Shown: one piece after another, positions 1-64,000 of the stretch
How the letters are laid out: every line of letters begins with the position of its first letter
Numbering within the stretch: the stretch's first letter is position 1
Assembly (NCBI GenBank): GCA_005222975.1
Contig: NJBI01000004.1
Coordinates: 32,742-96,741 of the forward strand
From: Promethearchaeota archaeon Loki_b31
Lineage (GTDB): Archaea; Asgardarchaeota; Lokiarchaeia; Sigyniarchaeales; SOKP01
Direction of reading: 5' to 3'
DNA length: 64,000 bases
Position numbers and translations under genes: made by a program
The notes under the pieces: generated by a model
Database searches by the model: none
What the model was told of the DNA's origin: nothing
The model's input: the letters and a program-made list of their open reading frames with translations, nothing else

Positions 1-302
1 TGATAAACGAGCTAAATCCTATAAATTTGAATCCAAAATTAAAAAAAAATAAAAGTTCAAGAGGGGTTGATATAAAAAGGAAAAATCCCGGCGATACATT
101 AAACCGGCTAAGTGAAAAGATTTAAATACTGCGAAATAATTTCTATTCATAGAAAGATAAAATTCGAACAAAACGATTCTTTTGGATTTTAATCTATCAC
201 TAAGTTAGCTAGATCTGAAGTTTAAAATAAGCGTAAAAAAATAAAGATTAAGATAAGGATAAAATAAAAAACGAAATTGAAATGAGATAGGGAAAAAATA
301 AC

Positions 303-418
303 CGTGACTCCTGCGCCACCCTGGATTTTTGTCTTTTGGTAGTGCGTAAAGCACTCATCTAATACTCCCCCTATTTTGTTTCTGACCTTCTTATTAGGTC
401 GAGGCAGCAGGAGTCGTC
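303..418 (+). ncRNA. candidate structured small RNA (unclassified)
   Basis: GC-rich island in an ORF-free, AT-rich region. It has a 9-bp perfect closing stem, gactcctgc (306-314) with gcaggagtc (407-415), extendable by two G-U pairs. Internal hairpins are agtgc-gtaaa-gcact (341-355) and gacc-N9-ggtc (384-400). T5 follows at 419-423. Strand is uncertain because a T-run also follows on the minus strand. Confidence 0.25.
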
Positions 419-508
419 TTTTTCTTTCATTTTCTTTTCGTTGCTTAATAGGAAAAATAAAAACTATAAAACTTTTTCTTTAAATAACCTCTTTCGTAAC
501 ATATTAAC

Positions 509-1087
509 ATGAAAGAAGATACAGCAGTCGTGAAGATTAAGTTTTACGACCACGGGCTCGGAAGAGAGCAAGTTATTTACGGAGAGGTAAAAGCGAGCAA
601 GATAGATCGGTTCGAAACCAACGAAGATTCTTGGATTACATTGACCGACTCTAATAGATCGCTTATCGTACCTAAGATAGATGTCGCGTGCATAAGCGAG
701 TTCAAAGAACTCGGTGAGCTAGACGGTCATGAGAAAGAGTTAAATATTGCTTTTGAGTTTAACGGACCCCAACACTATAAATTGAGCCATTGGATGGAGG
801 TATACGGATTAAGCGAAAGCGTTGCGAGAAAAAGGTTTTATATTCAAATTATTAACGATCTTAACAAACTAAGGGAATGTCAAAAGAAAGATACGGTATT
901 AATCGTTCTATCCTCTTTGGATAATCCTAGTGACTGGCAAGACATCATAGTTCATCAATACGAACTTTGGACGGGTAAAAAAGCTCCAGTAAAACACCCA
1001 TTAGATTACGAAAGTGTCCTTAAATTGATATCAGAAGAAGATATTGGAACCTTGAAGATTAAATTTTTAAAAAATTTCTCCGGTTAA
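509..1087 (+). CDS. hypothetical protein with C-terminal restriction-endonuclease-like (PD-(D/E)XK-type) core
   Basis: 192-aa ORF. The motif string ELDGHEKELNIAFEFNGPQHY ... INDLNKLRECQKKDTVLIVL resembles the ELDGY..L.[IL]AFEY.G.QHY ... D..K family of endonuclease-fold proteins. The N-terminal 70 aa are unassignable. Confidence 0.5.
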   Translation: MKEDTAVVKIKFYDHGLGREQVIYGEVKASKIDRFETNEDSWITLTDSNRSLIVPKIDVACISEFKELGELDGHEKELNIAFEFNGPQHYKLSHWMEVYGLSESVARKRFYIQIINDLNKLRECQKKDTVLIVLSSLDNPSDWQDIIVHQYELWTGKKAPVKHPLDYESVLKLISEEDIGTLKIKFLKNFSG

Positions 1088-1167
1088 TTTTAAATTAAGT
1101 TAGTCTTATATTTATATGAGAATACTTAATAACATATTAAACAGAACTTAAGCGAGCGCATATTACT

Positions 1168-1452
1168 ATGGATGAAATTAAAAGGATCAAAAATATTAAT
1201 ATAGATGAAATCAAACGGATGGCTAAGTTTGTTAATGATAATTACCTGACGGACTGCATTGGTAATAAGGAGAATTGTTTTTGCAAAGTTTTCTACGACA
1301 ACAGAATTTTATTCTGCGAATTTCCTGCTTATTGTGCTCGTTTATTAATTAATAAGGAAAATGGATTGCTCAACGAACTGGTTGATGAAATATGCGAAGA
1401 GAGAAGGGAAGAAGCGATATATTGGAATTTTGTTAAGAGAGATCAGGAATAA
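1168..1452 (+). CDS. hypothetical small Cys-rich protein
   Basis: 94-aa ORF with six Cys (CIGNKENCFC, CEFPAYC, C near the C-terminus). No recognisable family. Confidence 0.4.
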   Translation: MDEIKRIKNINIDEIKRMAKFVNDNYLTDCIGNKENCFCKVFYDNRILFCEFPAYCARLLINKENGLLNELVDEICEERREEAIYWNFVKRDQE

Positions 1453-1573
1453 ACAGAATAAAAAAAAAAATTAAATATTTTTTAACTCATTGTCGTACAA
1501 TCATTCGACTTTAATTCTACAATAATTTCATTGCCAAAGTCATGTCGTTGACGGTAAGTATAAAGATTTAAAG

Positions 1574-1768
1574 TTAAATACTAAAAATTTTCTTTCTGCC
1601 GGCATGTCGAGTCATTTCTAATGCTTTATTTGTTACTCCTCTAGCAGCTTTCTCTAAATAATCAATAAGAGCGTCTACTGCTTCACGAGCAACCATTTCA
1701 GCGCCGTTATCTTTCATTAACTTTCGAACTGGTGACCAGGCAAATACTTTTTTAGCCATTTTTTTCAT
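1574..1768 (-). CDS. archaeal histone (HMf-type histone fold)
   Basis: SPVRKLMKDNGAEMVAREAVDALIDYLEKAARGVTNKALEMTRHAGRKK matches the archaeal histone pattern (..P..R..K.AGA.R.S.DA...L...LE........A...A.HAGRKT). A GGAGG lies 9 nt upstream of the second ATG (1759), so the true start is probably MAKKVF. Confidence 0.8.
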   Translation of the reverse strand: MKKMAKKVFAWSPVRKLMKDNGAEMVAREAVDALIDYLEKAARGVTNKALEMTRHAGRKKIFSI

Positions 1769-2200
1769 TCCTCCACTTTTAACTTTTTAATATTTTTTTC
1801 TAAAGTTCACATTTTTCAATTTGAACCTTATTATATTATATATTTTCTTTTAAATATTTAAAACTTGCGTAATATTTTTGATAGGGTATGTTTCGGTTAA
1901 TAATTTCTTCCGATCGACAAAATTACGATGTTAGAGAAGAAAAGCGGGAGATACACTTCTGAGCCGTTAGATCAGAGATCTTTTTTTATTTTTGAAAATA
2001 TAGACGAGGCAGAATTAAGTATAGAGGAAATGAGCTAGCTTTGGTGAGAATGCTATTATTTGATATATTTTCTGGATAAAAGTTAATAATTTAAAAGACT
2101 TTGTTACCTTCTTAATTTTGATTACATAACACTTAATTGATTTAAAATTTTAAATATTAGATTCTCGAAAGTTATAACAAAAAAGTATTTATTTAAAAAA

Positions 2201-3886
2201 ATGTCAATTATAGAATTTTTAAAAGCTGATAAAAAAAGAGCTGGAGTGATTATATCCATAATAATACTTCTTATTGGAGTTGTCCCTCTAATAATTTTTA
2301 CATTTTTTGCGGACCCTGTTCATCCTTATACTATTACTCAAGAAACTTTAATTTCAGAAGACGGGACCGAAATACAAGCTTTAATTTACACTCCACTAAC
2401 CGCTTCAGGTAACATCCCGGGCGTAGTGTTAGCCCACGGTTATTGTGGGAGTAAAGGTTCCTTAAACAGTATAGGTATAGAACTTGTTAAACGCAATTTT
2501 CTCGTAGTCAACATAGATTTCAGAGGGCATGGAGCCAGCGGTGGATATTTATCGAGAGATCCTCATGGATACGAAAAATTAGAAATGGATGTAATGGCAG
2601 GAGTGCAGTACCTCAAGGATTCAGGTGTGGTAGATAGAATAGGATTAATGGGGCACTCAATGGGAGCAGGTACAGTCAGAAGAGTAGCAGAGAAAATTCC
2701 AAATCAGATTAACGCAACTGTATCAATGGGTAGTATACCATCCTCAGCAAATACAACGCTAATTCCTAATTTATTAGTTGCTCTAGGACAGTTTGAACAA
2801 GCTATGGTAGTAGATTCTGCTTTAGATTTCTTAGAATTATATACGGGTCAAACTGATGTAGCTTTTGATACTCTTTATGGAGATTTTACCGATGGAAATG
2901 CAACTAAAGTAGCACTAGGCCCATTTAGCGAGCATTTATACGAAAGAACGGATCCCGTAATTCATTTCGAGATTGTCAATTGGTTTGAACTAGCGTTTTA
3001 CGGTTCCGTAAGGTGGGAAATTGTTATAACAAGCATCTATCAAAATGCCTTCTATTATATTTCGATATTTGGTTCGGTTTGCCTATGTTTCGTTATTATA
3101 ATATATTTGACTAAATTTATTTGGAAAAATGGGACAATATACTCGCGGAAAGATTTGATAAAAAACACGTCAATAATTCCACTTATGTTATATTCCATTA
3201 TAATAGGAGTAATTGGTCTTTTGTCTTATCTGATATTATCCGATCTATTTGTCGATGTATTACCTGTTTCTGCGGGCGATCAGTTATTTGCGTTTAATTT
3301 TGGAACTGCTTTAGGGATTTTTATAGTTTATTCCTTACTCGTTCTTAGAAAAGAGAGAGTTGGTATCAAAAATCTCCCGATGAAGTTAAAAGAACTTACA
3401 TCAAATAATGCTACAAGTTCTTTGATTTACGGTATCATTACAGCAATATTACTAATAATAGGTATTACAAGCATTTCTTATTGGAGCCAATCTCCTGGCT
3501 GGCCTACTACACGAGAAATAGGAACGATTATAGGATTAACATTTATATTTTTTCCACTGTTGTTTATCAAAGAGTTCTATTTCAGAACGGTTCAAAGTAA
3601 ACTTATCTTTTCAAATAGATTTAAGGAATACTTTTCTATGGTATTTATCGGTATTTTTCTCGAAACCGTAGTGACTGTTCCACTAGCGCTTTTAACATGG
3701 GGATCTGCTAATTCTATGTTATCGTTTATATCTTTGTCGTTAACTGCAACATTCATTATGACAGTAATTCAACAGATTTTGGTGACTTGGGTTTATATGC
3801 ATTCGGGTAGAAATATTGTGGGCTCAACTGTTTTTCTATGCATTCTTTACTCGTGGATAATAATCAATTTCTTTCCATTTGCCTAA
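2201..3886 (+). CDS. membrane protein: N-terminal alpha/beta-hydrolase domain fused to a C-terminal polytopic CPBP (CAAX/Abi)-like domain
   Basis: N-terminal TM segment. Alpha/beta-hydrolase motifs HGYCGSKGS, DFRGHGASGG and nucleophile elbow GHSMGAG. The C-terminal half has multiple hydrophobic helices with KEFYFRT (EExxxR-like) and HSGRN (HxxxN), as in CPBP intramembrane proteases. Confidence 0.7.
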   Translation: MSIIEFLKADKKRAGVIISIIILLIGVVPLIIFTFFADPVHPYTITQETLISEDGTEIQALIYTPLTASGNIPGVVLAHGYCGSKGSLNSIGIELVKRNFLVVNIDFRGHGASGGYLSRDPHGYEKLEMDVMAGVQYLKDSGVVDRIGLMGHSMGAGTVRRVAEKIPNQINATVSMGSIPSSANTTLIPNLLVALGQFEQAMVVDSALDFLELYTGQTDVAFDTLYGDFTDGNATKVALGPFSEHLYERTDPVIHFEIVNWFELAFYGSVRWEIVITSIYQNAFYYISIFGSVCLCFVIIIYLTKFIWKNGTIYSRKDLIKNTSIIPLMLYSIIIGVIGLLSYLILSDLFVDVLPVSAGDQLFAFNFGTALGIFIVYSLLVLRKERVGIKNLPMKLKELTSNNATSSLIYGIITAILLIIGITSISYWSQSPGWPTTREIGTIIGLTFIFFPLLFIKEFYFRTVQSKLIFSNRFKEYFSMVFIGIFLETVVTVPLALLTWGSANSMLSFISLSLTATFIMTVIQQILVTWVYMHSGRNIVGSTVFLCILYSWIIINFFPFA

Positions 3887-3896
3887 AAATTAACTC

Positions 3897-3907
3897 TTTT
3901 TTTTTTT
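3897..3907 (+). terminator. oligo-T tract (T11), putative archaeal intrinsic terminator
   Basis: T11 run lies 11 nt downstream of the stop codon at 3886. Confidence 0.45.
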
Positions 3908-3982
3908 GTTTTCCAGATCTGATAAGTTTTATTACATCTGGTAATTTATTTTACACAATTAAATTATTTGACTTGAAATCTC

Positions 3983-5047
3983 ATGAAAAAAATCATTTCT
4001 GTATGCAGGGGGGACGGCGTAGGTCCTGAAGTTGTAAACGAAGGAGTGAAAGTCCTTAAAATCGTTTCGGGTTATACTGAGTTTGATTTTGAATTCAAAG
4101 AAGCACCAGCGGGAGGGGAAATATGGAAAAAATTTGGGAATAATCTTCCTGAACAATCGTTTGAAACAATTAAGAATTCCGATGCGTTATTATTTGGCGC
4201 CCTAGGATTGCCTGATTTACCTTTTGGAGTAGCAGAAAGTGCAATAATGAAGATTAGACAGGGGTTAGATTTATACATTAATTTAAGACCAATTAAACTA
4301 TACGACATACTTCGCGAGAGATGTCCATTGAAAGATGAATTTATAGGTAGCGGGATAGAAATCACTTTTGTAAGGGAAAATACTGAAGGGCTCTATAAAA
4401 ATATAGGGAGTTTAGACGAGGATTCTGCTCAGAATCTAATGCTTTACACTAGAAAAGGCTGTGAACGAATAATAAAGTATGCGTTTGAATATGCCAAAAA
4501 AAAGGGGCATAGCAAAATTACTTCTGTTGATAAAGCAAATCTTTTAAAGACAAGTCAATTGTGGCGCAAAATATTTCACGAAATAGGTGAAAACTATCCA
4601 AAAATCCAAAAAGAAGATATTTACATTGACGCGTATTGTCAATGGCTTATTCGAGCACCTTATAAATTTCAAACGGTTGTAACGGGAAACATGTTCGGAG
4701 ATATAATAAGTGACGAGGGAGCGTTTCTTATAGGAAGTCTGGGAATGGGCTCAAGTGGAAACATTCATCCCGGAAAAGTATCGATGTACGAGCCCATTCA
4801 CGGTTCTGCGCCCGATATCGCCGGAAAAGGCATAGCTAACCCTATTGGTACTATATTAAGCGTAAAATTAATGCTGCAGGAGTCGTTTAATTCACTTGAA
4901 ATAGGAAACGAAGTTGATAAAGCCGTAGAAGACGCCCTAAAGAGAGGGAGAACTGTAGACATAAAAAGCGAAAAATTAAAAACCCTCTCAACCGAGGAAA
5001 TGGGCGATTTAATCGCCGAACAATTAAAAAGTAGGTTGAAAAAGTAA
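3983..5047 (+). CDS. isopropylmalate/isocitrate/homoisocitrate dehydrogenase family protein
   Basis: Family motifs CRGDGVGPEV, FVRENTEGLY, NMFGDIISDEGA..GSLGM and YEPIHGSAPDIAGKGIANPIG. Substrate cannot be assigned from sequence alone. Confidence 0.9.
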   Translation: MKKIISVCRGDGVGPEVVNEGVKVLKIVSGYTEFDFEFKEAPAGGEIWKKFGNNLPEQSFETIKNSDALLFGALGLPDLPFGVAESAIMKIRQGLDLYINLRPIKLYDILRERCPLKDEFIGSGIEITFVRENTEGLYKNIGSLDEDSAQNLMLYTRKGCERIIKYAFEYAKKKGHSKITSVDKANLLKTSQLWRKIFHEIGENYPKIQKEDIYIDAYCQWLIRAPYKFQTVVTGNMFGDIISDEGAFLIGSLGMGSSGNIHPGKVSMYEPIHGSAPDIAGKGIANPIGTILSVKLMLQESFNSLEIGNEVDKAVEDALKRGRTVDIKSEKLKTLSTEEMGDLIAEQLKSRLKK

Positions 5048-5054
5048 TATATTA

Positions 5055-6611
5055 TTATTTTAAGTTTCTCGTGTTAACTATTGCATTTAACATGAGCTTA
5101 AGGTAATCGTATATTTTTTCTCTGTAATCAGAACCAATTTTGAGAAACACTATCGATACAACCTTTTCTTCTAAATCTTGGTCAATAACAAATTCTTCCA
5201 TTAATTGGGACCAGCTTTTGTCGTCAGAAACTCGAACTCCAACGATAATTGCTCGTTTTTTTCTAATTTTTTGAATAATTTGAATTAAAATCTCCTTCCA
5301 ATTAGGATCGATGTGTTCTTTATCTCTAGCGTCGAATATACAAAAAACACCGTCAGAATTAGAAAGGTTAAATTTATCGTAAAGATAACTACTTAAGATC
5401 ACTCCGTTCTTATAAGTGTATAATTTTTCTTCGCTACTATCTTTTATCTTAGAAAAATCGCCTAGTTTTTCGATATCCAATATAGTATGGAATCCAGGGT
5501 TCCAGCTCATGCTATAACTAATAAAAGTTAATTCCAATATAATCAACTCTTTTAAAGCGGAATAAATCGCTTCTATTAAACCATCTTTGATTCTATCCTT
5601 TTCCTTTTTTTTACTTTTTACGATATAATGATAAGCAATTAATTCAAATGCGTCCTTAACATTATTTCCCGTAAGTGCGCTCGTTTCTATATAGGAGGAG
5701 CCATTTTCAGACAATGATTTGGCTAATTCTTCTCCTTCTTCGGTAGAAATTAATCGTTGTTCGGTCAAATCGCTTTTGTTACCAATAACCACTATGGGAA
5801 TGTCTTTTTCTTCGATGAGTTTAGATATTTCTTTATACCAACTCTTTATATTTTCAAAAGATTCTCTTTTAGTAAGATCAAAAACGATAAAAGCAGCTTC
5901 TGCACCAGTGTAATATATCTTGCGAAAACGTTTAAAATATTGTTGGGCACCAATATCCCATAACTGAACACCTATCTCATTTCCTTGGAAATCAAAATTA
6001 TGTGCTAAAATATTTAGGCCAATCGTGGCTCTATAATCGTGTGAAAACTTGCGCTCTACAAATTGTCGAATCAATGATGTTTTTCCAACCGTATGATCAC
6101 CAACAATTACGAACTTAAAGGCATACTTACCACTTTCAATGAATTCCGATTGACATATTGATGCTTTTAACTTTTCATGTCTTACAGCTTCATTATCAAA
6201 ATCGGGAATTGCCAATTGTATTGAATCGCCCGCTTGGGCGTTCAGTATTTGAGCTGATTTCTCTGCTAAAAAGTACGTGTAAGGCGCGACTTTTTCAACT
6301 GACGCCATACTGTTAAAAATTATACTTAATATTCTCTCTTCGTCAATAGTAACAAAAAATAAACGGTACTCATCTGTGTCAAAAGCGGCAGTTCCAAATT
6401 TTTTGAAAGAGAAATCATTTCGTATCCTTTCTAAAATCGGGTTTATTAGTGTAGTTAAAACAGATACAATTTCGACATCAATATCTTTTCTTTTTTCTCC
6501 CGCAATAACTAACCCTTCGATGTCGGAGACGATAATCGCTTCTACATCTGCAAATCTTTCTAAAAAATTACCTAAAATCTCGTTAAAAAGTTGATTTCTG
6601 TTTATAAACAA
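5055..6611 (-). CDS. Roadblock/LC7 domain - Ras/Rab-like small GTPase - C-terminal degenerate G-like domain protein
   Basis: N-terminal EAIIVSDIEGLVIAG is roadblock-like. G1 GDHTVGKTS, G3 WDIGAQQ, G4 GNKSDL, G5 ETSALTG. The C-terminal 170 aa lacks a P-loop but has DGVFCIFDARD ... IIVGVRVSD. Confidence 0.85.
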   Translation of the reverse strand: MFINRNQLFNEILGNFLERFADVEAIIVSDIEGLVIAGEKRKDIDVEIVSVLTTLINPILERIRNDFSFKKFGTAAFDTDEYRLFFVTIDEERILSIIFNSMASVEKVAPYTYFLAEKSAQILNAQAGDSIQLAIPDFDNEAVRHEKLKASICQSEFIESGKYAFKFVIVGDHTVGKTSLIRQFVERKFSHDYRATIGLNILAHNFDFQGNEIGVQLWDIGAQQYFKRFRKIYYTGAEAAFIVFDLTKRESFENIKSWYKEISKLIEEKDIPIVVIGNKSDLTEQRLISTEEGEELAKSLSENGSSYIETSALTGNNVKDAFELIAYHYIVKSKKKEKDRIKDGLIEAIYSALKELIILELTFISYSMSWNPGFHTILDIEKLGDFSKIKDSSEEKLYTYKNGVILSSYLYDKFNLSNSDGVFCIFDARDKEHIDPNWKEILIQIIQKIRKKRAIIVGVRVSDDKSWSQLMEEFVIDQDLEEKVVSIVFLKIGSDYREKIYDYLKLMLNAIVNTRNLK

Positions 6612-6738
6612 TCGAATCTACCTTCAAATATGATTAATATTGAATGGAATTTGTATTTATCATAAATATAACATAACTTATTTTTAAAAGTAGCTATTTC
6701 AATTTATAAAATTTTAATTAGAATTATTGGAGAAAATT

Positions 6739-8304
6739 TTAGAGGTTTATGATGGTGTTAAACATTACTTCAAGTTGGTCGTAGATTTCTAAGCGATACT
6801 CGAAACCAATCTTAAAAAATAAAAGAGAGACCATTTTTTTTTCTAGATATTCGTTAACATTAAATTCTTCCATAATATTTGACCAATCACTCTGATCAGA
6901 TACTCTTACACCTATTAGTGCGACCTTATTTTCGCCAAGGTTTTGGATTATATTAACAACAACTTCTTTCCATTTTGGTTCGATATGCTTCCTATCTCGA
7001 GCGTCAAATATAACGAAAACTCCATCTGAATCTGTTACATCTAAATTGTCAAAAAGAAAGTTCTTTATTAACAAACCATTGGAATACTCGTATAATCTTT
7101 TTTCTTTGTCGTCGATTACTTTCTCACACTCGCACAATTTATTTACTTCGTTTAAGATTTGTAACCCTGGACTCCAAAACGGACTATCTGTTACAAACGA
7201 GATTATTAAATTTTTATTCTTATTTAAAATTGAATTAATTTGAACCATTAAACTTTCTTTTAACTTTTGTTCTTCTCTTTCTTTACTCTTCATTATATAA
7301 TGATATGCTATCAATCTGAACGCGTCTTCTATGTTTTCACCTGTTAAGGCGCTAGTTTCAATATATGAGATATCTCCACCAGTATATTCTTTTGAAAGCT
7401 CATCAACTAAAGCAACACCGTTTTCATATCGAACAATTCGCTGACCAGACAAATCTACCTTATTTCCTACGATTGTGATAGGAATATTCTTATTTCCTAG
7501 AAATTCATCTAGTTCTTTATACCAAATTTTCACATTATCAAATGATTCTCGATTGCATACATCAAAAACTATAAATGCAGCTTGTGCACCTACATAATAA
7601 GTCTTTCTGAAGCGTTTAAAGTATTCTTGTGCACCTACATCCCAAAGTGATAAAGATACCTCGTTTCCATAAAATTTAATTGAGTGAGATAACACATTAA
7701 GCCCTAATGTTGCCCGATAATCGAGAGTAAATTTATTTTCTACAAACCTTCTTATAATAGAAGTTTTTCCCACTGAACTATCGCCGATTATTATAAATTT
7801 AAATTTGTATATTCCTCCCGAATCTAAACGGAGTTGATATATTTGTTCTTTTATTCTACTAGTACTATCAGAAATATTAGATTCTATTTCAAAATTCGGT
7901 ATATTAACTTGAATTGAATCGCCTTCGTTTGCAAATATGATTTGAGCAGTTTTTTCTGCTAGAAAATAAGCATATGGGCTAATTTTATCAACAGAAGCTA
8001 AAATGTCTAAAACTACGCTAAGAGTGACATTCTCGTCTATAGAAATAAAGAGCAATCGATTTTTTTCGGTGTCAAAACTAGCTGATCCAAACTTTTTGAA
8101 GGCAAATTCTTCCCGTATTCTTTCTAAAAGTGGATTTATTAATGCGGTTAATACAGATACTAATTCCATATCAGTGCTTGCTTTTTTTTGACCAGCTATA
8201 ATAAAACCTTCGCGATCAGATACAATTAGAGCCTCTACATCTTCATTAATAAGCAGAAAGTTAGTAAGAAGTTCATTAAAAAGTCGTTTTTTGTTTAAAG
8301 ACAT
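6739..8304 (-). CDS. Roadblock/LC7 domain - Ras/Rab-like small GTPase - C-terminal degenerate G-like domain protein (paralog of 5055..6611)
   Basis: Colinear with its neighbour: EALIVSDREGFIIAG, G1 GDSSVGKTS, G3 WDVGAQE, G4 GNKVDL, G5 ETSALTG, and C-terminal DGVFVIFDARD ... ALIGVRVSD. Confidence 0.85.
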   Translation of the reverse strand: MSLNKKRLFNELLTNFLLINEDVEALIVSDREGFIIAGQKKASTDMELVSVLTALINPLLERIREEFAFKKFGSASFDTEKNRLLFISIDENVTLSVVLDILASVDKISPYAYFLAEKTAQIIFANEGDSIQVNIPNFEIESNISDSTSRIKEQIYQLRLDSGGIYKFKFIIIGDSSVGKTSIIRRFVENKFTLDYRATLGLNVLSHSIKFYGNEVSLSLWDVGAQEYFKRFRKTYYVGAQAAFIVFDVCNRESFDNVKIWYKELDEFLGNKNIPITIVGNKVDLSGQRIVRYENGVALVDELSKEYTGGDISYIETSALTGENIEDAFRLIAYHYIMKSKEREEQKLKESLMVQINSILNKNKNLIISFVTDSPFWSPGLQILNEVNKLCECEKVIDDKEKRLYEYSNGLLIKNFLFDNLDVTDSDGVFVIFDARDRKHIEPKWKEVVVNIIQNLGENKVALIGVRVSDQSDWSNIMEEFNVNEYLEKKMVSLLFFKIGFEYRLEIYDQLEVMFNTIINL

Positions 8305-8407
8305 GATGGGTTCAAGAATAATACGATTATATTAGATTGAATTATTAATAAAAACCTAGGTTTAAAAGTAATAATTTTATAATTTATTAAATAGTTTTCT
8401 GATAGAT

Positions 8408-8983
8408 ATGGCTACTTGTATTATTTGTCATTTGGATATTAGTGAAGGTGTAGATTCTTTCGAGGAGTGTCCTAACGGACATCCTACTCATACTGATTGC
8501 TTGAAAGAATGGTTACTTCACGCTTCAAACTGTCCTTTATGTAGAGAACCGTACTCGAATCACATTATTGAAGTCTTTAAAGATTTTATTCAGCAAAAAG
8601 AGCAAGAAAAACAAGAAGCTTTAGAAAACGAACTAAAGCAAGAAAAAGTCAAACAGATGGGGAAAATTGCTGAAAAAATGATATTTCTGAAATTCATTGA
8701 ATCTATTGAGGTATTAATGGATGCGAAAGAATACGAGTATGCTCTATCAAGGTTAGATTTACATGATAACGATACCACTTCAAATCAAAAAAGTCAAAAC
8801 CTTTTGTATTTAAAGGGAAAGATAAATTACTTGAAAGGTCGTTATGATATGGCAATTAACTTATTAACTAAATTAGTAAAAGAAAAGTATGACTACCCAG
8901 AAGGTTTCTTATATCTTGGAAAATCCTATGAAGCCTTAGGTTTAAAAGATCAGGCAAAATGGGCGTATGATAGAGTTAATTAA
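8408..8983 (+). CDS. RING-H2 zinc-finger protein with coiled-coil and TPR-like C-terminus
   Basis: CIIC-x13-C-x3-H-x2-H-x2-C-x11-CPLC (aa 4-45) fits C3H2C3 RING-H2 spacing. A Glu/Lys-rich helix follows, then TPR-like YLKGKINYLKGRYDMAINLL ... YLGKSYEALGLKDQA. Confidence 0.75.
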   Translation: MATCIICHLDISEGVDSFEECPNGHPTHTDCLKEWLLHASNCPLCREPYSNHIIEVFKDFIQQKEQEKQEALENELKQEKVKQMGKIAEKMIFLKFIESIEVLMDAKEYEYALSRLDLHDNDTTSNQKSQNLLYLKGKINYLKGRYDMAINLLTKLVKEKYDYPEGFLYLGKSYEALGLKDQAKWAYDRVN

Positions 8984-9009
8984 GTTTTGATTTTTACTAA
9001 TAATATAAA

Positions 9010-10410
9010 ATGAAACTTTTTTGTTTAACTATTGCAGGTTCAGACCCTACTTGTGGAGCGGGAATTCAAGCGGATATTAGAACATTTGATAGGTGTGGAG
9101 TACATCCTTTTTCTGTAATAACGGCTATTACTTATCAATCAGCAACAGAATTTTATGGATATAAATCTCTTTCAGATGATTTAGATAACCAATTAAATGC
9201 GCTTTTCGCTTCTTATCCTATTAAGTATGTTAAAATAGGGATGATTCCAGATACCAAAGCGTTAGATATTATCGTAGATGTAGTTAGAAAACACGAATTA
9301 ATCGCCGTTTTGGACCCTGTTTCTATTTCTAGCGCAGGTGAAAGACTCTCGAGCGAAGGATTTGAATTAGAAATAGAAAGAAGTTTGTTTCCCTACATTA
9401 AAATCCTTACCCCAAATATTAGTGAAGCCGGTTTTTATGCGAATCGAGATTTATCAAATAAAACTATAGAAAATATTGCTGAGCTCAAAGATGCAGCAAT
9501 AATATTGGTAAAAAAGTTATATTCTGATAATCAGGCATTGGATGTGGAGAAAGCAGTTGTTATTAAAAGTGCAGGAGCTAAACAGGGAGAGATTTTCGAT
9601 CTAGTATGTATTAGTAAAGGAATAGGTTCTAATGAAAATTATGAATTTACACTATATCAAAAGCCAAAACTATCATTTAATGGAAATGTTCACGGAACGG
9701 GATGTGTTTTTTCTTCTGCTTTAACTGCTTTTCTTGCTAAAGGAAATCCCTTAGTTATGGCCATTGAAAAAGCAGAAAGTTTTTTTGATGCTAAATTTCA
9801 GAAGTTTGTTGAATTACCCAATAAAGGTAAAGTAATAGATTTAACTATTTCAGAAGAAAGAGTGGAAGTTATAAATCAAATTAAGGAAATTTACAATTTT
9901 ATCTCTAAATTTAAAAAATTTAGCAAATTAATTCCTGAAGTTAGAATGAATATATCTGGGTCCCTACCTAACGCTACTATAAAAGAGGAAATCGCGGGTA
10001 TTGAAGGTAGAATCACAATTATCAATGGTTATCCACAAGCTTCTGGAGAAATAAAGTTTGGTGCCACAGATCATACTGCTCGATTGATACTTTCGGCGAA
10101 AGAATTCGATAATTCAATTAATTACGTGATAAATCTTAAATTTAATCCAAACTGGATAGATTTAATTCAACAAAACACTGATTTAGAATTACAAGAGATT
10201 ATTAGAGAAGATCAACCAGAAAAGATTAAAAAACAAGAATTTTCAACTATGCAATGGTTAATTAAAGAAAGTATTGCTAGTAAAGGTAAAATACCAGATA
10301 TTATTTGGGATAAAGGAGCAATGGGGAAGGAACCGATAATTAGATTATTTAGTAAAAATTCGAAAGATATGATAGAAAAACTCAAAAAAATTATAGAAAT
10401 AATATCTTAG
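9010..10410 (+). CDS. thiDN: bifunctional hydroxymethylpyrimidine/phosphomethylpyrimidine kinase (ThiD) - thiamine-phosphate synthase (ThiN)
   Basis: N-terminal IAGSDPTCGAGIQADIRTF and GTGCVFSSAL are ThiD motifs. The C-terminal 180 aa (IPEVRMNISGSLPNA, IAGIEGRIT, GATDHTARLILSA) matches the archaeal ThiN domain. Confidence 0.85.
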   Translation: MKLFCLTIAGSDPTCGAGIQADIRTFDRCGVHPFSVITAITYQSATEFYGYKSLSDDLDNQLNALFASYPIKYVKIGMIPDTKALDIIVDVVRKHELIAVLDPVSISSAGERLSSEGFELEIERSLFPYIKILTPNISEAGFYANRDLSNKTIENIAELKDAAIILVKKLYSDNQALDVEKAVVIKSAGAKQGEIFDLVCISKGIGSNENYEFTLYQKPKLSFNGNVHGTGCVFSSALTAFLAKGNPLVMAIEKAESFFDAKFQKFVELPNKGKVIDLTISEERVEVINQIKEIYNFISKFKKFSKLIPEVRMNISGSLPNATIKEEIAGIEGRITIINGYPQASGEIKFGATDHTARLILSAKEFDNSINYVINLKFNPNWIDLIQQNTDLELQEIIREDQPEKIKKQEFSTMQWLIKESIASKGKIPDIIWDKGAMGKEPIIRLFSKNSKDMIEKLKKIIEIIS

Positions 10411-10418
10411 AATTTTAT

Positions 10419-11735
10419 TTATAATATATTTTTTGAAGCTTTTTTTTCCAAAGCGTCCTTTAAGATTTTTATTGCGCAGAATTCGCCACACATACTGCAT
10501 ACATCATCATCGTCAACAACCCCATTTCTATAATGAATCTCGCGAGATAATTCTGGATCGATTGAGTATTTTATCATTCCTTCCCAATCTAGGTTTTTTC
10601 GGGCAATATCCATTTTGTAATCCCAATCTGATGCCCTCTTACCATATTTCGCAATATTTACTGCATGAGCTGCTATTTTAGAAGCAATAGTTCCTCTTTT
10701 AACTTCTTCCTTATTGGGTAATGCTAAATGTTCAGAGGGCGTAACATAACAGAGATAATCAGCACCAGCTAATCCTGCCATTACACCCCCGATAGCGCTT
10801 ACAAGGTGATCGTAACCTGGAGCTATATCAGTTACTAATGGCCCTAAAACATAAAAAGGTGCTCCATCACATAAAGATTTCATTATTTTTATATTACGTT
10901 CTATTTCATTAGCGGGTATATGTCCAGGACCTTCCACCATTACTTGAACATTTTGTGCCCAAGCGCGCTTTACTAGTTTCGATATCTCTATAAGTTCTTG
11001 AATTTGAGCGTAATCAGTAGAATCAAATATACATCCAGGTCTGCACCCATCTCCAAGTGAGAGAGTGAAATCGTATTCTTTCGCCATTTCTAATAAATAG
11101 TCGTAATTATGATTAAAAGGGTTTTCTAAATCGTTCTCAAGTATCCATGCGGCTAAAAAAGTCCCTCCGCGAGATACCACTCCCATGGTTCTTGGATGAT
11201 CTTTTAGGTAATTTACTATCTCTTTCGTAATTCCAACATGAATTGTAAAAAAGTCCACGCCTTCTTTGGCCTGTTCTTCTACTACGTTAAAGAGGTCATC
11301 TTCGTCAAAGTTTATAATAGCTCCTTTTTTTTCTAACGCTCTTAACGCGGATTGGTAAATAGGAACCGTTCCTATTGGGACTTTAACTTCTTTTAAAATT
11401 TGTTTTCGAATGGTTTTCACATCGTCCTCGGTTACTCCAGTGCTTAAGTCCATGACGGTATCTGCCCCATATTTTACAGCGATCTTGGCTTTTTCTAATT
11501 CTTCGTTAATATCACATACTCGTTTGCTGGAGCCTATGTTAGCGTTAATTTTTACTAGCAAACCTTCACCGATGCCAATAGGTTCGATATCGCGTTTATT
11601 GGATTTTGGAACAATAATACGGCCTTTTGCGATTCCTTTTCGGACGAATTCTACATCTACTTTTTCTTTTGTCGCAACTATCTCCATTTCTTTGGTGATT
11701 TTACCATCTCGAGCGATTTTCATTAATGTGGACAA
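10419..11735 (-). CDS. thiC: phosphomethylpyrimidine synthase ThiC
   Basis: 438 aa. ThiC-typical blocks DTVMDLSTG, GVVSRGG, MVEGPGH and YVLGPLVTDIAPGYDH, plus the C-terminal CSMCGEFCA cluster. Confidence 0.92.
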   Translation of the reverse strand: MSTLMKIARDGKITKEMEIVATKEKVDVEFVRKGIAKGRIIVPKSNKRDIEPIGIGEGLLVKINANIGSSKRVCDINEELEKAKIAVKYGADTVMDLSTGVTEDDVKTIRKQILKEVKVPIGTVPIYQSALRALEKKGAIINFDEDDLFNVVEEQAKEGVDFFTIHVGITKEIVNYLKDHPRTMGVVSRGGTFLAAWILENDLENPFNHNYDYLLEMAKEYDFTLSLGDGCRPGCIFDSTDYAQIQELIEISKLVKRAWAQNVQVMVEGPGHIPANEIERNIKIMKSLCDGAPFYVLGPLVTDIAPGYDHLVSAIGGVMAGLAGADYLCYVTPSEHLALPNKEEVKRGTIASKIAAHAVNIAKYGKRASDWDYKMDIARKNLDWEGMIKYSIDPELSREIHYRNGVVDDDDVCSMCGEFCAIKILKDALEKKASKNIL

Positions 11736-11902
11736 ATTTTTAGACCTTCTCGTATGTGATTATTCTTCTACTAACGATTAAATATCTTATATCTAATACC
11801 AATTAATAATAATTGAATTAAATTGTTTTGTTTAATAAAATATAATAAATCACCACTTTAGAAATATTTTTGTAATTGTATCTATATATAAAAAATATCT
11901 TG

Positions 11903-12370
11903 TTAGTATCCCAATTTTAGTTGTTTTAAAAGCTCAATTAAAGATTCGGTTAATTTATAATTTTTTAATTCATCAAATTCCACAAATTTAGCGTCTAATG
12001 CGTCGGAATCTGGTATAGGTGGTTGATTTAAATTGCTCTCAGTTTGTTCTACGAAATAATTAATCAAAACATAATGGTATTCGATCTTCCCGGTATCATC
12101 GTACATTATTTTATCTATTATGCCGGCTAATTTTGTAACCTTCACCTTAAAGCCCGTTTCTTCAAAACCCTCTCTTTCGGCAGCAGATTGTACTCTTTCA
12201 CCGAGATCTAAGTGCCCTCCGGGAATAGACCAATATCCCGCATCAGGATTGAATTTTCGTTTAACTAGCAATAACGAATTATTGCGAATCAGTAAAACGC
12301 CAACTCCTATTAATGGAACGATAGGATAACGTCTTAAATCGAAGGGGGTAAAATCTTTTTTATTTACCAT
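11903..12370 (-). CDS. Nudix hydrolase
   Basis: Nudix box GGHLDLGERVQSAAEREGFEETGF (Gx5Ex7REUxEExGU). Confidence 0.88.
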   Translation of the reverse strand: MVNKKDFTPFDLRRYPIVPLIGVGVLLIRNNSLLLVKRKFNPDAGYWSIPGGHLDLGERVQSAAEREGFEETGFKVKVTKLAGIIDKIMYDDTGKIEYHYVLINYFVEQTESNLNQPPIPDSDALDAKFVEFDELKNYKLTESLIELLKQLKLGY

Positions 12371-12573
12371 TTTTAAATAATAATATAAATATTTTTAATG
12401 ATTTAGTTTAAAATTTATAACTTTAAATTGTTATTTTTATATAATCTACATTTTTCTTCTCAATATAATTTTAATCATTTGTTTATCAGAATAAGTTTAA
12501 ATATTAGGAAAAAGATTTTTATCCTTAATCATTTAAATTAATTTCTTAAAAATGATAAAAGACGAAATTAAAA

Positions 12574-15500
12574 ATGAGCCATTTAAATTTTAAAAAAAAA
12601 AAAAGCGTTACATTTTTTATAATTTCTCTGTTGTACTTTTCCTCAATCTTTTCAAGCGCATTTATGAATATTGGAACTTCAAGTTTATTTTTGGACGAAA
12701 ATATATTTGGAAACAACGATGATTTGATCGAATTAAAAGTCACTATCTCCGAAATTTTAATAGAAGATAAGGAATCTCCAACTGGAGAAATTTTTCAACG
12801 TCTTAGTATAGAAGGAAGCGGAAACTTTGGTCAAACGGGAAGCCCTAGTCTACCCTTTAAAGTTGTAAAAATACTCCTTCCATATGGCAAAGATATGGCG
12901 GATGTCGAAATCATTACTGGAGAAACACAAATTTTAGAAGGATCGTACAAAATAGAACCCGTACAAGAACAAACTCCTATTAGCTCGAACGAGGTAACTG
13001 AATTTAAATTGGATAATTCAGTTTACAATTCAATTAACCCTTTTCCTGATAAACAATATTCAATTGTTGGTGTATATGAACTTAGGGGATATAGGATTTT
13101 AGTCCTAAATCTATACCCTGTGAGTTATGTCCCAAAAACGGGAAAAGTATCTTATTTTAGAGATATAACGGTGTTAGTTAGGCTTACAAATCATCCTAAT
13201 GCAAATTTACTTTTCAGAAATTTAAAAGTAGATGAAAAACGAGTTGTTAATACCGTTGACAATCCAGAGTTGGTGGATGTTTATAGAGGAAAGAATCCTC
13301 AATTAATTTCTCTTGGATCAAGTTTAGATTTACCTCCTGGATCTTATGATTACATCATTATTACAAACGAAGCTTTACATGACTCTATTGGTGCTTATAC
13401 TTTTCAAGACCTTAGGGATAGTAAAAATGCTGCAGGTATACAAACTACAATTGTTACTACTGAATATATTTACGCTAATTATCTTGGTGCCGATAACCCA
13501 GAGAAAATTAGAAATTTTATTATAGATGCCTATCAAACTTGGGGTGTAGAATATGTTTTATTAGGAGGAGATGGAGATGAAGTCGATATAGGTGGAGAGA
13601 GTGGAGATTTGATAATTCCATCGAGGGGCTTTTATGCTACGGCTTATGGAGAAGTAGATTACGACATTACATCTGATTTATATTATGCAGGATTAGATGG
13701 AAATTGGAATACTGACGGAGATAATATGTGGGCTGAACCAGGCGAAGATGATTTATACGCAGAGGTGTATGTTGGTAGAGCTCCTGTGGATTCTGAAGAT
13801 GAACTATCTAATTTTGTATACAAAACTTTAGCTCACGAGACAGAAACTCATCACTACTTATCTGATGTTTTAATGGTAGGGGAAGATCTATATTGGTATG
13901 TGTGGGGCGGCGATTATAAAGACGAAGTAAAAGATGGTTCCGATGCACAAGGTTATACCACTGAAGGATTTCCACTAGGATATTTTGTTGATACGCTTTA
14001 CGATCGCGAATTAGACCCGGCAAGATGGGATAAAAACGATCTTATCCCTTTAATTAACGATGGAATTCATATAATTAATCATCTTGGTCACTGCGATGTT
14101 GAGTATAGCATGAAAATGGAAAATTACGATGCAGACTCGCTTACAAATGATCATTATTTCTTTGGTTACAGCCAAGGATGCTACAATGGAGCGTTTGATA
14201 ATAGGGGTCCTTGGGGGGAGATACATGCAAACGATTCTATTGTAGAACACTTTGTAACTACACCTCACGGAGCGTTTGCTTTTATTGCTAATAGCAGGTT
14301 CGGATGGGGCGACCCTTACGGAACTAATGGAGCTTCTCAGTATTACGACCGCCAATTTTTTGACGCTATATTTTCAGAAGGCATTGAAGAAATAGGAAGA
14401 GCAAATCAAGACTCAAAGGAAGACAACATAGGATTTCTCTCTCAAGAAGCAATGAGATGGGTTTATTATGAACTGAATCTCTTCGGAGATCCAACAGCAA
14501 CGATCCCTCCTCAACCTAATGATTTTACACCTTCACTTACTGATGGAAGCCTTTCGCCAACTTCTGGAAACCAAACAACTCTATTTACATACAATGTGAC
14601 TTATACTGATGCAGATAATAACCCTCCAATTTATATTAATGTATTAATAAATGAAACATCTTACCCTATGGAAAAACAGGATTTAATGGATGAAGATTAC
14701 ACTGATGGCTGTAAATATAATTATTTTACGTACTTACAACCTGGAAATTACAATTATTCATTTGAATGCGCAGATTATAAATTTTTTACTAATACAGGAG
14801 TAACCATCGGTCCTTCAGTTTCAGAAAGCCCAAATTTAAATTCACCTATTTTGAGTAATGGACAAGTTTCTCCTCCAAGTGGCGTAAAACATTGGGATAC
14901 ATTTAAATTCTCAGTAATTTATTCGGATGCTGATAATAATTTGCCGGAATACGTTAATATAATACTAAATTCGATAACATATCCTATGGCACAACTAGAT
15001 TATTTAGATTCAAATTATATGGATGGATGCGTATATACTTTCAGCACAACTTTACATCAAGATGGTGATCAAAATTATTCGTTCGAGTGTTCTGATGGTG
15101 ATTTTACTCATACTATTGGTCCCTTTAGTGGACCCTCTGTATACGAAATATTGAATTATACTATGATCCCTGATTACGAGTATAATTGGATCGATGCTTC
15201 AGGTGGAACAGAACTTTTATTAGGTGATGATGATTATGCTGCAATAGCATTACCCTTTAATTTTCAATTCTACAATGAAACCTTTTCAACTATATATTTA
15301 TGCTCAAATGGATATCTTAGTTTCACAGATACGACCCCTTATCAATATTCAAATGTTCCTTTTCCTTCGGCGAACCCAACACATACATATATGATTGCTC
15401 CATTTTGGGATGATATATATCCCGCCTCTGGAGGACATATCTATGTACAATCATTTGGGACTTATTGGGTGGCAGAATGGCAAGATATATATCATATAAA

Positions 15501-18027
15501 TGGGCCTTTACTAGGTTCATTTGAATTAATATTATATGAATCGGGAGAAATCATCTTTAATTACGATTATATCGATTATATTGATCCTTATACCAGGTAT
15601 ACTTGTGGATTAAATTTAGGTGAAGACACTAGATTTTATAATTCGTATCAAGATTTAACCACAGAAACTGAGGATTTTTCGTTATATTTTTATGCAATGA
15701 CTAATGATTTTGCTCCAGAATTATCTTTAGAATCTGTTATACCGACAAGTGGATATCAAAATACACTGTTCAATTTCAACGTTACTTATACCGACCAAGA
15801 TAACAATCCACCAGTTCAAATGGATGTTATTATAAATGGTACAACTTACCCTATGGAAAAGCAAAACCCATCTGATGATAATTACACAGATGGTTGTCTA
15901 TACCAACTTTTGACTTACTTTCAACCAGCAGCTCATAATTATACTTATTACTTTAATTGCTATGATGGAATATTTACAAATACAACCACTATTTATTCTA
16001 ACATAAAAGTGGAAGAAACGAATATCTTTAGCCCTAGTCTGTCAAATGAACAGGTCCTTCCAAATACAGGCTACGCACAAGCAACAATTTTCTCTTTTAT
16101 GGTTACTTATACTGATCCTGATAATAATGCACCGGATTCTATAGAAATTACTATTAATTCGACGACATTTACTATGTTAAAGCAAGATTTTATGGATTCT
16201 AATTTCATGGATGGATGTGTGTATATATATAATACACAATTAAATGATATAGGTATTTATTTGTATAATTTTAGTTGTTCAGACGGAATTTTTACAGCCA
16301 GCGCTGGACCTTTTGCGGGACCAGTAGTAGAAAAAGGTCCTTTGTTTGATAGCATGTATATAGACCATTATTTTTCATTAGGGCCTTACGGTTATGATTC
16401 AACGATATCTTATTCTACTGGTTCGACTAGTAATTTTAAAGCGCATTGGGCTTTTGCGGGAATGATAGGCTCCTGGGATATCGATTTAGACACAAGAATT
16501 ATGTCAAATTGCGTAAATCCTTGTTTTGTAGAGGGCACTCATACACCATTTTGGATCAGTACTAATACTACACTCAATGATATAATCCCAATTTCTGTAA
16601 TGAGTGAGGGCGATCATAATTTTCAGGTTTCTGATGAATTACTATTTGATTTACCTGAATTTGGGCTTATTGACGTATGGGAGTTAGAAGATTTAACTGA
16701 TCCCGGCGGAGTTGCGTGGTACGAAAAAAGTACAGGAATTTTACTAAATGGTATATTCTTTTACGGTGGTGGGGCTTATAGCTATACGTTTGATTTCATC
16801 GATACTAATGTTGAATTTACTTATATTACCTTCGATCATGAATTAAAAGTTTCTTTAGATGTTCCAACTAATCCAAAAATTGATCAGACTTACATCATTA
16901 ATGCAACAGTGACTAATAACGGTTTGAACGATGAATATGATGTTGATTTATTGCTATATCTTGATGACGTACTTGTAGATTCAATTACTATTTCAAGTTT
17001 ACCTGTTGGTGCGAGTGAAACAGTTAATTATATGTGGACTCCAACTGAATACAAAACCTACAATTTCACTGCTTATGCTCCACCTGTACCTGATGAGTCT
17101 TATATTGATAATAATATCAAAACTAAGCTAATACCCATTAGGGATATTGAATTATTCGATGGAATGTATATTGATCATATTTGGACTGTCCCTAGTGATA
17201 TTTACCCTTCAAGGTTTTCATATTCTTATTACTCAGGTAGTCTATTTATTGAAACTTGGGATATTATGGGATTTTCTATTCCATGGTATGTTGATTCTCA
17301 GACAAGACTTATGTCAGGTGGGTCAGTTTTTGGTGATGGTACACATACTCCGGCGTGGATTTTTACCGATGTATCTTTAGGTGACGAAATTTTAATTGCG
17401 GTCGTTGGTGAAGGTGATCATCTTTTCAGCGTAGCAGGCGAATTAATCTATGATCTACCCGGTTTTGGATCGGTAGGTGTGTGGGTACTAGAAGATTTAA
17501 CTCTTCCTGGTGGAGTTGCTTGGTATGAAAAAAGTACAGGAATTTTACTAAAAGGTACGTTCTTTTACGGTGGTGGGGCTGCTAACTATACGTTTGATTT
17601 CGTAAGTACTAATGTTGAATTTACTTATGTGCCGCCCGGTGATTTTGAACTATCAACCAATGCTGGAACTCCCTCCGACAATGATGGTAATTTTGATTTA
17701 ACATGGGAAAGTGCAGATGGAGCTCTTACTTACTCAGTGTACCAATATTCAAGCTATATAACGGAAATTAATGGAAGTTTAACCCTTTTAGGAGATGGAA
17801 TAACAGAACTTTCTCATGCTTTGAGTGGTTATACTGATGGGACCTATTACTTTATCGCTGTCGCACATAACGCCTATGGTGATACTCGATCAAATTGCAT
17901 CGAAGTTGTTGTTCAAATACCAAGTGATGGAGGAATTCCTGGATACTACTTCGTAATTGCAGCAATAATTATAGTTGCAGTAATAGGTATAGTTATTGCT
18001 ATAATAATTATAAAACGACGTAAATGA
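12574..18027 (+). CDS. giant surface protein G1: signal anchor, C25 (gingipain-like) cysteine peptidase head, 4 Cys-pair Ig-like repeats, NIDO-like domain, 2 unknown ~160-aa modules, CARDB, FN3-like, C-terminal TM anchor
   Basis: The N-terminal KKKK plus hydrophobic segment is a signal anchor. C25 motifs are YDYIIITNEA, YVLLGGDGD..IPSRGFY, the His block IINHLGHCD and the Cys block YSQGCYNGAF about 33 aa later. Modules and approximate coordinates:
- TYTD.DNN.P repeats: about 14521-15140 and 15703-16330
- NIDO-like (IAPFWDD): 15148-15705
- WYEKSTGILL modules: 16345-16830 and 17147-17628
- CARDB: 16831-17146
- FN3-like: 17631-17920
- Anchor: IPGYYF + TM + KRRK. Confidence 0.85.
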   Translation: MSHLNFKKKKSVTFFIISLLYFSSIFSSAFMNIGTSSLFLDENIFGNNDDLIELKVTISEILIEDKESPTGEIFQRLSIEGSGNFGQTGSPSLPFKVVKILLPYGKDMADVEIITGETQILEGSYKIEPVQEQTPISSNEVTEFKLDNSVYNSINPFPDKQYSIVGVYELRGYRILVLNLYPVSYVPKTGKVSYFRDITVLVRLTNHPNANLLFRNLKVDEKRVVNTVDNPELVDVYRGKNPQLISLGSSLDLPPGSYDYIIITNEALHDSIGAYTFQDLRDSKNAAGIQTTIVTTEYIYANYLGADNPEKIRNFIIDAYQTWGVEYVLLGGDGDEVDIGGESGDLIIPSRGFYATAYGEVDYDITSDLYYAGLDGNWNTDGDNMWAEPGEDDLYAEVYVGRAPVDSEDELSNFVYKTLAHETETHHYLSDVLMVGEDLYWYVWGGDYKDEVKDGSDAQGYTTEGFPLGYFVDTLYDRELDPARWDKNDLIPLINDGIHIINHLGHCDVEYSMKMENYDADSLTNDHYFFGYSQGCYNGAFDNRGPWGEIHANDSIVEHFVTTPHGAFAFIANSRFGWGDPYGTNGASQYYDRQFFDAIFSEGIEEIGRANQDSKEDNIGFLSQEAMRWVYYELNLFGDPTATIPPQPNDFTPSLTDGSLSPTSGNQTTLFTYNVTYTDADNNPPIYINVLINETSYPMEKQDLMDEDYTDGCKYNYFTYLQPGNYNYSFECADYKFFTNTGVTIGPSVSESPNLNSPILSNGQVSPPSGVKHWDTFKFSVIYSDADNNLPEYVNIILNSITYPMAQLDYLDSNYMDGCVYTFSTTLHQDGDQNYSFECSDGDFTHTIGPFSGPSVYEILNYTMIPDYEYNWIDASGGTELLLGDDDYAAIALPFNFQFYNETFSTIYLCSNGYLSFTDTTPYQYSNVPFPSANPTHTYMIAPFWDDIYPASGGHIYVQSFGTYWVAEWQDIYHINGPLLGSFELILYESGEIIFNYDYIDYIDPYTRYTCGLNLGEDTRFYNSYQDLTTETEDFSLYFYAMTNDFAPELSLESVIPTSGYQNTLFNFNVTYTDQDNNPPVQMDVIINGTTYPMEKQNPSDDNYTDGCLYQLLTYFQPAAHNYTYYFNCYDGIFTNTTTIYSNIKVEETNIFSPSLSNEQVLPNTGYAQATIFSFMVTYTDPDNNAPDSIEITINSTTFTMLKQDFMDSNFMDGCVYIYNTQLNDIGIYLYNFSCSDGIFTASAGPFAGPVVEKGPLFDSMYIDHYFSLGPYGYDSTISYSTGSTSNFKAHWAFAGMIGSWDIDLDTRIMSNCVNPCFVEGTHTPFWISTNTTLNDIIPISVMSEGDHNFQVSDELLFDLPEFGLIDVWELEDLTDPGGVAWYEKSTGILLNGIFFYGGGAYSYTFDFIDTNVEFTYITFDHELKVSLDVPTNPKIDQTYIINATVTNNGLNDEYDVDLLLYLDDVLVDSITISSLPVGASETVNYMWTPTEYKTYNFTAYAPPVPDESYIDNNIKTKLIPIRDIELFDGMYIDHIWTVPSDIYPSRFSYSYYSGSLFIETWDIMGFSIPWYVDSQTRLMSGGSVFGDGTHTPAWIFTDVSLGDEILIAVVGEGDHLFSVAGELIYDLPGFGSVGVWVLEDLTLPGGVAWYEKSTGILLKGTFFYGGGAANYTFDFVSTNVEFTYVPPGDFELSTNAGTPSDNDGNFDLTWESADGALTYSVYQYSSYITEINGSLTLLGDGITELSHALSGYTDGTYYFIAVAHNAYGDTRSNCIEVVVQIPSDGGIPGYYFVIAAIIIVAVIGIVIAIIIIKRRK

Positions 18028-18169
18028 AGTGAATACTAAAAAAATCTTAAATTCTTATTTTTTTCTTATTATTATATTGTTTATTTTCTAATTATGTCAG
18101 AAATTTAAAATTAGGACATAAAGATACAACATATCTCTTCGAATAACAAAAAATATTAGAGGAAATTTT
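18028..18169 (+). repeat. conserved 3'-flank element of the protease genes (copy 1 of 3)
   Basis: The sequence agtgaatactaaaaaaatcttaaattctt...tatgtcagaaatttaaaattaggacataaag...attagaggaaatttt recurs at 22611-22700 (truncated) and 38084-38226. Confidence 0.85.
18058..18064 (+). terminator. oligo-T tract (T7) downstream of G1
   Basis: The T-run sits inside the conserved 3'-flank element, about 30 nt after the stop codon. The same position carries T10 and T11 in the other copies. Confidence 0.4.
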
Positions 18170-18323
18170 TAAATAATAAATTAGGTTTTTTTGTGTTAAA
18201 CCTATAAAGGTAACATTTAATTATAAATTTCCTTTAAAGGAATAAATATAAAAAGGAAGAAGATGAATTAATTCATACCTATTTTAAAAGTTGTTTAAAA
18301 ACTTTTAAGAGGCGAAATTTTAA
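18166..18323 (+). promoter_or_regulatory. conserved upstream region of papain-head genes (copy A)
   Basis: Roughly 155-bp block near-identical to 22941-23094. It contains the perfect palindrome ttcctttaaaggaa (18229-18242), AT-rich TATA-like stretches and GAGG 11 nt upstream of the ATG at 18324. Confidence 0.5.
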
Positions 18324-21300
18324 ATGAAGTTTTTGAATCTTAAAAAAAAAAATGAAATCTTTTTGCTATTGTATATATCTATCTTAGTATTCTCTTCTTT
18401 AGGTTCTATAATTACTTTTTACAAATTTACAGATATTGAATCTATCTCTTCAGACAATGATACTGAGAATGATCTAAATACTGCTGAAACTTTTATATAT
18501 ACTCTAAATGGTAAGAAATATTTGGCTGAATATATTACAAGAGAAAAAGTAGAAGAAATGAAAGAACAAATTGGGGTAATAGATCCTAATAAAAATTATA
18601 ATCAAATCATTGATGGACACGGCACTGGATACGCACCTCCAACAGAAGAAAGTTTGGAAAATCTAATTGGAAAAATATCTTTATTACATGAAATCAGAGA
18701 TCCTTCCCAGCCTTCCGCTTACAGAGCAGCCATAGATCTTTCTGGGCAAATATACTTTCCTATTGTAGGAGATCAAATGTCACAAGGGTCTTGCTCAGCA
18801 TGGGCGAACGCTTATTATGCTTATGGATATTTGGAAGCTAAAGATTATGGTTGGGACGCAAGTTCTGGAAATCCTGATTATTTATTAAGCCCAGCGTGGG
18901 TTTATAATAAAGTTGCTGCTTTTGATTACGGCTCTGTACCTAGTCACAACGGTTTACTTATACAAGAGTGGGGTTGTGCTACTATGACTACAATGCCTTA
19001 TAATGATGCTGACGTTGATAGTTGGGGCGATGAACCTGCTTGGAGAGAAGCTCCATATCATAGACTTCTTGATTTCACTTTAATGTCCTATGTGGGACCT
19101 TCAACGATCGATACAATCAAAAGTTTAATCGATGGTGAAACTCCTGTAACATTTGGTATCGACGCATACCAATTTTCGAACGGATTAGACGATTTTACTG
19201 AAGATTTTATATTATCTTCTGTAGAATATGATGATAGTGGTTCTCTTAATCATGCACAATGCATTGTCGGATATGATGATTCGGTAACAGAAGGTAGTGA
19301 TGTTGGTGCGTTTAGAGTAGTTAATTCATGGGGAGATTGGATGGATAGCGGTTATTACTGGTTTACCTATGATGCATTCAATGAAATTGGAGATGTCTTT
19401 GGCCAAGAAATTATGTTTTTTTCCGATAGAATAGGTTATAATCCGAGTTTGATTGCCACTTGGGAATTTGCTCCTGCACCCACTCGGATGGACGATATTA
19501 TCACATTAGGAGTGGGGCCACATGATGCACCTTTAGATACAATAACCCCCCATTATGATAACGATGAAATTAATTTATTCCCGGAATTTATGGCTTTAGA
19601 TATCTCGGAGTTCCAATCTTATTATGATTTAAATAATGATGTGTTATTTTATTTAGAATTAGGATCATCACACACATCTGGGATAATCTCTTCTTTCCTT
19701 ATTGAGAGATATATCTCTGGAGCTCTACAAGAAATTACACCCGAGTCACCAGATGTTCCCAAGACTACTCCCGGATATGTATACGGTACATTCATGGCTT
19801 TAGATCATGAATTAAAAGTATATTTGGAGGTTCCAGAAGATCCTAGTATTTACAGCACCTATATCATTAATGCAACAGTGACTAATACCGGTTTGAACGA
19901 TGAATATGATGTTGATTTATTGCTATATCTTGATGACGTAATTGTCAATTCAATTACGATTCCGAGTTTACTTGTAGGCGCAAGCGAAATAATTAATTAT
20001 ATGTGGACGCCAACCGGATATAAAACCTACAATTTCACTGCTTATGCTCCACCAGTACCAGGTGAAAGCTTTACATCGAACAATATTCTAACTGAATTAA
20101 TTACTTTAAGAATAACCATCTTTTTCGAGGATTTTGAAAGTGGATTATCTCAGTGGGATACAATTACAGGTTTATGGCACTTAACGGATGACAGTAGCGC
20201 TTGGCCTGATCCCTATCATTCTCCTACGCATTCAATGTGGTTTGGTCAAGAAGCAACAGGTGATTACGATACGGGGTTCCGGGAAATGGGAGATTTAATT
20301 TCAGTACCTATAGATTTATTTGATACTACAGATACTATATTGAATTTTTTCCATTGGAGAGAAAGTGAACAAGGTTTTGATTATTCATATGTTTATATTT
20401 CAATAGACGGTATTAATTGGGATCTTCTTTATAAAACTGATGCTAATATTTTACCGTGGGAAAAAGTATCTTTAGACATTTCAAAATATGCTGGCAATTC
20501 ATCCGTGCAACTCAGGTTCTTTTTTGATACGACAGATTCAATTGCTAACAATTATAGAGGATGGCTAATAGATGATATTGAAATTTTGGGCACAGGTGCT
20601 TATGATCACGATTTGAGTGTGTCATTAGAAGTTCCAACTAATCCAGAAATTGATCAGACTTACATCATAGATGCGACTGTTATCAATAATGGTGAAAATG
20701 ATGAAACTAACGTTGATCTATTTTTATACCTTGATGACGTAATTGTCAATTCTATTACGATTCCGAGTTTACTTGTAGGCGCAAGCGAAATAATTAATTA
20801 TATGTGGACTCCAACCGAATATAAAACCTACAATTTCACTGCTTATGCTCCACCTGTACCTGATGAAGAATTCATAAATAACAATATCGCAACTGAGATA
20901 ATACCAATTGTGGATATTAAATTATTCGATGGAATGTTCATCAATTATACTTTCACTATTTTTGATACTGTTTACCCTTCAGAGTTTACATACTCCTATG
21001 TCTCAGGAAAAATCTTTCATGTTGATTGGCTTATGCCAACCCAACTTCAGTATTGGGACGTTGATGCGCAAACAAGAATTATGCAAGGTTCTTCAGGTGG
21101 CTTTGCTTTTGGAGATGGATATCATACTCCTATATGGATTTTTACCGATGTATCTTTAGGTGACGAAATTTTAATTGCTGCCGATGCTGAAGGTGATCAT
21201 CTTTTCAGCGTAGCAGGCGAATTAATCTATGATCTACCCGGTTTTGGACCGGTAGATGTGTGGGTGCTAGAAGATTTAGATCTTCCTGGTGGAGTTGCTT

Positions 21301-22607
21301 GGTATGAAAAAAGTACTGGAATTCTCTTGAATGGCACGTTTTACTTTTCGGGAGGAGCAAGTTGGTATACATTTGATTTCGTAGATACTAATGTTGAATT
21401 TACTTATATTTCCTTTGATCATGAATTAAGCGTTTCTTTAGATACTCCTGTGAATCCTAAAATTGGAAATTCCTACATAATCGATGCAACAGTGACTAAT
21501 GACGGTTTGAACGATGAATATGATGTTGATTTATTGCTATATCTTGATGACATAATCGTCGAGTCAACCACTATTTCGAGCCTTCCTGTTGGTGCTAGTG
21601 AAACTATTAGTTATATGTGGATTCCACCAGATTTTGGATCTTACAATTTTACTGCCTACGCTCCCCCTGTGACTGATGAAATACACACTGGAAACAATTT
21701 CATAACCAAAATAATACCTATTGTTGATACTAAATTATTCGATGGAATGTATATTGAGCATATTTACACTGAATCTAGTTCTGGCCCTTCAATGTTTTCA
21801 TATTCTTATTACTCAGGTAGTCTATTTATTGAAACTTGGGATATTATGGGATTTTCTATTCCATGGTATGTTGATTCTCAGACAAGACTTATGTCAGGTG
21901 GGTCAGTTTTTGGTGATGGCACACATACTCCGGCGTGGATTTTTACCGATGTATCTTTAGGTGACGAAATTTTAATTGCTGCCGATGGTGAAGGCGATCA
22001 TCTTTTCAGCGTAACAGGCGAATTAATCTATAATCTACCTGATTTTGGACTAATAGACGTATGGGTTTTAGAAGATTTAGATCTTCCTGGTGGAGTTGCT
22101 TGGTATGAAAAAAGTACCGGAATTCTCTTGAATGGAACATTTTACTATTCTGGAGGAACATATTGGTATACATTTGATTTCGTAGATACTAATGTAGAAT
22201 TTATTTATGCGGTCCCACCCGGTCCTTTCGTATTATCATCTAATGCTGAAACTCCCGACGACAATGGTAATTTTGATCTAAATTGGACTGCGTCTGATGG
22301 TGCATTGAATTATTTTGTATATCAATATTCTAGTTATATCACTGAAATCAATGGAAGTTTAACCCTTTTAGGAGATGGAATAACAGATCTTTCTCTTGCT
22401 TTGAGTGGTTATACTGATGGAACCTATTACTTTATCGCTGTCGCACATAACGCCTATGGTGATACTCGATCAAATTGCATCGAAGTTGTTGTTCAAATAC
22501 CAAGTGATGGAGGAATTCCTGACTACTACTTCATATTTGCAGCAATTGGTATAATTGTAGTAATAGGTATAGTTATTGCTATAATAATTATAAAACGACG
22601 TAAATAA
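18324..22607 (+). CDS. giant surface protein G2: signal anchor, C1 papain-like cysteine peptidase head, 3 CARDB, MAM/jelly-roll-like domain, 2 unknown ~160-aa modules, FN3-like, C-terminal TM anchor
   Basis: C1 motifs are QGSCSAWA (Cys), NHAQCIVGYDD (His) and VVNSWGDWMDSGYYW (Asn/Trp), at about 18750-19440. Modules and approximate coordinates:
- CARDB: 19798-20110, 20602-20915 and 21413-21727
- MAM-like FFEDFESG...GWLIDDIEI: 20113-20595
- WYEKSTGILL modules: 20921-21412 and 21733-22207
- FN3-like: 22210-22500
- Anchor: IPDYYF + TM + KRRK. Confidence 0.88.
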   Translation: MKFLNLKKKNEIFLLLYISILVFSSLGSIITFYKFTDIESISSDNDTENDLNTAETFIYTLNGKKYLAEYITREKVEEMKEQIGVIDPNKNYNQIIDGHGTGYAPPTEESLENLIGKISLLHEIRDPSQPSAYRAAIDLSGQIYFPIVGDQMSQGSCSAWANAYYAYGYLEAKDYGWDASSGNPDYLLSPAWVYNKVAAFDYGSVPSHNGLLIQEWGCATMTTMPYNDADVDSWGDEPAWREAPYHRLLDFTLMSYVGPSTIDTIKSLIDGETPVTFGIDAYQFSNGLDDFTEDFILSSVEYDDSGSLNHAQCIVGYDDSVTEGSDVGAFRVVNSWGDWMDSGYYWFTYDAFNEIGDVFGQEIMFFSDRIGYNPSLIATWEFAPAPTRMDDIITLGVGPHDAPLDTITPHYDNDEINLFPEFMALDISEFQSYYDLNNDVLFYLELGSSHTSGIISSFLIERYISGALQEITPESPDVPKTTPGYVYGTFMALDHELKVYLEVPEDPSIYSTYIINATVTNTGLNDEYDVDLLLYLDDVIVNSITIPSLLVGASEIINYMWTPTGYKTYNFTAYAPPVPGESFTSNNILTELITLRITIFFEDFESGLSQWDTITGLWHLTDDSSAWPDPYHSPTHSMWFGQEATGDYDTGFREMGDLISVPIDLFDTTDTILNFFHWRESEQGFDYSYVYISIDGINWDLLYKTDANILPWEKVSLDISKYAGNSSVQLRFFFDTTDSIANNYRGWLIDDIEILGTGAYDHDLSVSLEVPTNPEIDQTYIIDATVINNGENDETNVDLFLYLDDVIVNSITIPSLLVGASEIINYMWTPTEYKTYNFTAYAPPVPDEEFINNNIATEIIPIVDIKLFDGMFINYTFTIFDTVYPSEFTYSYVSGKIFHVDWLMPTQLQYWDVDAQTRIMQGSSGGFAFGDGYHTPIWIFTDVSLGDEILIAADAEGDHLFSVAGELIYDLPGFGPVDVWVLEDLDLPGGVAWYEKSTGILLNGTFYFSGGASWYTFDFVDTNVEFTYISFDHELSVSLDTPVNPKIGNSYIIDATVTNDGLNDEYDVDLLLYLDDIIVESTTISSLPVGASETISYMWIPPDFGSYNFTAYAPPVTDEIHTGNNFITKIIPIVDTKLFDGMYIEHIYTESSSGPSMFSYSYYSGSLFIETWDIMGFSIPWYVDSQTRLMSGGSVFGDGTHTPAWIFTDVSLGDEILIAADGEGDHLFSVTGELIYNLPDFGLIDVWVLEDLDLPGGVAWYEKSTGILLNGTFYYSGGTYWYTFDFVDTNVEFIYAVPPGPFVLSSNAETPDDNGNFDLNWTASDGALNYFVYQYSSYITEINGSLTLLGDGITDLSLALSGYTDGTYYFIAVAHNAYGDTRSNCIEVVVQIPSDGGIPDYYFIFAAIGIIVVIGIVIAIIIIKRRK
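20921..22454 (+). repeat. 1,534-bp block identical to 36085..37618 (direct repeat, offset 15,164 bp)
   Basis: Every line I compared is identical. The in-frame translations are identical over about 511 aa, and the out-of-frame ORFs 21721..21960 and 36885..37124 are also identical. Confidence 0.85.
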
Positions 22608-22610
22608 TGA

Positions 22611-22700
22611 AGTGAATACTAAAAAAATCTTAAATTCTTTTTTTTTTCTTATTATTATATTGTTTATTTTCTAACTATGTCAGAAATTTAAAATTAAGAC
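22611..22700 (+). repeat. conserved 3'-flank element (copy 2, truncated)
   Basis: Matches 18028-18117 and 38084-38175. Homology stops at aaaattaagac, where the phosphatase-derived fragment begins. Confidence 0.8.
22638..22647 (+). terminator. oligo-T tract (T10) downstream of G2
   Basis: T10 lies about 30 nt after the tandem stop codons (taa tga) of G2. Confidence 0.45.
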
Positions 22701-22775
22701 CTTGAGACTAAAAATGAATTATGCTAGAAAAATGGCAAAAAAATATCAAAAAAACTGATAATGTAAAGTATTTAT
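22701..22775 (+). pseudogene. relic of the 3' end of the CX5R phosphatase gene
   Basis: cttgagactaaa..aatgaatt.tgc...gcaaaaaaatatcaaaaaaactgataatgtaaagtatttat matches 38725-38804, which spans the last codons, stop and 3' flank of 38332..38787. Confidence 0.75.
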
Positions 22776-22940
22776 GTCTAAGTGTCCTCCTGGAATAGAC
22801 CAATATCCCGCATCGGGATTGTACATTCTTTTAACGAGTAATAAGAATTTATTTCGAATCACTAAAACACCTACGCCTACTAAAGGAACAATAGGATAAT
22901 GCCTTAAGTCAAATGGGTTCAATTCTTTTTCATCCACCAT
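22776..22940 (-). pseudogene. 5' half of a Nudix hydrolase gene, truncated inside the Nudix box
   Basis: MVDEKELNPFDLRHYPIVPLVGVGVLVIRNKFLLLVKRMYNPDAGYWSIPGGHLD aligns with the N-terminus of 11903..12370. Homology ends after GGHLD, so the REx2EE catalytic part is missing. Confidence 0.8.
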
Positions 22941-23094
22941 TTTTAAATAATAAATTAGGTTATTTTTGTGTTAAACCTATAAAGATAGCATTTAATTATA
23001 AATTTCCTTTATAGGAATAAATTTAAAAAGGAAGTGGAGAACTAATTCATACCTTAAAAGTTGTTTTAAAAATTTTTAAGAGGCGAAATTTTAT
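22941..23094 (+). promoter_or_regulatory. conserved upstream region of papain-head genes (copy B)
   Basis: Near-identical to 18166-18323. It has the same GAGG-N11-ATG arrangement, but the palindrome is degenerate (ttcctttataggaa). Confidence 0.5.
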
Positions 23095-25659
23095 ATGAAG
23101 TTTTTGAATCTAAAAAAAAATGAAATCTTTTTGCTATTATATATATCTATCTTAGTATTCTCTTCTTTAGGCTCTCTAAATACTTTTTACAAATTTACAG
23201 ATATTGAATCTACTCTATCCAGTAATGTTGGAAATGATGGAATTTTTACCTATACTAAAAATGGTTTGGAATATTTTGCAGAGTTTATAACAAAAGAGAA
23301 AGTGGAATTAATGAAAAAACAAGTTAGAATCACAGATTACTGTAAAAATTCTAACCAAATCATCAATGGGATGGGCACTGGGGCTGAATCTCTAACAGAA
23401 GAGGCGTTGGAAAAGATGGTTGGGCAAATTATGATTTTGAATGTGATTAAAGACCCCAAAAATCCAGTAGATTCGAAAGCATCTTCTGATTTTTCTTCAG
23501 AAATCTATTTTCCCCCTGTAAGAAGTCAAGGTAGCCAAGGATCTTGCACCTCTTGGGCAAGCGTTTATTATTCAATGGGTTATTTAGAAGCAAAAGATTA
23601 TGGGTGGGATGCGAGTTCTGGAAATAATGCTTATCTGCTGAGTCCAGCTTGGTCCTATAATAAACTCACCGATGAGGGGTCAGGTACTAACCATATTGAG
23701 ACTGGGCTTCTTTTAGAAGAGTGGGGTGCAGCCACTTGGGAAACAATACCATATACAGACACTGATTACACTAATTGGGGTAATGAATCTGCATGGAGAG
23801 AAGCACCACTCCATAGACCCCTACAATTCAATTGGCTCTCCTACTTGGGAGATCCGACGATCACCACAATTAAAAATCTTATCGAGGGGGGAACTCCAGT
23901 GACATTTAATATCGATGCTAATGGATATAATCAGGGATTTGTTGATAATTTCATTATATCTTCTGCAGAATATTCTTCTAGTACAATCAACCACGCTCAA
24001 TGCATTGTTGGATTCGATGATAGTATAGCAGATGATGGTGATGTTGGCGCGTTTAGAGTCGTAAATTCATGGGGCGATAGCTTTGGCGATAGCGGTTTTT
24101 ACTGGTTGACCTACGAAGCACTAAAAGAAATTGGAGCCCTTGGGGATGGTTATATCCAAATAGGATGTTATGATGATAGAATTGATTATGAACCAAGTTT
24201 GATTGCTACATGGGAATTTAGCTCTGCTCCCACTCGGATGGACGATATTATCACATTAGGAGTGGGACCATATGATACACCTTTAGATATGATAACCCCA
24301 TTTTATGAATTATCTGAAATATATTTATTTCCTGAATTTATGGCTTTGGATATTTCGGAGTTCCAATCATATTATGATTCGAATAATAATGTATTATTTT
24401 ATCTAGAATTAGGATCATCAAACACGCCTGGGATAATCTCTTCTTTCCATATTGAGAGATATATATCTGGGGTTCTACAAGAAATTACACCCGAGTCACC
24501 AGATGTTCCCAGTACTACTCCAGGATATGTAATTGGTACATTCATGGATTTAGATCATGAAGTAAAAGTAGATTTAGAAGTTCCAACCAATCCAGAAATT
24601 GATCAGACTTACACCATAAATGCGACAGTAACTAATACTGGCAGTAACATTGAGACAAATGTTGATTTGTTTCTATATCTTGATAGTGTGCTTGTTAATT
24701 CAACTACAGTTTCAACTCTTTCTGTTGGTGCGAGTGATACAATTAATTGCGTGTGGACGCCAACCGAATATAAAACCTACAATCTCACTGCTTATGCTCC
24801 ACCTGTACCTGATGAGTATTATATTGATAACAATATCAAAACTAAGTTAATACTAATTAGCTTCCTTCAAAATTATAACATGATACCAGGTTATGATTAT
24901 AGTTGGATAGACGCTTCTGGTGGAACAGAACTATACTTAAATGATGATGATTATTCGACACAATCTTTACCTTTTGATTTCCAATTCTACAATAAAATCT
25001 TTTCAACAATCTATTTAGGATCAAACGGGTATCTTAGTTTCACAGATACTTCTCCGGATGAAGCTGGTAATGATCCAATTCCATCGGGAGACCTTGATAA
25101 TTATTATTTAATCGCTCCATTTTGGGATGATTTACGACCCACTTCTGGTGGTGGAAGTGGAAATATTTATGTACAATCTTTTGGCACATATTGGGTAGCA
25201 GAATGGGAAAATATTGAACATTATAATGGAAATTTAATTGGATCTTTTGAAGTTATCCTATATGACTCAGGAGAAATCATCTTTAATTATGATTACATTG
25301 ATTATGTGGGTGATGGATATACATGTGGATTAAATTTAGGTATAAATATTAGCTATTATAATTCATATCAAGGCTTAACAGCTTTAACTGATGATTTTGC
25401 CTTACGATTTATTATTGATCCTCAACCCGGTCCTTTCAATCTATCATCTAACGCGGGAACTCCCGATAATAATGGTGCGTTTGATTTATTTTGGACAAGT
25501 GCAGCAATAGCTATAGATTATTCCGTATATGAATATTCTAGCTATATCACTGAAACTAATGGAAGTTTGACCCTTTTAATTGATGGTACGACTGATCATA
25601 CACTTCCTTTAAGTAGCTATTCTAATGGAACATACTATTTTATTGTTGTCCCTATTTGA
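23095..25659 (+). CDS. surface protein G3: signal anchor, C1 papain-like head, CARDB, NIDO-like, 3'-truncated FN3-like module with no membrane anchor (possibly a pseudogene)
   Basis: C1 motifs QGSCTSWA, NHAQCIVGFDD and VVNSWGDSFGDSGFYW. CARDB lies at about 24550-24860 and NIDO-like (IAPFWDD) at 24868-25420. The FN3-like module breaks off at GTYYFIVV|PI-stop, where paralogs continue AHN.YGDT...TM. Confidence 0.75.
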   Translation: MKFLNLKKNEIFLLLYISILVFSSLGSLNTFYKFTDIESTLSSNVGNDGIFTYTKNGLEYFAEFITKEKVELMKKQVRITDYCKNSNQIINGMGTGAESLTEEALEKMVGQIMILNVIKDPKNPVDSKASSDFSSEIYFPPVRSQGSQGSCTSWASVYYSMGYLEAKDYGWDASSGNNAYLLSPAWSYNKLTDEGSGTNHIETGLLLEEWGAATWETIPYTDTDYTNWGNESAWREAPLHRPLQFNWLSYLGDPTITTIKNLIEGGTPVTFNIDANGYNQGFVDNFIISSAEYSSSTINHAQCIVGFDDSIADDGDVGAFRVVNSWGDSFGDSGFYWLTYEALKEIGALGDGYIQIGCYDDRIDYEPSLIATWEFSSAPTRMDDIITLGVGPYDTPLDMITPFYELSEIYLFPEFMALDISEFQSYYDSNNNVLFYLELGSSNTPGIISSFHIERYISGVLQEITPESPDVPSTTPGYVIGTFMDLDHEVKVDLEVPTNPEIDQTYTINATVTNTGSNIETNVDLFLYLDSVLVNSTTVSTLSVGASDTINCVWTPTEYKTYNLTAYAPPVPDEYYIDNNIKTKLILISFLQNYNMIPGYDYSWIDASGGTELYLNDDDYSTQSLPFDFQFYNKIFSTIYLGSNGYLSFTDTSPDEAGNDPIPSGDLDNYYLIAPFWDDLRPTSGGGSGNIYVQSFGTYWVAEWENIEHYNGNLIGSFEVILYDSGEIIFNYDYIDYVGDGYTCGLNLGINISYYNSYQGLTALTDDFALRFIIDPQPGPFNLSSNAGTPDNNGAFDLFWTSAAIAIDYSVYEYSSYITETNGSLTLLIDGTTDHTLPLSSYSNGTYYFIVVPI

Positions 25660-26408
25660 TAAGCGTATTCCGAAGTTCTAAAATGTGGTTTAAAAATTAA
25701 CTTAGTCATATTATTGAGGCTCTTAGAGTCCCAGAGCTCAAAGCTTTTGACGTATGCTTTAACCTCTTTTTCGCTCCAACTATCTACATGAGCGTGGTAG
25801 GTGGCATTAAATTTGATCATAGGAATTTTCTTTCGAGCGCAATTTTGTTTCACCAACAGGTCAACTGAAGGACCTTTCAACGGATCGGGACAAAATTCGC
25901 GCAACGCGATTTCTTCTTGCTCTTGGGCGCTGAAAAGCGAGTTCAAGCTTATATCTGCGATACCTTCACAAATGACGATGTAAGGATTGCATTGGAGAAG
26001 AATTGCTTGTTCAAAATGGTTGCGCTCGTTAAATAACTTATCTTCTGCCACTACAAATTGCGTGTGATGTCCTGGATAACACTCGTGCGCGCTAGTTCGC
26101 AGAATGCCCGTCCAATACATGCCAAAATCTAGCGTAACGTCTACAATGGACTTAAAGTTCCCTTGATACCAATTGTAGCTTACCCAATTTATACCGTCCG
26201 AAAATAGTATCGGATTCAACTCAATCTGCTCTCCTTTTGGGAGCATATCTGGAAATACTTCTTTTGTTCTTTCTTCGACGATTTTAACGCCTTTCTTAAA
26301 CGCTTCTAAGGCTTCTCTTTGGGGGAGTGCCCTCTCTACTCGTAATATTTCCATGCGTTTTTTTAGCGTACCGCTTACTTCGTACGCCTCGTAAATTTGG
26401 TCTTTCAA
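25635..26408 (-). pseudogene. DUF885-like (HExxPGHH metalloprotein) gene fragment, truncated at both ends
   Basis: AHECYPGHHTQF matches the HE..PGHH.Q signature of DUF885. Only about 130 aa precede it, where full-length family members have several hundred. The ORF opens with TTG, and the frame stays open a further 17 codons upstream without any ATG. The last 4 codons are antisense to G3-derived sequence. Confidence 0.45.
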
Positions 26409-26687
26409 ATCGCTAAGTTCTGATTCTTTAAAAGGTTTTACTTCAAAGTCGCATTGAATTTATGTTTCTGTATTGGAATGACTTCAATGTATCCCACCTG
26501 GGTGATAATAGGATTATTATATCCACCTATATTTAAATGAGAGAACTTTAAATGAGAAAATACTTTAATTTTTTCATCTTTTTCATTATATTATAGAGAT
26601 TAAATGAAATAATTATATTCATTCGACAAAATAAGCGGCAGAAGGTACGAATTTAAAATACGTTTTAACAAGAGAATTTTTGAGGAA

Positions 26688-27596
26688 TTATTTATTTAAT
26701 TCTTTTCCATACTTAATCCATTTTTCAATTGTTTTAGCTCCAACTCCAGGGACATTATCTATGATATCATTTACATCACACTTAATTAAATCATCAATTG
26801 ATTTAATACCATATTTATTTAACTCATATTCGTGATTATATCCTAATCCAGGAAGATCCTTTAAGTTGTATGTAAGTTTTAAACTCTTTTCAAATTGCTT
26901 TAATTCATCTTTTGAAAAATACAAGCTTTTTACCAAATCATTAAGTTCATCGTAATCCTTTTTTATGAATTTCTTTTCTAGTTTTTTAACTTTATCTACA
27001 ATTTGCTTTTCTAAATTCGGATCTATATTAACAGGTATGGGTAATTCTTCTAAAAATATTTTTTGGATTTTTGAGAATAATTTTTTATAAGAAAACAATG
27101 TTGTATAATATAAATTCATGAATTCGGAGTTTAAAATAGCCAGTATAAGTCTAATATTATAGGATTTTTTATCTATCATCCAGATCATTTGAACGGAATC
27201 AAGAGTATAAAAGTAATCTTCCTTCTTCTCTTTCTTAGTATCTAAGGCAGCAACAAGTTTATTGCTTATACGTTTTAAAACTATTTTTTCTTGTTTAAAC
27301 CAAGAATCTTGTTTAAGATTTACTTTAGAACCCTTAGGATAAGTACTTTTACTATAATCAATGTATTTTTGATAAAAACTTGCTGCTTTCCACTTTATTC
27401 TAAACCGTTCTATATTATCAACAGCAATTAACTTTCTTATTGTAGACTTTGTGGATGTTATTGCATCTAAGGCATCTTTTTTTTTGAGATTTTCAATTCC
27501 TCTTTGTATATTTACTATAGAACTTAATTTAACTAATGTTTTTTGATTTAATTTTATAAAAATGGATGCAAATACTAAACTCGTTATATTATTCAT
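26688..27596 (-). CDS. orphan TaqI_C-like target-recognition domain fused to tandem helix-hairpin-helix motifs (no methyltransferase domain)
   Basis: LSSIVNIQRGIE ... KIVLKRISNKLVAALD ... LILAILNSEFMNLYY ... LEELPIPV follows the TRD pattern of Eco57I/TaqI-class enzymes. The C-terminus LPGLGYNHEYELNKYGIKSIDDL and VPGVGAKTIEKWIKYG forms two HhH motifs. Confidence 0.6.
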   Translation of the reverse strand: MNNITSLVFASIFIKLNQKTLVKLSSIVNIQRGIENLKKKDALDAITSTKSTIRKLIAVDNIERFRIKWKAASFYQKYIDYSKSTYPKGSKVNLKQDSWFKQEKIVLKRISNKLVAALDTKKEKKEDYFYTLDSVQMIWMIDKKSYNIRLILAILNSEFMNLYYTTLFSYKKLFSKIQKIFLEELPIPVNIDPNLEKQIVDKVKKLEKKFIKKDYDELNDLVKSLYFSKDELKQFEKSLKLTYNLKDLPGLGYNHEYELNKYGIKSIDDLIKCDVNDIIDNVPGVGAKTIEKWIKYGKELNK

Positions 27597-27709
27597 TCGT
27601 ATTGAAAAAACATTTAGTGGATTATGATTGAAAAACCGTTGTTGAATGTAATGAGGTGTTATAATGTACTTTGAATAATTACCTTCCTTATCATTCTCTT
27701 GTAATTCTC

Positions 27710-28816
27710 TTACAGATGTATTAATAATCTGAATTTTATTTCTTGATCTTGCTTTAGCATTTTTTCTGAAAAGTCGGACCTCATAACTTTTAGAGTTTCG
27801 AGAATCTTTTTATCGAAAATATCATGGGCAACCATTTCCATTAAATCATTTAATAATTCGTGTATAATTGTGCTATTATAATCTCGAGTGTTCCTCCTAA
27901 AATCTTCAAGAGCCGCATCTAATAATTTTAAAGGATTATGGCTGCGATCCCGACGGTCTCTAAAAGACATCACCTCATCAAACTCATGAACTATTCTTTC
28001 TAAGCGATCCCTATAATGAAATGAATGAGGATGAAAATCTAATGTAACTCTTAGGATGGGAAAGCGGTCTGTCATATTTCTGAAGTTATGTTCTATTTCT
28101 CTTAAACCATCAAAGAATCGTCGGGAAACGTCTTGAAGTCTAGGCAACCGAAATGTGATAACTTTTCGTATGAAATTAGCCATTAACTCCTTTTGTTCAA
28201 TAATTTTTAATTTGGAAGGCTCTTTCTTTAGCTCCCTCATAATTGTTCTCTGAACGTCGCCGGGATAGTTCTGGATATGTTCTGCCACTATTTCTTGCTT
28301 ATCTTTCGGTAAATCAGGAACTTGAACAAGCGTCCTCACTGGTAGTTTTATCCTGCCCTGCTCAATCTTTTTCTGAACAGAATCCTCTATTTTTAACATT
28401 TTCAGATAATTTCTTACCGTCTGGATAGACTTTGCTACTTTTGCCGCAACACGTGAAACATCTTCTCCAAGAAGTTTATAAAGTATTCTAAATGACCGCG
28501 CTTTATCCAATGGAGTTAAGCCAACTTTATGAATATCTTCCTGAAGAGATATTGCTAAAGCATCCAGATCGTCAACCTCTTCCAAGATTTTTGCTGGAAT
28601 TATCTTTCGTCTTAATGATTTAAAGGCCAATAGCCTCCTCTGACCTATGATTAACTCATAAAGTTTTTTACATTTTTTAAAAACAACAATATTTTGGAAC
28701 AAACCATATTTCTTAATACTGTTTGCCAAACCCTCTATATCCAAATCGTCCAAATTTTTTCTGCAATTAAATTCAGAAACAAAAACATGGTCTACTCTTA
28801 TATTTTTAACTTTCAT
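27710..28816 (-). CDS. ParB/Srx-like N-terminal domain protein with HTH
   Basis: LANSIKKYGLFQNIVVFKK..YELIIGQRRLLAFKSL matches ParB box I/II, with GQRR in place of GERR. An HTH lies at SRVAAKVAKSIQTVRNYLKML. The C-terminal 150 aa are unassignable. No ParA gene is nearby. Confidence 0.75.
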   Translation of the reverse strand: MKVKNIRVDHVFVSEFNCRKNLDDLDIEGLANSIKKYGLFQNIVVFKKCKKLYELIIGQRRLLAFKSLRRKIIPAKILEEVDDLDALAISLQEDIHKVGLTPLDKARSFRILYKLLGEDVSRVAAKVAKSIQTVRNYLKMLKIEDSVQKKIEQGRIKLPVRTLVQVPDLPKDKQEIVAEHIQNYPGDVQRTIMRELKKEPSKLKIIEQKELMANFIRKVITFRLPRLQDVSRRFFDGLREIEHNFRNMTDRFPILRVTLDFHPHSFHYRDRLERIVHEFDEVMSFRDRRDRSHNPLKLLDAALEDFRRNTRDYNSTIIHELLNDLMEMVAHDIFDKKILETLKVMRSDFSEKMLKQDQEIKFRLLIHL

Positions 28817-29290
28817 AATTCAAAATCACGTCAATAAGTTAGTTTTAATAATTTTATTAAGCCGGAAATTGATTAAATCTAAAATATTAAACTGAATGAG
28901 CCTAAGATAATTAGAAATAATAAACAAGAGGATTATGGGGGATATCCTAATACCAACTAATCCTTTTACCTCAAATTTCAGACCTTCATGTCGATTCTCC
29001 GACATTGTCTAAGGATCATGAAAATCAAGATGAGGAACAATAATCAAGCAATGTTGTCTGAGCAATAATGAGAATCGAAGGTAACGATAAATATTAGTTT
29101 TAGAGTGATACAAATATACTAAATCACATATATAAATTTATCGAGTTTTGCTAAAAATTTGAATAATTATAAAAGGGGTAATTTTTTTGGTAATACATAT
29201 GATAAAAATCATATTGGAAAATTTGTGTTTCAATATTATATCAATGTATATTTTTATAGTTCTTTATTTATAGTAAGTTGTGAATAATAT

Positions 29291-30112
29291 ATGGTTATTT
29301 GTCCTCGAATTAATAGAGATTGTCCAAATAGGTGTAGCACTATTATGGATACAAATGCCTTAATCCATTATATGCAATATCTTTCTGAAACTAAATATAG
29401 CCGGGAGAATTATCCCTCAGAACAAGAATTTAGAAGAAGGCATTACCATGATATACTGAATGATTTCAGGAATGTTTTTGCGGGTATAAAAGCAGATTGC
29501 TCTTTCGGAAGATTTTTTGCTTCAAATTTAGGTATTGACAAGGAGTACAAGGGAACATTTCTCGATAAGGTTAGGTTTTTAAACAATTTGTGTGCATCAT
29601 ATCAGCGAAATTTTTTGGATATTTTATTAAATGGAATAAACAGCCATAATGTTGACCGTGATGCTTTAAGAGACCTGAAAATTAAAGCGGATAATTTTAC
29701 TAGGAATCCTAATAGACGATTGTCAGAAATTGATTATCGAGATTTATCTTTTTTACTGGGAGCACTAGAAGAAATCAACCTTCATCACAATTATAAATAT
29801 TTAATTGTAACAGGTGATGACAGTTTTCGTAAATTTGTTGCTCATGTCAAAGCCCAACGACAAATATCCTTAGCAGGTCAAGTTTACCTGACCAGAAATG
29901 TAAATGGGATTATGCTTTTAACACACTTAACGCACCTATATAAATGCTGTCATTATGATGACCTAAGAGAATTTAGAAGATTTATGTTAAAGAAAGTGAC
30001 TGAAGACAAACCAAAAAGAGTTAAGATTAGAAAAAGAATAAAATATGAAGATTGGATTTTTGATGTATTTGAACCTGCGATAGCTGAAAAAACTAGCTTA
30101 GGTGTATGTTAA
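29291..30112 (+). CDS. hypothetical protein, PIN-like nuclease fold suspected
   Basis: IMDTNALIHY near the N-terminus resembles PIN strand 1 (DTN). EIDYRDLSFLLGALEE and YLIVTGDDSFRKF resemble the later acidic PIN motifs. The spacing is longer than in a minimal PIN domain. Confidence 0.55.
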   Translation: MVICPRINRDCPNRCSTIMDTNALIHYMQYLSETKYSRENYPSEQEFRRRHYHDILNDFRNVFAGIKADCSFGRFFASNLGIDKEYKGTFLDKVRFLNNLCASYQRNFLDILLNGINSHNVDRDALRDLKIKADNFTRNPNRRLSEIDYRDLSFLLGALEEINLHHNYKYLIVTGDDSFRKFVAHVKAQRQISLAGQVYLTRNVNGIMLLTHLTHLYKCCHYDDLREFRRFMLKKVTEDKPKRVKIRKRIKYEDWIFDVFEPAIAEKTSLGVC

Positions 30113-30863
30113 AATGAGTGAGGACCCAGATAAATATCCCGAAGACCTCATGAAAATTGAAAGTACTTTCTCAGATGATTATGACAGAATGAACTTATTT
30201 CTAGAATTTTTTGAGAGAATTAAAGAGCTATTATTCAGTCGACCAGAAATCAGCATAAGAGAAATCGATTTTTTAAAAAATAAACCTGAGACTACAGAAA
30301 TTTTACCATTTACATATATTATTGAGATAAATCAAAAGGAATATCTGTTAATATTTAATGATAATTCTGAGCCAACCATAAATGAGATGGAGCTTAAAGA
30401 TTATCAGAGTTTATTTACTAATAGTAAAGGGCAAGATGGAATCATTATAATTTGGAACGATGATTCTTTATCATCTTTTAAATTGTATAAAAATACAATT
30501 TATTCTGACCTTCAAGAGATTCTAAAATACTTTGAAGTCGGAACCTTCGCTAAATTATTAGATGACGAAATAAATTTTCGACACCGATTTATAGATCTGA
30601 TAGAAAAGCAAATTAAAAAAATTTCGAAATCCCAAGCGCCAGATCCAGCAGAACAATTTAGTTCATATCTTACTGATACCTTTGAAAATTTTAAATCAAA
30701 GCGATTTCATAAAGATAAAAAAAAACAAATGCTTAAACTCAATCATTATGAAATAAATCCCTTTATTAGATTATTTTCAGATTTTATCTTAGAAAATATC
30801 GATATGGAAGAATTTGACAAGAATTTTAATGATATAATTAGTAGGGGAAATTCAAATGATTAA
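30102..30863 (+). CDS. hypothetical protein (middle gene of three-gene operon)
   Basis: The 253-aa ORF overlaps the upstream stop; an alternative ATG at 30114 lies 1 nt after that stop. Its own stop overlaps the downstream ATG. No recognisable family. Confidence 0.6.
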   Translation: MYVKMSEDPDKYPEDLMKIESTFSDDYDRMNLFLEFFERIKELLFSRPEISIREIDFLKNKPETTEILPFTYIIEINQKEYLLIFNDNSEPTINEMELKDYQSLFTNSKGQDGIIIIWNDDSLSSFKLYKNTIYSDLQEILKYFEVGTFAKLLDDEINFRHRFIDLIEKQIKKISKSQAPDPAEQFSSYLTDTFENFKSKRFHKDKKKQMLKLNHYEINPFIRLFSDFILENIDMEEFDKNFNDIISRGNSND

Positions 30864-32850
30864 AAAAATATCGATAAAAGAGTGGAAATGCCATAAAGAA
30901 TTAAATTTGGAATTTAAAAAGGGAGTTAATTTCATTATTGGATTTAATGGTATTGGGAAAACATCTACTCTAGAGGCTATTATTTATGGTTTAATTGGAA
31001 GAGTTAGAAATAGAAAAGAAGAAGAATTAAGAAGGATAGGGAGTGCTGATGATACAGAGGTAATTTTAGAGTTTGAGCATTTAGAGGAGGAATATGAAAT
31101 TACTCGGCGCTTTAATGGAAAACCGACACATAAATTAGTCAAGCAATACACGGAGGAAATACTTGAGGACGAGGAGGAGATCTTAGAACTTATACTTAAA
31201 CTTTTTAAAGCAAATCGGTCATTTTTAGAAAATATTTTATATTCTCCTGAAGGAGAATCCTATAGCTTTTTAAAGTTGGATAAAAGAAATCTAATTGATT
31301 ATTTAGAGAAAATGGTCGGAATCGGAAAAATTAATGAATTTTATAGATATGTGACAAATTTAAAAACTGATTTTGAGAAAAAGAAAAGAGAGACTAAAAC
31401 TTATATTGAAAAGTTAGAAAAGATAGAAGAACCAGAGGATTTAAGAAAAAAAGTCGATTTGCAGAGAGAAAAAAACATGGTTCTTCAAAATATTGAAAAT
31501 GTAGATGATGAAATTCTCAAAAAAGAAAAGGAGAGATCAGAATTAGCTGAGAAATATGAGAAAGATTACAGGGACCATTATACTTTTAATAAAGAATTAG
31601 AAAAACTCGAAAATATGTATAACCAGAATAAAGATTTATTTTTAGAGATGAACTTTCGAGAATTTAATCTACAAGAATTTTTATTGAGAGTAGAGAATAT
31701 TAATGAATTGATTGAACAACAACATAAGAATGTGCGTAAATATCGAGATGAGATAAGTAAAATACAACAAAAAATTGCGGAAAATAACGTTAAAACTGAA
31801 GAGAAAAAGAATATCCAAGATATAATGGATAAACTAGAACATAACCTCCTTAATGTTCCTAAAGTGGACTGCCCTATATGTAAAAAGCCGTTTACAAAAT
31901 CGGAATTCTTAGAAGTCCATAAAGATATATACAAAGACATCGAGGATTTACGAAGAGAAACTTCTCAGATCGATGAGGAGTTAAAAGATTTAAAAAAAAA
32001 AGAAATAAGTTTAAGAGAATCAGAACAATTGTTAAGAGATTTTCTAAGTTTAATAGAATCTCTGGGGAGGTTTGATCCGAGTAAAATACAAGAGATGACT
32101 GAACAGAAATCTGAGTATGAAGAGATAAAAGAAAAGATTGAATCTGAATTAAGGCAATCAAAAGATAAGAGAAAAAAGTATGAAAGTCGGGAAAGAGAAA
32201 TTCAGAAAAAAATAAGTGAAATAAAAGCTGCTGAAAAAGTAAGAGGTGCTCTAGAATATGAGAAAGAATACCAGAAAAATATAAAAGGGGGTTTAATTTG
32301 TGAATTAATCGAGGAAGTAACTAAAAAAGTTCTGGATAAACAAAGAAATGTTAGCCTAAACGAAATTAAAGATGAGATCCAGAACATTTGGCAAATAATT
32401 TTTCCCTCAGAGAATAGACGATTATTCTTTACTGATGATTACCTACCATATTTTGAAAAAAATGGAGAAAATATCTCCTATAAAAATGCCAGCGGAGGAG
32501 AAAAAATGATCTTATTAGTTCTTATAAAGACTGTGCTTGCTAAAAAATATACAGACCTTCCTTTCTTATTCTTTGATGAACCATTAGAGCACTTGAATTT
32601 TGAAAACCGAATTAACCTTATTGATTATTTAACAGACATTTGTGAAAAAGGACTAATCAGCCAATTAATTATAACTACATTTGAAGAATCTCTTACAAGA
32701 AAATTTAGGAATTCAGATGAAGTTAATATAATTTCATTGTCTGAAGTGTTAAAATACGACTATGATCTTAGTACAAAGGATTCTAATAAGAAAACAAGAG
32801 CAGATGTGATAGAACTGGATGAGGAAAAAGATCCCAATAAAGAACATTAA
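30856..32850 (+). CDS. Rad50/SbcC/SMC-like ABC ATPase with coiled coil and central CxxC zinc hook
   Basis: Walker A GFNGIGKTS (aa 29-37). A heptad-rich Glu/Lys coiled coil spans about aa 170-500, with CPIC at aa 339-342 (31870-31881) near its midpoint. Signature ASGGEK and Walker B/D-loop LFFDEPLEHLN are present. The H-loop position reads QLIITTFEE, so the His appears to be missing. Confidence 0.8.
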   Translation: MIKKISIKEWKCHKELNLEFKKGVNFIIGFNGIGKTSTLEAIIYGLIGRVRNRKEEELRRIGSADDTEVILEFEHLEEEYEITRRFNGKPTHKLVKQYTEEILEDEEEILELILKLFKANRSFLENILYSPEGESYSFLKLDKRNLIDYLEKMVGIGKINEFYRYVTNLKTDFEKKKRETKTYIEKLEKIEEPEDLRKKVDLQREKNMVLQNIENVDDEILKKEKERSELAEKYEKDYRDHYTFNKELEKLENMYNQNKDLFLEMNFREFNLQEFLLRVENINELIEQQHKNVRKYRDEISKIQQKIAENNVKTEEKKNIQDIMDKLEHNLLNVPKVDCPICKKPFTKSEFLEVHKDIYKDIEDLRRETSQIDEELKDLKKKEISLRESEQLLRDFLSLIESLGRFDPSKIQEMTEQKSEYEEIKEKIESELRQSKDKRKKYESREREIQKKISEIKAAEKVRGALEYEKEYQKNIKGGLICELIEEVTKKVLDKQRNVSLNEIKDEIQNIWQIIFPSENRRLFFTDDYLPYFEKNGENISYKNASGGEKMILLVLIKTVLAKKYTDLPFLFFDEPLEHLNFENRINLIDYLTDICEKGLISQLIITTFEESLTRKFRNSDEVNIISLSEVLKYDYDLSTKDSNKKTRADVIELDEEKDPNKEH

Positions 32851-35800
32851 CATCCACCAACATAATTTTTATGCTATATTATTATTCCAAGAGTCATTAT
32901 TTAGGGGATCGAGAATCGAGAATTTCCCTAACGGAGATTATGATTCAATTTCTTTACTCTTTGAAATATTAGGAGGAAAAATAAAGTCAACTTATAAAGC
33001 AGCTTTAAATGGGTTTGCAGGCAGAATCGGTTATAATCCTTTAAATGAATTTTGCGATTTACTCATGCAAAATGACATACCGTTCTTCATCCAGGAAGAT
33101 ATGGTTTATGAAGCGCAACTATATTACGCGGGTCGAAATATGAATCTTAGACCCTATGTGTGGAACACTCTTTCTTATGATGGAGATGAATATAGTTCAA
33201 TTGCAATTATTGATACTGGCATTGATGATTCACATAGCTTCTTTACTCCGGGTTATTCAGATGCAGATTTTAATTACAAAATTGTTGGTTGGAGAGATGA
33301 AGTAAACGGATTACCTAGTCCTTATGATGACAATGGTCATGGTTCCCATTGTTCCGGAATCTCAACAGGAGAGGGTGGTCCCAATTATGACGGAACTGGG
33401 CGAACTGTTGCTACTGCTGGGTATGAGTTTGATTATACTGGCTATAATGTACCAGAACAATCAATTCTATTTAATTGGGCAAGATTTAATGTTACTGATC
33501 CTGGTTTGATAGAACTTTTCTGCGAATTTGATGATTTTACACCTGGTCTTGATGATGTTGATTTTTGGGCTTATCTTTATTATGGAGAAACTATAGTAGA
33601 TTCGTATGAAGTAAATACCGACTCTTGGTCTCAAACTCTTTCGTACACAGCAACAAGTAGCTCTCTTGGACTCTATTCTTTCAGATTTTTTATGTTTCTT
33701 ATAGATAATACTGCTGACGGTTATGTAAGTGATTTCAATATTAGATTTAGAAGTGAAATGCATTGGCCTTTTAGCCCTAATCTTTTTGGAAGCGGAGATG
33801 CATGGAAAGGAGTAGCTCCTTATGCACATTTAGTAGGAGTTAAAGTACTTGATGAACATGGTAGTGGGTGGAGTTCAGATATAATTAATGGAATAAATTG
33901 GGTAATAACAAACAAGAATGTTTATAACATTACTACTATGTCTTTAAGTCTTGGTGGTGGAGCAGGTGATACAGCATTTATTAGTGCCGTAAATAATGCC
34001 GTCGAAAATGGAATTGTTACGGTTGTTTCAGCCGGAAATGATGGTCCAGGAGGAAATTTTATCGGATCTCCTGGAGATGCCGATAACGTAATAACTGTGG
34101 CAGCAATGAATATCTATGACGAAACAACTGATTATAGTAGTCAAGGTGGATTATCATATACGGGCAATACTGTTAAACCTGATATAACTGCTCCCGGTGG
34201 AAGTCTCTACAATGTGCAGATGTTTTCTACTGATACTAACGATAACGATGCTGAAGGAGGATATCCAACTGATGGATATGCAAATGATATGGACGGTATG
34301 CAAGGAACTTCAATGTCTGCTCCGGCTGTTGCAGGAGCCGCAAATTTATTAATTGAAGCTATGGGTGGCCATCAAAGTTGGGGTTATACTGGTACAGAAG
34401 CCAAACGAGTAAAAGCATTATTATTAATGTCAGCTACCGAAACCTATCCATTATTAAGAGAAACGTATGGTGGCACATACTCTCCGGAGTTAAATCGTGG
34501 TGGAAAAGATGTTCATGAAGGGTACGGAAGACTTAATGTTGATATAGCAATAGAGGCATATACCCAAGAATTAACTCTAGGTTCCACACAAAGTGCTTGG
34601 ATCGCAAGTAGTTTTGATAATCCGTTTAGCAAGCATGGACTCGGTTGTTACATAAACCTTAATGTTGGAGAAAGTTACACTTTTACCTTGGATGTTCCAG
34701 TTGGGGCAGATTTCGATTTACATCTATACTCAAATAATCCTTCTTCAATAGGGGAACCTATTATGGTCGCTTCAAGTACTTCCAGTGGCTTAGGAACGGA
34801 CGAAATAATATCTTATACAGCAACAGAAACAGGAAAGTATTATTTAGTCGCTAAAGCCATTTCTGGCGAAGGAAGCGCAATTATAGAATATCCAATTATG
34901 GATCATGAGTTGAGTGTGTCATTAGAAGTTCCAACTAATCCAGATATTTATCAGCCTTACATCATAAATGCGACAGTAACTAATACTGGCAGTAACGTTG
35001 AAACAAATGTTGATTTGTTTCTATATCTTGATAGTGTGCTTGTTAATTCAACAACGATTTCAACACTTCCAGTTGGTGCGAGTGATACTATTAATTTTCC
35101 ATGGATTCCAACTGAATTTAGAACCTATAATTTCACTGCTTATGCTCCACCTGTACCTGGTGAGCCATTTATTGATAATAATATCGCAACTAAGTTAATA
35201 ACAATTGACTATCTTGAAAATTATATTATGACGATAGATTATGGATATAATTGGATCGAAGCTTCAGGTGGGACAGAACTTTTCTTAAGTGATGATGGTT
35301 ATGCTACAATAGCATTACCATTTAGTTTTTCATTCTATGGTGTAGCTTACTCAACAATTTATTTAGGTGCCAATGGATATCTTAGTTTCACTGATTCAAC
35401 TCCTAGTGATTATTCTAACGATCCAATTCCTTCAGGAGATTTAGATCATTATTACTTAATTGCACCATTTTGGGATGATCTATACCCACCCGCTGCTACA
35501 TCACATGTCTATGTACAATCATTTGGAAGCTATTGGGTTGCAGAATGGCTAGATATAAATCATTATAATGGAGGTCTAGTTGGATCCTTTGAGGTAATAT
35601 TAAATGAGACAGGGGAAATTTTCTTCAATTATGACTATATAAGCTATACAGGTGGTGGATATACATGCGGGTTAAATTTAGGCGTAGATACAGATTATTA
35701 TAATTCATATCAAGGCTTAAACGATTTAACTGATGATTTTTCAATATTATTTACATATGAGTCATTTGATCATGATTTAAGCGTTTCTTTAGATACTCCT

Positions 35801-38095
35801 GTGAATCCTAAAATTGGCAATTCCTACATAATCGATGCAACAGTGACTAATACCGGTTTGAACGATGAATATGATGTTGATTTATTGCTATATCTTGATG
35901 ACATAATCGTCGAGTCAACCACTATTTCGATCCTTCCTGTTGATGCCAGTGAAACTATTAATTATATGTGGACTCCAACCGATTTTGGATCTTACAATTT
36001 TACTGCCTACGCTCCCCCTGTGACTGATGAGATACACACTGGAAACAATTTCATAACCAAAATAATAACTATTGTTGATAGTCAATTATTCGATGGAATG
36101 TTCATCAATTATACTTTCACTATTTTTGATACTGTTTACCCTTCAGAGTTTACATACTCCTATGTCTCAGGAAAAATCTTTCATGTTGATTGGCTTATGC
36201 CAACCCAACTTCAGTATTGGGACGTTGATGCGCAAACAAGAATTATGCAAGGTTCTTCAGGTGGCTTTGCTTTTGGAGATGGATATCATACTCCTATATG
36301 GATTTTTACCGATGTATCTTTAGGTGACGAAATTTTAATTGCTGCCGATGCTGAAGGTGATCATCTTTTCAGCGTAGCAGGCGAATTAATCTATGATCTA
36401 CCCGGTTTTGGACCGGTAGATGTGTGGGTGCTAGAAGATTTAGATCTTCCTGGTGGAGTTGCTTGGTATGAAAAAAGTACTGGAATTCTCTTGAATGGCA
36501 CGTTTTACTTTTCGGGAGGAGCAAGTTGGTATACATTTGATTTCGTAGATACTAATGTTGAATTTACTTATATTTCCTTTGATCATGAATTAAGCGTTTC
36601 TTTAGATACTCCTGTGAATCCTAAAATTGGAAATTCCTACATAATCGATGCAACAGTGACTAATGACGGTTTGAACGATGAATATGATGTTGATTTATTG
36701 CTATATCTTGATGACATAATCGTCGAGTCAACCACTATTTCGAGCCTTCCTGTTGGTGCTAGTGAAACTATTAGTTATATGTGGATTCCACCAGATTTTG
36801 GATCTTACAATTTTACTGCCTACGCTCCCCCTGTGACTGATGAAATACACACTGGAAACAATTTCATAACCAAAATAATACCTATTGTTGATACTAAATT
36901 ATTCGATGGAATGTATATTGAGCATATTTACACTGAATCTAGTTCTGGCCCTTCAATGTTTTCATATTCTTATTACTCAGGTAGTCTATTTATTGAAACT
37001 TGGGATATTATGGGATTTTCTATTCCATGGTATGTTGATTCTCAGACAAGACTTATGTCAGGTGGGTCAGTTTTTGGTGATGGCACACATACTCCGGCGT
37101 GGATTTTTACCGATGTATCTTTAGGTGACGAAATTTTAATTGCTGCCGATGGTGAAGGCGATCATCTTTTCAGCGTAACAGGCGAATTAATCTATAATCT
37201 ACCTGATTTTGGACTAATAGACGTATGGGTTTTAGAAGATTTAGATCTTCCTGGTGGAGTTGCTTGGTATGAAAAAAGTACCGGAATTCTCTTGAATGGA
37301 ACATTTTACTATTCTGGAGGAACATATTGGTATACATTTGATTTCGTAGATACTAATGTAGAATTTATTTATGCGGTCCCACCCGGTCCTTTCGTATTAT
37401 CATCTAATGCTGAAACTCCCGACGACAATGGTAATTTTGATCTAAATTGGACTGCGTCTGATGGTGCATTGAATTATTTTGTATATCAATATTCTAGTTA
37501 TATCACTGAAATCAATGGAAGTTTAACCCTTTTAGGAGATGGAATAACAGATCTTTCTCTTGCTTTGAGTGGTTATACTGATGGAACCTATTACTTTATC
37601 GCTGTCGCACATAACGCCAATGGTGATACTCTTTCCAATTGTATTGAAATTGTTGTAGAACTACCACCACCACCACCAGACCTACCACCAGGTGATTTTG
37701 AACTATCATCTAATGCGGGAACACCGGATGATAATGGTGCGTTTGATTTAACGTGGGAAAGTGCAGATGGAGCTCTTACTTACTCTGTGTATAGATATTC
37801 AAGCTATATTACGGAAATCAATGGAAGTTTAACCCTTTTAGGATATGGAATAACAGATCTTTCTCTTGCTTTGAGTGGTTATACTAATGGAACCTATTAC
37901 TTTATAGTTGTAGCGCACAATGATTATGGTGATACTCTTTCCAATTGCATCGAAGTTGTTGTGCAAATCCCACCGGAACCGGAGCCAACACCGCCCGTAA
38001 TTCCTGGATACAACCTCTACTTCATATTTACAGCAATAGGTATAGTTTCTGCTATAACAATTAGAAAACGGCGTAAAAAAAGAAGTGAATACTAA
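32819..38095 (+). CDS. giant surface protein G4: I9-like propeptide, S8 subtilisin-like serine peptidase head with large insert, PPC, 3 CARDB, NIDO-like, 2 unknown ~160-aa modules, 2 FN3-like, C-terminal TM anchor; start uncertain and no signal peptide seen
   Basis: Catalytic triad blocks are IAIIDTGID, HGSHCSG and GTSMSAPAVAG (about 33190-34560). The first in-frame ATG overlaps the upstream gene by 32 nt. Modules and approximate coordinates:
- I9-like GGKIKSTYKAALNGFAG: about 32935-33110
- PPC-like: 34600-34885
- CARDB: 34895-35205, 35765-36075 and 36578-36890
- NIDO-like: 35206-35762
- WYEKSTGILL modules: 36085-36575 and 36895-37370
- FN3-like: 37375-37660 and 37690-37970
- Anchor: IPGYNLYF + TM + RKRRKKR. 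Confidence 0.85.
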   Translation: MRKKIPIKNINIHQHNFYAILLFQESLFRGSRIENFPNGDYDSISLLFEILGGKIKSTYKAALNGFAGRIGYNPLNEFCDLLMQNDIPFFIQEDMVYEAQLYYAGRNMNLRPYVWNTLSYDGDEYSSIAIIDTGIDDSHSFFTPGYSDADFNYKIVGWRDEVNGLPSPYDDNGHGSHCSGISTGEGGPNYDGTGRTVATAGYEFDYTGYNVPEQSILFNWARFNVTDPGLIELFCEFDDFTPGLDDVDFWAYLYYGETIVDSYEVNTDSWSQTLSYTATSSSLGLYSFRFFMFLIDNTADGYVSDFNIRFRSEMHWPFSPNLFGSGDAWKGVAPYAHLVGVKVLDEHGSGWSSDIINGINWVITNKNVYNITTMSLSLGGGAGDTAFISAVNNAVENGIVTVVSAGNDGPGGNFIGSPGDADNVITVAAMNIYDETTDYSSQGGLSYTGNTVKPDITAPGGSLYNVQMFSTDTNDNDAEGGYPTDGYANDMDGMQGTSMSAPAVAGAANLLIEAMGGHQSWGYTGTEAKRVKALLLMSATETYPLLRETYGGTYSPELNRGGKDVHEGYGRLNVDIAIEAYTQELTLGSTQSAWIASSFDNPFSKHGLGCYINLNVGESYTFTLDVPVGADFDLHLYSNNPSSIGEPIMVASSTSSGLGTDEIISYTATETGKYYLVAKAISGEGSAIIEYPIMDHELSVSLEVPTNPDIYQPYIINATVTNTGSNVETNVDLFLYLDSVLVNSTTISTLPVGASDTINFPWIPTEFRTYNFTAYAPPVPGEPFIDNNIATKLITIDYLENYIMTIDYGYNWIEASGGTELFLSDDGYATIALPFSFSFYGVAYSTIYLGANGYLSFTDSTPSDYSNDPIPSGDLDHYYLIAPFWDDLYPPAATSHVYVQSFGSYWVAEWLDINHYNGGLVGSFEVILNETGEIFFNYDYISYTGGGYTCGLNLGVDTDYYNSYQGLNDLTDDFSILFTYESFDHDLSVSLDTPVNPKIGNSYIIDATVTNTGLNDEYDVDLLLYLDDIIVESTTISILPVDASETINYMWTPTDFGSYNFTAYAPPVTDEIHTGNNFITKIITIVDSQLFDGMFINYTFTIFDTVYPSEFTYSYVSGKIFHVDWLMPTQLQYWDVDAQTRIMQGSSGGFAFGDGYHTPIWIFTDVSLGDEILIAADAEGDHLFSVAGELIYDLPGFGPVDVWVLEDLDLPGGVAWYEKSTGILLNGTFYFSGGASWYTFDFVDTNVEFTYISFDHELSVSLDTPVNPKIGNSYIIDATVTNDGLNDEYDVDLLLYLDDIIVESTTISSLPVGASETISYMWIPPDFGSYNFTAYAPPVTDEIHTGNNFITKIIPIVDTKLFDGMYIEHIYTESSSGPSMFSYSYYSGSLFIETWDIMGFSIPWYVDSQTRLMSGGSVFGDGTHTPAWIFTDVSLGDEILIAADGEGDHLFSVTGELIYNLPDFGLIDVWVLEDLDLPGGVAWYEKSTGILLNGTFYYSGGTYWYTFDFVDTNVEFIYAVPPGPFVLSSNAETPDDNGNFDLNWTASDGALNYFVYQYSSYITEINGSLTLLGDGITDLSLALSGYTDGTYYFIAVAHNANGDTLSNCIEIVVELPPPPPDLPPGDFELSSNAGTPDDNGAFDLTWESADGALTYSVYRYSSYITEINGSLTLLGYGITDLSLALSGYTNGTYYFIVVAHNDYGDTLSNCIEVVVQIPPEPEPTPPVIPGYNLYFIFTAIGIVSAITIRKRRKKRSEY
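36085..37618 (+). repeat. 1,534-bp block identical to 20921..22454
   Basis: See the partner entry. The breakpoint on the right falls at codon AHNA|N (G4) versus AHNA|Y (G2). Confidence 0.85.
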
Positions 38096-38226
38096 AAAAA
38101 TCTTAAATTCTTTTTTTTTTTCTTATTATTATATTGTTTATTTTCTAATTATGTCAGAAATTTAAAATTAGGACATAAAGATACAACATATCTCTTCGAA
38201 TAACAAAAAATATTAGAGGAAATTTT
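38084..38226 (+). repeat. conserved 3'-flank element (copy 3)
   Basis: Near-identical to 18028-18169. In G4 the ORF reads 12 nt into the element (..KRSEY-stop) because the stop used by G1 and G2 is absent. Confidence 0.85.
38111..38121 (+). terminator. oligo-T tract (T11) downstream of G4
   Basis: T11 starts 16 nt after the stop at 38095. Confidence 0.45.
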
Positions 38227-38331
38227 ATTTTTCATTGTCGTTGAGTTAAACTGTTAGAATATAAAGAGTAATAATAAATAGAAAGTAAGAGGTAATTAAA
38301 TATACGTCCTTGGTATTGGCCTATTGAGGGT

Positions 38332-38787
38332 ATGCCCAAAAAATCCGAGCCGTTTACGTGGATTGTTAAGGAAAAAATGGCAGCAAGTTGGTGGCCTGAT
38401 CCGCCGGTTTTTGAAAAGTACAAAAAAGAAGGAATCTCAGTCGTAATCAATTGTTCGGAATTTGATAACAGAAAAAATATCCCTAACGGATTTAAATATT
38501 ATCATATAAATGTTCCTGATTATGGATTACCAACAGAAAAGCAAATAGAAGATTTTCTGGTAATTTGTGAGAAACATAGACAAAATAATGAATCAATCGT
38601 TGTTCATTGTGTTGCGGGGTGTGGGAGAACCGGGCAATTTATTGTAGCATGGGCTGCCAATAATGGATATATACCCGAACATATGGATCCCGTAAGATGG
38701 ATACGAAAATATAGACCATGCAGTCTTGAGACTAAAGAACAAATGAATTTTGCGCGGAGAATAGCAAAAAAATATCAAAAAAACTGA
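38332..38787 (+). CDS. dual-specificity / PTP-superfamily protein phosphatase
   Basis: Active-site loop VVHCVAGCGRTGQF (HCx5R[ST]). The upstream acidic loop NVPDYGLP is compatible with a general-acid Asp. Confidence 0.85.
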   Translation: MPKKSEPFTWIVKEKMAASWWPDPPVFEKYKKEGISVVINCSEFDNRKNIPNGFKYYHINVPDYGLPTEKQIEDFLVICEKHRQNNESIVVHCVAGCGRTGQFIVAWAANNGYIPEHMDPVRWIRKYRPCSLETKEQMNFARRIAKKYQKN

Positions 38788-38894
38788 TAATGTAAAGTAT
38801 TTATTAGATTAATTTTATTAGATTAGTAATTTTGTATTGAATAAGTTGTCATAAAAATATTTACATCTAAAATTCTTGATTATTTAGGGTTATT

Positions 38895-40049
38895 ATGAAT
38901 AAGGAAGATTATATTTACATGATATTAGATAATGTGTTGGTCTATAACATTAATCTTCCTACTGAACTTCAAAGTAACGGATTGAACAGCCATCTTAATA
39001 AATTTGACGAGAAAAATCTTGTTATAATTGCGGGCTTTACCAAAAACTTCTTGGAGCACTTTTTAATAGTTTCAAACGGTAAAACACAGCAAGATGTCGC
39101 CGAACTTTTAAAAAAAATGGAAAAAATTTCCTATATGGTTGGACCAATAGGGAACCTAAGCTATTTAACCAGCGATCAAATCGATCACATACTTACCAAA
39201 ATAAATTCTCTTAAAATAATTGAAATTAACGAAGAGAAAATTAGTTTGCTTGCAGACGATCGACTAAGGGAACAATTTGGGGGCACAAGCACTTACAGTA
39301 CTTCGGAAGCTTTGGAAAACCAACTAGCAAGTGCTGCTTTTTACTTAATGAATATGGGATACTCTCGAGAGGACATACAAGAAAGATTTAACGAAGTTAG
39401 ACAAGATCCTACGAAATTAGAAGCTCTTTTTAATCTAAAACAGAGAGAAATTTATAGCACACCTTCTGAAATCCAACAAGGTTCTTTACCATCTCCACCG
39501 AGCCATCAAGAAACACCCATCGATCAAAGTCAAGATTTGAACGAAACAATTGCGCGTCATATACAATCAATTCACCAAGAGATAACAGAGGAGAGAGCGC
39601 AAAAGGTTGAAGTAATCGTTGAGCAAATAAAAGCACATGTTAGAGATAACATGAGCGAGCTCCAACAAAAAGTGTTTAGAAAAATGCACCCAGATAGATT
39701 AAACCGAGCGTTGAAGACGCTCAAAACAACAAAAAGAAAATCAAAACGGATGAATTTATATATAGAATGGTATACAGCTAGTTTACTTCTTTCTAAAATA
39801 GAGTTAAAAGTAGAGCACTGGCAAGTTTCGTCTACGGCAGGTCATGGAAGCGCAGGCGTTTATACGGCCGGATTAGATTTTTCTCGATACGATAACATTA
39901 TCCGTGAATTTTCGGATGGAAAGCTAACTAAAGTTGTTAATATTGCTAAACGAATTCTGCAAAACCCAACTAAAAAAGCCATTCAAAAGCTTGGTCAAGA
40001 TCTCATAGCAGAAACGGGATTTGACGAGCATCTATACTTTACAGATTAA
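38895..40049 (+). CDS. hypothetical protein
   Basis: 384-aa ORF of typical composition with no recognisable motifs. Confidence 0.55.
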   Translation: MNKEDYIYMILDNVLVYNINLPTELQSNGLNSHLNKFDEKNLVIIAGFTKNFLEHFLIVSNGKTQQDVAELLKKMEKISYMVGPIGNLSYLTSDQIDHILTKINSLKIIEINEEKISLLADDRLREQFGGTSTYSTSEALENQLASAAFYLMNMGYSREDIQERFNEVRQDPTKLEALFNLKQREIYSTPSEIQQGSLPSPPSHQETPIDQSQDLNETIARHIQSIHQEITEERAQKVEVIVEQIKAHVRDNMSELQQKVFRKMHPDRLNRALKTLKTTKRKSKRMNLYIEWYTASLLLSKIELKVEHWQVSSTAGHGSAGVYTAGLDFSRYDNIIREFSDGKLTKVVNIAKRILQNPTKKAIQKLGQDLIAETGFDEHLYFTD

Positions 40050-40098
40050 ATTTGGAACTTTATTAAAGAACATTTAAAATAAAAATAATAATATTTTT

Positions 40099-41715
40099 TT
40101 ATTCTTTCTTAAAAACTGATCTACCCCTTATAATCGTTTCAAGAACGCGAATTTCTTTAATCTCATCTTTAGGAACTTCTAATGGGTTTTTATCTAATAT
40201 AACAAAATCAGCAAGTTTTCCTACTTCTATGCTCCCCTTAATGTTTTCCTCAAAGGCAGCGTATGCAGCGTTAATAGTATAGGTTTTTAAAGCCTCTTCC
40301 ATAATTAAAATCTCTTCTGGAATAAAACCATTTCTAGTTACTAAAGCATGTAATCCTAAGATAGGGCTAGGATCTTCGATCGGACAATCTGATCCTGAAG
40401 CAAGAACGACGCCCGCATCAACAATTGATTTCATTGGATAAGTATACTTACATCGTTCTTCGCCGAGCCGTTTTACCAACCAGGTGTATTCTGAATTAAT
40501 AAAGGGTGGTTGACACGAAGCAATTACGCCATAAGTAGCCATATCTTTAATAACATCCTTAGTTAGCATAGAGGCGTGCTCAATTCTATGGCGATGGTCG
40601 TTCCGAGGAAATTCCGTTAAAAGCTTCTTATATAAATCCATGGCTATTCGGTTTCCTTTATCTCCGATTGCGTGAATCCCAATTTGAAAACCATTGTTAT
40701 GGGCTACAACCATCTTCTCGTAAATTGCTTCCTCCTCAACAACACAAAATCCACACGCTCCTGGCTCATCTGAAAAGGAGTCGAACATACATGCTGTTTT
40801 TGCTCCAAAAGTACCGTCGAGAAATAGTTTTAAAGCACCAACTTTAAACTTACTATCTTTCTTTCCACCATCTAAGGGAGGTTTTCTTAATTTGAGCAAT
40901 TTTTTAGGTTTCTCAGTATTGATTAAAGCGTACCAATTTTGTAAAATACTATTTTGGATTGATTTACGTAAGGGTAGTTCCATTGCTCCTGCATCACCAA
41001 ATTCTCCCGTACTATCGGCACTAAGTATACCGTGGAGCGATGTCAATCCTTTCTGAGCGAAATTCCTAAAAGCTTTAACAGCCGCTTCTTTTATTTTATC
41101 TACACTTGGAAATGACATTTTAGATAAAATGATGTCTAATGCTTTCTCAGATATGACACCTGTAAGATTTCCATTACTATCTTTTCGTATTTCGCCACCT
41201 TCAGGAATTATTGTATGCTCGTCTATTTTTGCTAGCTTTAACGCTTTGGTGTTTGCGATGCCTATATGTCCGTCATATCTCAACACAAAAACAGGATGAT
41301 CGGGGCATGCTTCGTCTAAATCTCCCTTATTAGGTAACTTTGGAACATCGAATTTTTCCTCGCATAGATTAAATACTATCATAAGCTCATCTTTGTTTCT
41401 TTCTTTTGATGCTTTCACTAAATATTCTTTAAGCTCTTTAATACTTTTCACATCTGATACATCAGGACTTAATAAATAAAAAATATAAATAATCGGATGT
41501 AGATGACAATCAATAAATCCTGGAAGCAAAGAGTGACCCTTTAAATCAATAAGCGCAGATTCATTCCCTAAGACTTTTTTAACGTCTTCTAAATCACCAA
41601 CAGATACGATCTTTTCGCCTTCAATTCCTATAGCCTCGACGAAGGGTTGATTTTCGTTTATAGTTACTATTGACCCTCCAAAATAAATTTTTTTTTCTAA
41701 ATTTATCATGCTCAT
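40099..41715 (-). CDS. amidohydrolase-family metal-dependent hydrolase (Amidohydro_3 / YtcJ-like)
   Basis: GFIDCHLHP (HxH), HAIGDKGN, HRIEHASML and ASGSDCPIEDPSP follow the TIM-barrel amidohydrolase metal-ligand order. Confidence 0.85.
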   Translation of the reverse strand: MSMINLEKKIYFGGSIVTINENQPFVEAIGIEGEKIVSVGDLEDVKKVLGNESALIDLKGHSLLPGFIDCHLHPIIYIFYLLSPDVSDVKSIKELKEYLVKASKERNKDELMIVFNLCEEKFDVPKLPNKGDLDEACPDHPVFVLRYDGHIGIANTKALKLAKIDEHTIIPEGGEIRKDSNGNLTGVISEKALDIILSKMSFPSVDKIKEAAVKAFRNFAQKGLTSLHGILSADSTGEFGDAGAMELPLRKSIQNSILQNWYALINTEKPKKLLKLRKPPLDGGKKDSKFKVGALKLFLDGTFGAKTACMFDSFSDEPGACGFCVVEEEAIYEKMVVAHNNGFQIGIHAIGDKGNRIAMDLYKKLLTEFPRNDHRHRIEHASMLTKDVIKDMATYGVIASCQPPFINSEYTWLVKRLGEERCKYTYPMKSIVDAGVVLASGSDCPIEDPSPILGLHALVTRNGFIPEEILIMEEALKTYTINAAYAAFEENIKGSIEVGKLADFVILDKNPLEVPKDEIKEIRVLETIIRGRSVFKKE

Positions 41716-41888
41716 AAAACCAATATTTGATAATTTTTATATTATAAGAATTGGTTTAAACAAATTAAAAATTGATTTTTTCCATTGAGTAAGTATTTTA
41801 TAAGAAAAGTTTAAAAAATTTTGATTAATTCTTAGATTTAACTGTAAAAAAATAAATAGCTTCAGTTAATAAGAAAGGCGTATAGAAA

Positions 41889-44246
41889 ATGGTTAAAAAA
41901 TCCGACTTAAAGAAACTTAATTCGATTATGCAAGAAGGAAATGAATTCAAAAACCTAAGAAAATACAATAAAGCGGTTGAAAAGTATTTCGAAGCTTTAA
42001 GGTTCGTAGAGGAGAAGGTCAAAGAACCAGAAGAACGCGAAGACGAGACAGCAAACATCAAATCTCAAATTGACCAAATATATTCTGTAGAAATCATCGA
42101 TATTATTGAAACGGCAAATAATTTCATTAATAACAACGATTTCGACAATGCTTATAAAACTTTTGACGAAGTAGGAAGGATCGCTGATAAAATTGTAGAC
42201 AAGGGCTTGAGAGATTATGAAGTTAATGAAATTAATTACATAATAAATAAAACCAAAATTGAAGAGTCCCTCTTCCTAGCCGAAGCAGTAAAAAAGGAAG
42301 AGCAATACGATCGAGCTATTAGCATGCTTAGAGACACCTTAAATGCCGCCAAAGAGTTTTATATGGAAGATCTCGAAGGTGAACTGATTAAAAAAATTGA
42401 AAATTCTATCAATGAAACATATTCCATAAAAGTTAATCTGTTAGTTGAAAAAGCAAATAAATTAAAAGCAAACGGAAATCTTGACGCCGCGCTTAAAACA
42501 TATAGTGAAGGTCTTAAATTGACAGATAATTATTACGAGTCTCAATTAAAAGATACTGAAATAACCAATTTGATAAGTTTGATCAACCAAATTTATTCGA
42601 ATAAAGTGAAACCTATTGTACAAAATGGACAAAACTTAATCGAACAGAACAACTTCGAACAAGCAGCCAAAGAATTCGAAGAAGCATTAAGAATTACTAA
42701 TGAAATGTACGATTCAGAACAAAAGAAATCGGAAATAAAACGAATAAATTCTATTGCCTCAGGTGTGCTGAATCCAATTTATTTAGAAAGAATTAAACCT
42801 ATTTTAGATAAGGGAAAAGAGCTAACTATCAAAGATAATTTTGAGGAAAATGTTAGTGTTGTAAACGAAATAGTTGATTTTTATCATAAGGCTTTGGAAA
42901 TTGCAAATAAGATGGCTGAATCAAGAGAACGAAACGATCAGATAACCGAAATAACTAATTTAATTAACAAGACTTGTAAAAAGAGAATTGATTTTATTAA
43001 AGAAAAATCGATTCAAAAAATAGGACAACGAGATTACGAAAAAGCAATTAACGAGTTATATGCCGCAATTAGTGTCGCAAAGAGAATGGCTATTCCTGAA
43101 GAAACAAACGAATTTTTTATAGATTTGAAAAATACTGTAAATAAGGTCTATCTCGCTCAAATTAAGGAGGTTCTTAAAGAAGGTACAGATAAATTAGCTC
43201 TGAAAAATTATAACGAAGCAATAGTAATTTTTAATAGGGCTCTTGAAATGACGAATAAAATGTACCTAACTCAAGAGATGGAAGAAGAGATTAACAAAAT
43301 TAAAGGCTTAGTCTATCAAGCAGAATTAAAAGAGTTAGTAGACCGTGGAGATTTATCTGAAGAAATACAGAAATACGAAAAAGAACTCGAAAAACTTAAC
43401 AAAAAAATGGATTACGCCAAAACTATCGATGACCCCAACCGTAGATTTCAAGAGATGGAACAAATAAAGAAATCTATTGACGAAGTATACCACTCCGAAA
43501 TCAAGCTACTAGTTGAACAAGGCGTACAGTTAGCAGATAGCGAAGCCTTTAAAGAATCCTTTGAAAACTTTGAAAGAGCAATTAAAATTAACGAATCCAT
43601 CAAAAGTCCAGAATTTAAAAACCTAATTGCCATTAAATACGAATACAAGCTTAAATTAATTGAAAAAGCCATATTAGAAATTAAAAGAAAAAGCTATGAT
43701 ATTGCCATCGCAGATTGCAATAAAGCAATAGAACTTGATAGTACTTTTATAGACGCTTTCTATTACATCGGTATTGCAAACAACGATAGACACGAGTACA
43801 ACACTGCCATTGACTATTTTAATAAAGCTATTAATTTCAACCCTAAACACGCAAAATCATGGAATAATATGGGATTTAGTTACGAAAAATTAAGTCAATT
43901 CGATAAAGCAATCGACTCTTATAAAAAAGCGATTGGATTTGAACCAATTTACGCATTAGCATACTATAATATGGCAAATTCGTATATACATAAAGAACAG
44001 CTTGATTACGCAATTGACGCTTATAAAAAGGCAACGGAAATCGACCCGGATTACGCGTTCGCTTGGCTTTTTATGGGATATGCTTATTTAGATAAAAATG
44101 ATTACCATTCAGCGATCCAAAACATAGATAAAGCAATCAATATAAATCCCGAAATAGGAAACGAGATTAGCCCTTTTATTGCTGATATTAAAATATCAGT
44201 AGAAAAACTTCAAAAAGGCTTATCAGAGAAGTTTGCTAACAAATAA
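41889..44246 (+). CDS. TPR-repeat protein with long N-terminal periodic helical array
   Basis: The C-terminal 170 aa are canonical TPRs (AIELDSTFIDAFYYIGIA..., PKHAKSWNNMGFSY..., YALAYYNMANSY..., DYAFAWLFMGYAY...). The N-terminal 600 aa show about 9 repeats of a 60-75-aa unit. Confidence 0.85.
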   Translation: MVKKSDLKKLNSIMQEGNEFKNLRKYNKAVEKYFEALRFVEEKVKEPEEREDETANIKSQIDQIYSVEIIDIIETANNFINNNDFDNAYKTFDEVGRIADKIVDKGLRDYEVNEINYIINKTKIEESLFLAEAVKKEEQYDRAISMLRDTLNAAKEFYMEDLEGELIKKIENSINETYSIKVNLLVEKANKLKANGNLDAALKTYSEGLKLTDNYYESQLKDTEITNLISLINQIYSNKVKPIVQNGQNLIEQNNFEQAAKEFEEALRITNEMYDSEQKKSEIKRINSIASGVLNPIYLERIKPILDKGKELTIKDNFEENVSVVNEIVDFYHKALEIANKMAESRERNDQITEITNLINKTCKKRIDFIKEKSIQKIGQRDYEKAINELYAAISVAKRMAIPEETNEFFIDLKNTVNKVYLAQIKEVLKEGTDKLALKNYNEAIVIFNRALEMTNKMYLTQEMEEEINKIKGLVYQAELKELVDRGDLSEEIQKYEKELEKLNKKMDYAKTIDDPNRRFQEMEQIKKSIDEVYHSEIKLLVEQGVQLADSEAFKESFENFERAIKINESIKSPEFKNLIAIKYEYKLKLIEKAILEIKRKSYDIAIADCNKAIELDSTFIDAFYYIGIANNDRHEYNTAIDYFNKAINFNPKHAKSWNNMGFSYEKLSQFDKAIDSYKKAIGFEPIYALAYYNMANSYIHKEQLDYAIDAYKKATEIDPDYAFAWLFMGYAYLDKNDYHSAIQNIDKAININPEIGNEISPFIADIKISVEKLQKGLSEKFANK

Positions 44247-44363
44247 ATTTCTTACCTCATATGACTTTAATTTTAATTTGTTGATCTTAATCTAATTCAC
44301 TTTCATGTTAAATTTTATGAATATTAAAAAAAAAGACAAGAAAAATAATACTAAAAATAAGTT

Positions 44364-44771
44364 CTATAAAATATTTGAGGCGTATTGCTCAACTAAATAC
44401 TCAATTTTACCCGAATCTAATTGTTCTCTCGCAAGCTCAGGGCACATATGCTCTAAGTGGCACAATAATTCGTTTATTCCTTCTTCAGCTTCTTTAGGAT
44501 CTATGTTATCTTGATCACTAATAACTATTGAACCCATTAGATGTTTAGACCGCTTTAAGATAATAACATTTCCGCTCATTTTTAGCTGGTTAAGTTCTGA
44601 ATGAAATGATTCTTTTACAAAACTATTAATTGCAGCAAATAATCCTCCTTGTAAAATATCTTCGTTTGAAGATGATGTTAACGGTATATCTCCTTGATCA
44701 AAGATAGTTATAGCTTTTGGACTAATTCTTTTAGTAAGTGGTTTTCCAGTTAATTTAGAATAAAATTTCAT
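44364..44771 (-). CDS. small Roadblock/longin-like fold protein (putative)
   Basis: LQGGLFAAINSFVKESFHSELNQLKMSGNVIILKRSKHLMGSIVISD fits the pattern (G..sAi.sF..e.....l..i..g...i.......l....v.d) of archaeal roadblock/longin-like proteins. I prefer this ORF over the overlapping + strand ORF 44305..44514. Confidence 0.5.
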   Translation of the reverse strand: MKFYSKLTGKPLTKRISPKAITIFDQGDIPLTSSSNEDILQGGLFAAINSFVKESFHSELNQLKMSGNVIILKRSKHLMGSIVISDQDNIDPKEAEEGINELLCHLEHMCPELAREQLDSGKIEYLVEQYASNIL

Positions 44772-44996
44772 AAATGTTTCAACAATGCTGTATTTTTTTG
44801 TATTTTGTAAAGATAAAAAACTTTTGATAACAAAACATTTTTAACTCTCTTTTTTAGTAAACAAAATGTAATAGTTTTGCTTTAAAAATAAGGTTTTTTT
44901 TCCAAATTTTTGTACTGTTGCCACAAATATTAATTTTTGTACACAATTCACATTATTTGGGCATAACTTTCTAAGCATAACTTTCTAAGATTTCCA

Positions 44997-46262
44997 CTAT
45001 TTAGACATAGCTTTCAAAAATTTTGGCCACAAGGTTAATTTTTGTAGCCCGGGTAGAGCTCCAAATAAGCGCTCTCCGACATATCTATCTCGATCCGTGT
45101 CGTAATTCCATAAATCTTGGATAGTATGCGCTTCGTACACATATCTTCTAACTGTTTTATTAGTATTTAATAGATTAGTATAAGTTGTCCATAAGGTTTT
45201 TGCGGACGAATCTTTACTGTAGAACAGCAATTCGCAGGCAACTCCATTCCTAAAATAACCATTCAACAAAATTCGAGCAATCTCTTGATCGTATGTTATT
45301 AATTCTGATCTTGAAAAGTTTGAATTGTTTTCTAATAACGGTTTTATGAGCTTTGCTGCGATATTAGCACTAGCTAAACCACCTAAAAGTCCTTCGTAAA
45401 AGAATGCGGTAACCACTCCTGCAGCCTCCCCTAAGACAATTACGCGATCTTTAGTCATGGTACTTATTGGATGTTTTGAAATCCCTCCAGTAATAAAATT
45501 TCTGTCCCATTTCAATCCATTCATAAAAGGTTGAATTTTCTTATAGTTTCTTAGAATTCTTTCTAATTTTTCTCTGAGCTGGTCAGGAGATTCTTTATTT
45601 CCTAGATATCCTGTCGAAACCCTACCTTTTCCTACGTTAAAAAAGAAGGGTCCATTAGGGCTTATGTTAGGGTTTAGATGAAACATATATTGAAAGTTAA
45701 AATTCTCATCTAGTAGGCTTTCATCAGCGTATGTATTAGTATATATTCCCATAAAAGAGTCAGGAATTTCAAAACCTAACGATTTCTGTAAATCAAATCC
45801 ACGAGAACCTGTAGCTAAAATTAAAAGTTTAGTTGTATAAGATTCTCCTTTATTGTTAATAACCTCAACATAATCAATGTGTTTTACTACTTTTGCTACT
45901 TTTTCATTAAATTGCGTTGTGCCACCTTGATCTTTAAACTTATCAATAAGTTTTTTAATGAATATTTCTGTGTGTGAAATCTTTCCTAGCGGCTTGCCAA
46001 ACTCTTTAGAATTCAAAAGGCCATCATACTTGTCGCTCTTATAGTTTAATTGGAGAAAAGGTCGTGGAAAAATTGAATCGTCGTTCCAGAACACATCGTC
46101 AATAAAAGGTTTATTATGTTCTGCAAATATATTTATTCTAACAGGTATTTCCCGATCGTAATCTTGTGATTCAATTAGAAGAGTTTTTGCGTACTTTGAT
46201 GCCTTATACGCTAATGATGCTCCGGAAATCCCAGCTCCTATAATAATTATATCGTAATTCAT
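44997..46262 (-). CDS. FAD-dependent oxidoreductase, geranylgeranyl reductase family
   Basis: N-terminal YDIIIIGAGISGASLAY (GxGxxG), VIVLGEAAGVVTAFFYEGL (GDAAG-like) and a length near 420 aa. Confidence 0.7.
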   Translation of the reverse strand: MNYDIIIIGAGISGASLAYKASKYAKTLLIESQDYDREIPVRINIFAEHNKPFIDDVFWNDDSIFPRPFLQLNYKSDKYDGLLNSKEFGKPLGKISHTEIFIKKLIDKFKDQGGTTQFNEKVAKVVKHIDYVEVINNKGESYTTKLLILATGSRGFDLQKSLGFEIPDSFMGIYTNTYADESLLDENFNFQYMFHLNPNISPNGPFFFNVGKGRVSTGYLGNKESPDQLREKLERILRNYKKIQPFMNGLKWDRNFITGGISKHPISTMTKDRVIVLGEAAGVVTAFFYEGLLGGLASANIAAKLIKPLLENNSNFSRSELITYDQEIARILLNGYFRNGVACELLFYSKDSSAKTLWTTYTNLLNTNKTVRRYVYEAHTIQDLWNYDTDRDRYVGERLFGALPGLQKLTLWPKFLKAMSK

Positions 46263-46409
46263 TAAATCTTTAAATTATTAATAAAAAAAAAAGATTATTA
46301 AATAGAATTTTAATAGAACCTCTTAAATTCACTAGTATAAAATACTAACTAAACTTACACTTAGTTGTTTGATGATTTTCTTGAGATTAGGCTCACCAAG
46401 GTCAAAAAA

Positions 46410-47162
46410 TTAGAGGATATTTTCGATCGTTTTAATTAATTTATCTAAATTTAGTTCAGCCATACCGAGAGGGACCGAAGACTCGAATAACACTACGATC
46501 AATAATGGATCGAGCTTCCACGGAATATTTATTTTTCTCGTAAAGATTTTTTGTCCATTGTCTAAGCTAACAAATGTCAATTTGAATTCGTTTGCCACCA
46601 TATGTCTAATTTCTAATTCTTTTAAAGAGGATAACAATATATTATGCGGGAGAGAAGTAAAAATTACTTTTCCATTGATCGTAAATAAAATAGCACCTAA
46701 TATCTCATTTTCTAACGTTAATCTCTTAATGAAATCGATAATTTTTCTATATAAAGGTTGACTACCGATCAATTCATCTTCACCGGTAATAATTGAATCA
46801 ATTTTAGAGTCGAATTCGGCGCTTTCGATTACTTGGCAATCTTCAACATCGTTGTTCTCTAAAAATTCTTCAAATACATCAACTATACTAACCAAACGGG
46901 AATTAATAAACAATAAACTTGCACTTGAATCCGCTAAAATAGCATAAATAAATTCTCCTTTCACTTTAAAAGCAATTCTAAATCCGCCCATTTCGAGAAT
47001 TTCCGGAGTCTGTTTAGAGATAACATTTGCTGAGAATGAAAATAACGCTGAAAAAAAGGGTGTAATTAAATTAGGTTCAATATTATCAAAATCGCTCGTG
47101 ATATTTCTGCTGTAAATACAAGCTCCTGTATTTTTTAATATAAAAAGCGAATGGATGTTCAT
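46410..47162 (-). CDS. two-domain longin-like + Roadblock-like protein (putative GTPase-regulator fold)
   Basis: The N-terminus MNIHSLFILKNTGACIYSRNI...FFSALFSFSANV...FRIAFKVKGEFIYAILAD is longin-like. The C-terminus ILGAILFTINGKVIFTSL...LIVVLFESSVPLGM is roadblock-like. Confidence 0.5.
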   Translation of the reverse strand: MNIHSLFILKNTGACIYSRNITSDFDNIEPNLITPFFSALFSFSANVISKQTPEILEMGGFRIAFKVKGEFIYAILADSSASLLFINSRLVSIVDVFEEFLENNDVEDCQVIESAEFDSKIDSIITGEDELIGSQPLYRKIIDFIKRLTLENEILGAILFTINGKVIFTSLPHNILLSSLKELEIRHMVANEFKLTFVSLDNGQKIFTRKINIPWKLDPLLIVVLFESSVPLGMAELNLDKLIKTIENIL

Positions 47163-47444
47163 CTTTAATTACACCGATATCTATTTATAGAAAAATAGAA
47201 TAAATTTACTTTTTTAAGTGTTATTAATAGAAGAATAGTCTGCTAATATTGTTAATCTTTATTAAAAATAAAAAAAAGTTTTAAATATTTTTCGTTTTTT
47301 CGTTCTTTTGTTGGGACTTTTTTTTCATAATCGCGAGCTTTAAATAGAGGACTAAATATTATAAATTAATAAAGTTATGTGATTGTGATGCACTATATCA
47401 CCACTTTAAACTTGGTAGTAAACAACACAAAAACGGAAAAGAAA

Positions 47445-47852
47445 ATGTCTGATAATGATTTAGAAAAGATTCGGCTAAAAAAGGCCGAAATGCTGATAAA
47501 AGCTCAATCGATGCCAACAGAAATAGTTAAAATTCATTCGGCAGAAGAGTTTAATAAATTAACCCAAGATTTCTCTGATAAGGTTATAATAATAGATTTC
47601 TGGGCGGTTTGGTGTTCTCCTTGCATGATGTTTGCACCAATATTCGAAAAAATTCAAAAGGAGCGCTATCAAGATTTTATCTTTGTTAAAGTAAACGTTG
47701 ACGAAGTCGGCTCTATAGCCCAAAATTACAGAATTACTGGAATTCCTACGACGTTATTTATTAAAGATAATAAGGTAATACATAAAATTGTTGGCGCAGT
47801 AAACGAAGATTACATGAACAGAATCCTGGAAAAACTTAAGTCTTTCGCGTAA
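47445..47852 (+). CDS. thioredoxin
   Basis: IIDFWAVWCSPCMMFAP (WCxPC active site) and the later GIPT cis-Pro loop. The ORF is open from GTG 47379, but ATG 47445 (MSDNDLEK) gives a typical length. Confidence 0.88.
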   Translation: MSDNDLEKIRLKKAEMLIKAQSMPTEIVKIHSAEEFNKLTQDFSDKVIIIDFWAVWCSPCMMFAPIFEKIQKERYQDFIFVKVNVDEVGSIAQNYRITGIPTTLFIKDNKVIHKIVGAVNEDYMNRILEKLKSFA

Positions 47853-47919
47853 TTTATTTTTTATTTTTTATTTTATTAAATTTTAAATTAAATAACAAAA
47901 TAATTATTGGTGTTAATCC

Positions 47920-48366
47920 TTGGAAAGTATTTCAGAACAATTAAAAGGTATGTTAGAAGAGAAAAAGATTTTTAAAAGTGGAAAATTGTTTAAATGCATA
48001 TTAGGACTTAACGTTATAGAATCAGTTGTTTTTTCTTATTTATTAAAACACAACAACGTGAGTACGATGGAATTAACTGAATTATTTAAAAAAGATCGTA
48101 GCTCAATTCAAAGAGCCCTCCAAACTCTAATTGAAGTTAATGTTATCGAAAGAAAATCAATGTCTTTAAAAGAATTCAGCGAAAAAAAGGATATAGAAGA
48201 TAAAACTAAACGTGGATACTTATATGTTTACGGAGCAAAAGATTTAGAAATGGTTAAGGAGCAGACTCGCGATTTACTTGATAAATGGTATGCATCTATG
48301 CTAAACTATATCGAAAATTTAGATAGTGTTTTTGACTGCTACGAAAAACAAGGAGAGCTTTGTTAG
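47920..48366 (+). CDS. winged-helix transcriptional regulator (TrmB/MarR-like)
   Basis: VVFSYLLKHNNVSTMELTELFKKDRSSIQRALQTLIEVNVIERK has the HTH-plus-wing pattern. The start codon is TTG. Confidence 0.6.
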   Translation: MESISEQLKGMLEEKKIFKSGKLFKCILGLNVIESVVFSYLLKHNNVSTMELTELFKKDRSSIQRALQTLIEVNVIERKSMSLKEFSEKKDIEDKTKRGYLYVYGAKDLEMVKEQTRDLLDKWYASMLNYIENLDSVFDCYEKQGELC

Positions 48367-48508
48367 GTTTTAATTTGTATATCTATATTTTTAAACTCTT
48401 CCTTTGATGTAAGACTAATTAAAATATTGCAATCTAATTCTTTGTGAATTATTTTAAGTTTCAATTTCTTTTTTTATCTTTTTATAGAATAAAGTTTAAA
48501 TCTATAGT

Positions 48509-49828
48509 ATGAACGATATTTCGAAAAAAATGCCATTATTGTCAATTATTCTATTTGTTTTAATCATTACGCTAATAAATTCTGTATCGAATATGATTTC
48601 GCCGAATTTACTCGTGATTTCAAATTATTTCGGGTTTGGAGGTGATACTGCACCTATTGGAGTACTTACTTTCTCTTTTATGATTTTTACTGGGATAACG
48701 ATGTTAATTTTTGGATATTTGGCAGATAAAATCGTTAGAAAATGGATTGTGTTTTTTGGTTCATTAATATTTTCCATATTTTCGCTTTTTACTATAACTG
48801 TTCCAACTGGAACTATTGGTTATTCAGTTTTTTTCTTCTTAACTATCTTAACAGGAATAGGATATGGCGCATTAATTCCGAGCATTTTTTCGTTAATGGG
48901 GGATATGGTCTCGAGTGAGGATCGCTCTAAAGGCTTTTCGTTTTTCTCGATCGCATCTTTATTTGGAATAGTTTTTGGTAGCGCTTTAGCTACATATGCT
49001 GGCAGTACTGATTGGAGATTCCCCTTTCTAGTAATTGGCATCGTTGGAATTCTAGCATCGTTATTATTTTTGCTTTTTAAAGAACCTTCTCGTTTGGGTA
49101 AAGATCACTCCTTTGATATAGACGCTGTCGATTACTCTTATAGGATAAAACTATCAGATGTAAGGATAATTTTTAAAAAGAAGGCTAACATTTGGTTAGT
49201 TGTTAATTTTGTAGATACGATTCCTACCGGCATTATACTAACCTTACTTTATGCATATATGGAAGTATATCATGGGATTACCGCGGATGTGACTGTGCTA
49301 ATTTTCTTAATTATCCTCGTAAATATCATACTTGGGACTGTAGTGTTTGGGTATATTGGAGACAAGAAGTTTAAAAAAGGTAATAAAAAAGCGAGGGTTC
49401 TTTTAGCGTTATTTGGCAATATTGCACCTATTCCATTTCTATTCGCCGCATTAATTATTCCGTTTAGCGCTCCTAATTTATTTCCAGGCTTATTAATTTG
49501 GATCGTACTATTCAGTATTGGAATGTTTACAAATGGAGCAGTAAACGGGAACTGGTATGCCACAGTCGTAGACTTAAACCTACCAGAAAACCGTGGAACT
49601 GTGTTGGCAACCTCAAATTTTTTTGACATCATTGGACGGGCGATTGGTCCTTTAATCGGAACCATTATCGCAGATATATTCGGTTTTGTTATTGGAATGA
49701 TGATTTCAATTTTCTTTTGGATTTTTATTCCCTTTTTCTGGATTCCAGTCCTTAAAAATGTCGTAAGAGAAATTGAATCTACAGAGAAAGTATTTGACGA
49801 GAGAATAAAATCTCTAACTAATACTTAA
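48509..49828 (+). CDS. MFS transporter
   Basis: About 12 hydrophobic helices and the MFS loop motif GYLADKIVRKW between TM2 and TM3. Confidence 0.8.
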   Translation: MNDISKKMPLLSIILFVLIITLINSVSNMISPNLLVISNYFGFGGDTAPIGVLTFSFMIFTGITMLIFGYLADKIVRKWIVFFGSLIFSIFSLFTITVPTGTIGYSVFFFLTILTGIGYGALIPSIFSLMGDMVSSEDRSKGFSFFSIASLFGIVFGSALATYAGSTDWRFPFLVIGIVGILASLLFLLFKEPSRLGKDHSFDIDAVDYSYRIKLSDVRIIFKKKANIWLVVNFVDTIPTGIILTLLYAYMEVYHGITADVTVLIFLIILVNIILGTVVFGYIGDKKFKKGNKKARVLLALFGNIAPIPFLFAALIIPFSAPNLFPGLLIWIVLFSIGMFTNGAVNGNWYATVVDLNLPENRGTVLATSNFFDIIGRAIGPLIGTIIADIFGFVIGMMISIFFWIFIPFFWIPVLKNVVREIESTEKVFDERIKSLTNT

Positions 49829-49910
49829 AAAATCCTTTTTTTTATCATTTGTCAAATTGGTTTTTTCATTTAATATTAATTTAAGAAAAAAAAAAGAATT
49901 AAAATTTAAA

Positions 49911-50312
49911 TTAAATTAGGATAATATATAGGGTAATACCAAATAGCACAACCAGCAATATAGAAACAATTATAAATAGTATAAAAGCTATAACTGTAAC
50001 TACTATCGCTCCTAAAAATCCAGTATGGTGCCGTCCGCTAATGATTAACCACGCAGTAACTAAAACTATGATCCATGCTAACCAACCACCCAGAAACAGA
50101 AATGTAAGAGCATAAATAATGGTTAAGATGAACGCCGTTATAACAATTTGTCCGAATTCTTTGTGTTTCGCTTTACTGAAAAAACTTAAGGCAAGCTTAA
50201 GAAATAGTGCCATTATTATAAGAAAGATCAAATAAAAAATAAGATACCACATTATTCCTTCAAGAGTGCTAAAAGTTTGAGCCCAATCTACGTTGAAAAT
50301 ATCAAATATCAT
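49911..50312 (-). CDS. small integral membrane protein
   Basis: 133 aa with four long hydrophobic segments. No family assignment. Confidence 0.55.
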   Translation of the reverse strand: MIFDIFNVDWAQTFSTLEGIMWYLIFYLIFLIIMALFLKLALSFFSKAKHKEFGQIVITAFILTIIYALTFLFLGGWLAWIIVLVTAWLIISGRHHTGFLGAIVVTVIAFILFIIVSILLVVLFGITLYIILI

Positions 50313-50602
50313 ATAAAAACCTTGTTTTTAATTTTTAATATATTCTTTTTTAAAATTTCATGAATATTTAATTTATTCTTTATTTAATTTAGGTTATAAA
50401 TTTAATTTGAAAAAAACGTATGAATTAAATTATGAAAGAATTATATCGGATACGCATGAGTTTTAATAATAAAGAAGGAGTAAAGTTCTGGAACAATTTA
50501 TAGATTTTTTATCCACTCTTTAAAGAATCTCCTATTTTGATTGATAAATGAAGATTTTTAAATAACATTCTATATTTCTAGTTTTTATTAGGAGAAAATT
50601 TT

Positions 50603-51589
50603 TTGAATGGATGTATTATGACAAAAGAGAAAAAACAAAAGGAACAGGTTAATGGTAGTTTTGATTTATCCGATAAGGATGAATATAACCACGATTGGGG
50701 AAAGTTTCCTCCATTCCATAACGAGAGTTGGTACTTCAATTTTATTGATCGCCCAAATAAAGTTTTTTTTATTACTAGATTATCTTACAACATGGATAAA
50801 AAAAAGTCTCTGGTTTTAGTTTTGCCGATAATTGATGGTAAGGTTAGAGTTTATTTTAAAGAAATTCCTCTTGAAAAAATGCCTGCTAATTGGGAAATCG
50901 ATAAGAAAGTAAAGTATTACTGCATCAAACCAATGAAGCAATGGAGAATTAAATTCAAAAATAGTCAAGTTGATTTAGATGTTAACCTTGAGGGAAGGTT
51001 TCCAGTATTTAATTCAGCTGCGGGTACAGATCCTTTAGCATTTCTTAAGGAGGACTATACTAAGACAGAGCAAGTATTTGCTCAGATGCATTATGAGCAA
51101 CCTATGATAGCTACAGGAACTTTGATCCTGAAAAAAAAGGGGGAAGTAATTGAAACGCGAACCATTAAAGGTTTCGGTCATCGCGATCACAGCTGGGGCA
51201 TTAGAGAGTGGGGCGGGATTGATTCGTGGAATTGGGTTGTTGCCCAGTTTGAAGATGAGACAATTAATTTTTACAAAGCTGAAGCCCTTGGTGAAGAAAA
51301 ACAAGATGGAATAATTTATTCTAAAGGCGCTGATAATATTAGAATTACAAACATAGAAGTGACCACAAAAACGAAAGAAAACGAAAAAACACCTGTTTCA
51401 TCAACATTTATCATAACGGATGAAAATGGAAAGAAAAGAACCATAGAATCAAAAACAATATTTTCGCAATATTTACCTCTTCCATCCGAGAAAGGATTAA
51501 CTGAAGTTTACGAGCAAGTAGCAGTATTCACTTACAATGGAAAGGAAGGCGATGGCATTTCGGAGTATTTATCCACAACGCGGGATTAA
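50603..51589 (+). CDS. hypothetical protein
   Basis: 328-aa ORF. The motifs ESWYFNF and GFGHRDHSWGIREW are conserved-looking but I cannot place them. The start may instead be ATG 50618 (MTKEKK). Confidence 0.55.
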   Translation: MNGCIMTKEKKQKEQVNGSFDLSDKDEYNHDWGKFPPFHNESWYFNFIDRPNKVFFITRLSYNMDKKKSLVLVLPIIDGKVRVYFKEIPLEKMPANWEIDKKVKYYCIKPMKQWRIKFKNSQVDLDVNLEGRFPVFNSAAGTDPLAFLKEDYTKTEQVFAQMHYEQPMIATGTLILKKKGEVIETRTIKGFGHRDHSWGIREWGGIDSWNWVVAQFEDETINFYKAEALGEEKQDGIIYSKGADNIRITNIEVTTKTKENEKTPVSSTFIITDENGKKRTIESKTIFSQYLPLPSEKGLTEVYEQVAVFTYNGKEGDGISEYLSTTRD

Positions 51590-51754
51590 CGCTATGAACT
51601 GAAGTTTGAACTATTTTTTTTTACTTTTTATTATTATTTAATCGGTTATGTTTTTATATCTTTTTATGAATAATCATTCATAAAAAATTAGATCTTATAT
51701 CACAAAAATTGATCGTATAAAATAAAATATAAATAATTTATGTGATGACATTAA

Positions 51755-53122
51755 CTATTCATCTTGTAAAAAATAATAAAATGGGTCTGATCTTGCGACT
51801 CTTTTACTTCTAAACATTCGCGTAACAATGGGATGTACCCCTTTGTATTTTTCTAAAGCTGTAATGTACAATTTCTCTACTTTTGTTTCAGCTAGGTTAG
51901 ACTTTATTTTTTTCCCTAATTTATCAATGTAAAACTTTATTTTATCTTTGTCGATTAAGTCAGTTTTAAGTGGTTTGCCCGATGCATAGTCAAAAGCCCA
52001 AGTCCAGTTAAATTTATCTTCTATACCTGCGTATTGGGCGTACACACCTAAGACGATATTAGCATAAAGGTGACTCCCCAGCATCAATCTTTTAGTAAAG
52101 TTCCATTTCGACATATTAAGATATAATTCTTTCGTGGCACTTTTTGCAAATTTCGACAGTTCCTCTAAAATATTAAGCGAGAGGGGTTTTAATTCACCTA
52201 AATAATCAGGATATCTAAGATCTTTGGGGTGCGATAATTCTCTCGTCCAAATCCCTATTGATGTTATTTTTGAAGAATAATCGGTTGGATCGGCAAATAA
52301 AGTGCCCCAATCGTTAAACTCGATTTTGTTCATATCTTTTAGCGTCATTCCAAATATCACATTTGAAAACGGTGCAATATTGGTGATTTTATATGGCATA
52401 TTTCCAGTCATATCTATTCCATACATTACATCTCCAGTGTATAGTTCTATGAATTCTTTGAATATTAAAGGTTCAGTGTTGTCTTTAAAATAATATGGTC
52501 CATGCTCAGATATAGTAAATCTACACTCGGCTTGGGAAAGGAAACTATAGATGGTTAAATGGGCGATGGTTTGCTTTAAACGCTTTGTTATCTCTTTATT
52601 ATTATTTATAGGGATCATATTACCTTTTAATTTTTCAATATAATCGTCAGAAAGGCATGTAAGTCTTTTATTTTTCAATATTAGAGTCTCGTCATTGAGA
52701 TAATTGGGACTCAATCTTTTCCAAAAGTCAAGAACGAATTTAGTTTCTTTTTTCTTCGTTTCTGGCTCAACAACGATATTAGTTTCGCCACCTTTTTTTT
52801 TATTTAGGTTATCGTAAATAACTTGAGCTCGACCATGCAAATACAACATACATGTAGAATAAAAACCCAAATGATTTAATCCTGGGCCCAAGGATTTCGA
52901 TCTTCTGGCGAGCTCCTCAGGCGATATCTTACTTGCAACTTCTTTTAAGATATTATAAAGATAAGATTGATCGTATAAAACATAACAAGCAACGTGAATG
53001 TAATGGTTTACAGGAAACATTTTACTTTCAACCATTCCACGCTTTAGAAAATTTGCTACAGTAGTCTTAGAAATCAACGCGATTAGTTCATTTGCTTCTT
53101 GGTCGCTAATATCACCTAACAT
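51755..53122 (-). CDS. hypothetical protein (downstream of the PEP-utilizer swivel-domain gene)
   Basis: 455-aa ORF, 106 nt downstream and on the same strand as 53229..53585. No recognisable motif. Confidence 0.6.
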   Translation of the reverse strand: MLGDISDQEANELIALISKTTVANFLKRGMVESKMFPVNHYIHVACYVLYDQSYLYNILKEVASKISPEELARRSKSLGPGLNHLGFYSTCMLYLHGRAQVIYDNLNKKKGGETNIVVEPETKKKETKFVLDFWKRLSPNYLNDETLILKNKRLTCLSDDYIEKLKGNMIPINNNKEITKRLKQTIAHLTIYSFLSQAECRFTISEHGPYYFKDNTEPLIFKEFIELYTGDVMYGIDMTGNMPYKITNIAPFSNVIFGMTLKDMNKIEFNDWGTLFADPTDYSSKITSIGIWTRELSHPKDLRYPDYLGELKPLSLNILEELSKFAKSATKELYLNMSKWNFTKRLMLGSHLYANIVLGVYAQYAGIEDKFNWTWAFDYASGKPLKTDLIDKDKIKFYIDKLGKKIKSNLAETKVEKLYITALEKYKGVHPIVTRMFRSKRVARSDPFYYFLQDE

Positions 53123-53228
53123 ATAAACAACTCCTTACAATTTGATATTTTTAAGATTTTAATTATTTAAACTCATTTTCTAAATATAATATTAGTAAAT
53201 TTAAATGGAAAATAATTTTATTAATTAC

Positions 53229-53585
53229 TCAAATAAATAAATAAATAATCCCCCTGTCTTCACTTTCCGTAATTATTTTTCCCTTTTTCCCCGTCAGTGA
53301 GGACAAATCGTCTATTAAAAAGTCTACATTCATTATACAAGGTATTTCGAATTCTCTTGAAACTATGGCGAGATGTGAGCCTGCAGAACCGAGTGGACAT
53401 AATACTCCTGCCAAATCTGATAAAATTGGACCAAGAGTAGTAGTACCAGAATCTTCGACTATACATATTTTCCCGTTGGCATTATCAAATAAATTTATAA
53501 CGTCTTCTACAGATTGGATAAACACTAATTCCCCTATTGCTTCTGAATTGGACGAACAAGATTCACCTTCCCCAATTTTTTTCAT
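53229..53585 (-). CDS. stand-alone PEP-utilising-enzyme mobile (phosphohistidine swivel) domain protein
   Basis: GPILSDLAGVLCPLGSAGSHLAIVSREFEIPCIMNV matches the swivel-domain pattern (GG.tSHaAIvaRE.GiP.v.g), including the phospho-acceptor His. Confidence 0.8.
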   Translation of the reverse strand: MKKIGEGESCSSNSEAIGELVFIQSVEDVINLFDNANGKICIVEDSGTTTLGPILSDLAGVLCPLGSAGSHLAIVSREFEIPCIMNVDFLIDDLSSLTGKKGKIITESEDRGIIYLFI

Positions 53586-53787
53586 TTAAATCAACAAAAA
53601 ATTTTATTTTTAATAATATCAATCTATTATTTTTTAAATTTATAGTTATTTATCGTAATTATTTAATTTTTTATTTAACTTCTTAGAAATTTATACATAA
53701 ATATATATTGTTTTACCTTATCTTTGAAACTAAATATTTAAAAATATAGTAAACAAATTATATTATTTACTATTTTAATGAATATCG

Positions 53788-54777
53788 ATGATAGGATCAG
53801 AATTCGTTGTATTTTTTCCAGAGGCAAAGCCTGATACTGCCTTATTAGGGGGGAAAGGTTCTAATTTAATCAAATTAATTAAGATGAAACTCTCTGCAAA
53901 AGTTCCCCCCGGATTTATAATCAATACAAATTGTTTCAAGAAATTCCTTAAAGAATCGAAATACTACGACCAATTGAGTAATTTATTGGAAAAGACCTTA
54001 AATCCAAAAGAAATTTTACACCATTCAGCCAAAATTACAAAATTAATATTAGAATCAAAAATTCCTAAAAAAATAGTTGAAAGCATCGAAGGAGCTTTTG
54101 ATAAATTGGTTAAGGGGAAGGATATAGGCTTATCTTTTGCCGTAAGATCTTCAGCAACAATCGAGGATTCAAGCAAATTCTCCTTTGCTGGACAAGCAGA
54201 GAGCTATTTATATAATCTTACTTTTCATGACTTATTACAATCGTTAAAAAATTGCTGGGCATCTTTATTTTCACCTCGTGCAATATTATATATGCTTCAT
54301 ATGAAAAAGTTGGGCGTAAATTTCTCGTTGAAGAATATTCATATGGCAGTTATTGTTCAGAAAATGGTTAATTCACAAATATCAGGAGTTTTATTTACAT
54401 CTAATGTGGTCAATAGCGATTCAAATCAAATGTTGATCAATTCCACATGGGGACTTGGTAATACGATTGTTGATAATTTAATTATCCCAGATTCTATTAT
54501 AATTAAGAAAAATAAATTTGAAGTTTTAAAAAGGATTATCGGTAAAAAAAAGAAAAAGTCGATTAAAAACCCTGAAGGCGCACATACTGTTATAGTAGAA
54601 ACATACCCAAAATTAAGGACAATTTGCTCTTTAAACGATAATCAACTGCGCCAACTTCATAATTTAGGATTAAAAATTGAAAAAGAATTTAATTTTCCTC
54701 AAGATATTGAATGGGCGATAGAAAACGATGAAATCTTTATATTACAAAGCCGACCAATCACTACTTTAAAAAAGTGA
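53788..54777 (+). CDS. stand-alone PPDK_N / PEP synthase ATP-grasp (nucleotide-binding) domain protein
   Basis: LLGGKGSNLIKL, VPPGFIINT, FAVRSSATIEDSSKFSFAGQAESYL, MAVIVQKMVNSQISGVLFT and DIEWAIENDEIFILQSRPIT. Confidence 0.85.
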   Translation: MIGSEFVVFFPEAKPDTALLGGKGSNLIKLIKMKLSAKVPPGFIINTNCFKKFLKESKYYDQLSNLLEKTLNPKEILHHSAKITKLILESKIPKKIVESIEGAFDKLVKGKDIGLSFAVRSSATIEDSSKFSFAGQAESYLYNLTFHDLLQSLKNCWASLFSPRAILYMLHMKKLGVNFSLKNIHMAVIVQKMVNSQISGVLFTSNVVNSDSNQMLINSTWGLGNTIVDNLIIPDSIIIKKNKFEVLKRIIGKKKKKSIKNPEGAHTVIVETYPKLRTICSLNDNQLRQLHNLGLKIEKEFNFPQDIEWAIENDEIFILQSRPITTLKK

Positions 54778-54854
54778 AGAATTAAAATTAACTTTTTCAT
54801 GTTTAATAATATTAAAAGAAAAAAAGAGATTTATTTACATTAAATTTAATTAAA

Positions 54855-55616
54855 TTAAATACCGATATCCCACTTTAGAAAAGAATACGGAATGAATTTT
54901 TCTTGTTCTACTTCGGCTACTACGTATCCCTTTTTCATAGAGTTATCTCCCTTTAAATACGCAGCTCCTAATACTCTTTCCACCTCTATTTCGCCCCAAG
55001 GATCGCTCTCAGATGACCTTAATGTAATTTCTGCGTTCCCCAGTTTTAATTCCTTAGGTCTTAATGGAACCTCTTCTCTTATTAACCGCGGGTTGTAATC
55101 AAAACCCTTACCATCTGGAGAAGGAAAATGCTTAAAATTATATGTTACTGACACAATTTCAGAGCCATCACCAATTGTGCCCGTAAAAAGCTCCATAGCA
55201 TCAGGTGCATTTAATCTACCGTTCAGTTTTGCCTTAACTTCGTAATATCGCGTTCCTTGGCGCTCTATCCATCCTTCAACGATTCTCTTTTCACGTTTAA
55301 AATAGATATCTGCCATTTTTTTTGGATATCCAAATACCTCTCGACCAGCGACTAACGCTTGGTCGTCTGTAACCGGCATTGATAGACAATAACCTCCTTC
55401 TACACCGTCAAATTCTGCACTTAGAAAAAGAGCGCCTTCGTTATATGTCACTCCGAAATTTGTTTTAGGATAATAAGCGACAAACGCGTAGGCAATTGGA
55501 GTGTCCGTAGGTTTTAACGGAGGCGGTAGCAACCGTTTTATTATTTCGGGTTTTGTCTCCCAATACACGACCAGCAGTTCTGCGTCGTAGAAGTCAGCGG
55601 TTTCTCTTTTAGTCAT
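54855..55616 (-). CDS. acetoacetate decarboxylase (ADC) family protein
   Basis: About 250 aa. GREVFGYPKKMADI carries the catalytic-Lys block of the ADC family. WETKPEI..LLPPPLKP lies at the N-terminus and PYSFLKWD at the C-terminus. It is a paralog of 58531..59253. Confidence 0.7.
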   Translation of the reverse strand: MTKRETADFYDAELLVVYWETKPEIIKRLLPPPLKPTDTPIAYAFVAYYPKTNFGVTYNEGALFLSAEFDGVEGGYCLSMPVTDDQALVAGREVFGYPKKMADIYFKREKRIVEGWIERQGTRYYEVKAKLNGRLNAPDAMELFTGTIGDGSEIVSVTYNFKHFPSPDGKGFDYNPRLIREEVPLRPKELKLGNAEITLRSSESDPWGEIEVERVLGAAYLKGDNSMKKGYVVAEVEQEKFIPYSFLKWDIGI

Positions 55617-55732
55617 AAACCCGCCCGAAGATCTTAAAAAACTCGTTTTATTTTCACCTCAAATTAGATTTTTACTAATATTATTATTAATATTTCAATT
55701 TTTAATTTAAAATTACTGGATTGATTATTTAT

Positions 55733-56947
55733 TTATAACAATGCTTGATCTATTAGTTCCATTAGATCGACCATCTTAATATTTGAATTTAAAGCGATTA
55801 TTGCATCTGTTAGATTTCTATAACAAAATGGGCATATACTTATGAGGTAATCTGCGCCAGTCTCCTCAGCTTCCTGAACTCTAGTCTTAGCAATTTCTAA
55901 TGCTAAATCGGGAAAGCCTTTCTTTACGCCTCCACCAGCTCCGCAACATTTAGCGTTCTCTTTAATCGTTTTCATCTCGGTTAAATTAGATATTTTTGAT
56001 AATATCTCTCTTGGTTCTTCGTAAAGCGGTGAAAGGCCAGAATTTCTTCCTGTATGACAGGGATCGTGATAGGTCGTATTAATTTCTAAATTATTAAGAG
56101 TTATATCTTTTTCCTCTAAAAAAGATTTGATATACTCGATTGTGTGAAACACTCTAATTTCTAAGTCCTCAATAAGGTCAGCGTAATCTACTTTTAAAGT
56201 CCTGTAACAACCCGCGCAACTCGTAATTATAGTGTTAACGCCACTTTTTTTGAACAACTCGTAGTTTTTCGCAGCCACTGAATTGAATGCTTTCATATCC
56301 CCAGTTCTCTTACCTACGCTCCCGCAACATACTTCATGTTCTCCAAAAATAGAAAAGTCAACTCCAAGTTTACGAAGTACTTTTGCTGTGTTTATAGCGA
56401 CTGCTTGAATATCTGGAGTTAGAGCAGCAGTGCACCCAACAAAATAAAGCACATCCGCTTTTTCAGAATAGGCATTTTTTACCTTAAAATCAAGTTTTTC
56501 CCTCCAATTCTTTTTCTCTTTGTTATCTCTCTGATATGGATTTAATAATTCAACCATTGCCTGATTCATTGGTATGTGTGCTTCCAGACCACAACCTGCG
56601 TCAATTAATTCCGCTCTTAAAGCCTCGTAAATAACTGTGTTATCCATATCATAGGCACAAGCTTCAGAGCACGCGTTACAAGTTGGACATTGATAAATAA
56701 CTTCAGCCATATCTTTGCTTAGCTCTAATTTTCCTTGCCAAAGAGAGCGAATAATTTGCATTTTTCCCCTTCCAAAGAAAGCTTCAAAGCCAGATGTGTG
56801 ATCTCTTGCCACGCAAACGCCCCATTTTTGCGGATCTGAAGTATAATCTGTAGCTTCTCGACAATCTCCACAACTTATACATTGTAAAATTGTCGGGCCA
56901 ATTTTACTTAAATGCTTAAACTTTTCGTTAGGATTTATTTCAGTCAT
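55733..56947 (-). CDS. (Fe-S)-binding protein with two CCG domains (HdrD/GlcF-like)
   Basis: Ferredoxin-type clusters CISCGDC...C and CPTCNACSEAC. Two CCG-domain signatures: FVGC...CCGS and HDPCH...CCGAGGG. Confidence 0.85.
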   Translation of the reverse strand: MTEINPNEKFKHLSKIGPTILQCISCGDCREATDYTSDPQKWGVCVARDHTSGFEAFFGRGKMQIIRSLWQGKLELSKDMAEVIYQCPTCNACSEACAYDMDNTVIYEALRAELIDAGCGLEAHIPMNQAMVELLNPYQRDNKEKKNWREKLDFKVKNAYSEKADVLYFVGCTAALTPDIQAVAINTAKVLRKLGVDFSIFGEHEVCCGSVGKRTGDMKAFNSVAAKNYELFKKSGVNTIITSCAGCYRTLKVDYADLIEDLEIRVFHTIEYIKSFLEEKDITLNNLEINTTYHDPCHTGRNSGLSPLYEEPREILSKISNLTEMKTIKENAKCCGAGGGVKKGFPDLALEIAKTRVQEAEETGADYLISICPFCYRNLTDAIIALNSNIKMVDLMELIDQALL

Positions 56948-56958
56948 CTTATTTCCAT

Positions 56959-58494
56959 CTACTCTTCATTTTTAATAATATTTTCTGTTATATCACTATC
57001 GTAACTATACATATGAAATTTATTTGGAGACAATAAAAAATCAGGGTCTACAACCCTTTTCATATCTTTAAAAAATTGTAAAAATTCGGGAGTATAAGCG
57101 TTGGCTTCTACTATTGACTGAGAGATTGATTCTCCTAACCAATAATGTACACCCCCATACCGAACTTGATACCTTACCTTTTTATGCCATATATCCATAG
57201 CGACTTGACGTTGATCATCTACATTTTCGGCATTAAAACCACCAGCAAAAATACAATGACCATTAGGTAATAGATGGATTGATCTAGCGAATAATGAAAA
57301 ACTTTGAGCCGGGAAATTACCTCTATTTTCGTTATCAAACCCCTCGTTTAACTCTTTCTTATCTGCTATGGACGAAATTAGTATTTTATGACAAGTTGTA
57401 CAGGATATTTTAGGAGGCGCTAAGGAGATAAATTTGTTGAAATAGCTATAAGGAAATTTAAAATCAAACTTCCAGTCCTTAGCTAATTTTAGATCTAGAT
57501 CAATTTCTGTCCATTCAAAAGGTCTTGCAACATTATCTTTAATCATTATTCTATTTACTTGTTCAATATAGACGTCCAAAATTCGCTCGTCAAACGCTTC
57601 AAGTATAAACATAAAAACAGGTCCACTAAGTCTAGCTCTTTTTGGGGGTCGAATTTTAGCTTGGGAAGCTAAGAGTTGTACTACTACGCGTGGGTTTATA
57701 TAAAGATCGTGTATTCCGTCTTTAACTTCTTTTTGTAGTTTATACATTAATTCAAAAACTTTATTATAATCATCTTTTTTAAGAATGTAATTTTTCTGTA
57801 TCTTATAAGGCGAATTAGGGAATAACCTTAAAGAACATTTAGTTTTAATGCCCATAGTTCCTGCATCTCCCATAAATAGCCCCGTAAAATCGGGAGCAAC
57901 GCCGTACCTACAAAAAGGTTTTGCGTACTTATTAGCTGCAGCTCCAGTCCAAATTATCGTTCCTTGCGGATTTGGCAATACTACCTCAACACCTAAGCAA
58001 ATGTTTGGAACTAAACCATATTTAGTGGACCCAAAACCAGCGGTGCTGTTAGAAAGACCTCCTCCAATTGTGGCTGAAAATCCACTTCCGGGACCAAGAA
58101 CACCTGTCGTTAAATCTTTTTTGTATAGTTCTGATAATAAAGCCCCCCAGGTTACTCCACATTCTACTTCACAATAGAAATCCTTTTCATTTATTTCAAT
58201 AATTTTATTCATTCGCGTAAGATCAATAAGGATTCCCCCTTCAATTGTCGCGCCTCCAACTAAATCGGCCCCTCCTCCTCGCGGTACTATAGGTATTTTA
58301 TAATTATTAGCAATTTTTACAATATCTGAAACTTCTTCCGTAGTCTCTGGACGTACTATGATATCAGCCCATCTATCAGGAAAGGCAGGATCAACGTTTC
58401 TAGAATAGGCAGCTTTCATGAAATCTTTATCGGAGATATATTCTGTTCCAACCGCTATTTCAATTTCTTTGTATACCTTATCAATTTTGGACAT
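56959..58494 (-). CDS. FAD-linked oxidase (FAD_binding_4; GlcD/D-lactate dehydrogenase/alkyl-DHAP-synthase superfamily)
   Basis: IIVRPETTEEVSDIVKIANNYKIPIVPRGGGADLVGG, ATIGGGLSNSTAGFGSTKYG and LFMGDAGTMGIKTK. Confidence 0.85.
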   Translation of the reverse strand: MSKIDKVYKEIEIAVGTEYISDKDFMKAAYSRNVDPAFPDRWADIIVRPETTEEVSDIVKIANNYKIPIVPRGGGADLVGGATIEGGILIDLTRMNKIIEINEKDFYCEVECGVTWGALLSELYKKDLTTGVLGPGSGFSATIGGGLSNSTAGFGSTKYGLVPNICLGVEVVLPNPQGTIIWTGAAANKYAKPFCRYGVAPDFTGLFMGDAGTMGIKTKCSLRLFPNSPYKIQKNYILKKDDYNKVFELMYKLQKEVKDGIHDLYINPRVVVQLLASQAKIRPPKRARLSGPVFMFILEAFDERILDVYIEQVNRIMIKDNVARPFEWTEIDLDLKLAKDWKFDFKFPYSYFNKFISLAPPKISCTTCHKILISSIADKKELNEGFDNENRGNFPAQSFSLFARSIHLLPNGHCIFAGGFNAENVDDQRQVAMDIWHKKVRYQVRYGGVHYWLGESISQSIVEANAYTPEFLQFFKDMKRVVDPDFLLSPNKFHMYSYDSDITENIIKNEE

Positions 58495-58530
58495 GATTCA
58501 ATATTAACATATAATAGATTTGTAATATAA

Positions 58531-59253
58531 TTAATACCAATCCCATTTGAGAAACGAATAGGGTAAAAAATCTCTTTGATCTACCTTAGCAACAACCTCT
58601 CCTGGAAGCATAGTATTGTCTGTTTTAAGATATAACGCGCCTAGTACCTTTACAACCTCAACTTCAGCCCATGGATCGTGCACAGTTGAGTTTAACTTTA
58701 TTTCAGCTACACCCATTTCCATCGATATTGGACGAACCGAAGTTTCCTGCTTAACTAACCACGGATCGTAATCAAAACCCTTTTTATTAGGTGCTGGAAA
58801 GTACTTGAAGTTATAATTAATCGTATTTTTCTTTCTTCCCGGAAGAAGACCCAACTCTTTTATGATACTTGGTGTTTCGCTATCGTTGAATTTACCGGTT
58901 AAATTTGCTTTAATTTCAATATTCTTAACTCCAAGACGCTCAGACCAAGCTTCAACATATTTATCCTTTCGATGAAAATGTATTTTAGCTATTTTTTTAG
59001 GGAATCCAAAAATCTCCCGACCTCCAATCATCGCGCGATCGTCGTCAACGGGCATAGCTAAGTAATAATTTCCTTGTAAGCCATTATATTCACATCTTAA
59101 CGTCAAAGCACCTTCAAGATACGGTAATCCTTGATTGGTACTAGCGTAATTTGCTATAAATGACATAACTACTGGTCTACTAACAGGCTTTAAAGGAGGT
59201 GGTAAAATCTTTTCGACTATCTCAGGTTTAGTCTCCCATAAAACGGTTATCAT
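58531..59253 (-). CDS. acetoacetate decarboxylase (ADC) family protein (paralog; ancestral start apparently lost)
   Basis: GREIFGFPKKIAKI and PYSFLKWD. Homology to the paralog's N-terminus continues about 11 codons upstream of the first ATG (..RTTEFKSAE-M), with no start codon there. Confidence 0.7.
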   Translation of the reverse strand: MITVLWETKPEIVEKILPPPLKPVSRPVVMSFIANYASTNQGLPYLEGALTLRCEYNGLQGNYYLAMPVDDDRAMIGGREIFGFPKKIAKIHFHRKDKYVEAWSERLGVKNIEIKANLTGKFNDSETPSIIKELGLLPGRKKNTINYNFKYFPAPNKKGFDYDPWLVKQETSVRPISMEMGVAEIKLNSTVHDPWAEVEVVKVLGALYLKTDNTMLPGEVVAKVDQRDFLPYSFLKWDWY

Positions 59254-59332
59254 TTCAGCACTTTTAAATTCGGTCGTCCTTAACCTTTCTTTTCTCTCTT
59301 CTATCTCTTTTATTGAACGCTTAAAACTAATT

Positions 59333-60880
59333 TTAAATCACCTTATTTTCCTCTTTTACAAAATGTTCTGATGGATCGTGATCATAACTGTACATGTGAA
59401 ACTTTTTAGGACTTAGCAAGTAATTTGGATCTACAGTTTTTTTCATATCTTTGAAAAATTGAATAAATTCACGCGTATAGGCATTAGCCTCAACAATAGA
59501 TTGAGAGATTGCTTCTCCAAGCCAATAATGTACGCCTCCATATCGAACTTGAAGGCGTAGCTTTTTGTGCCACATATTCATGGATTTTTCGCGTTGTTCA
59601 TCTATGTTATCGGCATTGAATCCGCCTACAACTACACAATTACCATTAGGTAAAAGAAATATAACCGTTGCAAATAATGCAATACTTTGTGGTGGAAACT
59701 CATCCCGGTAGTTAATATCAAATTGATTGCTTAAATTTGCTACTTTAGGTAAAGCAGAGATTGGAACTTTATGACAAGTGGTACACGATATTTTCGGTGG
59801 GTTTACTGATATAAATTTATTAAAGTAGTGATAAGCATATTTTAAATTAAATTCCCAATCTTTGGATAGAGGCTCTTCGGGGTCAATTTCTTGCCATTCG
59901 AACGGTCGAGCATCGTCTTTCATAAGATTTTCAATTTGTTCAAGGTAAACATCTAACACCCGCTCATCTGTAGATTCCACTAATATCGAAAAGACCGGTC
60001 CTTTTAATCTCGGTCTTTTGACGGGTTTATTTTCCACCATACCTGCCAATAATTGAACTACAATAACAGGAATTACAAGTACATCGTGTAATCCGTCGCG
60101 TATTTCTTTCCGTAATTTATACATGAGCTCAGAAACTTTATTATAATCGTTCTTCTTTAACATATAATATCGTTGCGCTTTAAACGGCGTCTCGGGATGC
60201 AATCGTAGGAAAGCTTTAGTCTTAATACCCATAGTTCCTACATCCCCCATAAATAAACCCGTAAAATCGGGAGCCACTCCATATCTACAAAAAGGCTTTG
60301 CGTATTTATTAGCCGCCGCTCCTGTCCTAATTATCGTTCCTTGTGGATTTGGTAAAACTACTTCGACACCTAAACAAATATCAGGAATAACACCGTATTT
60401 TGTGGACCCAAAACCTGCAGTACTATTAGAAAGTCCACCTCCGATAGTGGCTGAATAGCCACTCCCAGGACCGAGTACTCCTGTTGTTAAACCTTGTTTT
60501 TGTAATTCCGAAAGCAACTCACCCCAGGTGATTCCGCATTCTACCTCGCAATAGTAATCGTTTTCATTTATTTCAATAATTCTATTCATTCTCGTTAAGT
60601 CTATCAGAATTCCACCTTCGCTTACGGACCCCCCTACGAGGTCTGCGCCACCACCTCTGGGGATCATTGGAATTTTGTACTTATTAGCGATTTTCACGAT
60701 ATCAGAGACCTCTTCAGTTGATTCTGGCCTAACTATAATATCTGCCCATCTATCTGGAAACGCCGGGTCAACATTTCGAGAATATGCCGCTTTCATAAAG
60801 TCTTTGTCTGAAATATAATCGGAACCGATTATTCCTTCTATTTCCTTATACGCATCCTTTACTTTTGACATTATAATCAT
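59333..60880 (-). CDS. FAD-linked oxidase (paralog of 56959..58494)
   Basis: Colinear with its paralog: IIVRPESTEEVSDIVKIANKYKIPMIPRGGGADLVGG. The start may be the second ATG (MSKVKD, 60871). Confidence 0.85.
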   Translation of the reverse strand: MIIMSKVKDAYKEIEGIIGSDYISDKDFMKAAYSRNVDPAFPDRWADIIVRPESTEEVSDIVKIANKYKIPMIPRGGGADLVGGSVSEGGILIDLTRMNRIIEINENDYYCEVECGITWGELLSELQKQGLTTGVLGPGSGYSATIGGGLSNSTAGFGSTKYGVIPDICLGVEVVLPNPQGTIIRTGAAANKYAKPFCRYGVAPDFTGLFMGDVGTMGIKTKAFLRLHPETPFKAQRYYMLKKNDYNKVSELMYKLRKEIRDGLHDVLVIPVIVVQLLAGMVENKPVKRPRLKGPVFSILVESTDERVLDVYLEQIENLMKDDARPFEWQEIDPEEPLSKDWEFNLKYAYHYFNKFISVNPPKISCTTCHKVPISALPKVANLSNQFDINYRDEFPPQSIALFATVIFLLPNGNCVVVGGFNADNIDEQREKSMNMWHKKLRLQVRYGGVHYWLGEAISQSIVEANAYTREFIQFFKDMKKTVDPNYLLSPKKFHMYSYDHDPSEHFVKEENKVI

Positions 60881-60947
60881 AAATTTGTTTGAAAGTAATA
60901 ATTATAAGATAGAACTTGTGAATTAATAAAAGTATATGAAAAAAAGA

Positions 60948-61688
60948 TTATTTTAATTTCTTGACTCGTTTAGCTATTTTCTTTTTAATATCTTCGTAAG
61001 ATGGCGGGGGTCCCGTTCTAATCTCCTTCCCGTCAATAAAAAGTGCATCAGCGATTCCCCACTCCAAAAAAGTTTCCCTATTGAATGTATCTATTTCTGT
61101 AAAAATTACTTTATCTCCAAATTCGGAAGCTGCCCTTTTTGCTCTTTCAAAAACCATATTTTGAGCAGGGCACCAGCCATTTATAAACGCTGTCACTGAT
61201 ACCTTCCCTGGTATTTCTTTGGGCTTTTTCTTCTGCCTTATCATTTTAGGCGGAATAGCATCGTTGGAAAAAGGTTTCCATAGTAAAACGCTTATACTCT
61301 GCTTATCAACTTTAACATATCCTTGCTTTTTAAACCAAGAGGCTCTCATAAAGACAGGTATAGAAAGCCCCCATGCTACTAATCCTTTCGCACCCTTACT
61401 CCTTACATCTTCTTCAGCAGCTTTTATTAAACGCTTACCGATTCCTTTCTTCTGGAAGTTCCCAACGCCCTCTTTGTAGCCGTGCACCCAGATACAATTT
61501 ATAAAGTATAAATTATCGCCTTCTGCTGTTGAATATTCAAGAGGAACATATTGTATCATTCCTACTACTTTGTCGTCCTCAGTCACAGCAATTTTAACGC
61601 CAAGCCCTTTGTCTTTCATTTTGTTATACCAAAGCTCCTTGTGATCCCCAGCTTCTTTCATCTCGTCGATCCAATCTTCAAGACACAT
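60948..61688 (-). CDS. GNAT N-acetyltransferase domain fused to a thioredoxin-fold C-terminal domain
   Basis: The GNAT acetyl-CoA loop is FQKKGIGKRLI. The C-terminal segment VTAFINGWCPAQNMVFERAKRAA..VIFTEIDT..DALFIDGKEI resembles a thioredoxin/glutaredoxin-like fold with a single Cys. Confidence 0.65.
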   Translation of the reverse strand: MCLEDWIDEMKEAGDHKELWYNKMKDKGLGVKIAVTEDDKVVGMIQYVPLEYSTAEGDNLYFINCIWVHGYKEGVGNFQKKGIGKRLIKAAEEDVRSKGAKGLVAWGLSIPVFMRASWFKKQGYVKVDKQSISVLLWKPFSNDAIPPKMIRQKKKPKEIPGKVSVTAFINGWCPAQNMVFERAKRAASEFGDKVIFTEIDTFNRETFLEWGIADALFIDGKEIRTGPPPSYEDIKKKIAKRVKKLK

Positions 61689-61830
61689 AAAATAAAGTCC
61701 GTTATATTTTTCCTCTAAATCAATTATTTTCGTAAAACATCACTCTACTAAGTATTGGATTTACTTAAATAAAACTTAATGAATATAAGTACATCTAACA
61801 ATAAAAATTTATCATATATTAAATAAATCG

Positions 61831-62181
61831 TTACATCCACGAAGCTATCTTTGGAGTTTGCGCTAAAATATCGACGAGAACATCATATTCAATACATCTT
61901 ATTCTTGTGTCAACTGAGTCAGGGTCAATCCCCCGCGCTAAAAGGTCGGGTGTCATCGCAAATACGGCTATGGGCAGATTTAACAATAAATTTAAAGAAG
62001 TGGGCATCACTCCCTTTTTAGGAGTTCCTATAACTCCGTCGTGGATCAAAACAACAGTGATATTTGCATCTTTAGTCTGTTCCTTTACTATATTATATAA
62101 ATTATTTATGGATGTACTTTTTCTCGTGCTAAATCCAAAAAGGTACACCAATTTTTTTATCTTTTCCATCTGTACTACCAT
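61831..62181 (-). CDS. DsrH/TusB-like sulfur-relay protein
   Basis: About 110 aa. The pattern is LVYLFGFS...ITVVLIHDGV...A..DL.ARGI. It is the third gene of a DsrE-F-H-type trio. Confidence 0.65.
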   Translation of the reverse strand: MVVQMEKIKKLVYLFGFSTRKSTSINNLYNIVKEQTKDANITVVLIHDGVIGTPKKGVMPTSLNLLLNLPIAVFAMTPDLLARGIDPDSVDTRIRCIEYDVLVDILAQTPKIASWM

Positions 62182-62193
62182 AATCCCACCACC

Positions 62194-62583
62194 CTAATAT
62201 CTATAAAACACATCTGCTTCTAAAATAAACGCTGAAATCTCCTTCCAGCTCGCATTTTTTACATTGTCAAAATCTATCAAATCTGAAGGCTCAATACCGG
62301 CTATTTCTAAGGCGGAGTCTAACGCGTAAACCTCGAAGTCAGATAACTCCATCATTCTAAAGATGTTCAAGGGGGTTTCCATGTTAACTTTCTCAGGATC
62401 AAAATTCTTACTTAAAAAATAGACCGAATCGCCAATAAATACAATCTTACACTCGTCTAGATCCCCCACTGCCATAATTCCAGCAGCCATACGGATTGCT
62501 TCGAGAGCAGAATTTTTACCTATTGGAGAATCTTCGCATAAAATTACAACAGATTTAACCATTAATTTACACCCCTGGACCAA
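62194..62583 (-). CDS. DsrF/TusC-like sulfur-relay protein
   Basis: KSVVILCEDSPIGKNSALEAIRMAAG...IVFIGDSVYFL. Its start overlaps the upstream gene's stop. Confidence 0.7.
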   Translation of the reverse strand: MVQGCKLMVKSVVILCEDSPIGKNSALEAIRMAAGIMAVGDLDECKIVFIGDSVYFLSKNFDPEKVNMETPLNIFRMMELSDFEVYALDSALEIAGIEPSDLIDFDNVKNASWKEISAFILEADVFYRY

Positions 62584-62935
62584 ATACTATAACTCTATCT
62601 GATTCTGCCATCCACTCAGACAACCCACCTAATCCCACTTGACGCGCTTCTTCAATAAAATCATCGGACTTTAGCCCCGTGAAGTTAACCCAGGTACTAC
62701 AGGCAGATAGATTTAGGCTATTCTTCTTTATGAAATTCTCAAGGCGTTCGGGTAGATTTCTCATGTTTGAGCTTATATTTATTTCACGCTTGATGTTATA
62801 CACGCCACTCCCGTAGAAAAAAATACCTAAAATTTGATGCCCTTTCTTTAAGATTGCCTCTCCTAAGTTAAGCATCGTATCTATCGCTTCAAATTTATAA
62901 GGTTCCGCGCACACAATAAAAGTAAAAACAACCAT
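62567..62935 (-). CDS. DsrE/TusD-like sulfur-relay protein
   Basis: VVFTFIVCAEPYKFEAIDTMLNLGEAILKKGHQILGIFFYGSGVYN and ACSTW (conserved Cys region). Confidence 0.7.
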   Translation of the reverse strand: MVVFTFIVCAEPYKFEAIDTMLNLGEAILKKGHQILGIFFYGSGVYNIKREINISSNMRNLPERLENFIKKNSLNLSACSTWVNFTGLKSDDFIEEARQVGLGGLSEWMAESDRVIVFGPGV

Positions 62936-63093
62936 ATTAGCAATATCACATCTTTTTAATATTTTATTATAATGATATTTTTTTAATTTTATCTCCTATT
63001 TTAACTTATCAAGAACTTGTATTAATTTTATGTACTTTTAAATCAAAAATCATCAATTAAAATATACTATATTGAAAGGGTGCTAATTTCTAT

Positions 63094-64000
63094 ATGGATA
63101 AAAAAACAAATAAAAACAAATTTTCAAGTCATATATTCGAATTTCGCTCAGTAGAAAAAAGAAAATTAGTTTTATCGTTAATGATTACGCTAATAGTAAT
63201 GTTTTTAGAGATTTTTGGAGGTTTAATTACATTTAGCATTGCTTTAATTAGTGATGCAGGCCATATGTTTACTCATGCTTTCGCCCTAGGAATAAGTTTA
63301 TTAGCAATATTTATAGCAAGAAAGCCACCATGCCATCATAAGACTTTTGGTTTGTATCGGGCAGAGGTTTTAGCTGCCTTCATTAACGGATTATTCCTCC
63401 TTCCTATTGTGGGCTTAATTATTTATGAAGCTATTATGCGGTTTTTATTTCCACAAGAGATTATCGGATTATATATGTTTATAATTGCCTTCGTCGGACT
63501 AGGTGTAAATATTACTAGCATTATCATACTTTATGGTAGCCAAAATGCAAACTTAAATATAAAAAGCGTTTTTTATCACATGATTGCAGATGCTGCATCG
63601 TCAATAGGTATAGTCGTAGTCGCAATTATAATCACTTTTACGAGTTGGAACTTTCTTGACCCTCTGGTAAGTATTGGAATTTCCATAGTTATATTATATT
63701 GGGCATGGGGCATTCTTAAAGAATCAACTAGGATTCTATTAGAAATGGCGCCTAAAGGATTGGATATAAACATTATTGAAGGAGATTTGAAAAATAATTT
63801 CAAAGAAGTCTTAAATTTGCAAAATACACACCTATGGACAATTACGCCAAACATACGAGTATTTTCTACTCATGTCTTCTTAAAAAATATTGAAAATAAA
63901 GTTGATAAAGAAAACCTTGTCTTTGAAATTAACAAATTCTTATTCAAGGATTATAATATCATTGAATCTACGATACAAATTGCTCTCAAAGACGAATTCA
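63094..64000 (+). CDS. cation diffusion facilitator (CDF) family metal transporter, 3'-partial at window edge
   Basis: My own translation from ATG 63094 stays open to the window end. It contains LISDAGHMFTHA (TM2 HxxxD-type site), FGLYRAEVLAAFING, YHMIADAASSIGV (TM5 site) and ILLEMAP. The ORF track lacks it only because no stop is reached. Confidence 0.85.
   Translation, partial: MDKKTNKNKFSSHIFEFRSVEKRKLVLSLMITLIVMFLEIFGGLITFSIALISDAGHMFTHAFALGISLLAIFIARKPPCHHKTFGLYRAEVLAAFINGLFLLPIVGLIIYEAIMRFLFPQEIIGLYMFIIAFVGLGVNITSIIILYGSQNANLNIKSVFYHMIADAASSIGIVVVAIIITFTSWNFLDPLVSIGISIVILYWAWGILKESTRILLEMAPKGLDINIIEGDLKNNFKEVLNLQNTHLWTITPNIRVFSTHVFLKNIENKVDKENLVFEINKFLFKDYNIIESTIQIALKDEF

Follow-up and report, generated by a model that had tools for sequence, protein, structure and literature searches.

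The two adjacent genes analysed here encode paralogous proteins of the same build, in which an N-terminal Roadblock domain, a Rab-like G domain and a C-terminal pseudo-GTPase domain, with a complete small-GTPase fold predicted for it and none of the nucleotide-binding motifs, follow one another in a single chain. We have high confidence in this architecture and in the pseudo-GTPase assignment taken jointly, and we lean slightly towards placing both genes in a lineage-specific Asgard family of signalling GTPases made of these three modules. In the window, that is, the whole stretch of 64,000 nucleotides under study, the genes are two co-oriented minus-strand ORFs, 5055-6611 and 6739-8304, exactly as first located. 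Paralog A (P0002; 6739..8304, minus strand; ATG start) has 521 aa with the Roadblock, Rab-like G and pseudo-GTPase domains in that order, and paralog B (P0001; 5055..6611, minus strand; TTG start) has 518 aa and the same three domains. The domain calls and an identity of 52%, colinear from end to end, bear out the original prediction that the neighbours share a three-part architecture. They are separated by an AT-rich intergenic spacer of 127 nt (6612..6738, minus strand) that contains TATA-like stretches and, some 9 nt upstream of the TTG start of B, the sequence GAAGGT. The full-length AF2 model of A (pLDDT 74) has a low-confidence linker at residues 137-160 and a continuous helix predicted at 325-363, one long helix that in this model joins α5, the last helix of the G domain, to the pseudo-GTPase domain. 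A Foldseek search with the full-length model returned single-domain Rab matches only, which do not inform on the arrangement of the domains, and a complex prediction of the Roadblock and G domains of A (aa 1-344) against its pseudo-GTPase domain (aa 345-521), run without controls, gave an ipSAE of 0.01 against a mark of 0.32, a value that argues neither for nor against docking.

The Roadblock domain covers aa 1-135 of A (7900..8304, minus strand), where it was called from DSSP on the AF2 model, a sub-cut-off Robl_LC7 match and the family HMM, and aa 1-130 of B (6222..6611, minus strand), which is colinear with that of A and matches the family Roadblock HMM at E 7e-64. In the full-length model of A, DSSP assigns H3-19, E23-30, E35-40, H46-66, E74-78, E82-88, E93-100 and H105-123, an α-β-β-α-β-β-β-α topology consistent with the order of the Roadblock/LC7 fold. 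The Robl_LC7 profile (Pfam PF03259) matches A with 17.6 bits (E 0.0033; profile positions 3-89 of 91; cut-off 23), and matches at E <=1, the best at E 0.0011 and over nearly the whole profile, were obtained for 8 of 15 family members, none of the 15 exceeding Pfam's gathering score. The family N-terminal HMM also finds two proteins of the same genome, L009 (E 1e-4) and L010 (E 3.5e-4), which themselves score 40.3 and 24.2 bits with Robl_LC7, above its cut-off. In a search of PDB sequences with the Roadblock profile, 7yh1_D was the highest-ranking Roadblock chain, at E 0.37, with an acyl carrier protein at 0.034 by chance, and the call therefore rests on the profile matches, the HMM link to Robl_LC7 proteins and the modelled topology, which together uphold the N-terminal Roadblock that had been proposed. 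An atlas feature search with the Roadblock domain of A retrieved Robl_LC7 clusters at 0.87-0.88, which we record as a lead only.

Members of the three-domain family are encoded, mostly in tandem pairs, by 67 of the 68 genomes sampled from the GTDB family of this archaeon. A profile query found none in 7 genomes of the sister GTDB family and a single-protein query none in 14; that sister family includes a genome of 4.4 Mb on a single contig. Across the rest of the phylum the profile search gave one genome outside the own GTDB family and the single-protein search one outside the own order. In a maximum-likelihood tree built without eukaryotic Rab/Ras/Arf/Rag references, the family forms one clade (support 96/93) that adjoins the two Roadblock-GTPase ('RG') paralogs of the genome, of 366 and 407 aa (support 96/86), whose Roadblock domains match the family HMM at 1e-24 and 1.5e-13. 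Two-domain RG proteins probably gained a third domain to give rise to the family, and the tandem duplication would have come later, within one GTDB family. As a separate observation on the surroundings of these genes, a RING-TPR neighbour gene is conserved and giant genes for surface proteins of the DUF2341/Laminin_G_3 kind accompany the extra copies; comparison of the TPR extension of P0127 with the RING-TPR neighbour gave no specific similarity (best E 0.14).

By analogy with characterised systems, these proteins are likely to act as dimeric switches of the Rag/MglAB type that carry their own pseudo-GTPase adaptor. The Roadblock domains would pair as they do in characterised Roadblock proteins, giving an A-B heterodimer or homodimers; the paired platform would hold two G domains, as in Rag/Gtr dimers or MglA-MglB, and would tune their nucleotide state either within the same chain or from one subunit to the other, and the dead G domain would be a fixed adaptor or an allosteric partner surface, not an enzyme. 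We consider a Roadblock-mediated dimer fairly probable and put forward the specific A-B heterodimer with caution, as a possibility to be weighed against its main competitor. According to that alternative, which we regard as somewhat unlikely, A and B do not pair with each other but form their own homodimers, or stay monomeric, and serve different targets, the tandem being a recent local duplication. Same-strand pairs 1.6-1.9 kb apart were seen in dozens of genomes of at least three genera, and the A-then-B order is kept in L003, L004 and L005 at identities of 65-84%, with B-type orthologs there of 516-544 aa; a tandem that recurs across genera at such identities has been kept longer than neutral duplicates usually are, which speaks against separate fates for the two genes. 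The length of A orthologs in general stays at about 521 aa, at identities of 65-93%. On the other hand, copy number varies within the own GTDB family, with single copies common in some genera and three to five copies at separate loci in others, the extra copies stand alone beside other genes, the deep-branching relative (L006; P0152) is a lone gene, and the 127-nt AT-rich spacer could house a separate promoter. Because of the single-copy genera and the single-copy deep-branching relative, an A-B heterodimer is not obligatory for the family. In its fullest form, the tandem pair would assemble, on a Roadblock platform of its own, into an A-B heterodimer like that of the Rag proteins, with the dead G domain of each chain as the fixed partner of the live one, and might be coupled to the RING-TPR neighbour or the genes for giant surface proteins; this combination is speculative and we judge it improbable as a whole, although, if true, an A-B heterodimer with dead partners would be a prokaryotic precedent for regulatory pairing of GTPases and pseudo-GTPases.

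The central domain is a Rab-like G domain in both proteins, at aa 163-344 of A (7273..7818, minus strand; Pfam Ras match aa 169-333) and aa 160-338 of B (5598..6134, minus strand; match aa 166-326). Scores for Pfam Ras (PF00071) are 149.4 bits for A (E 8.9e-44) and 161.8 bits for B (E 1.3e-47), with a cut-off of 21.6, whereas Gtr1_RagA (PF04670) gives A 19.3 bits (E 8e-4), below its cut-off of 22, and does not match B. The best PDB sequence matches to the G domain of A are Ypt1, Rab1 and Rab11 (E 2e-32) and Thor-Rab (1.2e-30), and the Foldseek matches are Rab8, Rab1 and Rab6, with TM by target of 0.83-0.88. G1 reads GDHTVGKT in B and GDSSVGKT in A, switch I DYRAT, G4 NKSD and NKVD in the same order, and G5 ETSAL; residues K180, T199, D222, Q226, N281, K282, D284, S318 and A319 do not vary among 35 members, and the motif pattern also holds in 24 members that include the B-type and deep branches. 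From these motifs, the G domain should retain GTP binding and hydrolysis, and the description of it as otherwise canonical stands, G1, G2, G4, G5 and the catalytic Gln being intact. Neither protein carries a C-terminal Cys prenylation motif, the chains ending in TIINL and TRNLK with the G domain internal. We had also considered an intrinsic 'arginine finger', Arg197, two residues N-terminal to the G2 Thr, and dropped it because Lys or Arg is common there among the paralogs of the genome and the position is not that of MglA Arg53.

The G3 motif reads WDVGAQ in A (D-V-G-A-Q at aa 222-226; 7627..7641, minus strand; Ala codon GCA) and WDIGAQ in B (D-I-G-A-Q; 5943..5957, minus strand; Ala codon GCC), the codons having been verified in both. 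Both proteins retain the Asp and the catalytic Gln, and in an ungapped HMMER alignment D-V-G-A-Q falls on D-T-A-G-Q of Ypt1, which places the Gly one position early and an Ala at the position of Ras Gly60; the canonical Gly of DxxG at that position is thus absent from both window proteins. The 'shifted' G3 noted earlier is therefore real at the level of codons and alignment, and D-[VI]-G-A-Q is unique to A and B among about 50 small GTPases of the genome, but it is not a hallmark of the family. Among 128 relatives, the pair of residues in question is GA in 73, the canonical GG in 48, GS in 5, and AG and AA in one each; the first Gly, at the position of Ras Ala59, is nearly invariant, and the position of Ras Gly60 varies even between close orthologs, those at 84% identity carrying WDLGGQ. 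The variant is a polymorphic state and not a fixed trait, and since the second position toggles among relatives, D-x-G-G-Q, its second Gly relaxed, describes the motif better than a shift by one residue does. In Ras, the G60A substitution favours the inactive state 1 and drastically impairs intrinsic GTPase activity (PMC4867591), and Ala at this position probably slows intrinsic hydrolysis in the present proteins as well. The same mutant, together with the lack of Gly at the Ras-60 position in 78 of the 128 relatives, would suit a G domain that is no switch but a permanently nucleotide-loaded structural module in a protein acting as a whole as a scaffold. We think this very unlikely, because the invariant catalytic Gln, switch-I Thr, P-loop, NKxD and SA imply selection for nucleotide chemistry, the canonical GG persists in 48 of the 128 relatives, the 84%-identical orthologs included, and flexibility may be regained through the Gly one residue earlier. 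The presence of Gly in close orthologs makes the Ala a tunable feature rather than a defining one of the switch that we favour, and a toggle between such near relatives argues for a low functional weight of the G3 variant. This natural Gly/Ala toggle also constitutes a ready-made experiment on switch II.

The third domain occupies aa 345-521 of A (6742..7272, minus strand; called from an AF2 model of the isolated domain and its structural matches) and aa 342-518 of B (5058..5588, minus strand), the latter 43% identical to that of A and matched by the family pseudo-G HMM at E 4e-72. Modelled alone, the 177 residues from A gave a pLDDT of 91.9 and a pTM of 0.88, with six main strands and five helix segments, the N-terminal helix counted. 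VIA-align placed the Asgard Arf GTPase HodArfR1 (8oul_A) first, with Z 13.2 and an rmsd of 3.5 Å over 160 of the 177 residues, followed by 4ylg_B (Z 12.2) and 6vs4_B (Z 11.9); all top five rows are Arf/Sar/Arl proteins (Z 13.2-11.6), with the Asgard Rag-like 9m28 and 8yl2 at Z 10.7 and 10.2 and IRGQ (8q6q) at Z 9.1, and the Foldseek search with this domain found Arf1 at E 8.5e-6. These predictions speak against a fold unrelated to a G domain. The strings DGVF.IFDARD and GVRVSD and the missing P-loop were correctly recognised in the original prediction, as was the pseudo-G fold, but the likeness is not confined to strands 4-6, as had been stated, since the modelled fold is whole. All five G motifs are lost in the 24 members compared, with no P-loop, DxxG, NKxD or SAK: approximately D-S-P-F-W-S-P-G stands at the P-loop position, G-V-R-V-S-D at that of NKxD and F-K-I-G at that of SAK. 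The sequence signal tying the domain to G domains is weak. The only PDB sequences that its profile matches at E <0.001 are Rho-family GTPases, Rnd1/Rho6 (E 5e-4) with β4-α3-β5 in register, and hhalign pairs it with the G domain of its own family in the same register at E 0.0024 and a probability of 12%; a phmmer search of 1.84 billion representatives found it confined to the three-domain family, in 46 clusters. It is probably a very old, heavily diverged copy of a G domain. That it is instead a flavodoxin-, receiver- or TIR-like three-layer α/β domain binding a small ligand is highly improbable, for although Foldseek also retrieves the SsuE FMN reductase and flavodoxins (E 1e-5 to 4e-4), a TIR domain reaches Z 10.8 and receiver domains Z of about 9 in VIA-align, flavodoxin clusters have TM 0.52-0.57 in the atlas and the hhalign probability is low, GTPases fill the top five VIA-align rows over 148-162 residues, compared with 108-130 for TIR, receiver and MeaB-type domains, the model contains the β2-β3 hairpin segment (E51-55, E60-63, E67-73) that small GTPases typically have, and the Rho-family sequence matches fall in the correct register.

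Among the chief 'eukaryote-like' systems of Asgard archaea are small GTPases and Roadblock/longin platforms, for almost none of which a partner or regulator is known. In the proteins described here, a regulator fold is covalently linked to both a live and a dead GTPase, and their genes often occur as a conserved pair; they offer a compact and expressible system suited to asking how a Roadblock domain controls a Rab-like GTPase and what pseudo-GTPases do outside eukaryotes. In the literature, we found no paper on a Roadblock-GTPase-pseudo-GTPase design and nothing linking pseudo-GTPases with Asgard archaea.

Roadblock-GTPase fusions have already been catalogued in Asgard archaea, where Roadblock dimers and RG/GR dimers are also described, and the label 'RGX' is absent from the machine-read supplement of that work (Tran et al. 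2024, PMC10933270). The family resembles the RG proteins of Ca. Prometheoarchaeum MK-D1, which likewise have an N-terminal Roadblock domain and a small G domain and no prenylation Cys (PMC10933270). The two RG paralogs of the genome are the nearest relatives of the Roadblock and G domains of the family, but RG proteins end after the G domain, whereas the three-domain family adds the 177-aa pseudo-GTPase domain. As in RagA/B-RagC/D (yeast Gtr1-Gtr2), a G and a Roadblock domain lie in one chain, and there are two such chains that are paralogs of each other; in the present case their genes are neighbours. It is through the Roadblock domains that Rag dimers assemble. Unlike in Rag/Gtr proteins, the Roadblock domain is N-terminal, which inverts the order, an extra dead G domain is present, and the live G domain is Rab-like by score (149-162 bits for Ras, 19 for Gtr1_RagA). 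The bacterial MglA-MglB system also pairs a Roadblock fold with a small GTPase, MglB being a Roadblock-dimer GAP of the Ras-like MglA and the source of the idea that a Roadblock domain controls nucleotide state; however, MglA and MglB are separate proteins, and the present G domain is not MglA-like, the MglA-like paralogs of the genome having T-A-T-G-Q or T-V-A-G-Q in place of the W-D-x-G-A-Q of the family. Eukaryotic pseudo-GTPase domains, which include p190RhoGAP pG1/pG2, CENP-M and IRGQ, offer the closest parallel to the third domain in that a G fold deprived of nucleotide-binding motifs lies within a larger signalling protein, but the archaeal domain has no detectable sequence relationship to them and follows immediately on a live G domain within one polypeptide.

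Positions 5055-8304 of the AT-rich window (G+C of about 32%) are filled by two minus-strand open reading frames, paralog A (6739-8304, ATG start, 521 aa) and paralog B (5055-6611, TTG start, 518 aa), which are separated by an AT-rich spacer of 127 nt, share 52% identity over their full length and are colinear from end to end. The surrounding genes are ordinary or unrelated. Downstream of the pair lies a convergent isopropylmalate/isocitrate-type dehydrogenase, and upstream of A a divergent gene for a 191-aa RING-H2 and TPR protein (8408-8983, plus strand; zf-RING_2 at 32.6 bits, cut-off 27.3), the other neighbours being thiamine genes, a Nudix gene and genes for very large surface proteins. 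Three contigs at 65-84% identity (L003, L004 and L005) maintain the order RING-TPR, A, B, dehydrogenase, and the RING-TPR gene also adjoins a single family copy at locus L012. Since the whole neighbourhood is syntenic in the genomes that carry RING-TPR beside family genes, this conserved order is weak evidence for a functional tie between the RING-TPR protein and the family.

The C-terminal domain, modelled by itself together with 23 relatives (pLDDT 91.9, pTM 0.88), runs as helix, β1, α1, a β2-β3 hairpin segment, β4, α3, β5, α4, β6 and α5, a layout that in the model is that of a full small GTPase minus the switch-II helix. The original prediction of a pseudo-G domain is supported, but the domain's extent is the whole fold rather than strands 4-6. 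Among 48,161 chains compared with VIA-align, the top five were of Arf-family type, namely the Asgard Arf GTPase 8oul_A (Z 13.2, rmsd 3.5 Å, 160 residues aligned), Entamoeba Arf (Z 12.2), Sar1 (Z 11.9), ARL10B (Z 11.8) and Arf1 (Z 11.6), followed by the Asgard Rag-like 9m28 (Z 10.7) and 8yl2 (Z 10.2); TIR, receiver and flavodoxin-like chains had lower Z and fewer residues covered. Foldseek agreed (Arf1, E 8.5e-6), FMN reductases being listed too. Below E 0.001 the domain profile matched Rho-family GTPases only (Rnd1/Rho6, 5e-4), in the β4-α3-β5 register, and an hhalign comparison with the G domain of the family itself gave the same register (E 0.0024), although at a probability of just 12%. Every one of the five G motifs is lost in 24/24 members inspected; the conserved residues, such as those of a P-x-W-S-P-G loop, F-D-A-R and G-[IV]-R-V-S, are instead placed at the strand ends of the would-be nucleotide site. 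A phmmer search of 1.84 billion representatives found the domain in just 46 clusters, all of the three-domain family; every full-length member carries it as the last, C-terminal module of the core architecture. In a related genome, the family copy at G117:C216:2135-2674 is interrupted within this domain by two in-frame stops, a TGA and a TAA, and may be a pseudogene or reflect an error of assembly. The ESM Atlas also holds stand-alone hypothetical Promethearchaeota proteins of about 196-202 aa with a similar shape (TM 0.60-0.62, 152-155 residues aligned), in clusters of which one has 1136 members and none a Pfam family; these may be free-standing pseudo-GTPases.

The central domain is Rab-like. 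Pfam Ras matches residues 166-333, approximately, with E of 1e-47 and 9e-44 in the two paralogs, the Roc and Arf models scoring below it and Gtr1_RagA falling under its own cut-off. The closest PDB sequences are Ypt1, Rab1 and Rab11 (E about 2e-32), then the crystallised Thorarchaeota Rab (1.2e-30), and Foldseek matched the full model to Rab8, Rab1 and Rab6. Given these matches, and because the P-loop Lys, switch-I Thr, G3 Asp and Gln, NKxD and G5 Ser-Ala are invariant in 35 aligned relatives, the domain appears capable of binding and hydrolysing GTP. A eukaryote-type prenylated Rab is ruled out by the internal position of the G domain and the absence of a C-terminal Cys.

The G3 variant D-[VI]-G-A-Q is real, since D-V-G-A-Q falls on D-T-A-G-Q of Ypt1 in an ungapped alignment and the codons were verified, but it is not a fixed trait of the family. 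Among about 50 small-GTPase paralogs of the same genome, GA is restricted to A and B, the others having AGQ, GGQ, AGE or GGE, and one AAQ; among 128 relatives with a length of 400 aa or more, the reading is GA in 73, GG in 48, GS in 5, and AG and AA in one each. Three orthologs of A at 73-84% identity (P0013, P0054 and P0088) have W-D-L-G-G-Q, the deep family branches GGQ or GSQ, and the nearest outgroups, two Roadblock-GTPase proteins of the same genome, D-L-A-G-Q. Taken together, these counts and readings indicate that the near-invariant residue is the Gly that corresponds to Ras Ala59 and that the Ras Gly60 position is relaxed. The two common forms, Val-Gly-Ala (48/128) and Leu-Gly-Gly (47/128), vary at residues 223 and 225 of A, a pattern that suggests a compensation of volume between the residue that follows Asp and the Gly60 position. 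Gly and Ala codons are one base apart. As the G60A mutation of H-Ras shifts the protein towards the inactive state 1 and strongly lowers its intrinsic GTPase activity (PMC4867591), slower intrinsic hydrolysis with Ala at this position would be a reasonable guess, although the toggling between Gly and Ala in close orthologs speaks against a major role in function. Elsewhere in the genome, a 187-aa Rab-like paralog (C78_+_30841_31401) reads W-D-I-A-A-Q, a G3 without any Gly, and its tandem neighbours read A-G-Q.

That the N-terminal domain is a Roadblock, as originally predicted, was borne out with moderate confidence. In the full-length AF2 model (pLDDT 74, pTM 0.62), residues 3-123 form α-β-β-α-β-β-β-α, followed by a low-confidence linker (137-160). 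Robl_LC7 covers nearly its whole profile in 8/15 members, every one under the cut-off (best E 0.0011), a MAPKK1_Int match is present in 5/15, and the family HMM of this domain picks up two proteins of the same genome that exceed the Robl_LC7 cut-off. An ESM Atlas feature search gave Robl_LC7 clusters at 0.87-0.88, taken as a lead only.

The nearest relatives of the family, judged by sequence, are two Roadblock-GTPase (RG) proteins of the same genome, of 366 aa (G000:C84:27362-28459) and 407 aa (G000:C50:18144-19364), both with D-L-A-G-Q and without the third domain; they are the best matches there of the family Roadblock HMM (1e-24 and 1.5e-13) and G HMM. Maximum-likelihood analysis of the G domains places the whole family in one clade (support 96/93), nested beside these RG proteins (96/86), and recovers the A and B types as crown sister groups. 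The third-domain profile found 67/68 genomes in the GTDB family to which the window belongs, 0/7 of the sister family in the same order and, in other families of the phylum, a single genome with 9% contamination. With a deep-branching member as query, the hits were 120/134 genomes of the own family, 1/1 and 3/4 in two other families from that order, 0/14 in the sister family, including a 4.4-Mb single-contig genome, and outside the order the same contaminated genome. Copies number 1-5 per genome, and same-strand pairs spaced 1.6-1.9 kb occur in dozens of genomes; one deep-branching relative stands by itself in different surroundings. In one genus the three-domain protein is extended by a C-terminal coiled coil and about seven TPR repeats to 822-896 aa (P0127, 894 aa; L014:3687-6155; L014:11526-14216), and the TPR region of the P0127 type does not specifically resemble the RING-TPR protein encoded next to paralog A (E 0.14). 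Extra copies at three loci stand tail-to-tail with a giant DUF2341 and Laminin_G_3 (lectin-like) protein of 1469-1676 aa (L011:5926-10956, L014:6238-11196 and L015:725-5134); either duplication of a block of two genes or a functional connection with surface proteins could account for this arrangement.

The three-module anatomy, motif states, conservation and ancestry of the family are established by computation, and the mechanism may be envisaged as follows. The Roadblock domains would dimerise, as do MglB, Ragulator, the Rag C-terminal domains and the Roadblocks of Asgard crystal structures (Tran et al. 2024, PMC10933270); the dimer would serve as a platform modulating the G domain, and the dead domain might act as an adaptor or allosteric surface. 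Our literature search for pseudo-GTPases in Asgard archaea found no paper, and an RGX label is absent from the architectures in the machine-read text of the supplement of Tran et al. (2024). A large number of multidomain GTPase and Roadblock proteins specific to particular lineages have been described in general terms (Liu et al., bioRxiv 10.1101/2020.10.19.343400), and for MK-D1 the G, RG, GR, LG, LGR and similar architectures, some with unknown domains, are documented (Tran et al. 2024). The RG proteins of MK-D1 join a Roadblock to a G domain just as this family does, whereas the third domain is the family's own addition.

Follow-up and report, generated by a model that had tools for sequence, protein, structure and literature searches.

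The closest described counterparts of the genes analysed here are proteases held at the cell surface in front of a chain of accessory modules. In the gingipains RgpA, RgpB and Kgp of Porphyromonas gingivalis (MEROPS C25), which are surface-attached cysteine proteases, the catalytic part precedes beta-sandwich accessory modules, and a C-terminal sorting signal completes the chain. The Gram-positive cell-envelope proteinases, such as lactocepin PrtP and the streptococcal C5a peptidase ScpA, combine an S8 head with an FN3-type stalk and an LPXTG anchor, and their role in lactococci is nutritional peptide supply. Among the archaeal envelope-associated subtilases are Tk-SP (3afg), pyrolysin and the tetrabrachion-STABLE system of Staphylothermus marinus, in which a long stalk at the cell surface bears S8 proteases.

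The locus described here lies in a window of 64 kb of DNA taken from a contig of about 130 kb, which is not a demonstrably closed genome. The region is probably a cassette locus of hypervariable content in a Loki-lineage (Promethearchaeota) archaeon, and we hold with moderate confidence that its large genes belong to a lineage-specific family of modular proteases at the cell surface that turn extracellular protein into peptides. Its four large open reading frames (G1 to G4) have exactly the coordinates and lengths given in the first-pass annotation, and they stand between two conserved border genes in the following order:

11903..12370, minus strand: NUDIX gene (Pfam NUDIX, 2.4e-20), conserved left border of the cassette slot, bordering family genes in ~17 syntenic loci
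12574..18027, plus strand: G1, 1817 aa; signal peptide, Propeptide_C25, Peptidase_C25, A-A, NIDO, A-A, U, CARDB, U, FN3-like, IPGY + TM + KRRK; intact
18324..22607, plus strand: G2, 1427 aa; signal peptide, pro-region, C1, C1post, CARDB, MAM-like, CARDB, U, CARDB, U, FN3-like, IPDY + TM + KRRK; intact
22701..22953, plus strand: duplication junction; remnant of the 3' end of the phosphatase gene (22701-22775) followed directly by a remnant of the NUDIX 5' end (22777-22953)
23095..25659, plus strand: G3, 854 aa; signal peptide, pro-region, C1, C1post, CARDB, NIDO, FN3-like; truncated at the 3' end and without an anchor
25651..32818, no strand assigned: inserted defence island (Pfam, PADLOC) with a 257-aa open reading frame, a TaqI_C/HhH methyltransferase fragment, a ParB_N-HTH gene, two small open reading frames and LmuB (30856-32850)
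32819..38095, plus strand: G4, 1758 aa; no signal peptide, pro-region, S8 with an insert of ~135 aa, PPC, CARDB, NIDO, CARDB, U, CARDB, U, FN3, FN3, Loki-CTERM; truncated at the 5' end
38332..38787, plus strand: dual-specificity phosphatase gene, conserved right border of the slot (Pfam and synteny)

G1 resembles the gingipains in its Propeptide_C25 and Peptidase_C25 domains, in the aligned catalytic His and Cys and in its layout. It differs in being archaeal, in its IPGY-TM-K/R tail and in the stalk modules A, NIDO, U and CARDB; the sequence similarity is detectable by profile only (E ~1e-7), and neither the T9SS C-terminal domain nor haemagglutinin/adhesin modules gave Pfam or NCBIfam matches in G1. 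G4 is reminiscent of PrtP and ScpA through its S8 head, whose catalytic domain carries an insertion, its chain of beta-sandwich modules and its tripartite C-terminal sorting signal, but those enzymes are joined to peptidoglycan through LPXTG and sortase, whereas Loki-CTERM would act at a single membrane; the stalk domains are different as well, and here one stalk is common to three unrelated protease families. Tk-SP is the best solved relative of the G4 head. In Staphylothermus, stalk and protease are separate polypeptides within an S-layer, whereas here head and stalk form one chain, and the cells with which the comparison is made are reported to be without an ordered S-layer (PMC9834061). 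Judged by sequence, the four genes join three protease families to a common stalk that recombines and that has a putative membrane-sorting tail specific to the lineage.

Catalytic heads

The three head families proposed for these genes, C25 in G1, C1 in G2 and G3 and S8 in G4, were borne out by profile searches, and their catalytic residues are intact. They represent three families or clans in two catalytic classes (cysteine and serine), and not three protease classes as originally worded. The heads are located as follows:

12775..14499, plus strand: G1 gingipain-like head; pro-domain aa 68-207, catalytic domain aa 260-642, catalytic His506 and Cys536
18408..19799, plus strand: G2 papain-like head with C1post, a conserved post-catalytic domain of ~120 aa
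33176..34588, plus strand: G4 subtilisin-like catalytic domain; Asp in IIDTGID, His in HGSHC and Ser in GTSMSAP

In Pfam, G1 matched Peptidase_C25 (4.8e-60, 204.2 bits, cut-off 23) and Propeptide_C25 (5.2e-13, 49 bits, cut-off 22), and a profile of the C25 family matched only gingipains and their pro-domains in the PDB. The HMM alignment places His506 (GH) and Cys536 (GC-x-NG) opposite the GHG and AC-x-NG motifs of RgpB (1cvr), whose aligned catalytic pair we take to be His211 and Cys244, and both motifs are invariant across six family members. Family profiles were required for the C25 and C1 heads, as phmmer searches with these heads gave no matches in the PDB.

The G2 head had no Pfam match in the full-length scan and reached 25.1 bits for Peptidase_C1 (cut-off 20.7) when scanned alone; G3, with which it shares 65% identity over residues 1-596, matched Peptidase_C1 at 5.4e-8 (33.6 bits). 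A profile of the G2/G3 C1 family found xylellain in the PDB (3ois, 1.2e-10), as well as cathepsins and Cwp84, and the Gln-Cys, His and Asn-Ser-Trp motifs (QGSC..W, NHAQ, VNSWG) are invariant in seven C1 heads and present in both G2 and G3. Cwp84 of Clostridioides difficile, which like xylellain conserves the Gln/Cys/His/Asn set, is also a surface-attached C1 protease, but it is held by cell-wall-binding repeats, whereas the Asgard heads continue into C1post and then into the shared stalk. C1post of the Asgard C1 heads had no Pfam match. A weak match of the C1 pro-region to ubiquitin-like sequences was discarded as an artefact of summing over polyubiquitin repeats.

G4 matched Peptidase_S8 in Pfam at 8.8e-41 (140.5 bits), and the best PDB match of its head was the archaeal Tk-SP (4.4e-45), with which the motifs of the catalytic triad align. 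An Inhibitor_I9 domain, one of the families that had been named for checking, was not detected in G4 by Pfam.

Stalk modules and C-terminal tails

The proposal that all four proteins draw on the same set of modules was right in that the modules are common to the genes far beyond chance (BLASTP E = 0 to 1e-22, DNA identity 67-100%), but it went too far for two of them. NIDO is replaced by a MAM-like module at the same position in G2, and the uncharacterised module of ~160 aa, which we call U, is missing from G3. CARDB (PF07705) lies above the Pfam cut-off in all four, with the expected one, three, one and three copies in G1 to G4. The A, NIDO-like and U modules of G1 and the MAM-like module of G2 are as follows:

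14506..15147, plus strand: G1 'A' repeats 1-2, ~100 aa each, motif FxVxYTDxDNNxP and a conserved Cys pair (internal repeat)
15148..15699, plus strand: G1 NIDO-like module (Pfam NIDO), 62-66% identical to the G3 and G4 copies
15700..16329, plus strand: G1 'A' repeats 3-4 (internal repeat)
16339..16824, plus strand: G1 U copy 1 (by alignment), mosaic relative to its orthologue
17152..17634, plus strand: G1 U copy 2, the sequence used for the AF2 model
20109..20603, plus strand: G2 MAM-like module (InhA-like_MAM, 29.3 bits, cut-off 26.9)

The four 'A' repeats of G1 had been absent from the first-pass annotation. They have no Pfam match, and their profile matches residues 816-903 of the xanthanase PspXan9 (6fhj, E = 1.3e-17). 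The NIDO-like module of G1 reaches 30.8 bits for PF06119 (cut-off 25), but the match covers only positions 2-51 of the 186 in the model, and the G3 and G4 copies fall below the cut-off. The AF2 model of the G3 copy had a pLDDT of ~65-90 and no fold match, and that of the G3 NIDO+FN3 segment was poor (pLDDT 62) and gave no Foldseek matches. For the module described as FN3-like, no Pfam fn3 match was obtained; a profile of 11 copies weakly matched FN3 domains in the PDB (3mpc at 1.8e-4, also titin, 7jgt and midline-2), and a comparison with a set of FN3 sequences by hhalign reached a probability of 0.6%, no better than the controls.

U had no Pfam match even at E <= 10 and no sequence match in the PDB. 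Copy 2 of G1 was modelled by AF2 with a pLDDT of 94.2 as 11 beta-strands in a curved antiparallel sheet that forms a half-barrel, and the Foldseek matches at E <= 1e-3 all belonged to the superfamily of LolA/LolB, RseB/MucB, VioE and EPDR1 (E = 6e-4, probability 1.0, TM 0.40-0.47). The fold, which is predicted with confidence, may be akin to that of LolA and ependymin, but the TM-scores stay below 0.5, the model has no helical lid, there is no sequence similarity, and U is a repeated stalk module and not a free carrier protein. A viral origin or mimicry of U was considered and dropped since U has no relatives in IMG/VR and no fold match in BFVD.

All four proteins had been described as membrane anchored, and this description fits only G1 and G2, in which a signal peptide and a C-terminal anchor are both present. 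Signal peptides are predicted in G1-G3, and hydropathy indicates TM tails in G1, G2 and G4 and none in G3. The end of G4 is not a plain TM helix, as had been suggested, but a curated Loki-CTERM signal (NCBIfam NF033507, cut-off 19.9; the full protein scores 26.9 bits and its isolated tail 33.8 bits).

17929..18027, plus strand: G1 C-terminal tripartite tail; GGIPGYY, TM helix, KRRK; Kyte-Doolittle 3.63 over 19 aa
38000..38080, plus strand: G4 Loki-CTERM sorting domain (aa 1728-1754); VIPGY, TM helix, RKRRKKR

The tails of G1 and G2 were recognised by eye and by hydropathy from their motif, TM helix and KRRK cluster and lie below the cut-off of the Loki-CTERM HMM; IPGY is mutated to IPDY in G2, and IPGY tails are present in nearly all homologues. 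With its short motif, TM helix and basic cluster, Loki-CTERM is built like the PGF-CTERM signal of archaeosortase A substrates; the difference is that cleavage and lipid attachment would be expected for Loki-CTERM by analogy only. We know of no processing enzyme for Loki-CTERM, and no sortase or archaeosortase analogue for this role is encoded in the window or described in the literature searched; searches for publications on Loki-CTERM, and on Lokiarchaea together with CARDB, found nothing. The signal, which is curated but apparently unstudied, gains a large set of putative substrates here.

The heavy N-glycosylation that had been suggested on the basis of N-X-S/T sequons was rejected, because sequon counts equal those expected from composition-matched shuffles (z of +0.55 for G1, +0.15 for G2, -0.82 for G3 and -0.55 for G4).

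Recombination and truncation

Shuffling of modules between the genes, as proposed, is strongly supported by an identical tract, reticulate relationships of the modules, the duplication junction and the variable content of the slot. G2 and G4, whose heads are unrelated, share an identical tract of 1,535 nt:

20920..22454, plus strand: G2 copy, covering U-CARDB-U and most of FN3 and starting exactly at the boundary between CARDB and U
36084..37618, plus strand: G4 copy, 100% identical to the G2 copy as assembled, on a contig that is not demonstrably closed

The flanks of the tract are ~70% identical, with 95 mismatches in the adjacent 317 nt, and outside the tract both synonymous and non-synonymous sites differ. 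Between G2 and G3, the remnant at 22701-22775 is 86% identical to 38725-38804 and that at 22777-22953 is 82% identical to 12207-12383. G1 is a mosaic relative to its orthologue, to which it is 84-100% identical over most of its length, and some modules are closer to those of paralogues or differently headed genes than to those of orthologues. The genes would evolve by duplication of the slot, exchange of stalk modules and gene conversion, and the shared stalk DNA would supply the homology for recombination between genes with unrelated heads.

It is improbable, in our view, that the picture is partly an artefact of assembly or consensus calling, with the G2/G4 identity, and possibly the order of G3, island and G4, arising from repeat collapse or misjoining in a metagenome assembly. 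Assemblers do thread one consensus through both copies of a resolved repeat, the source is a contig of ~130 kb and not a closed chromosome, contigs of related MAGs frequently break inside these genes, and of four products looked up, those of G1-G3 and of the neighbouring ThiC gene, none has an exact entry in the public gene index. However, even a homogenised consensus would demand near-identity of a tract flanked by ~70% identity, the truncation points of G3 and G4 lie outside the exact repeats, and the junction remnants have diverged to 82-86% identity and are therefore old and real. Each head type also has separate orthologues of matching architecture in other genomes, and one of these loci (L001) independently shows NUDIX followed by the G1 orthologue. 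Long near-identical tracts between paralogues were not found in other MAGs, which is uninformative since short-read contigs break in these repeats.

The truncations at the 3' end of G3 and the 5' end of G4 both adjoin the Lamassu-type island of 7 kb, in which LmuB was identified at full length by PADLOC (6.7e-32). The island is missing from the syntenic slot of all other loci compared, and the 64-kb window contains no tRNA genes, so that no tRNA is available as an attachment site. Homology of G3 to its paralogues ends at 25650, inside the FN3-like module; intact counterparts are found in P. syntrophicum MK-D1 (P0220, on CP042905.2) and in the closest relative (L012), where a single gene is orthologous to G3 at its 5' end and to G4 at its 3' end. 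Compared with its orthologues, G4 is missing the signal peptide and a further ~100 residues at the N-terminus, with homology starting near aa 33, and its best N-terminal 12-mer has a hydropathy of 1.42 versus 2.15-3.03 in G1-G3. The sequence upstream of G4 is coding sequence of LmuB without a promoter-like region. With the anchor lost from G3 and the signal peptide from G4, G1 and G2 are the only two that appear to be in full working order as surface enzymes with an anchor, and half of the array may be non-functional.

Taken further, the two truncations, the lack of a promoter-like region of its own upstream of G4 and the change from IPGY to IPDY in G2 could suggest that the array is mostly a decaying relic of duplicated surface-protease genes without a current concerted function. 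We regard this as very improbable, as all four frames stay open over 2.6-5.5 kb in a genome of 33% GC, the catalytic residues are intact, G1 and G2 are complete in signal, pro-region, head, stalk and tail, and G1 has kept its high identity to its orthologue over most of its length.

A family across Asgard archaea and its probable function

How these proteins are exported, by what chemistry they are anchored, how the stalk is laid out, what the heads cleave and what role this plays in the cell can be proposed as follows. An intact member (G1 or G2) would leave the cell as a zymogen, with its pro-region still in place, by way of the N-terminal signal peptide and would be retained at the membrane by the tripartite Loki-CTERM signal (IPGY motif, TM helix, K/R cluster), which might be cleaved and replaced by a lipid anchor in analogy to PGF-CTERM and archaeosortase. 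Between 5 and 10 beta-rich modules in a row, of the CARDB, NIDO- or MAM-like, 'A', U and FN3-like types, would keep the C25, C1 or S8 head at a distance from the S-layer-less membrane, and the head would cleave proteins outside the cell to peptides, which would then enter amino-acid fermentation. The most likely function, as read from the genes, is cell-surface proteolysis for peptide scavenging. This agrees with the lifestyle suggested earlier and fits both the family, whose stalk also carries oligopeptide-binding SBP_bac_5 heads, and the catabolism of cultured relatives, which live on amino acids and peptides (PMC7015854). In sediment archaea, the presence of genes for extracellular peptidases says little about whether protein is catabolised (PMC9123169), which counts against the peptide-scavenging reading.

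These genes are not peculiar to this locus: they belong to a family distributed over the Asgard archaea, which the first-pass annotation had missed. In ~17 other Promethearchaeota loci the NUDIX-phosphatase slot is kept and the combinations of head and stalk differ, and the content of the slot differs even between genomes with 91-95% identical flanks. U forms 216 clusters, almost all from Asgard MAGs, and appears to be almost confined to Asgard archaea, which makes it an Asgard-restricted domain with a confident, unexpected fold and without a Pfam family or a solved sequence relative. Protease heads were found in 16 of 36 large U-proteins and solute-binding heads (SBP_bac_5 or Peripla_BP_6) in five; other heads on the same stalk are beta-helix/NosD, transglutaminase-like and A2M. 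About a quarter of the U-family members (37 of 149) are small proteins consisting of signal peptide, U and anchor without an enzyme.

Because non-protease heads and these small headless proteins share the stalk, the stalk itself may have a binding function that is unrelated to proteolysis. It could even be primarily a scaffold for adhesion to or interaction with syntrophic partners, particles or lipids, with heads that serve envelope remodelling, maturation of surface proteins or antagonism instead of nutrition, and with a slot under diversifying selection on exposed structures, for example for virus evasion. The resemblance of U to the hydrophobic-ligand binders LolA, LolB, RseB and EPDR1 would fit such a role, as would the homology of the 'A' repeat to an accessory module of a polysaccharide-degrading enzyme, the change of slot content between otherwise similar genomes and the landing of a defence island in the locus. 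We nevertheless find this rather unlikely, since proteases are by far the commonest recognised heads and have invariant catalytic residues, peptide-binding SBP heads occur on the same stalk, the TM-scores of U to the LolA-like fold are modest (0.40-0.47) for a model without lid helices, and relatives of U were not found in viral collections.

Cultured relatives carry stalk-like or complex surface proteins and have no ordered S-layer (PMC9834061). In a tentative wider reading, which we would not yet call probable, the CARDB/U/NIDO/FN3 stalk with its Loki-CTERM tail may be the general surface-display scaffold of Loki-lineage Asgard archaea and form the complex surface proteins that cryo-ET has shown on their cells, which have no S-layer, and on the protrusions. 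The NUDIX-phosphatase slot would then be a hotspot of cassette exchange, where recombination within stalk modules replaces one head by another, be it a protease of the three families, a peptide receptor or some other type, and U may bind a hydrophobic or envelope ligand. If so, head swapping in this slot would give each strain its own surface repertoire. The locus and its family provide concrete molecular candidates for the surface proteins of Asgard cells that are invoked in models of eukaryogenesis. The locus is also a clear case from nature in which a repetitive stalk common to several genes allows unrelated heads to trade places at a single position of the chromosome. Between loci, the G1 orthologue in L001 has the same order of modules as G1, and the architecture of G2 is repeated in L015 and L021.

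Catalytic heads and stalk modules

The coordinates and lengths claimed for the four large genes were reproduced exactly on checking the sequence. Self-comparison and scans of isolated segments gave the following module map, where U is an uncharacterised module of ~160 aa, A is a ~100-aa repeat of G1 and C1post is a ~120-aa domain after the C1 head.

Protease genes and their module order
12574-18027, + strand, G1, 1817 aa: SP, proC25, C25, A-A, NIDO, A-A, U, CARDB, U, FN3-like, IPGY+TM+KRRK
18324-22607, + strand, G2, 1427 aa: SP, pro, C1, C1post, CARDB, MAM-like, CARDB, U, CARDB, U, FN3-like, IPDY+TM+KRRK
23095-25659, + strand, G3, 854 aa: SP, pro, C1, C1post, CARDB, NIDO, FN3-like (truncated)
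32819-38095, + strand, G4, 1758 aa: pro, S8, PPC, CARDB, NIDO, CARDB, U, CARDB, U, FN3-like x2, Loki-CTERM

The Pfam scan found Propeptide_C25 (5.2e-13) and Peptidase_C25 (4.8e-60) in G1, Peptidase_C1 (5.4e-8) in G3 and Peptidase_S8 (8.8e-41) in G4. The G2 head gave no Pfam match when the full-length protein was scanned and 25.1 bits, against the C1 cut-off of 20.7, when scanned alone; G2 and G3 share 65% identity across residues 1-596. Profiles of the C25 and C1 families, built from the copies in the window and in the other loci, were searched against the PDB. The C25 profile matched gingipains and gingipain pro-domains only (RgpB, 1.5e-7; Kgp, 1.5e-6; pro-domains, ~1e-6), and the catalytic His506 and Cys536 of G1 lie in GH and GC-x-NG motifs that line up with their RgpB counterparts and do not vary in the family profile. 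The C1 profile matched xylellain (1.2e-10), cathepsins S, L and K, DPP1, ficin and Cwp84, a surface protease of C. difficile, and QGSC..W, NHAQ and VNSWG are invariant across the C1 heads. Among PDB structures the G4 head comes closest to Tk-SP, an archaeal subtilase (3afg, 4.4e-45); the G4 head retains intact Asp, His and Ser motifs, and ~135 aa are inserted after the His and ahead of the Asn/Ser region. Pfam, the family profiles and the intact motifs all back the claimed heads, which at the level of sequence are real, but what had been called three protease classes are three families in only two catalytic classes.

Two segments without a Pfam match are kept in orthologues, namely the insertion inside the S8 catalytic domain of G4 (33374-33796, aa 186-326) and the domain of ~120 aa after the C1 catalytic domain of G2 (19437-19799, aa 372-492). 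A likeness of the G2/G3 pro-region (~aa 50-90, C1-profile positions 23-61) to a ubiquitin beta-grasp, seen in the PDB search, is probably spurious, the weak score being a sum over polyubiquitin repeats with E ~300 per repeat.

The sharing of stalk modules and the CARDB counts (one, three, one and three in G1 to G4 by Pfam) held, but the proposal of one set for all four genes overlooked that G2 has MAM in place of NIDO, that G3 is without U and that G1 carries four A repeats. As isolated segments, NIDO scored 30.8 bits in Pfam (cut-off 25, covering only the first ~50 model positions), the InhA-like MAM 29.3 bits (cut-off 26.9) and PPC 26.9 bits (cut-off 25.9). Pfam has no family for the A repeat. 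In the PDB search the profile of the repeat matched residues 816-903 of 6fhj (E 1.3e-17), the Paenibacillus GH9 xanthanase PspXan9 (PMC10049358), where the counterpart is one of the C-terminal beta accessory modules, perhaps CBM84. The FN3 label is a weak identification: a profile of 11 copies matched genuine FN3 domains in the PDB (3mpc, 1.8e-4; titin; 7jgt), but the module had no Pfam match, hhalign was negative against approximate FN3 sequences, and AF2 gave no usable model (pLDDT 62).

No Pfam match to U was found even at E <= 10, and no sequence relative in the PDB. AlphaFold2 with an alignment of 11 sequences predicted 11 beta-strands and no helix (pLDDT 94.2, pTM 0.89). Foldseek matches at E <= 1e-3 came solely from the superfamily of LolA/LolB, RseB/MucB, VioE and ependymin-related proteins, to which virtually all of the following 40 also belong; TM-scores are modest, 0.40-0.47. 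An exhaustive profile search of 1.84 billion representative proteins gave 216 clusters of relatives (126 at E <= 1e-30), a genome scan gave 42 loci, nearly all in MAGs of Promethearchaeota and Hermod-, Hel-, Hod- and Odinarchaeota, and IMG/VR held no relatives. CARDB occurs in 18 of the 36 large U-containing proteins, whose heads include C25 (9), C1 (6), S8 (1) and the solute-binding SBP_bac_5 (4) and Peripla_BP_6 (1), with single cases of NosD/beta-helix, transglutaminase-like and A2M; small proteins with only SP, U and anchor make up about a quarter of the family (37/149). Being nearly confined to Asgard genomes and present on variously headed and small anchored proteins, U is a putative stalk or display module that is (nearly) Asgard-restricted. 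Two contigs labelled as bacterial 'Candidatus Deferrimicrobium' (DATKTP010000027.1 and DATKTP010000152.1) carry Asgard-typical ORFs with U and A modules and are probably mis-binned.

Anchors, gene ends and the island between G3 and G4

The C terminus of G4 matches NCBIfam NF033507, 'Loki-CTERM sorting domain', scoring 26.9 bits as a full protein and 33.8 bits as an isolated tail (cut-off 19.9). G1 and G2 end in tails of like layout, with HMM scores under the cut-off. Almost all homologues in the retrieved loci, and the one in cultured P. syntrophicum MK-D1, terminate in IPGY, TM and K/R. A TM anchor, which had been assigned to all four proteins, is present in G1, G2 and G4 but gone from G3, which is truncated: it ends in ...YYFIVVPI*, homology to the paralogues stops at 25650, and no anchor remnant was found downstream in any frame. 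G4 is affected at its other end. Its orthologues in L019, L027 and L031 have a clear signal peptide and about 100 further residues, while the homology of G4 sets in at about residue 33, hydropathy at its N terminus is low, and what lies upstream is coding sequence that belongs to the gene before it. G1-G3 have in common an AT-rich stretch upstream and, ahead of the ATG, a GA(C/G)GCGAAATT motif; a T-rich 3' flank is common to G1, G2 and G4 and missing from G3.

Both truncations adjoin the insert 25651-32818, which contains the following features.

Features of the insert
26688-27596, - strand: TaqI_C/HhH methyltransferase fragment
27710-28816, - strand: ParB_N-HTH gene
29291-30112 and 30102-30863: two overlapping small ORFs before LmuB, no matches
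30856-32850: LmuB (Lamassu SMC-like ATPase), full length, PADLOC 6.7e-32
In addition, an ORF of 257 aa, - strand

Judged from sequence, the block 25651-32850 is a Lamassu-type defence island, and it was found in no syntenic locus elsewhere.

The suggestion of heavy N-glycosylation, which may still hold, is unsupported, because sequon counts (20, 11, 8 and 15 in G1 to G4) equal those of composition-matched shuffles (z -0.82 to +0.55), although their density of 0.77-1.10 per 100 aa is higher than the 0.54 of other ORFs in the window.

A recurrent slot and exchange between its genes

The genes lie in a slot whose flanks (left, ThiD/N, ThiC and NUDIX(-); right, a dual-specificity phosphatase gene, ORF384, amidohydrolase(-) and a TPR gene) surround variable sets of family genes at about 17 loci in different Promethearchaeota MAGs.

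Slot content at other loci
L004, L012, L020: one C1-NIDO gene
L015, L021, L033, L035, L038: one C1-MAM gene
L023: one C25 gene
L008, L034: C25 and a ~520-aa U-U-FN3 gene
L002: C1, C25 and U-U-FN3
L018: three tandem C1/MAM-family genes, the third without a recognised head
L019: S8 and U-U-FN3

Among the compared slot loci, all three heads occur together only in the window. The head-less ~520-aa gene (SP, U-U-FN3, Loki-CTERM) recurs, often after a slot protease gene, in L002 (12580-14127), L008, L019, L028 and L034, and is absent from the window.

The nearest relative, L012, has flanks 91-95% identical and a single slot gene. This gene is orthologous to G3 (85%) in its upstream region, head and NIDO, and to the end of G4 (94%) in its last FN3, C-terminal signal and downstream flank. 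Some 12 kb, comprising an FN3 fragment, the island and the 5'-truncated portion of the S8 gene, may have entered an ancestral gene via homologous stalk modules, or L012 may have lost that ~12 kb by recombination between NIDO modules. We favour insertion because the L012 state is also that of L004 and L020, which are more distant. The MK-D1 gene P0220 (C1-C1post-CARDB-NIDO-FN3-FN3-Loki-CTERM) shows the layout of an intact G3-type gene.

Between G2 and G3 lie a remnant of the phosphatase-gene 3' end (22701-22775, 86% to 38725-38804) and, directly after it, one of the NUDIX 5' end (22777-22953, 82% to 12207-12383). Together, 22701-22953 is the junction expected from tandem duplication of the whole slot unit, with one end within NUDIX and the other a little beyond the phosphatase gene. 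The divergence of these remnants marks the duplication as an old event rather than a product of assembly. The array as a whole is unlikely to be an assembly artefact.

A gap-free alignment pairs G2 20603-22502 with G4 35767-37666, and 1,535 nt of it are identical (20920-22454 and 36084-37618), beginning exactly at the CARDB|U boundary, while the adjacent 317 nt have 95 mismatches and, outside the tract, synonymous and non-synonymous codons both differ. The perfect identity itself may be an assembly artefact, the source contig being ~130 kb. G1 is a mosaic: it is 84-100% identical to its L001 orthologue in most 50-aa windows, with dips in NIDO (57-66%), the first half of U1 (44-46%) and aa 1501-1550 (60%), and its NIDO core is 69% identical to the paralogues G3 and G4 versus 60% to the orthologue. 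A nearest-neighbour analysis of 69 U, 58 CARDB, 39 FN3 and 16 NIDO copies gave a reticulate pattern, in which the G1 NIDO is nearest to that of the L012 C1 gene (78% versus 70% for its own orthologue), G1 U2 is closer to U2 of G2/G4 (84%) than to its orthologue (81%), and the G4 stalk is more like the stalks of C1 and C25 genes of near relatives than those of S8 orthologues. The identical tract, the G1 mosaic, the reticulate modules and the duplication junction bear out the proposed shuffling between the genes.

Possible function and neighbouring genes

Stalked surface proteases with tripartite sorting signals are already known, as in gingipains, lactocepin, ScpA, pyrolysin and tetrabrachion. 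The best-supported model here is a family of surface zymogen proteases for extracellular proteolysis and peptide uptake, in which the zymogens would be exported via Sec, Loki-CTERM would keep them at the cell surface, the stalk of beta-modules would project the heads outward, and proteolysis would supply peptides for uptake; what is inferred here is the export, the chemistry of the anchor, the geometry and the substrates. Three observations agree with the model: peptide-binding SBP heads share the stalk, cultured Loki-lineage archaea live by amino acid and peptide catabolism (PMC7015854), and the cells of these archaea have no ordered S-layer and bear stalk-like or 'complex' surface proteins (PMC7015854; PMC9834061). 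In a serious alternative, the stalk would act chiefly as a scaffold for interactions and the slot would be under diversifying selection, as the LolA-like fold of U, the head-less family members and the non-protease heads on the same stalk would suggest.

Public annotation of these proteins is generic ('CARDB domain-containing protein', 'C1A family cysteine protease', 'C1 family peptidase'), and C25, C1 and S8 peptidases in Asgard MAGs have been given as presence/absence traits (bioRxiv 2025.03.11.642519; PMC9123169). Nothing on Loki-CTERM or a shared protease stalk was found in the searchable literature, and three features appear to be new: a single stalk, specific to the lineage, that bears three unrelated heads; the U domain with its restriction to Asgard archaea; and the cassette slot with its conservation between genomes.

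Elsewhere in the window, 5055-8304 (- strand) holds a tandem pair of paralogous small-GTPase genes of the Ras/Roc family, which code for 518 and 521 aa and are of a type counted among the 'eukaryotic signature' genes of Asgard archaea. Both products are extended by ~165 aa at the N terminus, and the two genes have 66.5% DNA identity over the 3'-terminal (low-coordinate) ~800 nt. The 191-aa protein at 8408-8983 pairs a RING finger with a weakly matching TPR, again a eukaryote-like combination. At 53788-54777 there is a stand-alone ORF of 329 aa with only a PPDK_N (PEP-utilising, ATP-binding) domain, and at 54855-60880 (- strand) a duplicated FAD_binding_4 oxidase gene whose copies (511 and 515 aa) have 71.6% nt identity. 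Beside each copy is a gene of acetoacetate-decarboxylase type (240 and 253 aa), and a CCG/4Fe-4S protein separates the two units.

Follow-up and report, generated by a model that had tools for sequence, protein, structure and literature searches.

Among described systems, the closest comparison for the locus analysed here is Lamassu (ABC-3C). Its ATPase, LmuB, has about 600-800 aa, a short coiled coil, a Walker A motif, a Walker B motif of the form hhhhD[Q/S/T/E] or hhhhDD (the former being the pattern of short LmuB) and 0-2 CxxC motifs, and is itself a deviant, slow enzyme with a Walker B E-to-Q change. LmuA combines an N-terminal effector with a C-terminal coupling domain that is conserved (Pfam ABC-3C CTD1-12) and in the short type forms a bundle of 5-6 helices. 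The C-terminal domains of LmuA and the middle protein LmuC are too diverse for sequence methods, with 12 CTD and 8 MC types, and one validated LmuC domain has been reported as similar to CDI DNase. Archaeal Lamassu has been reported from just seven genomes of Euryarchaeota and Thaumarchaeota, and a bacterial route from SbcCD to Lamassu has been proposed. Further afield, PbeABCD, with its CxC-ABC ATPase, and the Dnd systems depend on DndE as a partner and on a helicase nuclease of the HKD-SF2 type, whilst RloC, as described in PMC3458546, couples a zinc-hook Rad50-like ATPase to an RNase-type effector.

The three genes described here lie on the forward strand of a 64-kb stretch of DNA from a Promethearchaeota genome (hereafter the window). 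Gene A (29291..30112, +; 273 aa) encodes a predicted PIN-like nuclease effector, gene B (30114..30863, +; 249 aa from its ATG, 253 aa from a GTG at 30102) a predicted non-catalytic adaptor, and gene C (30856..32850, +; 664 aa) a short Rad50-type zinc-hook ABC ATPase that is predicted to act as a DNA sensor. Read directly, A ends in TAA at 30110-30112 and the ATG of B follows at 30114 after a gap of 1 nt; B ends in TAA at 30861-30863, and its last 8 nt overlap the beginning of C, whose ATG is at 30856. The longer B ORF that opens with the GTG at 30102 is a mechanical call, and homologues of B begin with MSEDP at the position of the ATG. The original prediction of translational coupling agrees with ORFs that abut or overlap at both junctions and with a tight operon that is conserved across loci. 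Upstream, a three-way alignment shows that 29156..29290 (+) is kept in the window and in two further loci, L003 and L010, and blastn similarity to L010 begins at 29156. This region holds two TATA-like boxes, TTTTTATAG and TTTATTTATAG, some 20-40 bp ahead of the ATG of A, and may function as a promoter.

The expected co-occurrence of the genes was borne out in 12/12 distinct loci where the clade of C has upstream DNA, A, B and C being co-linear, in the same order and tightly coupled. The same architecture is carried by the deeply divergent L012 and L055, with all three proteins approximately 27% identical to those of the window. The values for L055 are 27% for A, 28.5% for B and 27.5% for C, and this equal divergence shows that the three genes have co-diverged. 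Among closer relatives, positions 29156-32860 match L010 at 93% and positions 28904-32859 match L003 at 87%, with unrelated flanks in both cases; close relatives have the operon plus 135-390 bp upstream in common and nothing beyond. Since the shared boundaries are sharp and the flanks unrelated, the unit moves as a cassette of ~3.7-4 kb. The distribution of the triad is sporadic and rare, and those carriers that can be identified by name are Promethearchaeota genomes. A search of IMG/VR viral contigs did not recover the cassette, a result that is neutral with respect to defence and lends no support to virus carriage.

Every motif originally quoted for A and C is present. C contains a Walker A motif (GFNGIGKTS, aa 29-37; 30940..30966, +), a signature motif (SGGEK, aa 546-550; 32491..32505, +) and a Walker B motif (FLFFDE, aa 570-575; 32563..32580, +) followed by the D-loop PLEHLN. 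The zinc hook CPIC (aa 339-342; 31870..31881, +) sits halfway along the coiled coil, its residues C339, P340 and C342 are invariant, and its context, CP[VIL]Cxx[PR][LFM], is the same as in real Rad50s. Alignment to four real Rad50s confirmed the suspected replacement of the H-loop His, here by Phe and in L055 by Tyr (IITTFEE, aa 605-611; 32668..32688, +), and revealed a Gln to Glu change in the Q-loop (SPEGE, aa 130-134; 31243..31257, +) that is invariant in the clade; both alterations are family-wide. Pfam matches are to AAA_15, SMC_N and AAA_23. The clade is tight, with 14 clusters, and the next relatives drop to 21-25% identity. Nearest among these are bona fide archaeal Rad50s in NurA-HerA-Mre11-Rad50 operons (outgroups P0032, P0033 and P0035). 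Moreover, a C-family profile searched against PDB found archaeal Rad50 heads over the N-lobe at 1e-19 to 1e-23. Yet C lies far below the equivalog cut-off for Rad50 (best NCBIfam model 106 bits vs 700), as it does for NF045487, the model for Archaea-specific SMC-related proteins or ASRP (66 bits vs 300), it has no adjacent Mre11, and its Q- and H-loops are not intact. Using tblastn with real archaeal queries, for which positive controls worked, we found no Mre11, HerA or NurA in the 64-kb window, and none was seen beside the triad in other loci. C is thus the short Rad50-type ATPase outside a repair operon that had been proposed. A clustering of C with bona fide Rad50, regarded beforehand as contrary evidence, is borne out in part: such Rad50s are the nearest relatives of C, but at no more than 21-25% identity, and C forms a tight clade of its own with altered loops.

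Several lines of sequence evidence, convergent but individually sub-threshold, make protein A a probable PIN-like nuclease. Two motifs are conserved in the family, IMDTNALIHY (aa 18-27; 29342..29371, +), which would correspond to PIN strand 1 and carry D20 as the catalytic Asp, and LIVTGDDSF (aa 171-179; 29801..29827, +), the putative last PIN acidic motif with invariant D176. Throughout the family D20, E85, D151, S153, T174, D176, C70, C219 and C220 are near-invariant, whilst most members also keep C4 and C11; the acidic quartet (D20, E85, D151 and D176) together with S153/T174, invariant or near-invariant in 32 sequences, has the order and motif context of PIN domains. An hhalign comparison with a real VapC places D20, E85 and D151 in register with D7, E42 and D98, with IMDTNALIHY on LDTN (D7) and LIVTGDDSF on LVTNN, at an E-value of 0.013 and a probability of 3%, which is below threshold. 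Five PIN-clan Pfam families (PIN, PIN_4, PIN_6, PIN7 and NYN) match co-linearly, all sub-threshold, the best E-values of 6.5e-4 to 0.01 being under the gathering scores; the matches of PIN7 and NYN span the LIVTGDDSF region. Besides its conserved cysteines, the protein is predicted to have a helical insertion of ~60-100 aa and a C-terminal tail that is likewise helical, and the earlier reading of a PIN-like protein with insertions is retained as the most likely one. AF2 models of A and B were poor (pLDDT 63 and 45) and gave no significant fold-search result, Foldseek with the A model returning no match. Relatives of A are few, with only 30 at E<=0.001 among 1.84 billion representatives (50% identity).

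Protein B remains, as first described, unassignable: it had no match in the family profile collections, and its homologues fall into only 7 clusters. In the predicted layout, an alpha/beta part at the N-terminus precedes a C-terminal half made of helices. Among 13 diverse members, invariance is largely confined to hydrophobic positions and a GIIIxWN strand, and neither a D/E/K triad nor other catalytic residues are conserved. Fold matches of the poor AF2 model were non-significant and mostly to PD-(D/E)XK nucleases, the fold type to which CDI DNase also belongs. We found no similarity to Mre11, its C-terminal part included, and no DNA-binding antitoxin signature in Pfam.

The surroundings of the triad vary. 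Directly 3′ of it in L055 are the Mod and Res genes of a type III R-M system, a CAP12-PCTIR TIR protein lies near it in L003, a protein with a PglZ domain in both L014 and L017, and an integrase in L013; the flanks in L004 are housekeeping genes. PADLOC on 89 flanking proteins, pooled over loci such that matches cannot be placed in individual ones, detected BrxP (8e-49), PDC-S02 (8e-46), Ppl (6e-29), SspD and a CBASS-type cyclase. In the window, a gene for a 368-aa ParB_N and HTH protein (27710..28816, -; Pfam ParB_N 3.6e-15, HTH_ParB) is divergent to the cassette, and a TaqI_C/HhH gene is also found upstream on the opposite strand. The island of mobile-element genes that had been proposed is therefore limited to these upstream genes, the wider flanks being giant CARDB surface proteases. 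Homologues of the ParB_N protein adjoin the triad in L013, L016 and L017, giving 4/11 distinct loci with the window included, once with a phage-type integrase. No ParB gene is present beside the 93%- and 87%-identical cassettes of L010 and L003, so this recurrent neighbour lies outside the mobile unit and is possibly an accessory or carrier-element gene.

Taken together, we favour, at a probability of roughly 55%, a self-contained three-component Asgard defence cassette with a sensor, an adaptor and an effector in the manner of Lamassu (ABC-3C), which may have been derived independently from archaeal Rad50. We infer the defence role from the architecture and from raw occurrences of neighbours in some loci. 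Under this proposal, C would dimerise via its CPxC zinc hook and sense abnormal DNA, such as a free end or an intermediate in the replication of viral or plasmid DNA, the changes from Gln to Glu in the Q-loop and from His to Phe/Tyr in the H-loop suggesting a slow, switch-like ATPase and not a motor. B would bridge C and A without catalysing a reaction itself, and A, probably metal-stapled, would be held inactive within the complex. Triggering of C would then release A onto nucleic acid, and the invader or the infected cell would be stopped.

An alternative is that the triad is a true Lamassu of bacterial origin, extremely diverged, with the tail of A and the whole of B representing unrecognised CTD and MC types. 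The predicted parallel with Lamassu in layout was upheld, since gene order, sizes, single CxxC and Walker B class match the short type: C has 664 aa, GFNGIGKTS, FLFFDE and one mid-coil CPIC, and the order A-B-C is found at every locus analysed, with the three proteins equally diverged in L055. Moreover, the diversity of CTDs and LmuC is such that sequence methods could miss them, and most of the weak fold hits of B are nucleases with the fold of the CDI DNase that an LmuC domain is reported to resemble. PADLOC names no system for A or B, in keeping with the claim that no named system covers the locus; that claim is qualified by its LmuB model PDLC03859, which matches C over its full length at 109 bits and the rest of the clade at 66-74 bits. 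The model does not discriminate between LmuB and Rad50, because genuine Mre11-linked archaeal Rad50s score higher, at 124-158 bits. Nor did the C-family profile, which finds archaeal Rad50 in PDB, match any LmuB- or DdmC-named chain at E<=1 in a copy of the database that may lack the deposited Lamassu chains. No LmuA or ABC-3C CTD was detected in 32 A-family members (E<=1, Pfam and PADLOC), no MC or LmuC in 10 B-family members (Pfam E<=10; PADLOC E<=1) and no PDB chain named LmuC or DdmB for B, and the tail of A after the putative PIN core has about three predicted helices in a low-confidence model, fewer than the short LmuA bundle, although a structural kinship may still exist. A and B thus match no sequence model of LmuA or LmuC, and the profile score of C is not specific to LmuB. 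Given also that the nearest relatives of C are archaeal and not SbcC or LmuB, we regard a diverged Lamassu of this kind as unlikely.

The Rad50 affinity of C raises a second alternative, a complex for repair or end-processing of the host's own DNA, in which C is a Rad50 paralogue and a PIN/FEN-like nuclease A with adaptor B replaces Mre11. Its relatives in repair operons, the N-lobe matches to Rad50 structures and the Rad50-type hook would all fit, and FEN-type DNA nucleases are members of the PIN-like superfamily. Against it count the very rare, patchy spread (14 clusters of C, 30 representatives of A), the mobility of a cassette with differing flanks at 87-93% identity and the degeneration in C of the loops needed for hydrolysis-driven repair; B is not similar to Mre11, and R-M, PglZ, TIR or integrase genes are neighbours in several loci. 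We therefore consider a repair function rather improbable. Least probable is a module of an integrated Asgard mobile element that serves maintenance, partition or addiction (either an SMC-like organiser linked to ParB or a PIN toxin and B antitoxin regulated by the ATPase), for although ParB_N adjoins the mobile cassette in 4/11 loci and PIN domains are the classic VapBC toxins, the ParB gene is outside the shared cassette and absent in L010 and L003, no ParA partner was seen, B at 250 aa has no DNA-binding antitoxin signature, no copy was found among IMG/VR viral contigs, and a 640-aa zinc-hook ATPase is not known from type II toxin-antitoxin pairs.

The preferred defence cassette can lastly be set against each known system. 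In RloC, the ATPase and the anticodon nuclease are fused into one chain. The analogy originally drawn with it stands as far as a zinc-hook ATPase accompanies a nuclease-type effector, but gains little: compared by description only, RloC/PrrC is fused and has no middle component, whereas the present locus encodes three separate proteins, with a PIN-like effector among them. PbeABCD and DndD have weak matches to C (PbeC partial, 50 bits; DndD partial, 17 bits against a cut-off of 246), and no DndE, HKD-SF2 nuclease or Dnd modification genes adjoin the triad. VapC presents hhhDTN, D-x-S/A-h-h-h-A and hhT-x-D in the same order as A, but A is twice as large, with its helical insertion, conserved cysteines and C-terminal tail, and is operonic with an ATPase instead of a small antitoxin. 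Archaeal Rad50 has the same Walker A, signature, Walker B, D-loop and hook context as C at 21-25% identity; it is however longer (~780-880 aa vs 664 aa), retains the Q-loop Gln and H-loop His that C has lost, and is partnered by Mre11, HerA and NurA in place of A and B. Short-type Lamassu shares the order of effector, small middle protein and Rad50/SbcC-like ATPase. In both cases the ATPase has ~600-660 aa, coiled coils that are short, one CxxC hook and a Walker B motif of the same class (hhhhDE in C). Also shared are a variable N-terminal effector domain and a sporadic, mobile occurrence beside other defence genes. The ATPase is deviant in both, that of C probably being slow too, but the weakening lies at Walker B (E-to-Q) in Lamassu and at the Q- and H-loops in C. 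Further differences are that PIN is absent from the effector domains listed in the published descriptions searched, that C lies nearer to archaeal Rad50 than to any of the LmuB proteins compared, and that the hosts here are Asgard archaea. We tentatively raise the possibility, which we hold to be somewhat doubtful, of an Asgard-own Lamassu-like module assembled from an independently shortened and rewired archaeal Rad50, a cysteine-stapled PIN-like effector and an inactive adaptor derived from a nuclease fold. Such an origin would parallel the proposed route from SbcCD to Lamassu and, if true, would make a truncated Rad50 sensor with a releasable effector a convergent design of immunity in a lineage related to eukaryotes.

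The cassette lies on the forward strand as three ORFs: A, a predicted PIN-like protein (29291-30112, 273 aa), B, a small middle protein (30102-30863 in the ORF listing), and C, a short Rad50-type zinc-hook ATPase (30856-32850, 664 aa). The junctions were read directly. The TAA stop of A occupies 30110-30112 and an ATG at 30114 opens B with MSEDP, a start shared by several homologs; A and B therefore lie a single base apart, and the upstream GTG (30102) is a start in the mechanical sense only. The ATG of C at 30856 overlaps the stop of B (30861-30863) by 8 nt. The tight coupling claimed in the original prediction thus holds, and all of the motifs it quoted were found and are conserved in their families, namely GFNGIGKTS (Walker A), CPIC (31870-31881), SGGEK, FLFFDEPLEHLN, IITTFEE, IMDTNALIHY and LIVTGDDSF. 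The observation is confirmed and its interpretation partly supported. By analogy, and at a probability of roughly 55%, we read the cassette as a candidate Lamassu-like defence module, Lamassu (also ABC-3C) being composed of the effector LmuA, the middle component LmuC and the ATPase LmuB. Here, as in all functional statements that follow, we infer from sequence, and the key fold assignments lie below significance.

C comprises a full Rad50/SbcC head interrupted by a coiled coil of ~330 aa, with the CPIC zinc hook at its centre, just as had been described. Alignment with four genuine archaeal Rad50s places its hook in the sequence context usual for Rad50, CP[VIL]Cxx[PR][LFM]. The same alignment bore out the predicted replacement of the H-loop His (32668-32688, + strand), which is Phe in C and Tyr in a distant relative, and revealed a change of the Q-loop Gln to Glu (31243-31257, + strand) that had gone unmentioned. 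Both variants are family-wide and extend to the 27%-identical protein of L055, a deeply divergent locus. In the light of general ABC-ATPase knowledge, such loops point to an enzyme that would still bind ATP but be impaired in hydrolysis. C scores far short of three curated cut-offs, with 106 vs 700 bits for Rad50, 66 vs 300 for ASRP and 17 vs 246 for DndD. Identity with Pbe/CxC or Dnd was dropped on gene composition, generic Walker A loci from a metagenome scan were RecF-sized ATPases, and a tblastn search of C against plasmids returned one irrelevant match.

The alternative that survives best, itself improbable, is that the cassette is a true Lamassu that has diverged. C has a full-length match to the PADLOC LmuB model PDLC03859 (109 bits, E 7e-32). 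As a control, three genuine archaeal Rad50s, which sit in Mre11-Rad50, HerA-Mre11-Rad50 or NurA-HerA-Mre11-Rad50 operons, scored 124-158 bits against this model, and other C-clade members just 66-74 bits. The match of C is therefore a sign of belonging to the Rad50 superfamily, not one specific to LmuB, and we dropped it as proof of Lamassu membership. All members of the A and B families were scanned with Pfam and with PADLOC, the latter a check that had been proposed, and gave no LmuA, LmuC, CTD or MC match (the last two being Pfam ABC-3C domain types); an isolated MComp1 match (E 0.04) on an A homolog was treated as noise. Since neither the Lamassu-specific LmuA C-terminal domain nor LmuC features were found, and the LmuB match is non-discriminating, the cassette was not filed as a member of Lamassu. 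There is a pitfall here for others: PDLC03859 ranks genuine Rad50s above C, and a lone archaeal LmuB match can be a false Lamassu call.

A repair variant is a similarly doubtful reading, on which the ancestry of C and the gene content of the locus both bear. Run against the PDB, the C-family profile picked up the heads of archaeal Rad50 (1e-23 to 1e-19) and Thermotoga Rad50 (2e-10); chains named LmuB or DdmC gave no match at E<=1, though Lamassu complexes are deposited. The nearest proteins to C in a large protein database were the same bona fide archaeal Rad50s. Clustering of C with such Rad50s had been put forward as a finding that would count against a new system, and it is seen in part: they are indeed the nearest relatives, but at just 21-25% identity. 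Judged by sequence, C belongs to the Rad50 superfamily as a separate branch of short proteins with a hook, and lies closest to archaeal Rad50. On the other side, the reported lack of Mre11, HerA and NurA genes nearby extends further than first stated, as real archaeal queries, with positive controls that worked, detected none in the whole 64-kb window. The idea of B as a C-terminal remnant of Mre11 found no support (hhalign probability 0.2% against real Mre11).

The effector candidate is A. The protein of the window has no significant match in any library searched (Pfam, NCBIfam, PADLOC), its AF2 model is poor (pLDDT 63) with nothing significant by Foldseek against the PDB (best E 3.2), and PDB profile searches with A and the wider A family gave no meaningful match. 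A-family members do show sub-threshold, co-linear matches to five PIN-clan Pfam families. In one member, residues 21-172 match PF01850 (positions 1-116 of the 120 in the profile); PIN_4 spans the N-terminal DTN motif, and PIN7 and NYN span the D151-D176 half. Across a 32-sequence alignment reaching down to 16-20% identity, the polar residues D20, E85, D151, S153, T174 and D176 are invariant or nearly so; acidic residues plus a Ser/Thr form the pattern of the PIN family. Using a reference alignment built from annotated plasmid VapC toxins, hhalign placed A 18-187 on VapC 2-130, with D20, E85 and D151 on D7, E42 and D98, at a non-significant score (E 0.013, probability 3%). A PIN-like fold is quite probable for A; such a fold would include an insertion of ~60-100 aa and a tail of ~65 aa, both helical. 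The original prediction of a PIN-like protein with insertions is supported by the co-linear matches and the acidic pattern, although all scores are sub-threshold. Cysteines C70 (29498-29500), C219 and C220 (29945-29950) are likewise invariant or near-invariant, and C4 (29300-29302), C11 (29321-29323) and, in many members, a C-terminal Cys (here C273, 30107-30109) are conserved too. Distributed from one end of the protein to the other, they suggest a putative metal site (Zn or Fe-S) tying the termini to the core. In GCA_019058365.1, A is split into two ORFs of 180 and 116 aa (L004 6346-7250; L005 328-1232). The split recurs in an independent read-based assembly and is therefore probably genuine: a frameshift, a pseudogene or an A in two parts.

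B had been called unassignable, and no match was found in Pfam, NCBIfam, PADLOC or PDB sequences, nor any meaningful one by PDB profile searches with B and the wider B family. Its helical half gave weak ferritin-like matches, which probably reflect composition. With a pLDDT of 45, the AF2 model is unreliable, and its Foldseek matches to the PDB are non-significant (best E 0.02), almost all being PD-(D/E)XK-fold nucleases, a fold that we take CDI DNase to share; one validated LmuC domain has been reported as resembling CDI DNase. An alignment of 13 sequences, including the L055 protein and that of L012, a second deeply divergent locus, contains no conserved acidic or lysine catalytic motif, and its invariant positions are mostly hydrophobic, together with a GIIIxWN strand. 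The best reading of B is a predicted non-catalytic adaptor.

All three protein families are rare. A search of 5.8 billion proteins placed A in 10 clusters (90% identity), and E<=0.001 admitted just 30 of 1.84 billion representatives; seven clusters were found for B; and C has 14 at 43-92% identity, followed by a gap to 21-25%. HMMs built from the family alignments were run over all fetched loci. A and B stand directly upstream of C, in the same order and tightly coupled, in all 12 distinct loci in which a C-clade member has upstream DNA, which bears on the question of co-occurrence raised by the original prediction. The triad architecture is preserved in two far more divergent loci. One is L055, whose A, B and C share 27%, 28.5% and 27.5% identity with their counterparts in the window, all three having diverged to an equal degree; its C retains the CPIC hook and a His-less LIITTYEES motif. 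In the other, L012, an A homolog (~20% identical) comes first, then a gene weakly resembling B (hhalign E 5e-4 over 144 columns) and, where the contig ends, a Rad50-type N-terminus with its Walker A. Named carriers, GCA_030599585.1, GCA_019058365.1 and the JAHLWP01 genome among them, are Promethearchaeota (Lokiarchaeota-type Asgard) genomes; the low G+C of the window (about 0.32) and its giant CARDB surface proteases would fit such an origin.

The closest relatives of the cassette, L010 and L003, match the window at 93% (29156-32860) and 87% (28904-32859) of nucleotides respectively, with unrelated genes on either side. As similarity begins and ends at the cassette, the mobile unit is the operon plus 135-390 bp upstream. 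Conserved TATA-like boxes lie within this shared stretch, 20-40 bp 5′ of the A ATG, making it a predicted promoter region; Rfam and folding searches of the region upstream of the cassette found nothing. Separately, the window and L003 share a non-coding block of ~190 nt upstream of the cassette (28945-29135) that hardly differs between them, where neighbouring coding DNA is just 87% identical; L010 lacks it. The block matches nothing in Rfam, and neither strand gives a folding signal (z about -0.1). That the cassette is a mobile-element maintenance or addiction module is the least probable of the readings named here. No copy was found on IMG/VR viral contigs. The window contains no tRNA gene, and the cassette has no convincing repeats at its flanks.

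The cassette had been placed in an island of mobile-element-type genes, and this stands for its immediate neighbours only. A divergent ParB_N-HTH gene (27710-28816, - strand) and a TaqI_C/HhH gene adjoin it, and together the three break a run of giant secreted or surface CARDB proteases (12574-38095: C25, 1817 aa; CARDB protein, 1427 aa; C1 papain-like, 854 aa; S8 subtilase, 1758 aa). The TaqI_C/HhH gene (26688-27596, - strand, 302 aa) has a TaqI-like C-terminal specificity domain and a helix-hairpin-helix without a methyltransferase catalytic domain, and may be a type II/IIG methylase remnant or a stand-alone DNA-binding protein. A small dual-specificity phosphatase follows at 38332-38787 (+ strand; best match 'polymorphic toxin system' DSP-PTPase, PF22785, E 9e-16). 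CTPase-type, ParB/Noc-like ParB_N proteins adjoin the triad in 4/11 distinct loci, usually divergently (also L013 3905-4987, with a phage-type integrase; L016 4212-6677; L017 877-3345); these genes lie outside the common cassette and are missing beside L010 and L003. Several loci have neighbours of defence type: a type III R-M pair, Mod and Res (N6_N4 methylase and ResIII/DEAD helicase), lies directly downstream of the divergent triad of L055 (3886-7979), and near other triads are a CAP12-PCTIR TIR protein (L003), a PglZ-domain protein (L014 and L017) and NYN and NucS/YhcG-like nucleases (L002). A PADLOC scan of 89 flanking proteins, pooled over loci and with no background rate set, gave BrxP, PDC-S02, Ppl, PDC-S35, SspD, a CBASS-type cyclase, PglZ and IetA. 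Other triad loci have housekeeping flanks. In one sub-clade, a conserved gene of ~240 aa lies convergently just downstream of the triad (L006 3736-4455; L014 2302-3024; L016 11111-11836; L017 7520-8242), beyond which L014, L016 and L017 also share a conserved ~210-aa gene and a PglZ-type protein of ~957 aa, truncated in L016 where the contig stops.

Lamassu is among the commonest bacterial defence families and has been reported in few archaeal genomes, none of them Asgard; the main text of an Asgard defence survey makes no mention of Lamassu, SMC or Rad50. The family is proposed to derive from SbcCD. The ATPase of the cassette may derive from archaeal Rad50, and a Lamassu-like defence module might be a second case, arisen independently, of Rad50 repair machinery turned to immune use. 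Being self-contained at 3.7 kb, the cassette is readily synthesised and testable, and its host lineage is of high evolutionary interest. Lamassu operons run LmuA, LmuC, LmuB. The last of these resembles Rad50, is about 600-650 aa long, has short coiled coils and 0-2 CxxC motifs, and hydrolyses ATP slowly. The folded LmuB dimer and LmuC hold LmuA near the hook; sensing of DNA ends frees LmuA, which oligomerises into an active nuclease. The cassette shares this build and operon architecture, as the original prediction proposed, and given the same build we propose the same working mode, in which it would act as Lamassu does with a PIN-like effector. Twelve types of LmuA C-terminal domain and eight of LmuC are recognised, and PIN is absent among the effector domains given in the Lamassu literature compared here. 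If our reading is true, PIN-like proteins would be an effector class new to Lamassu-type systems as listed in that literature. We call the cassette a Lamassu-like variant. Unlike LmuB, which changes the Walker B Glu to Gln, C changes the Q-loop and H-loop, which, if the reading holds, would be a second way to make a Rad50-type ATPase a slow switch.
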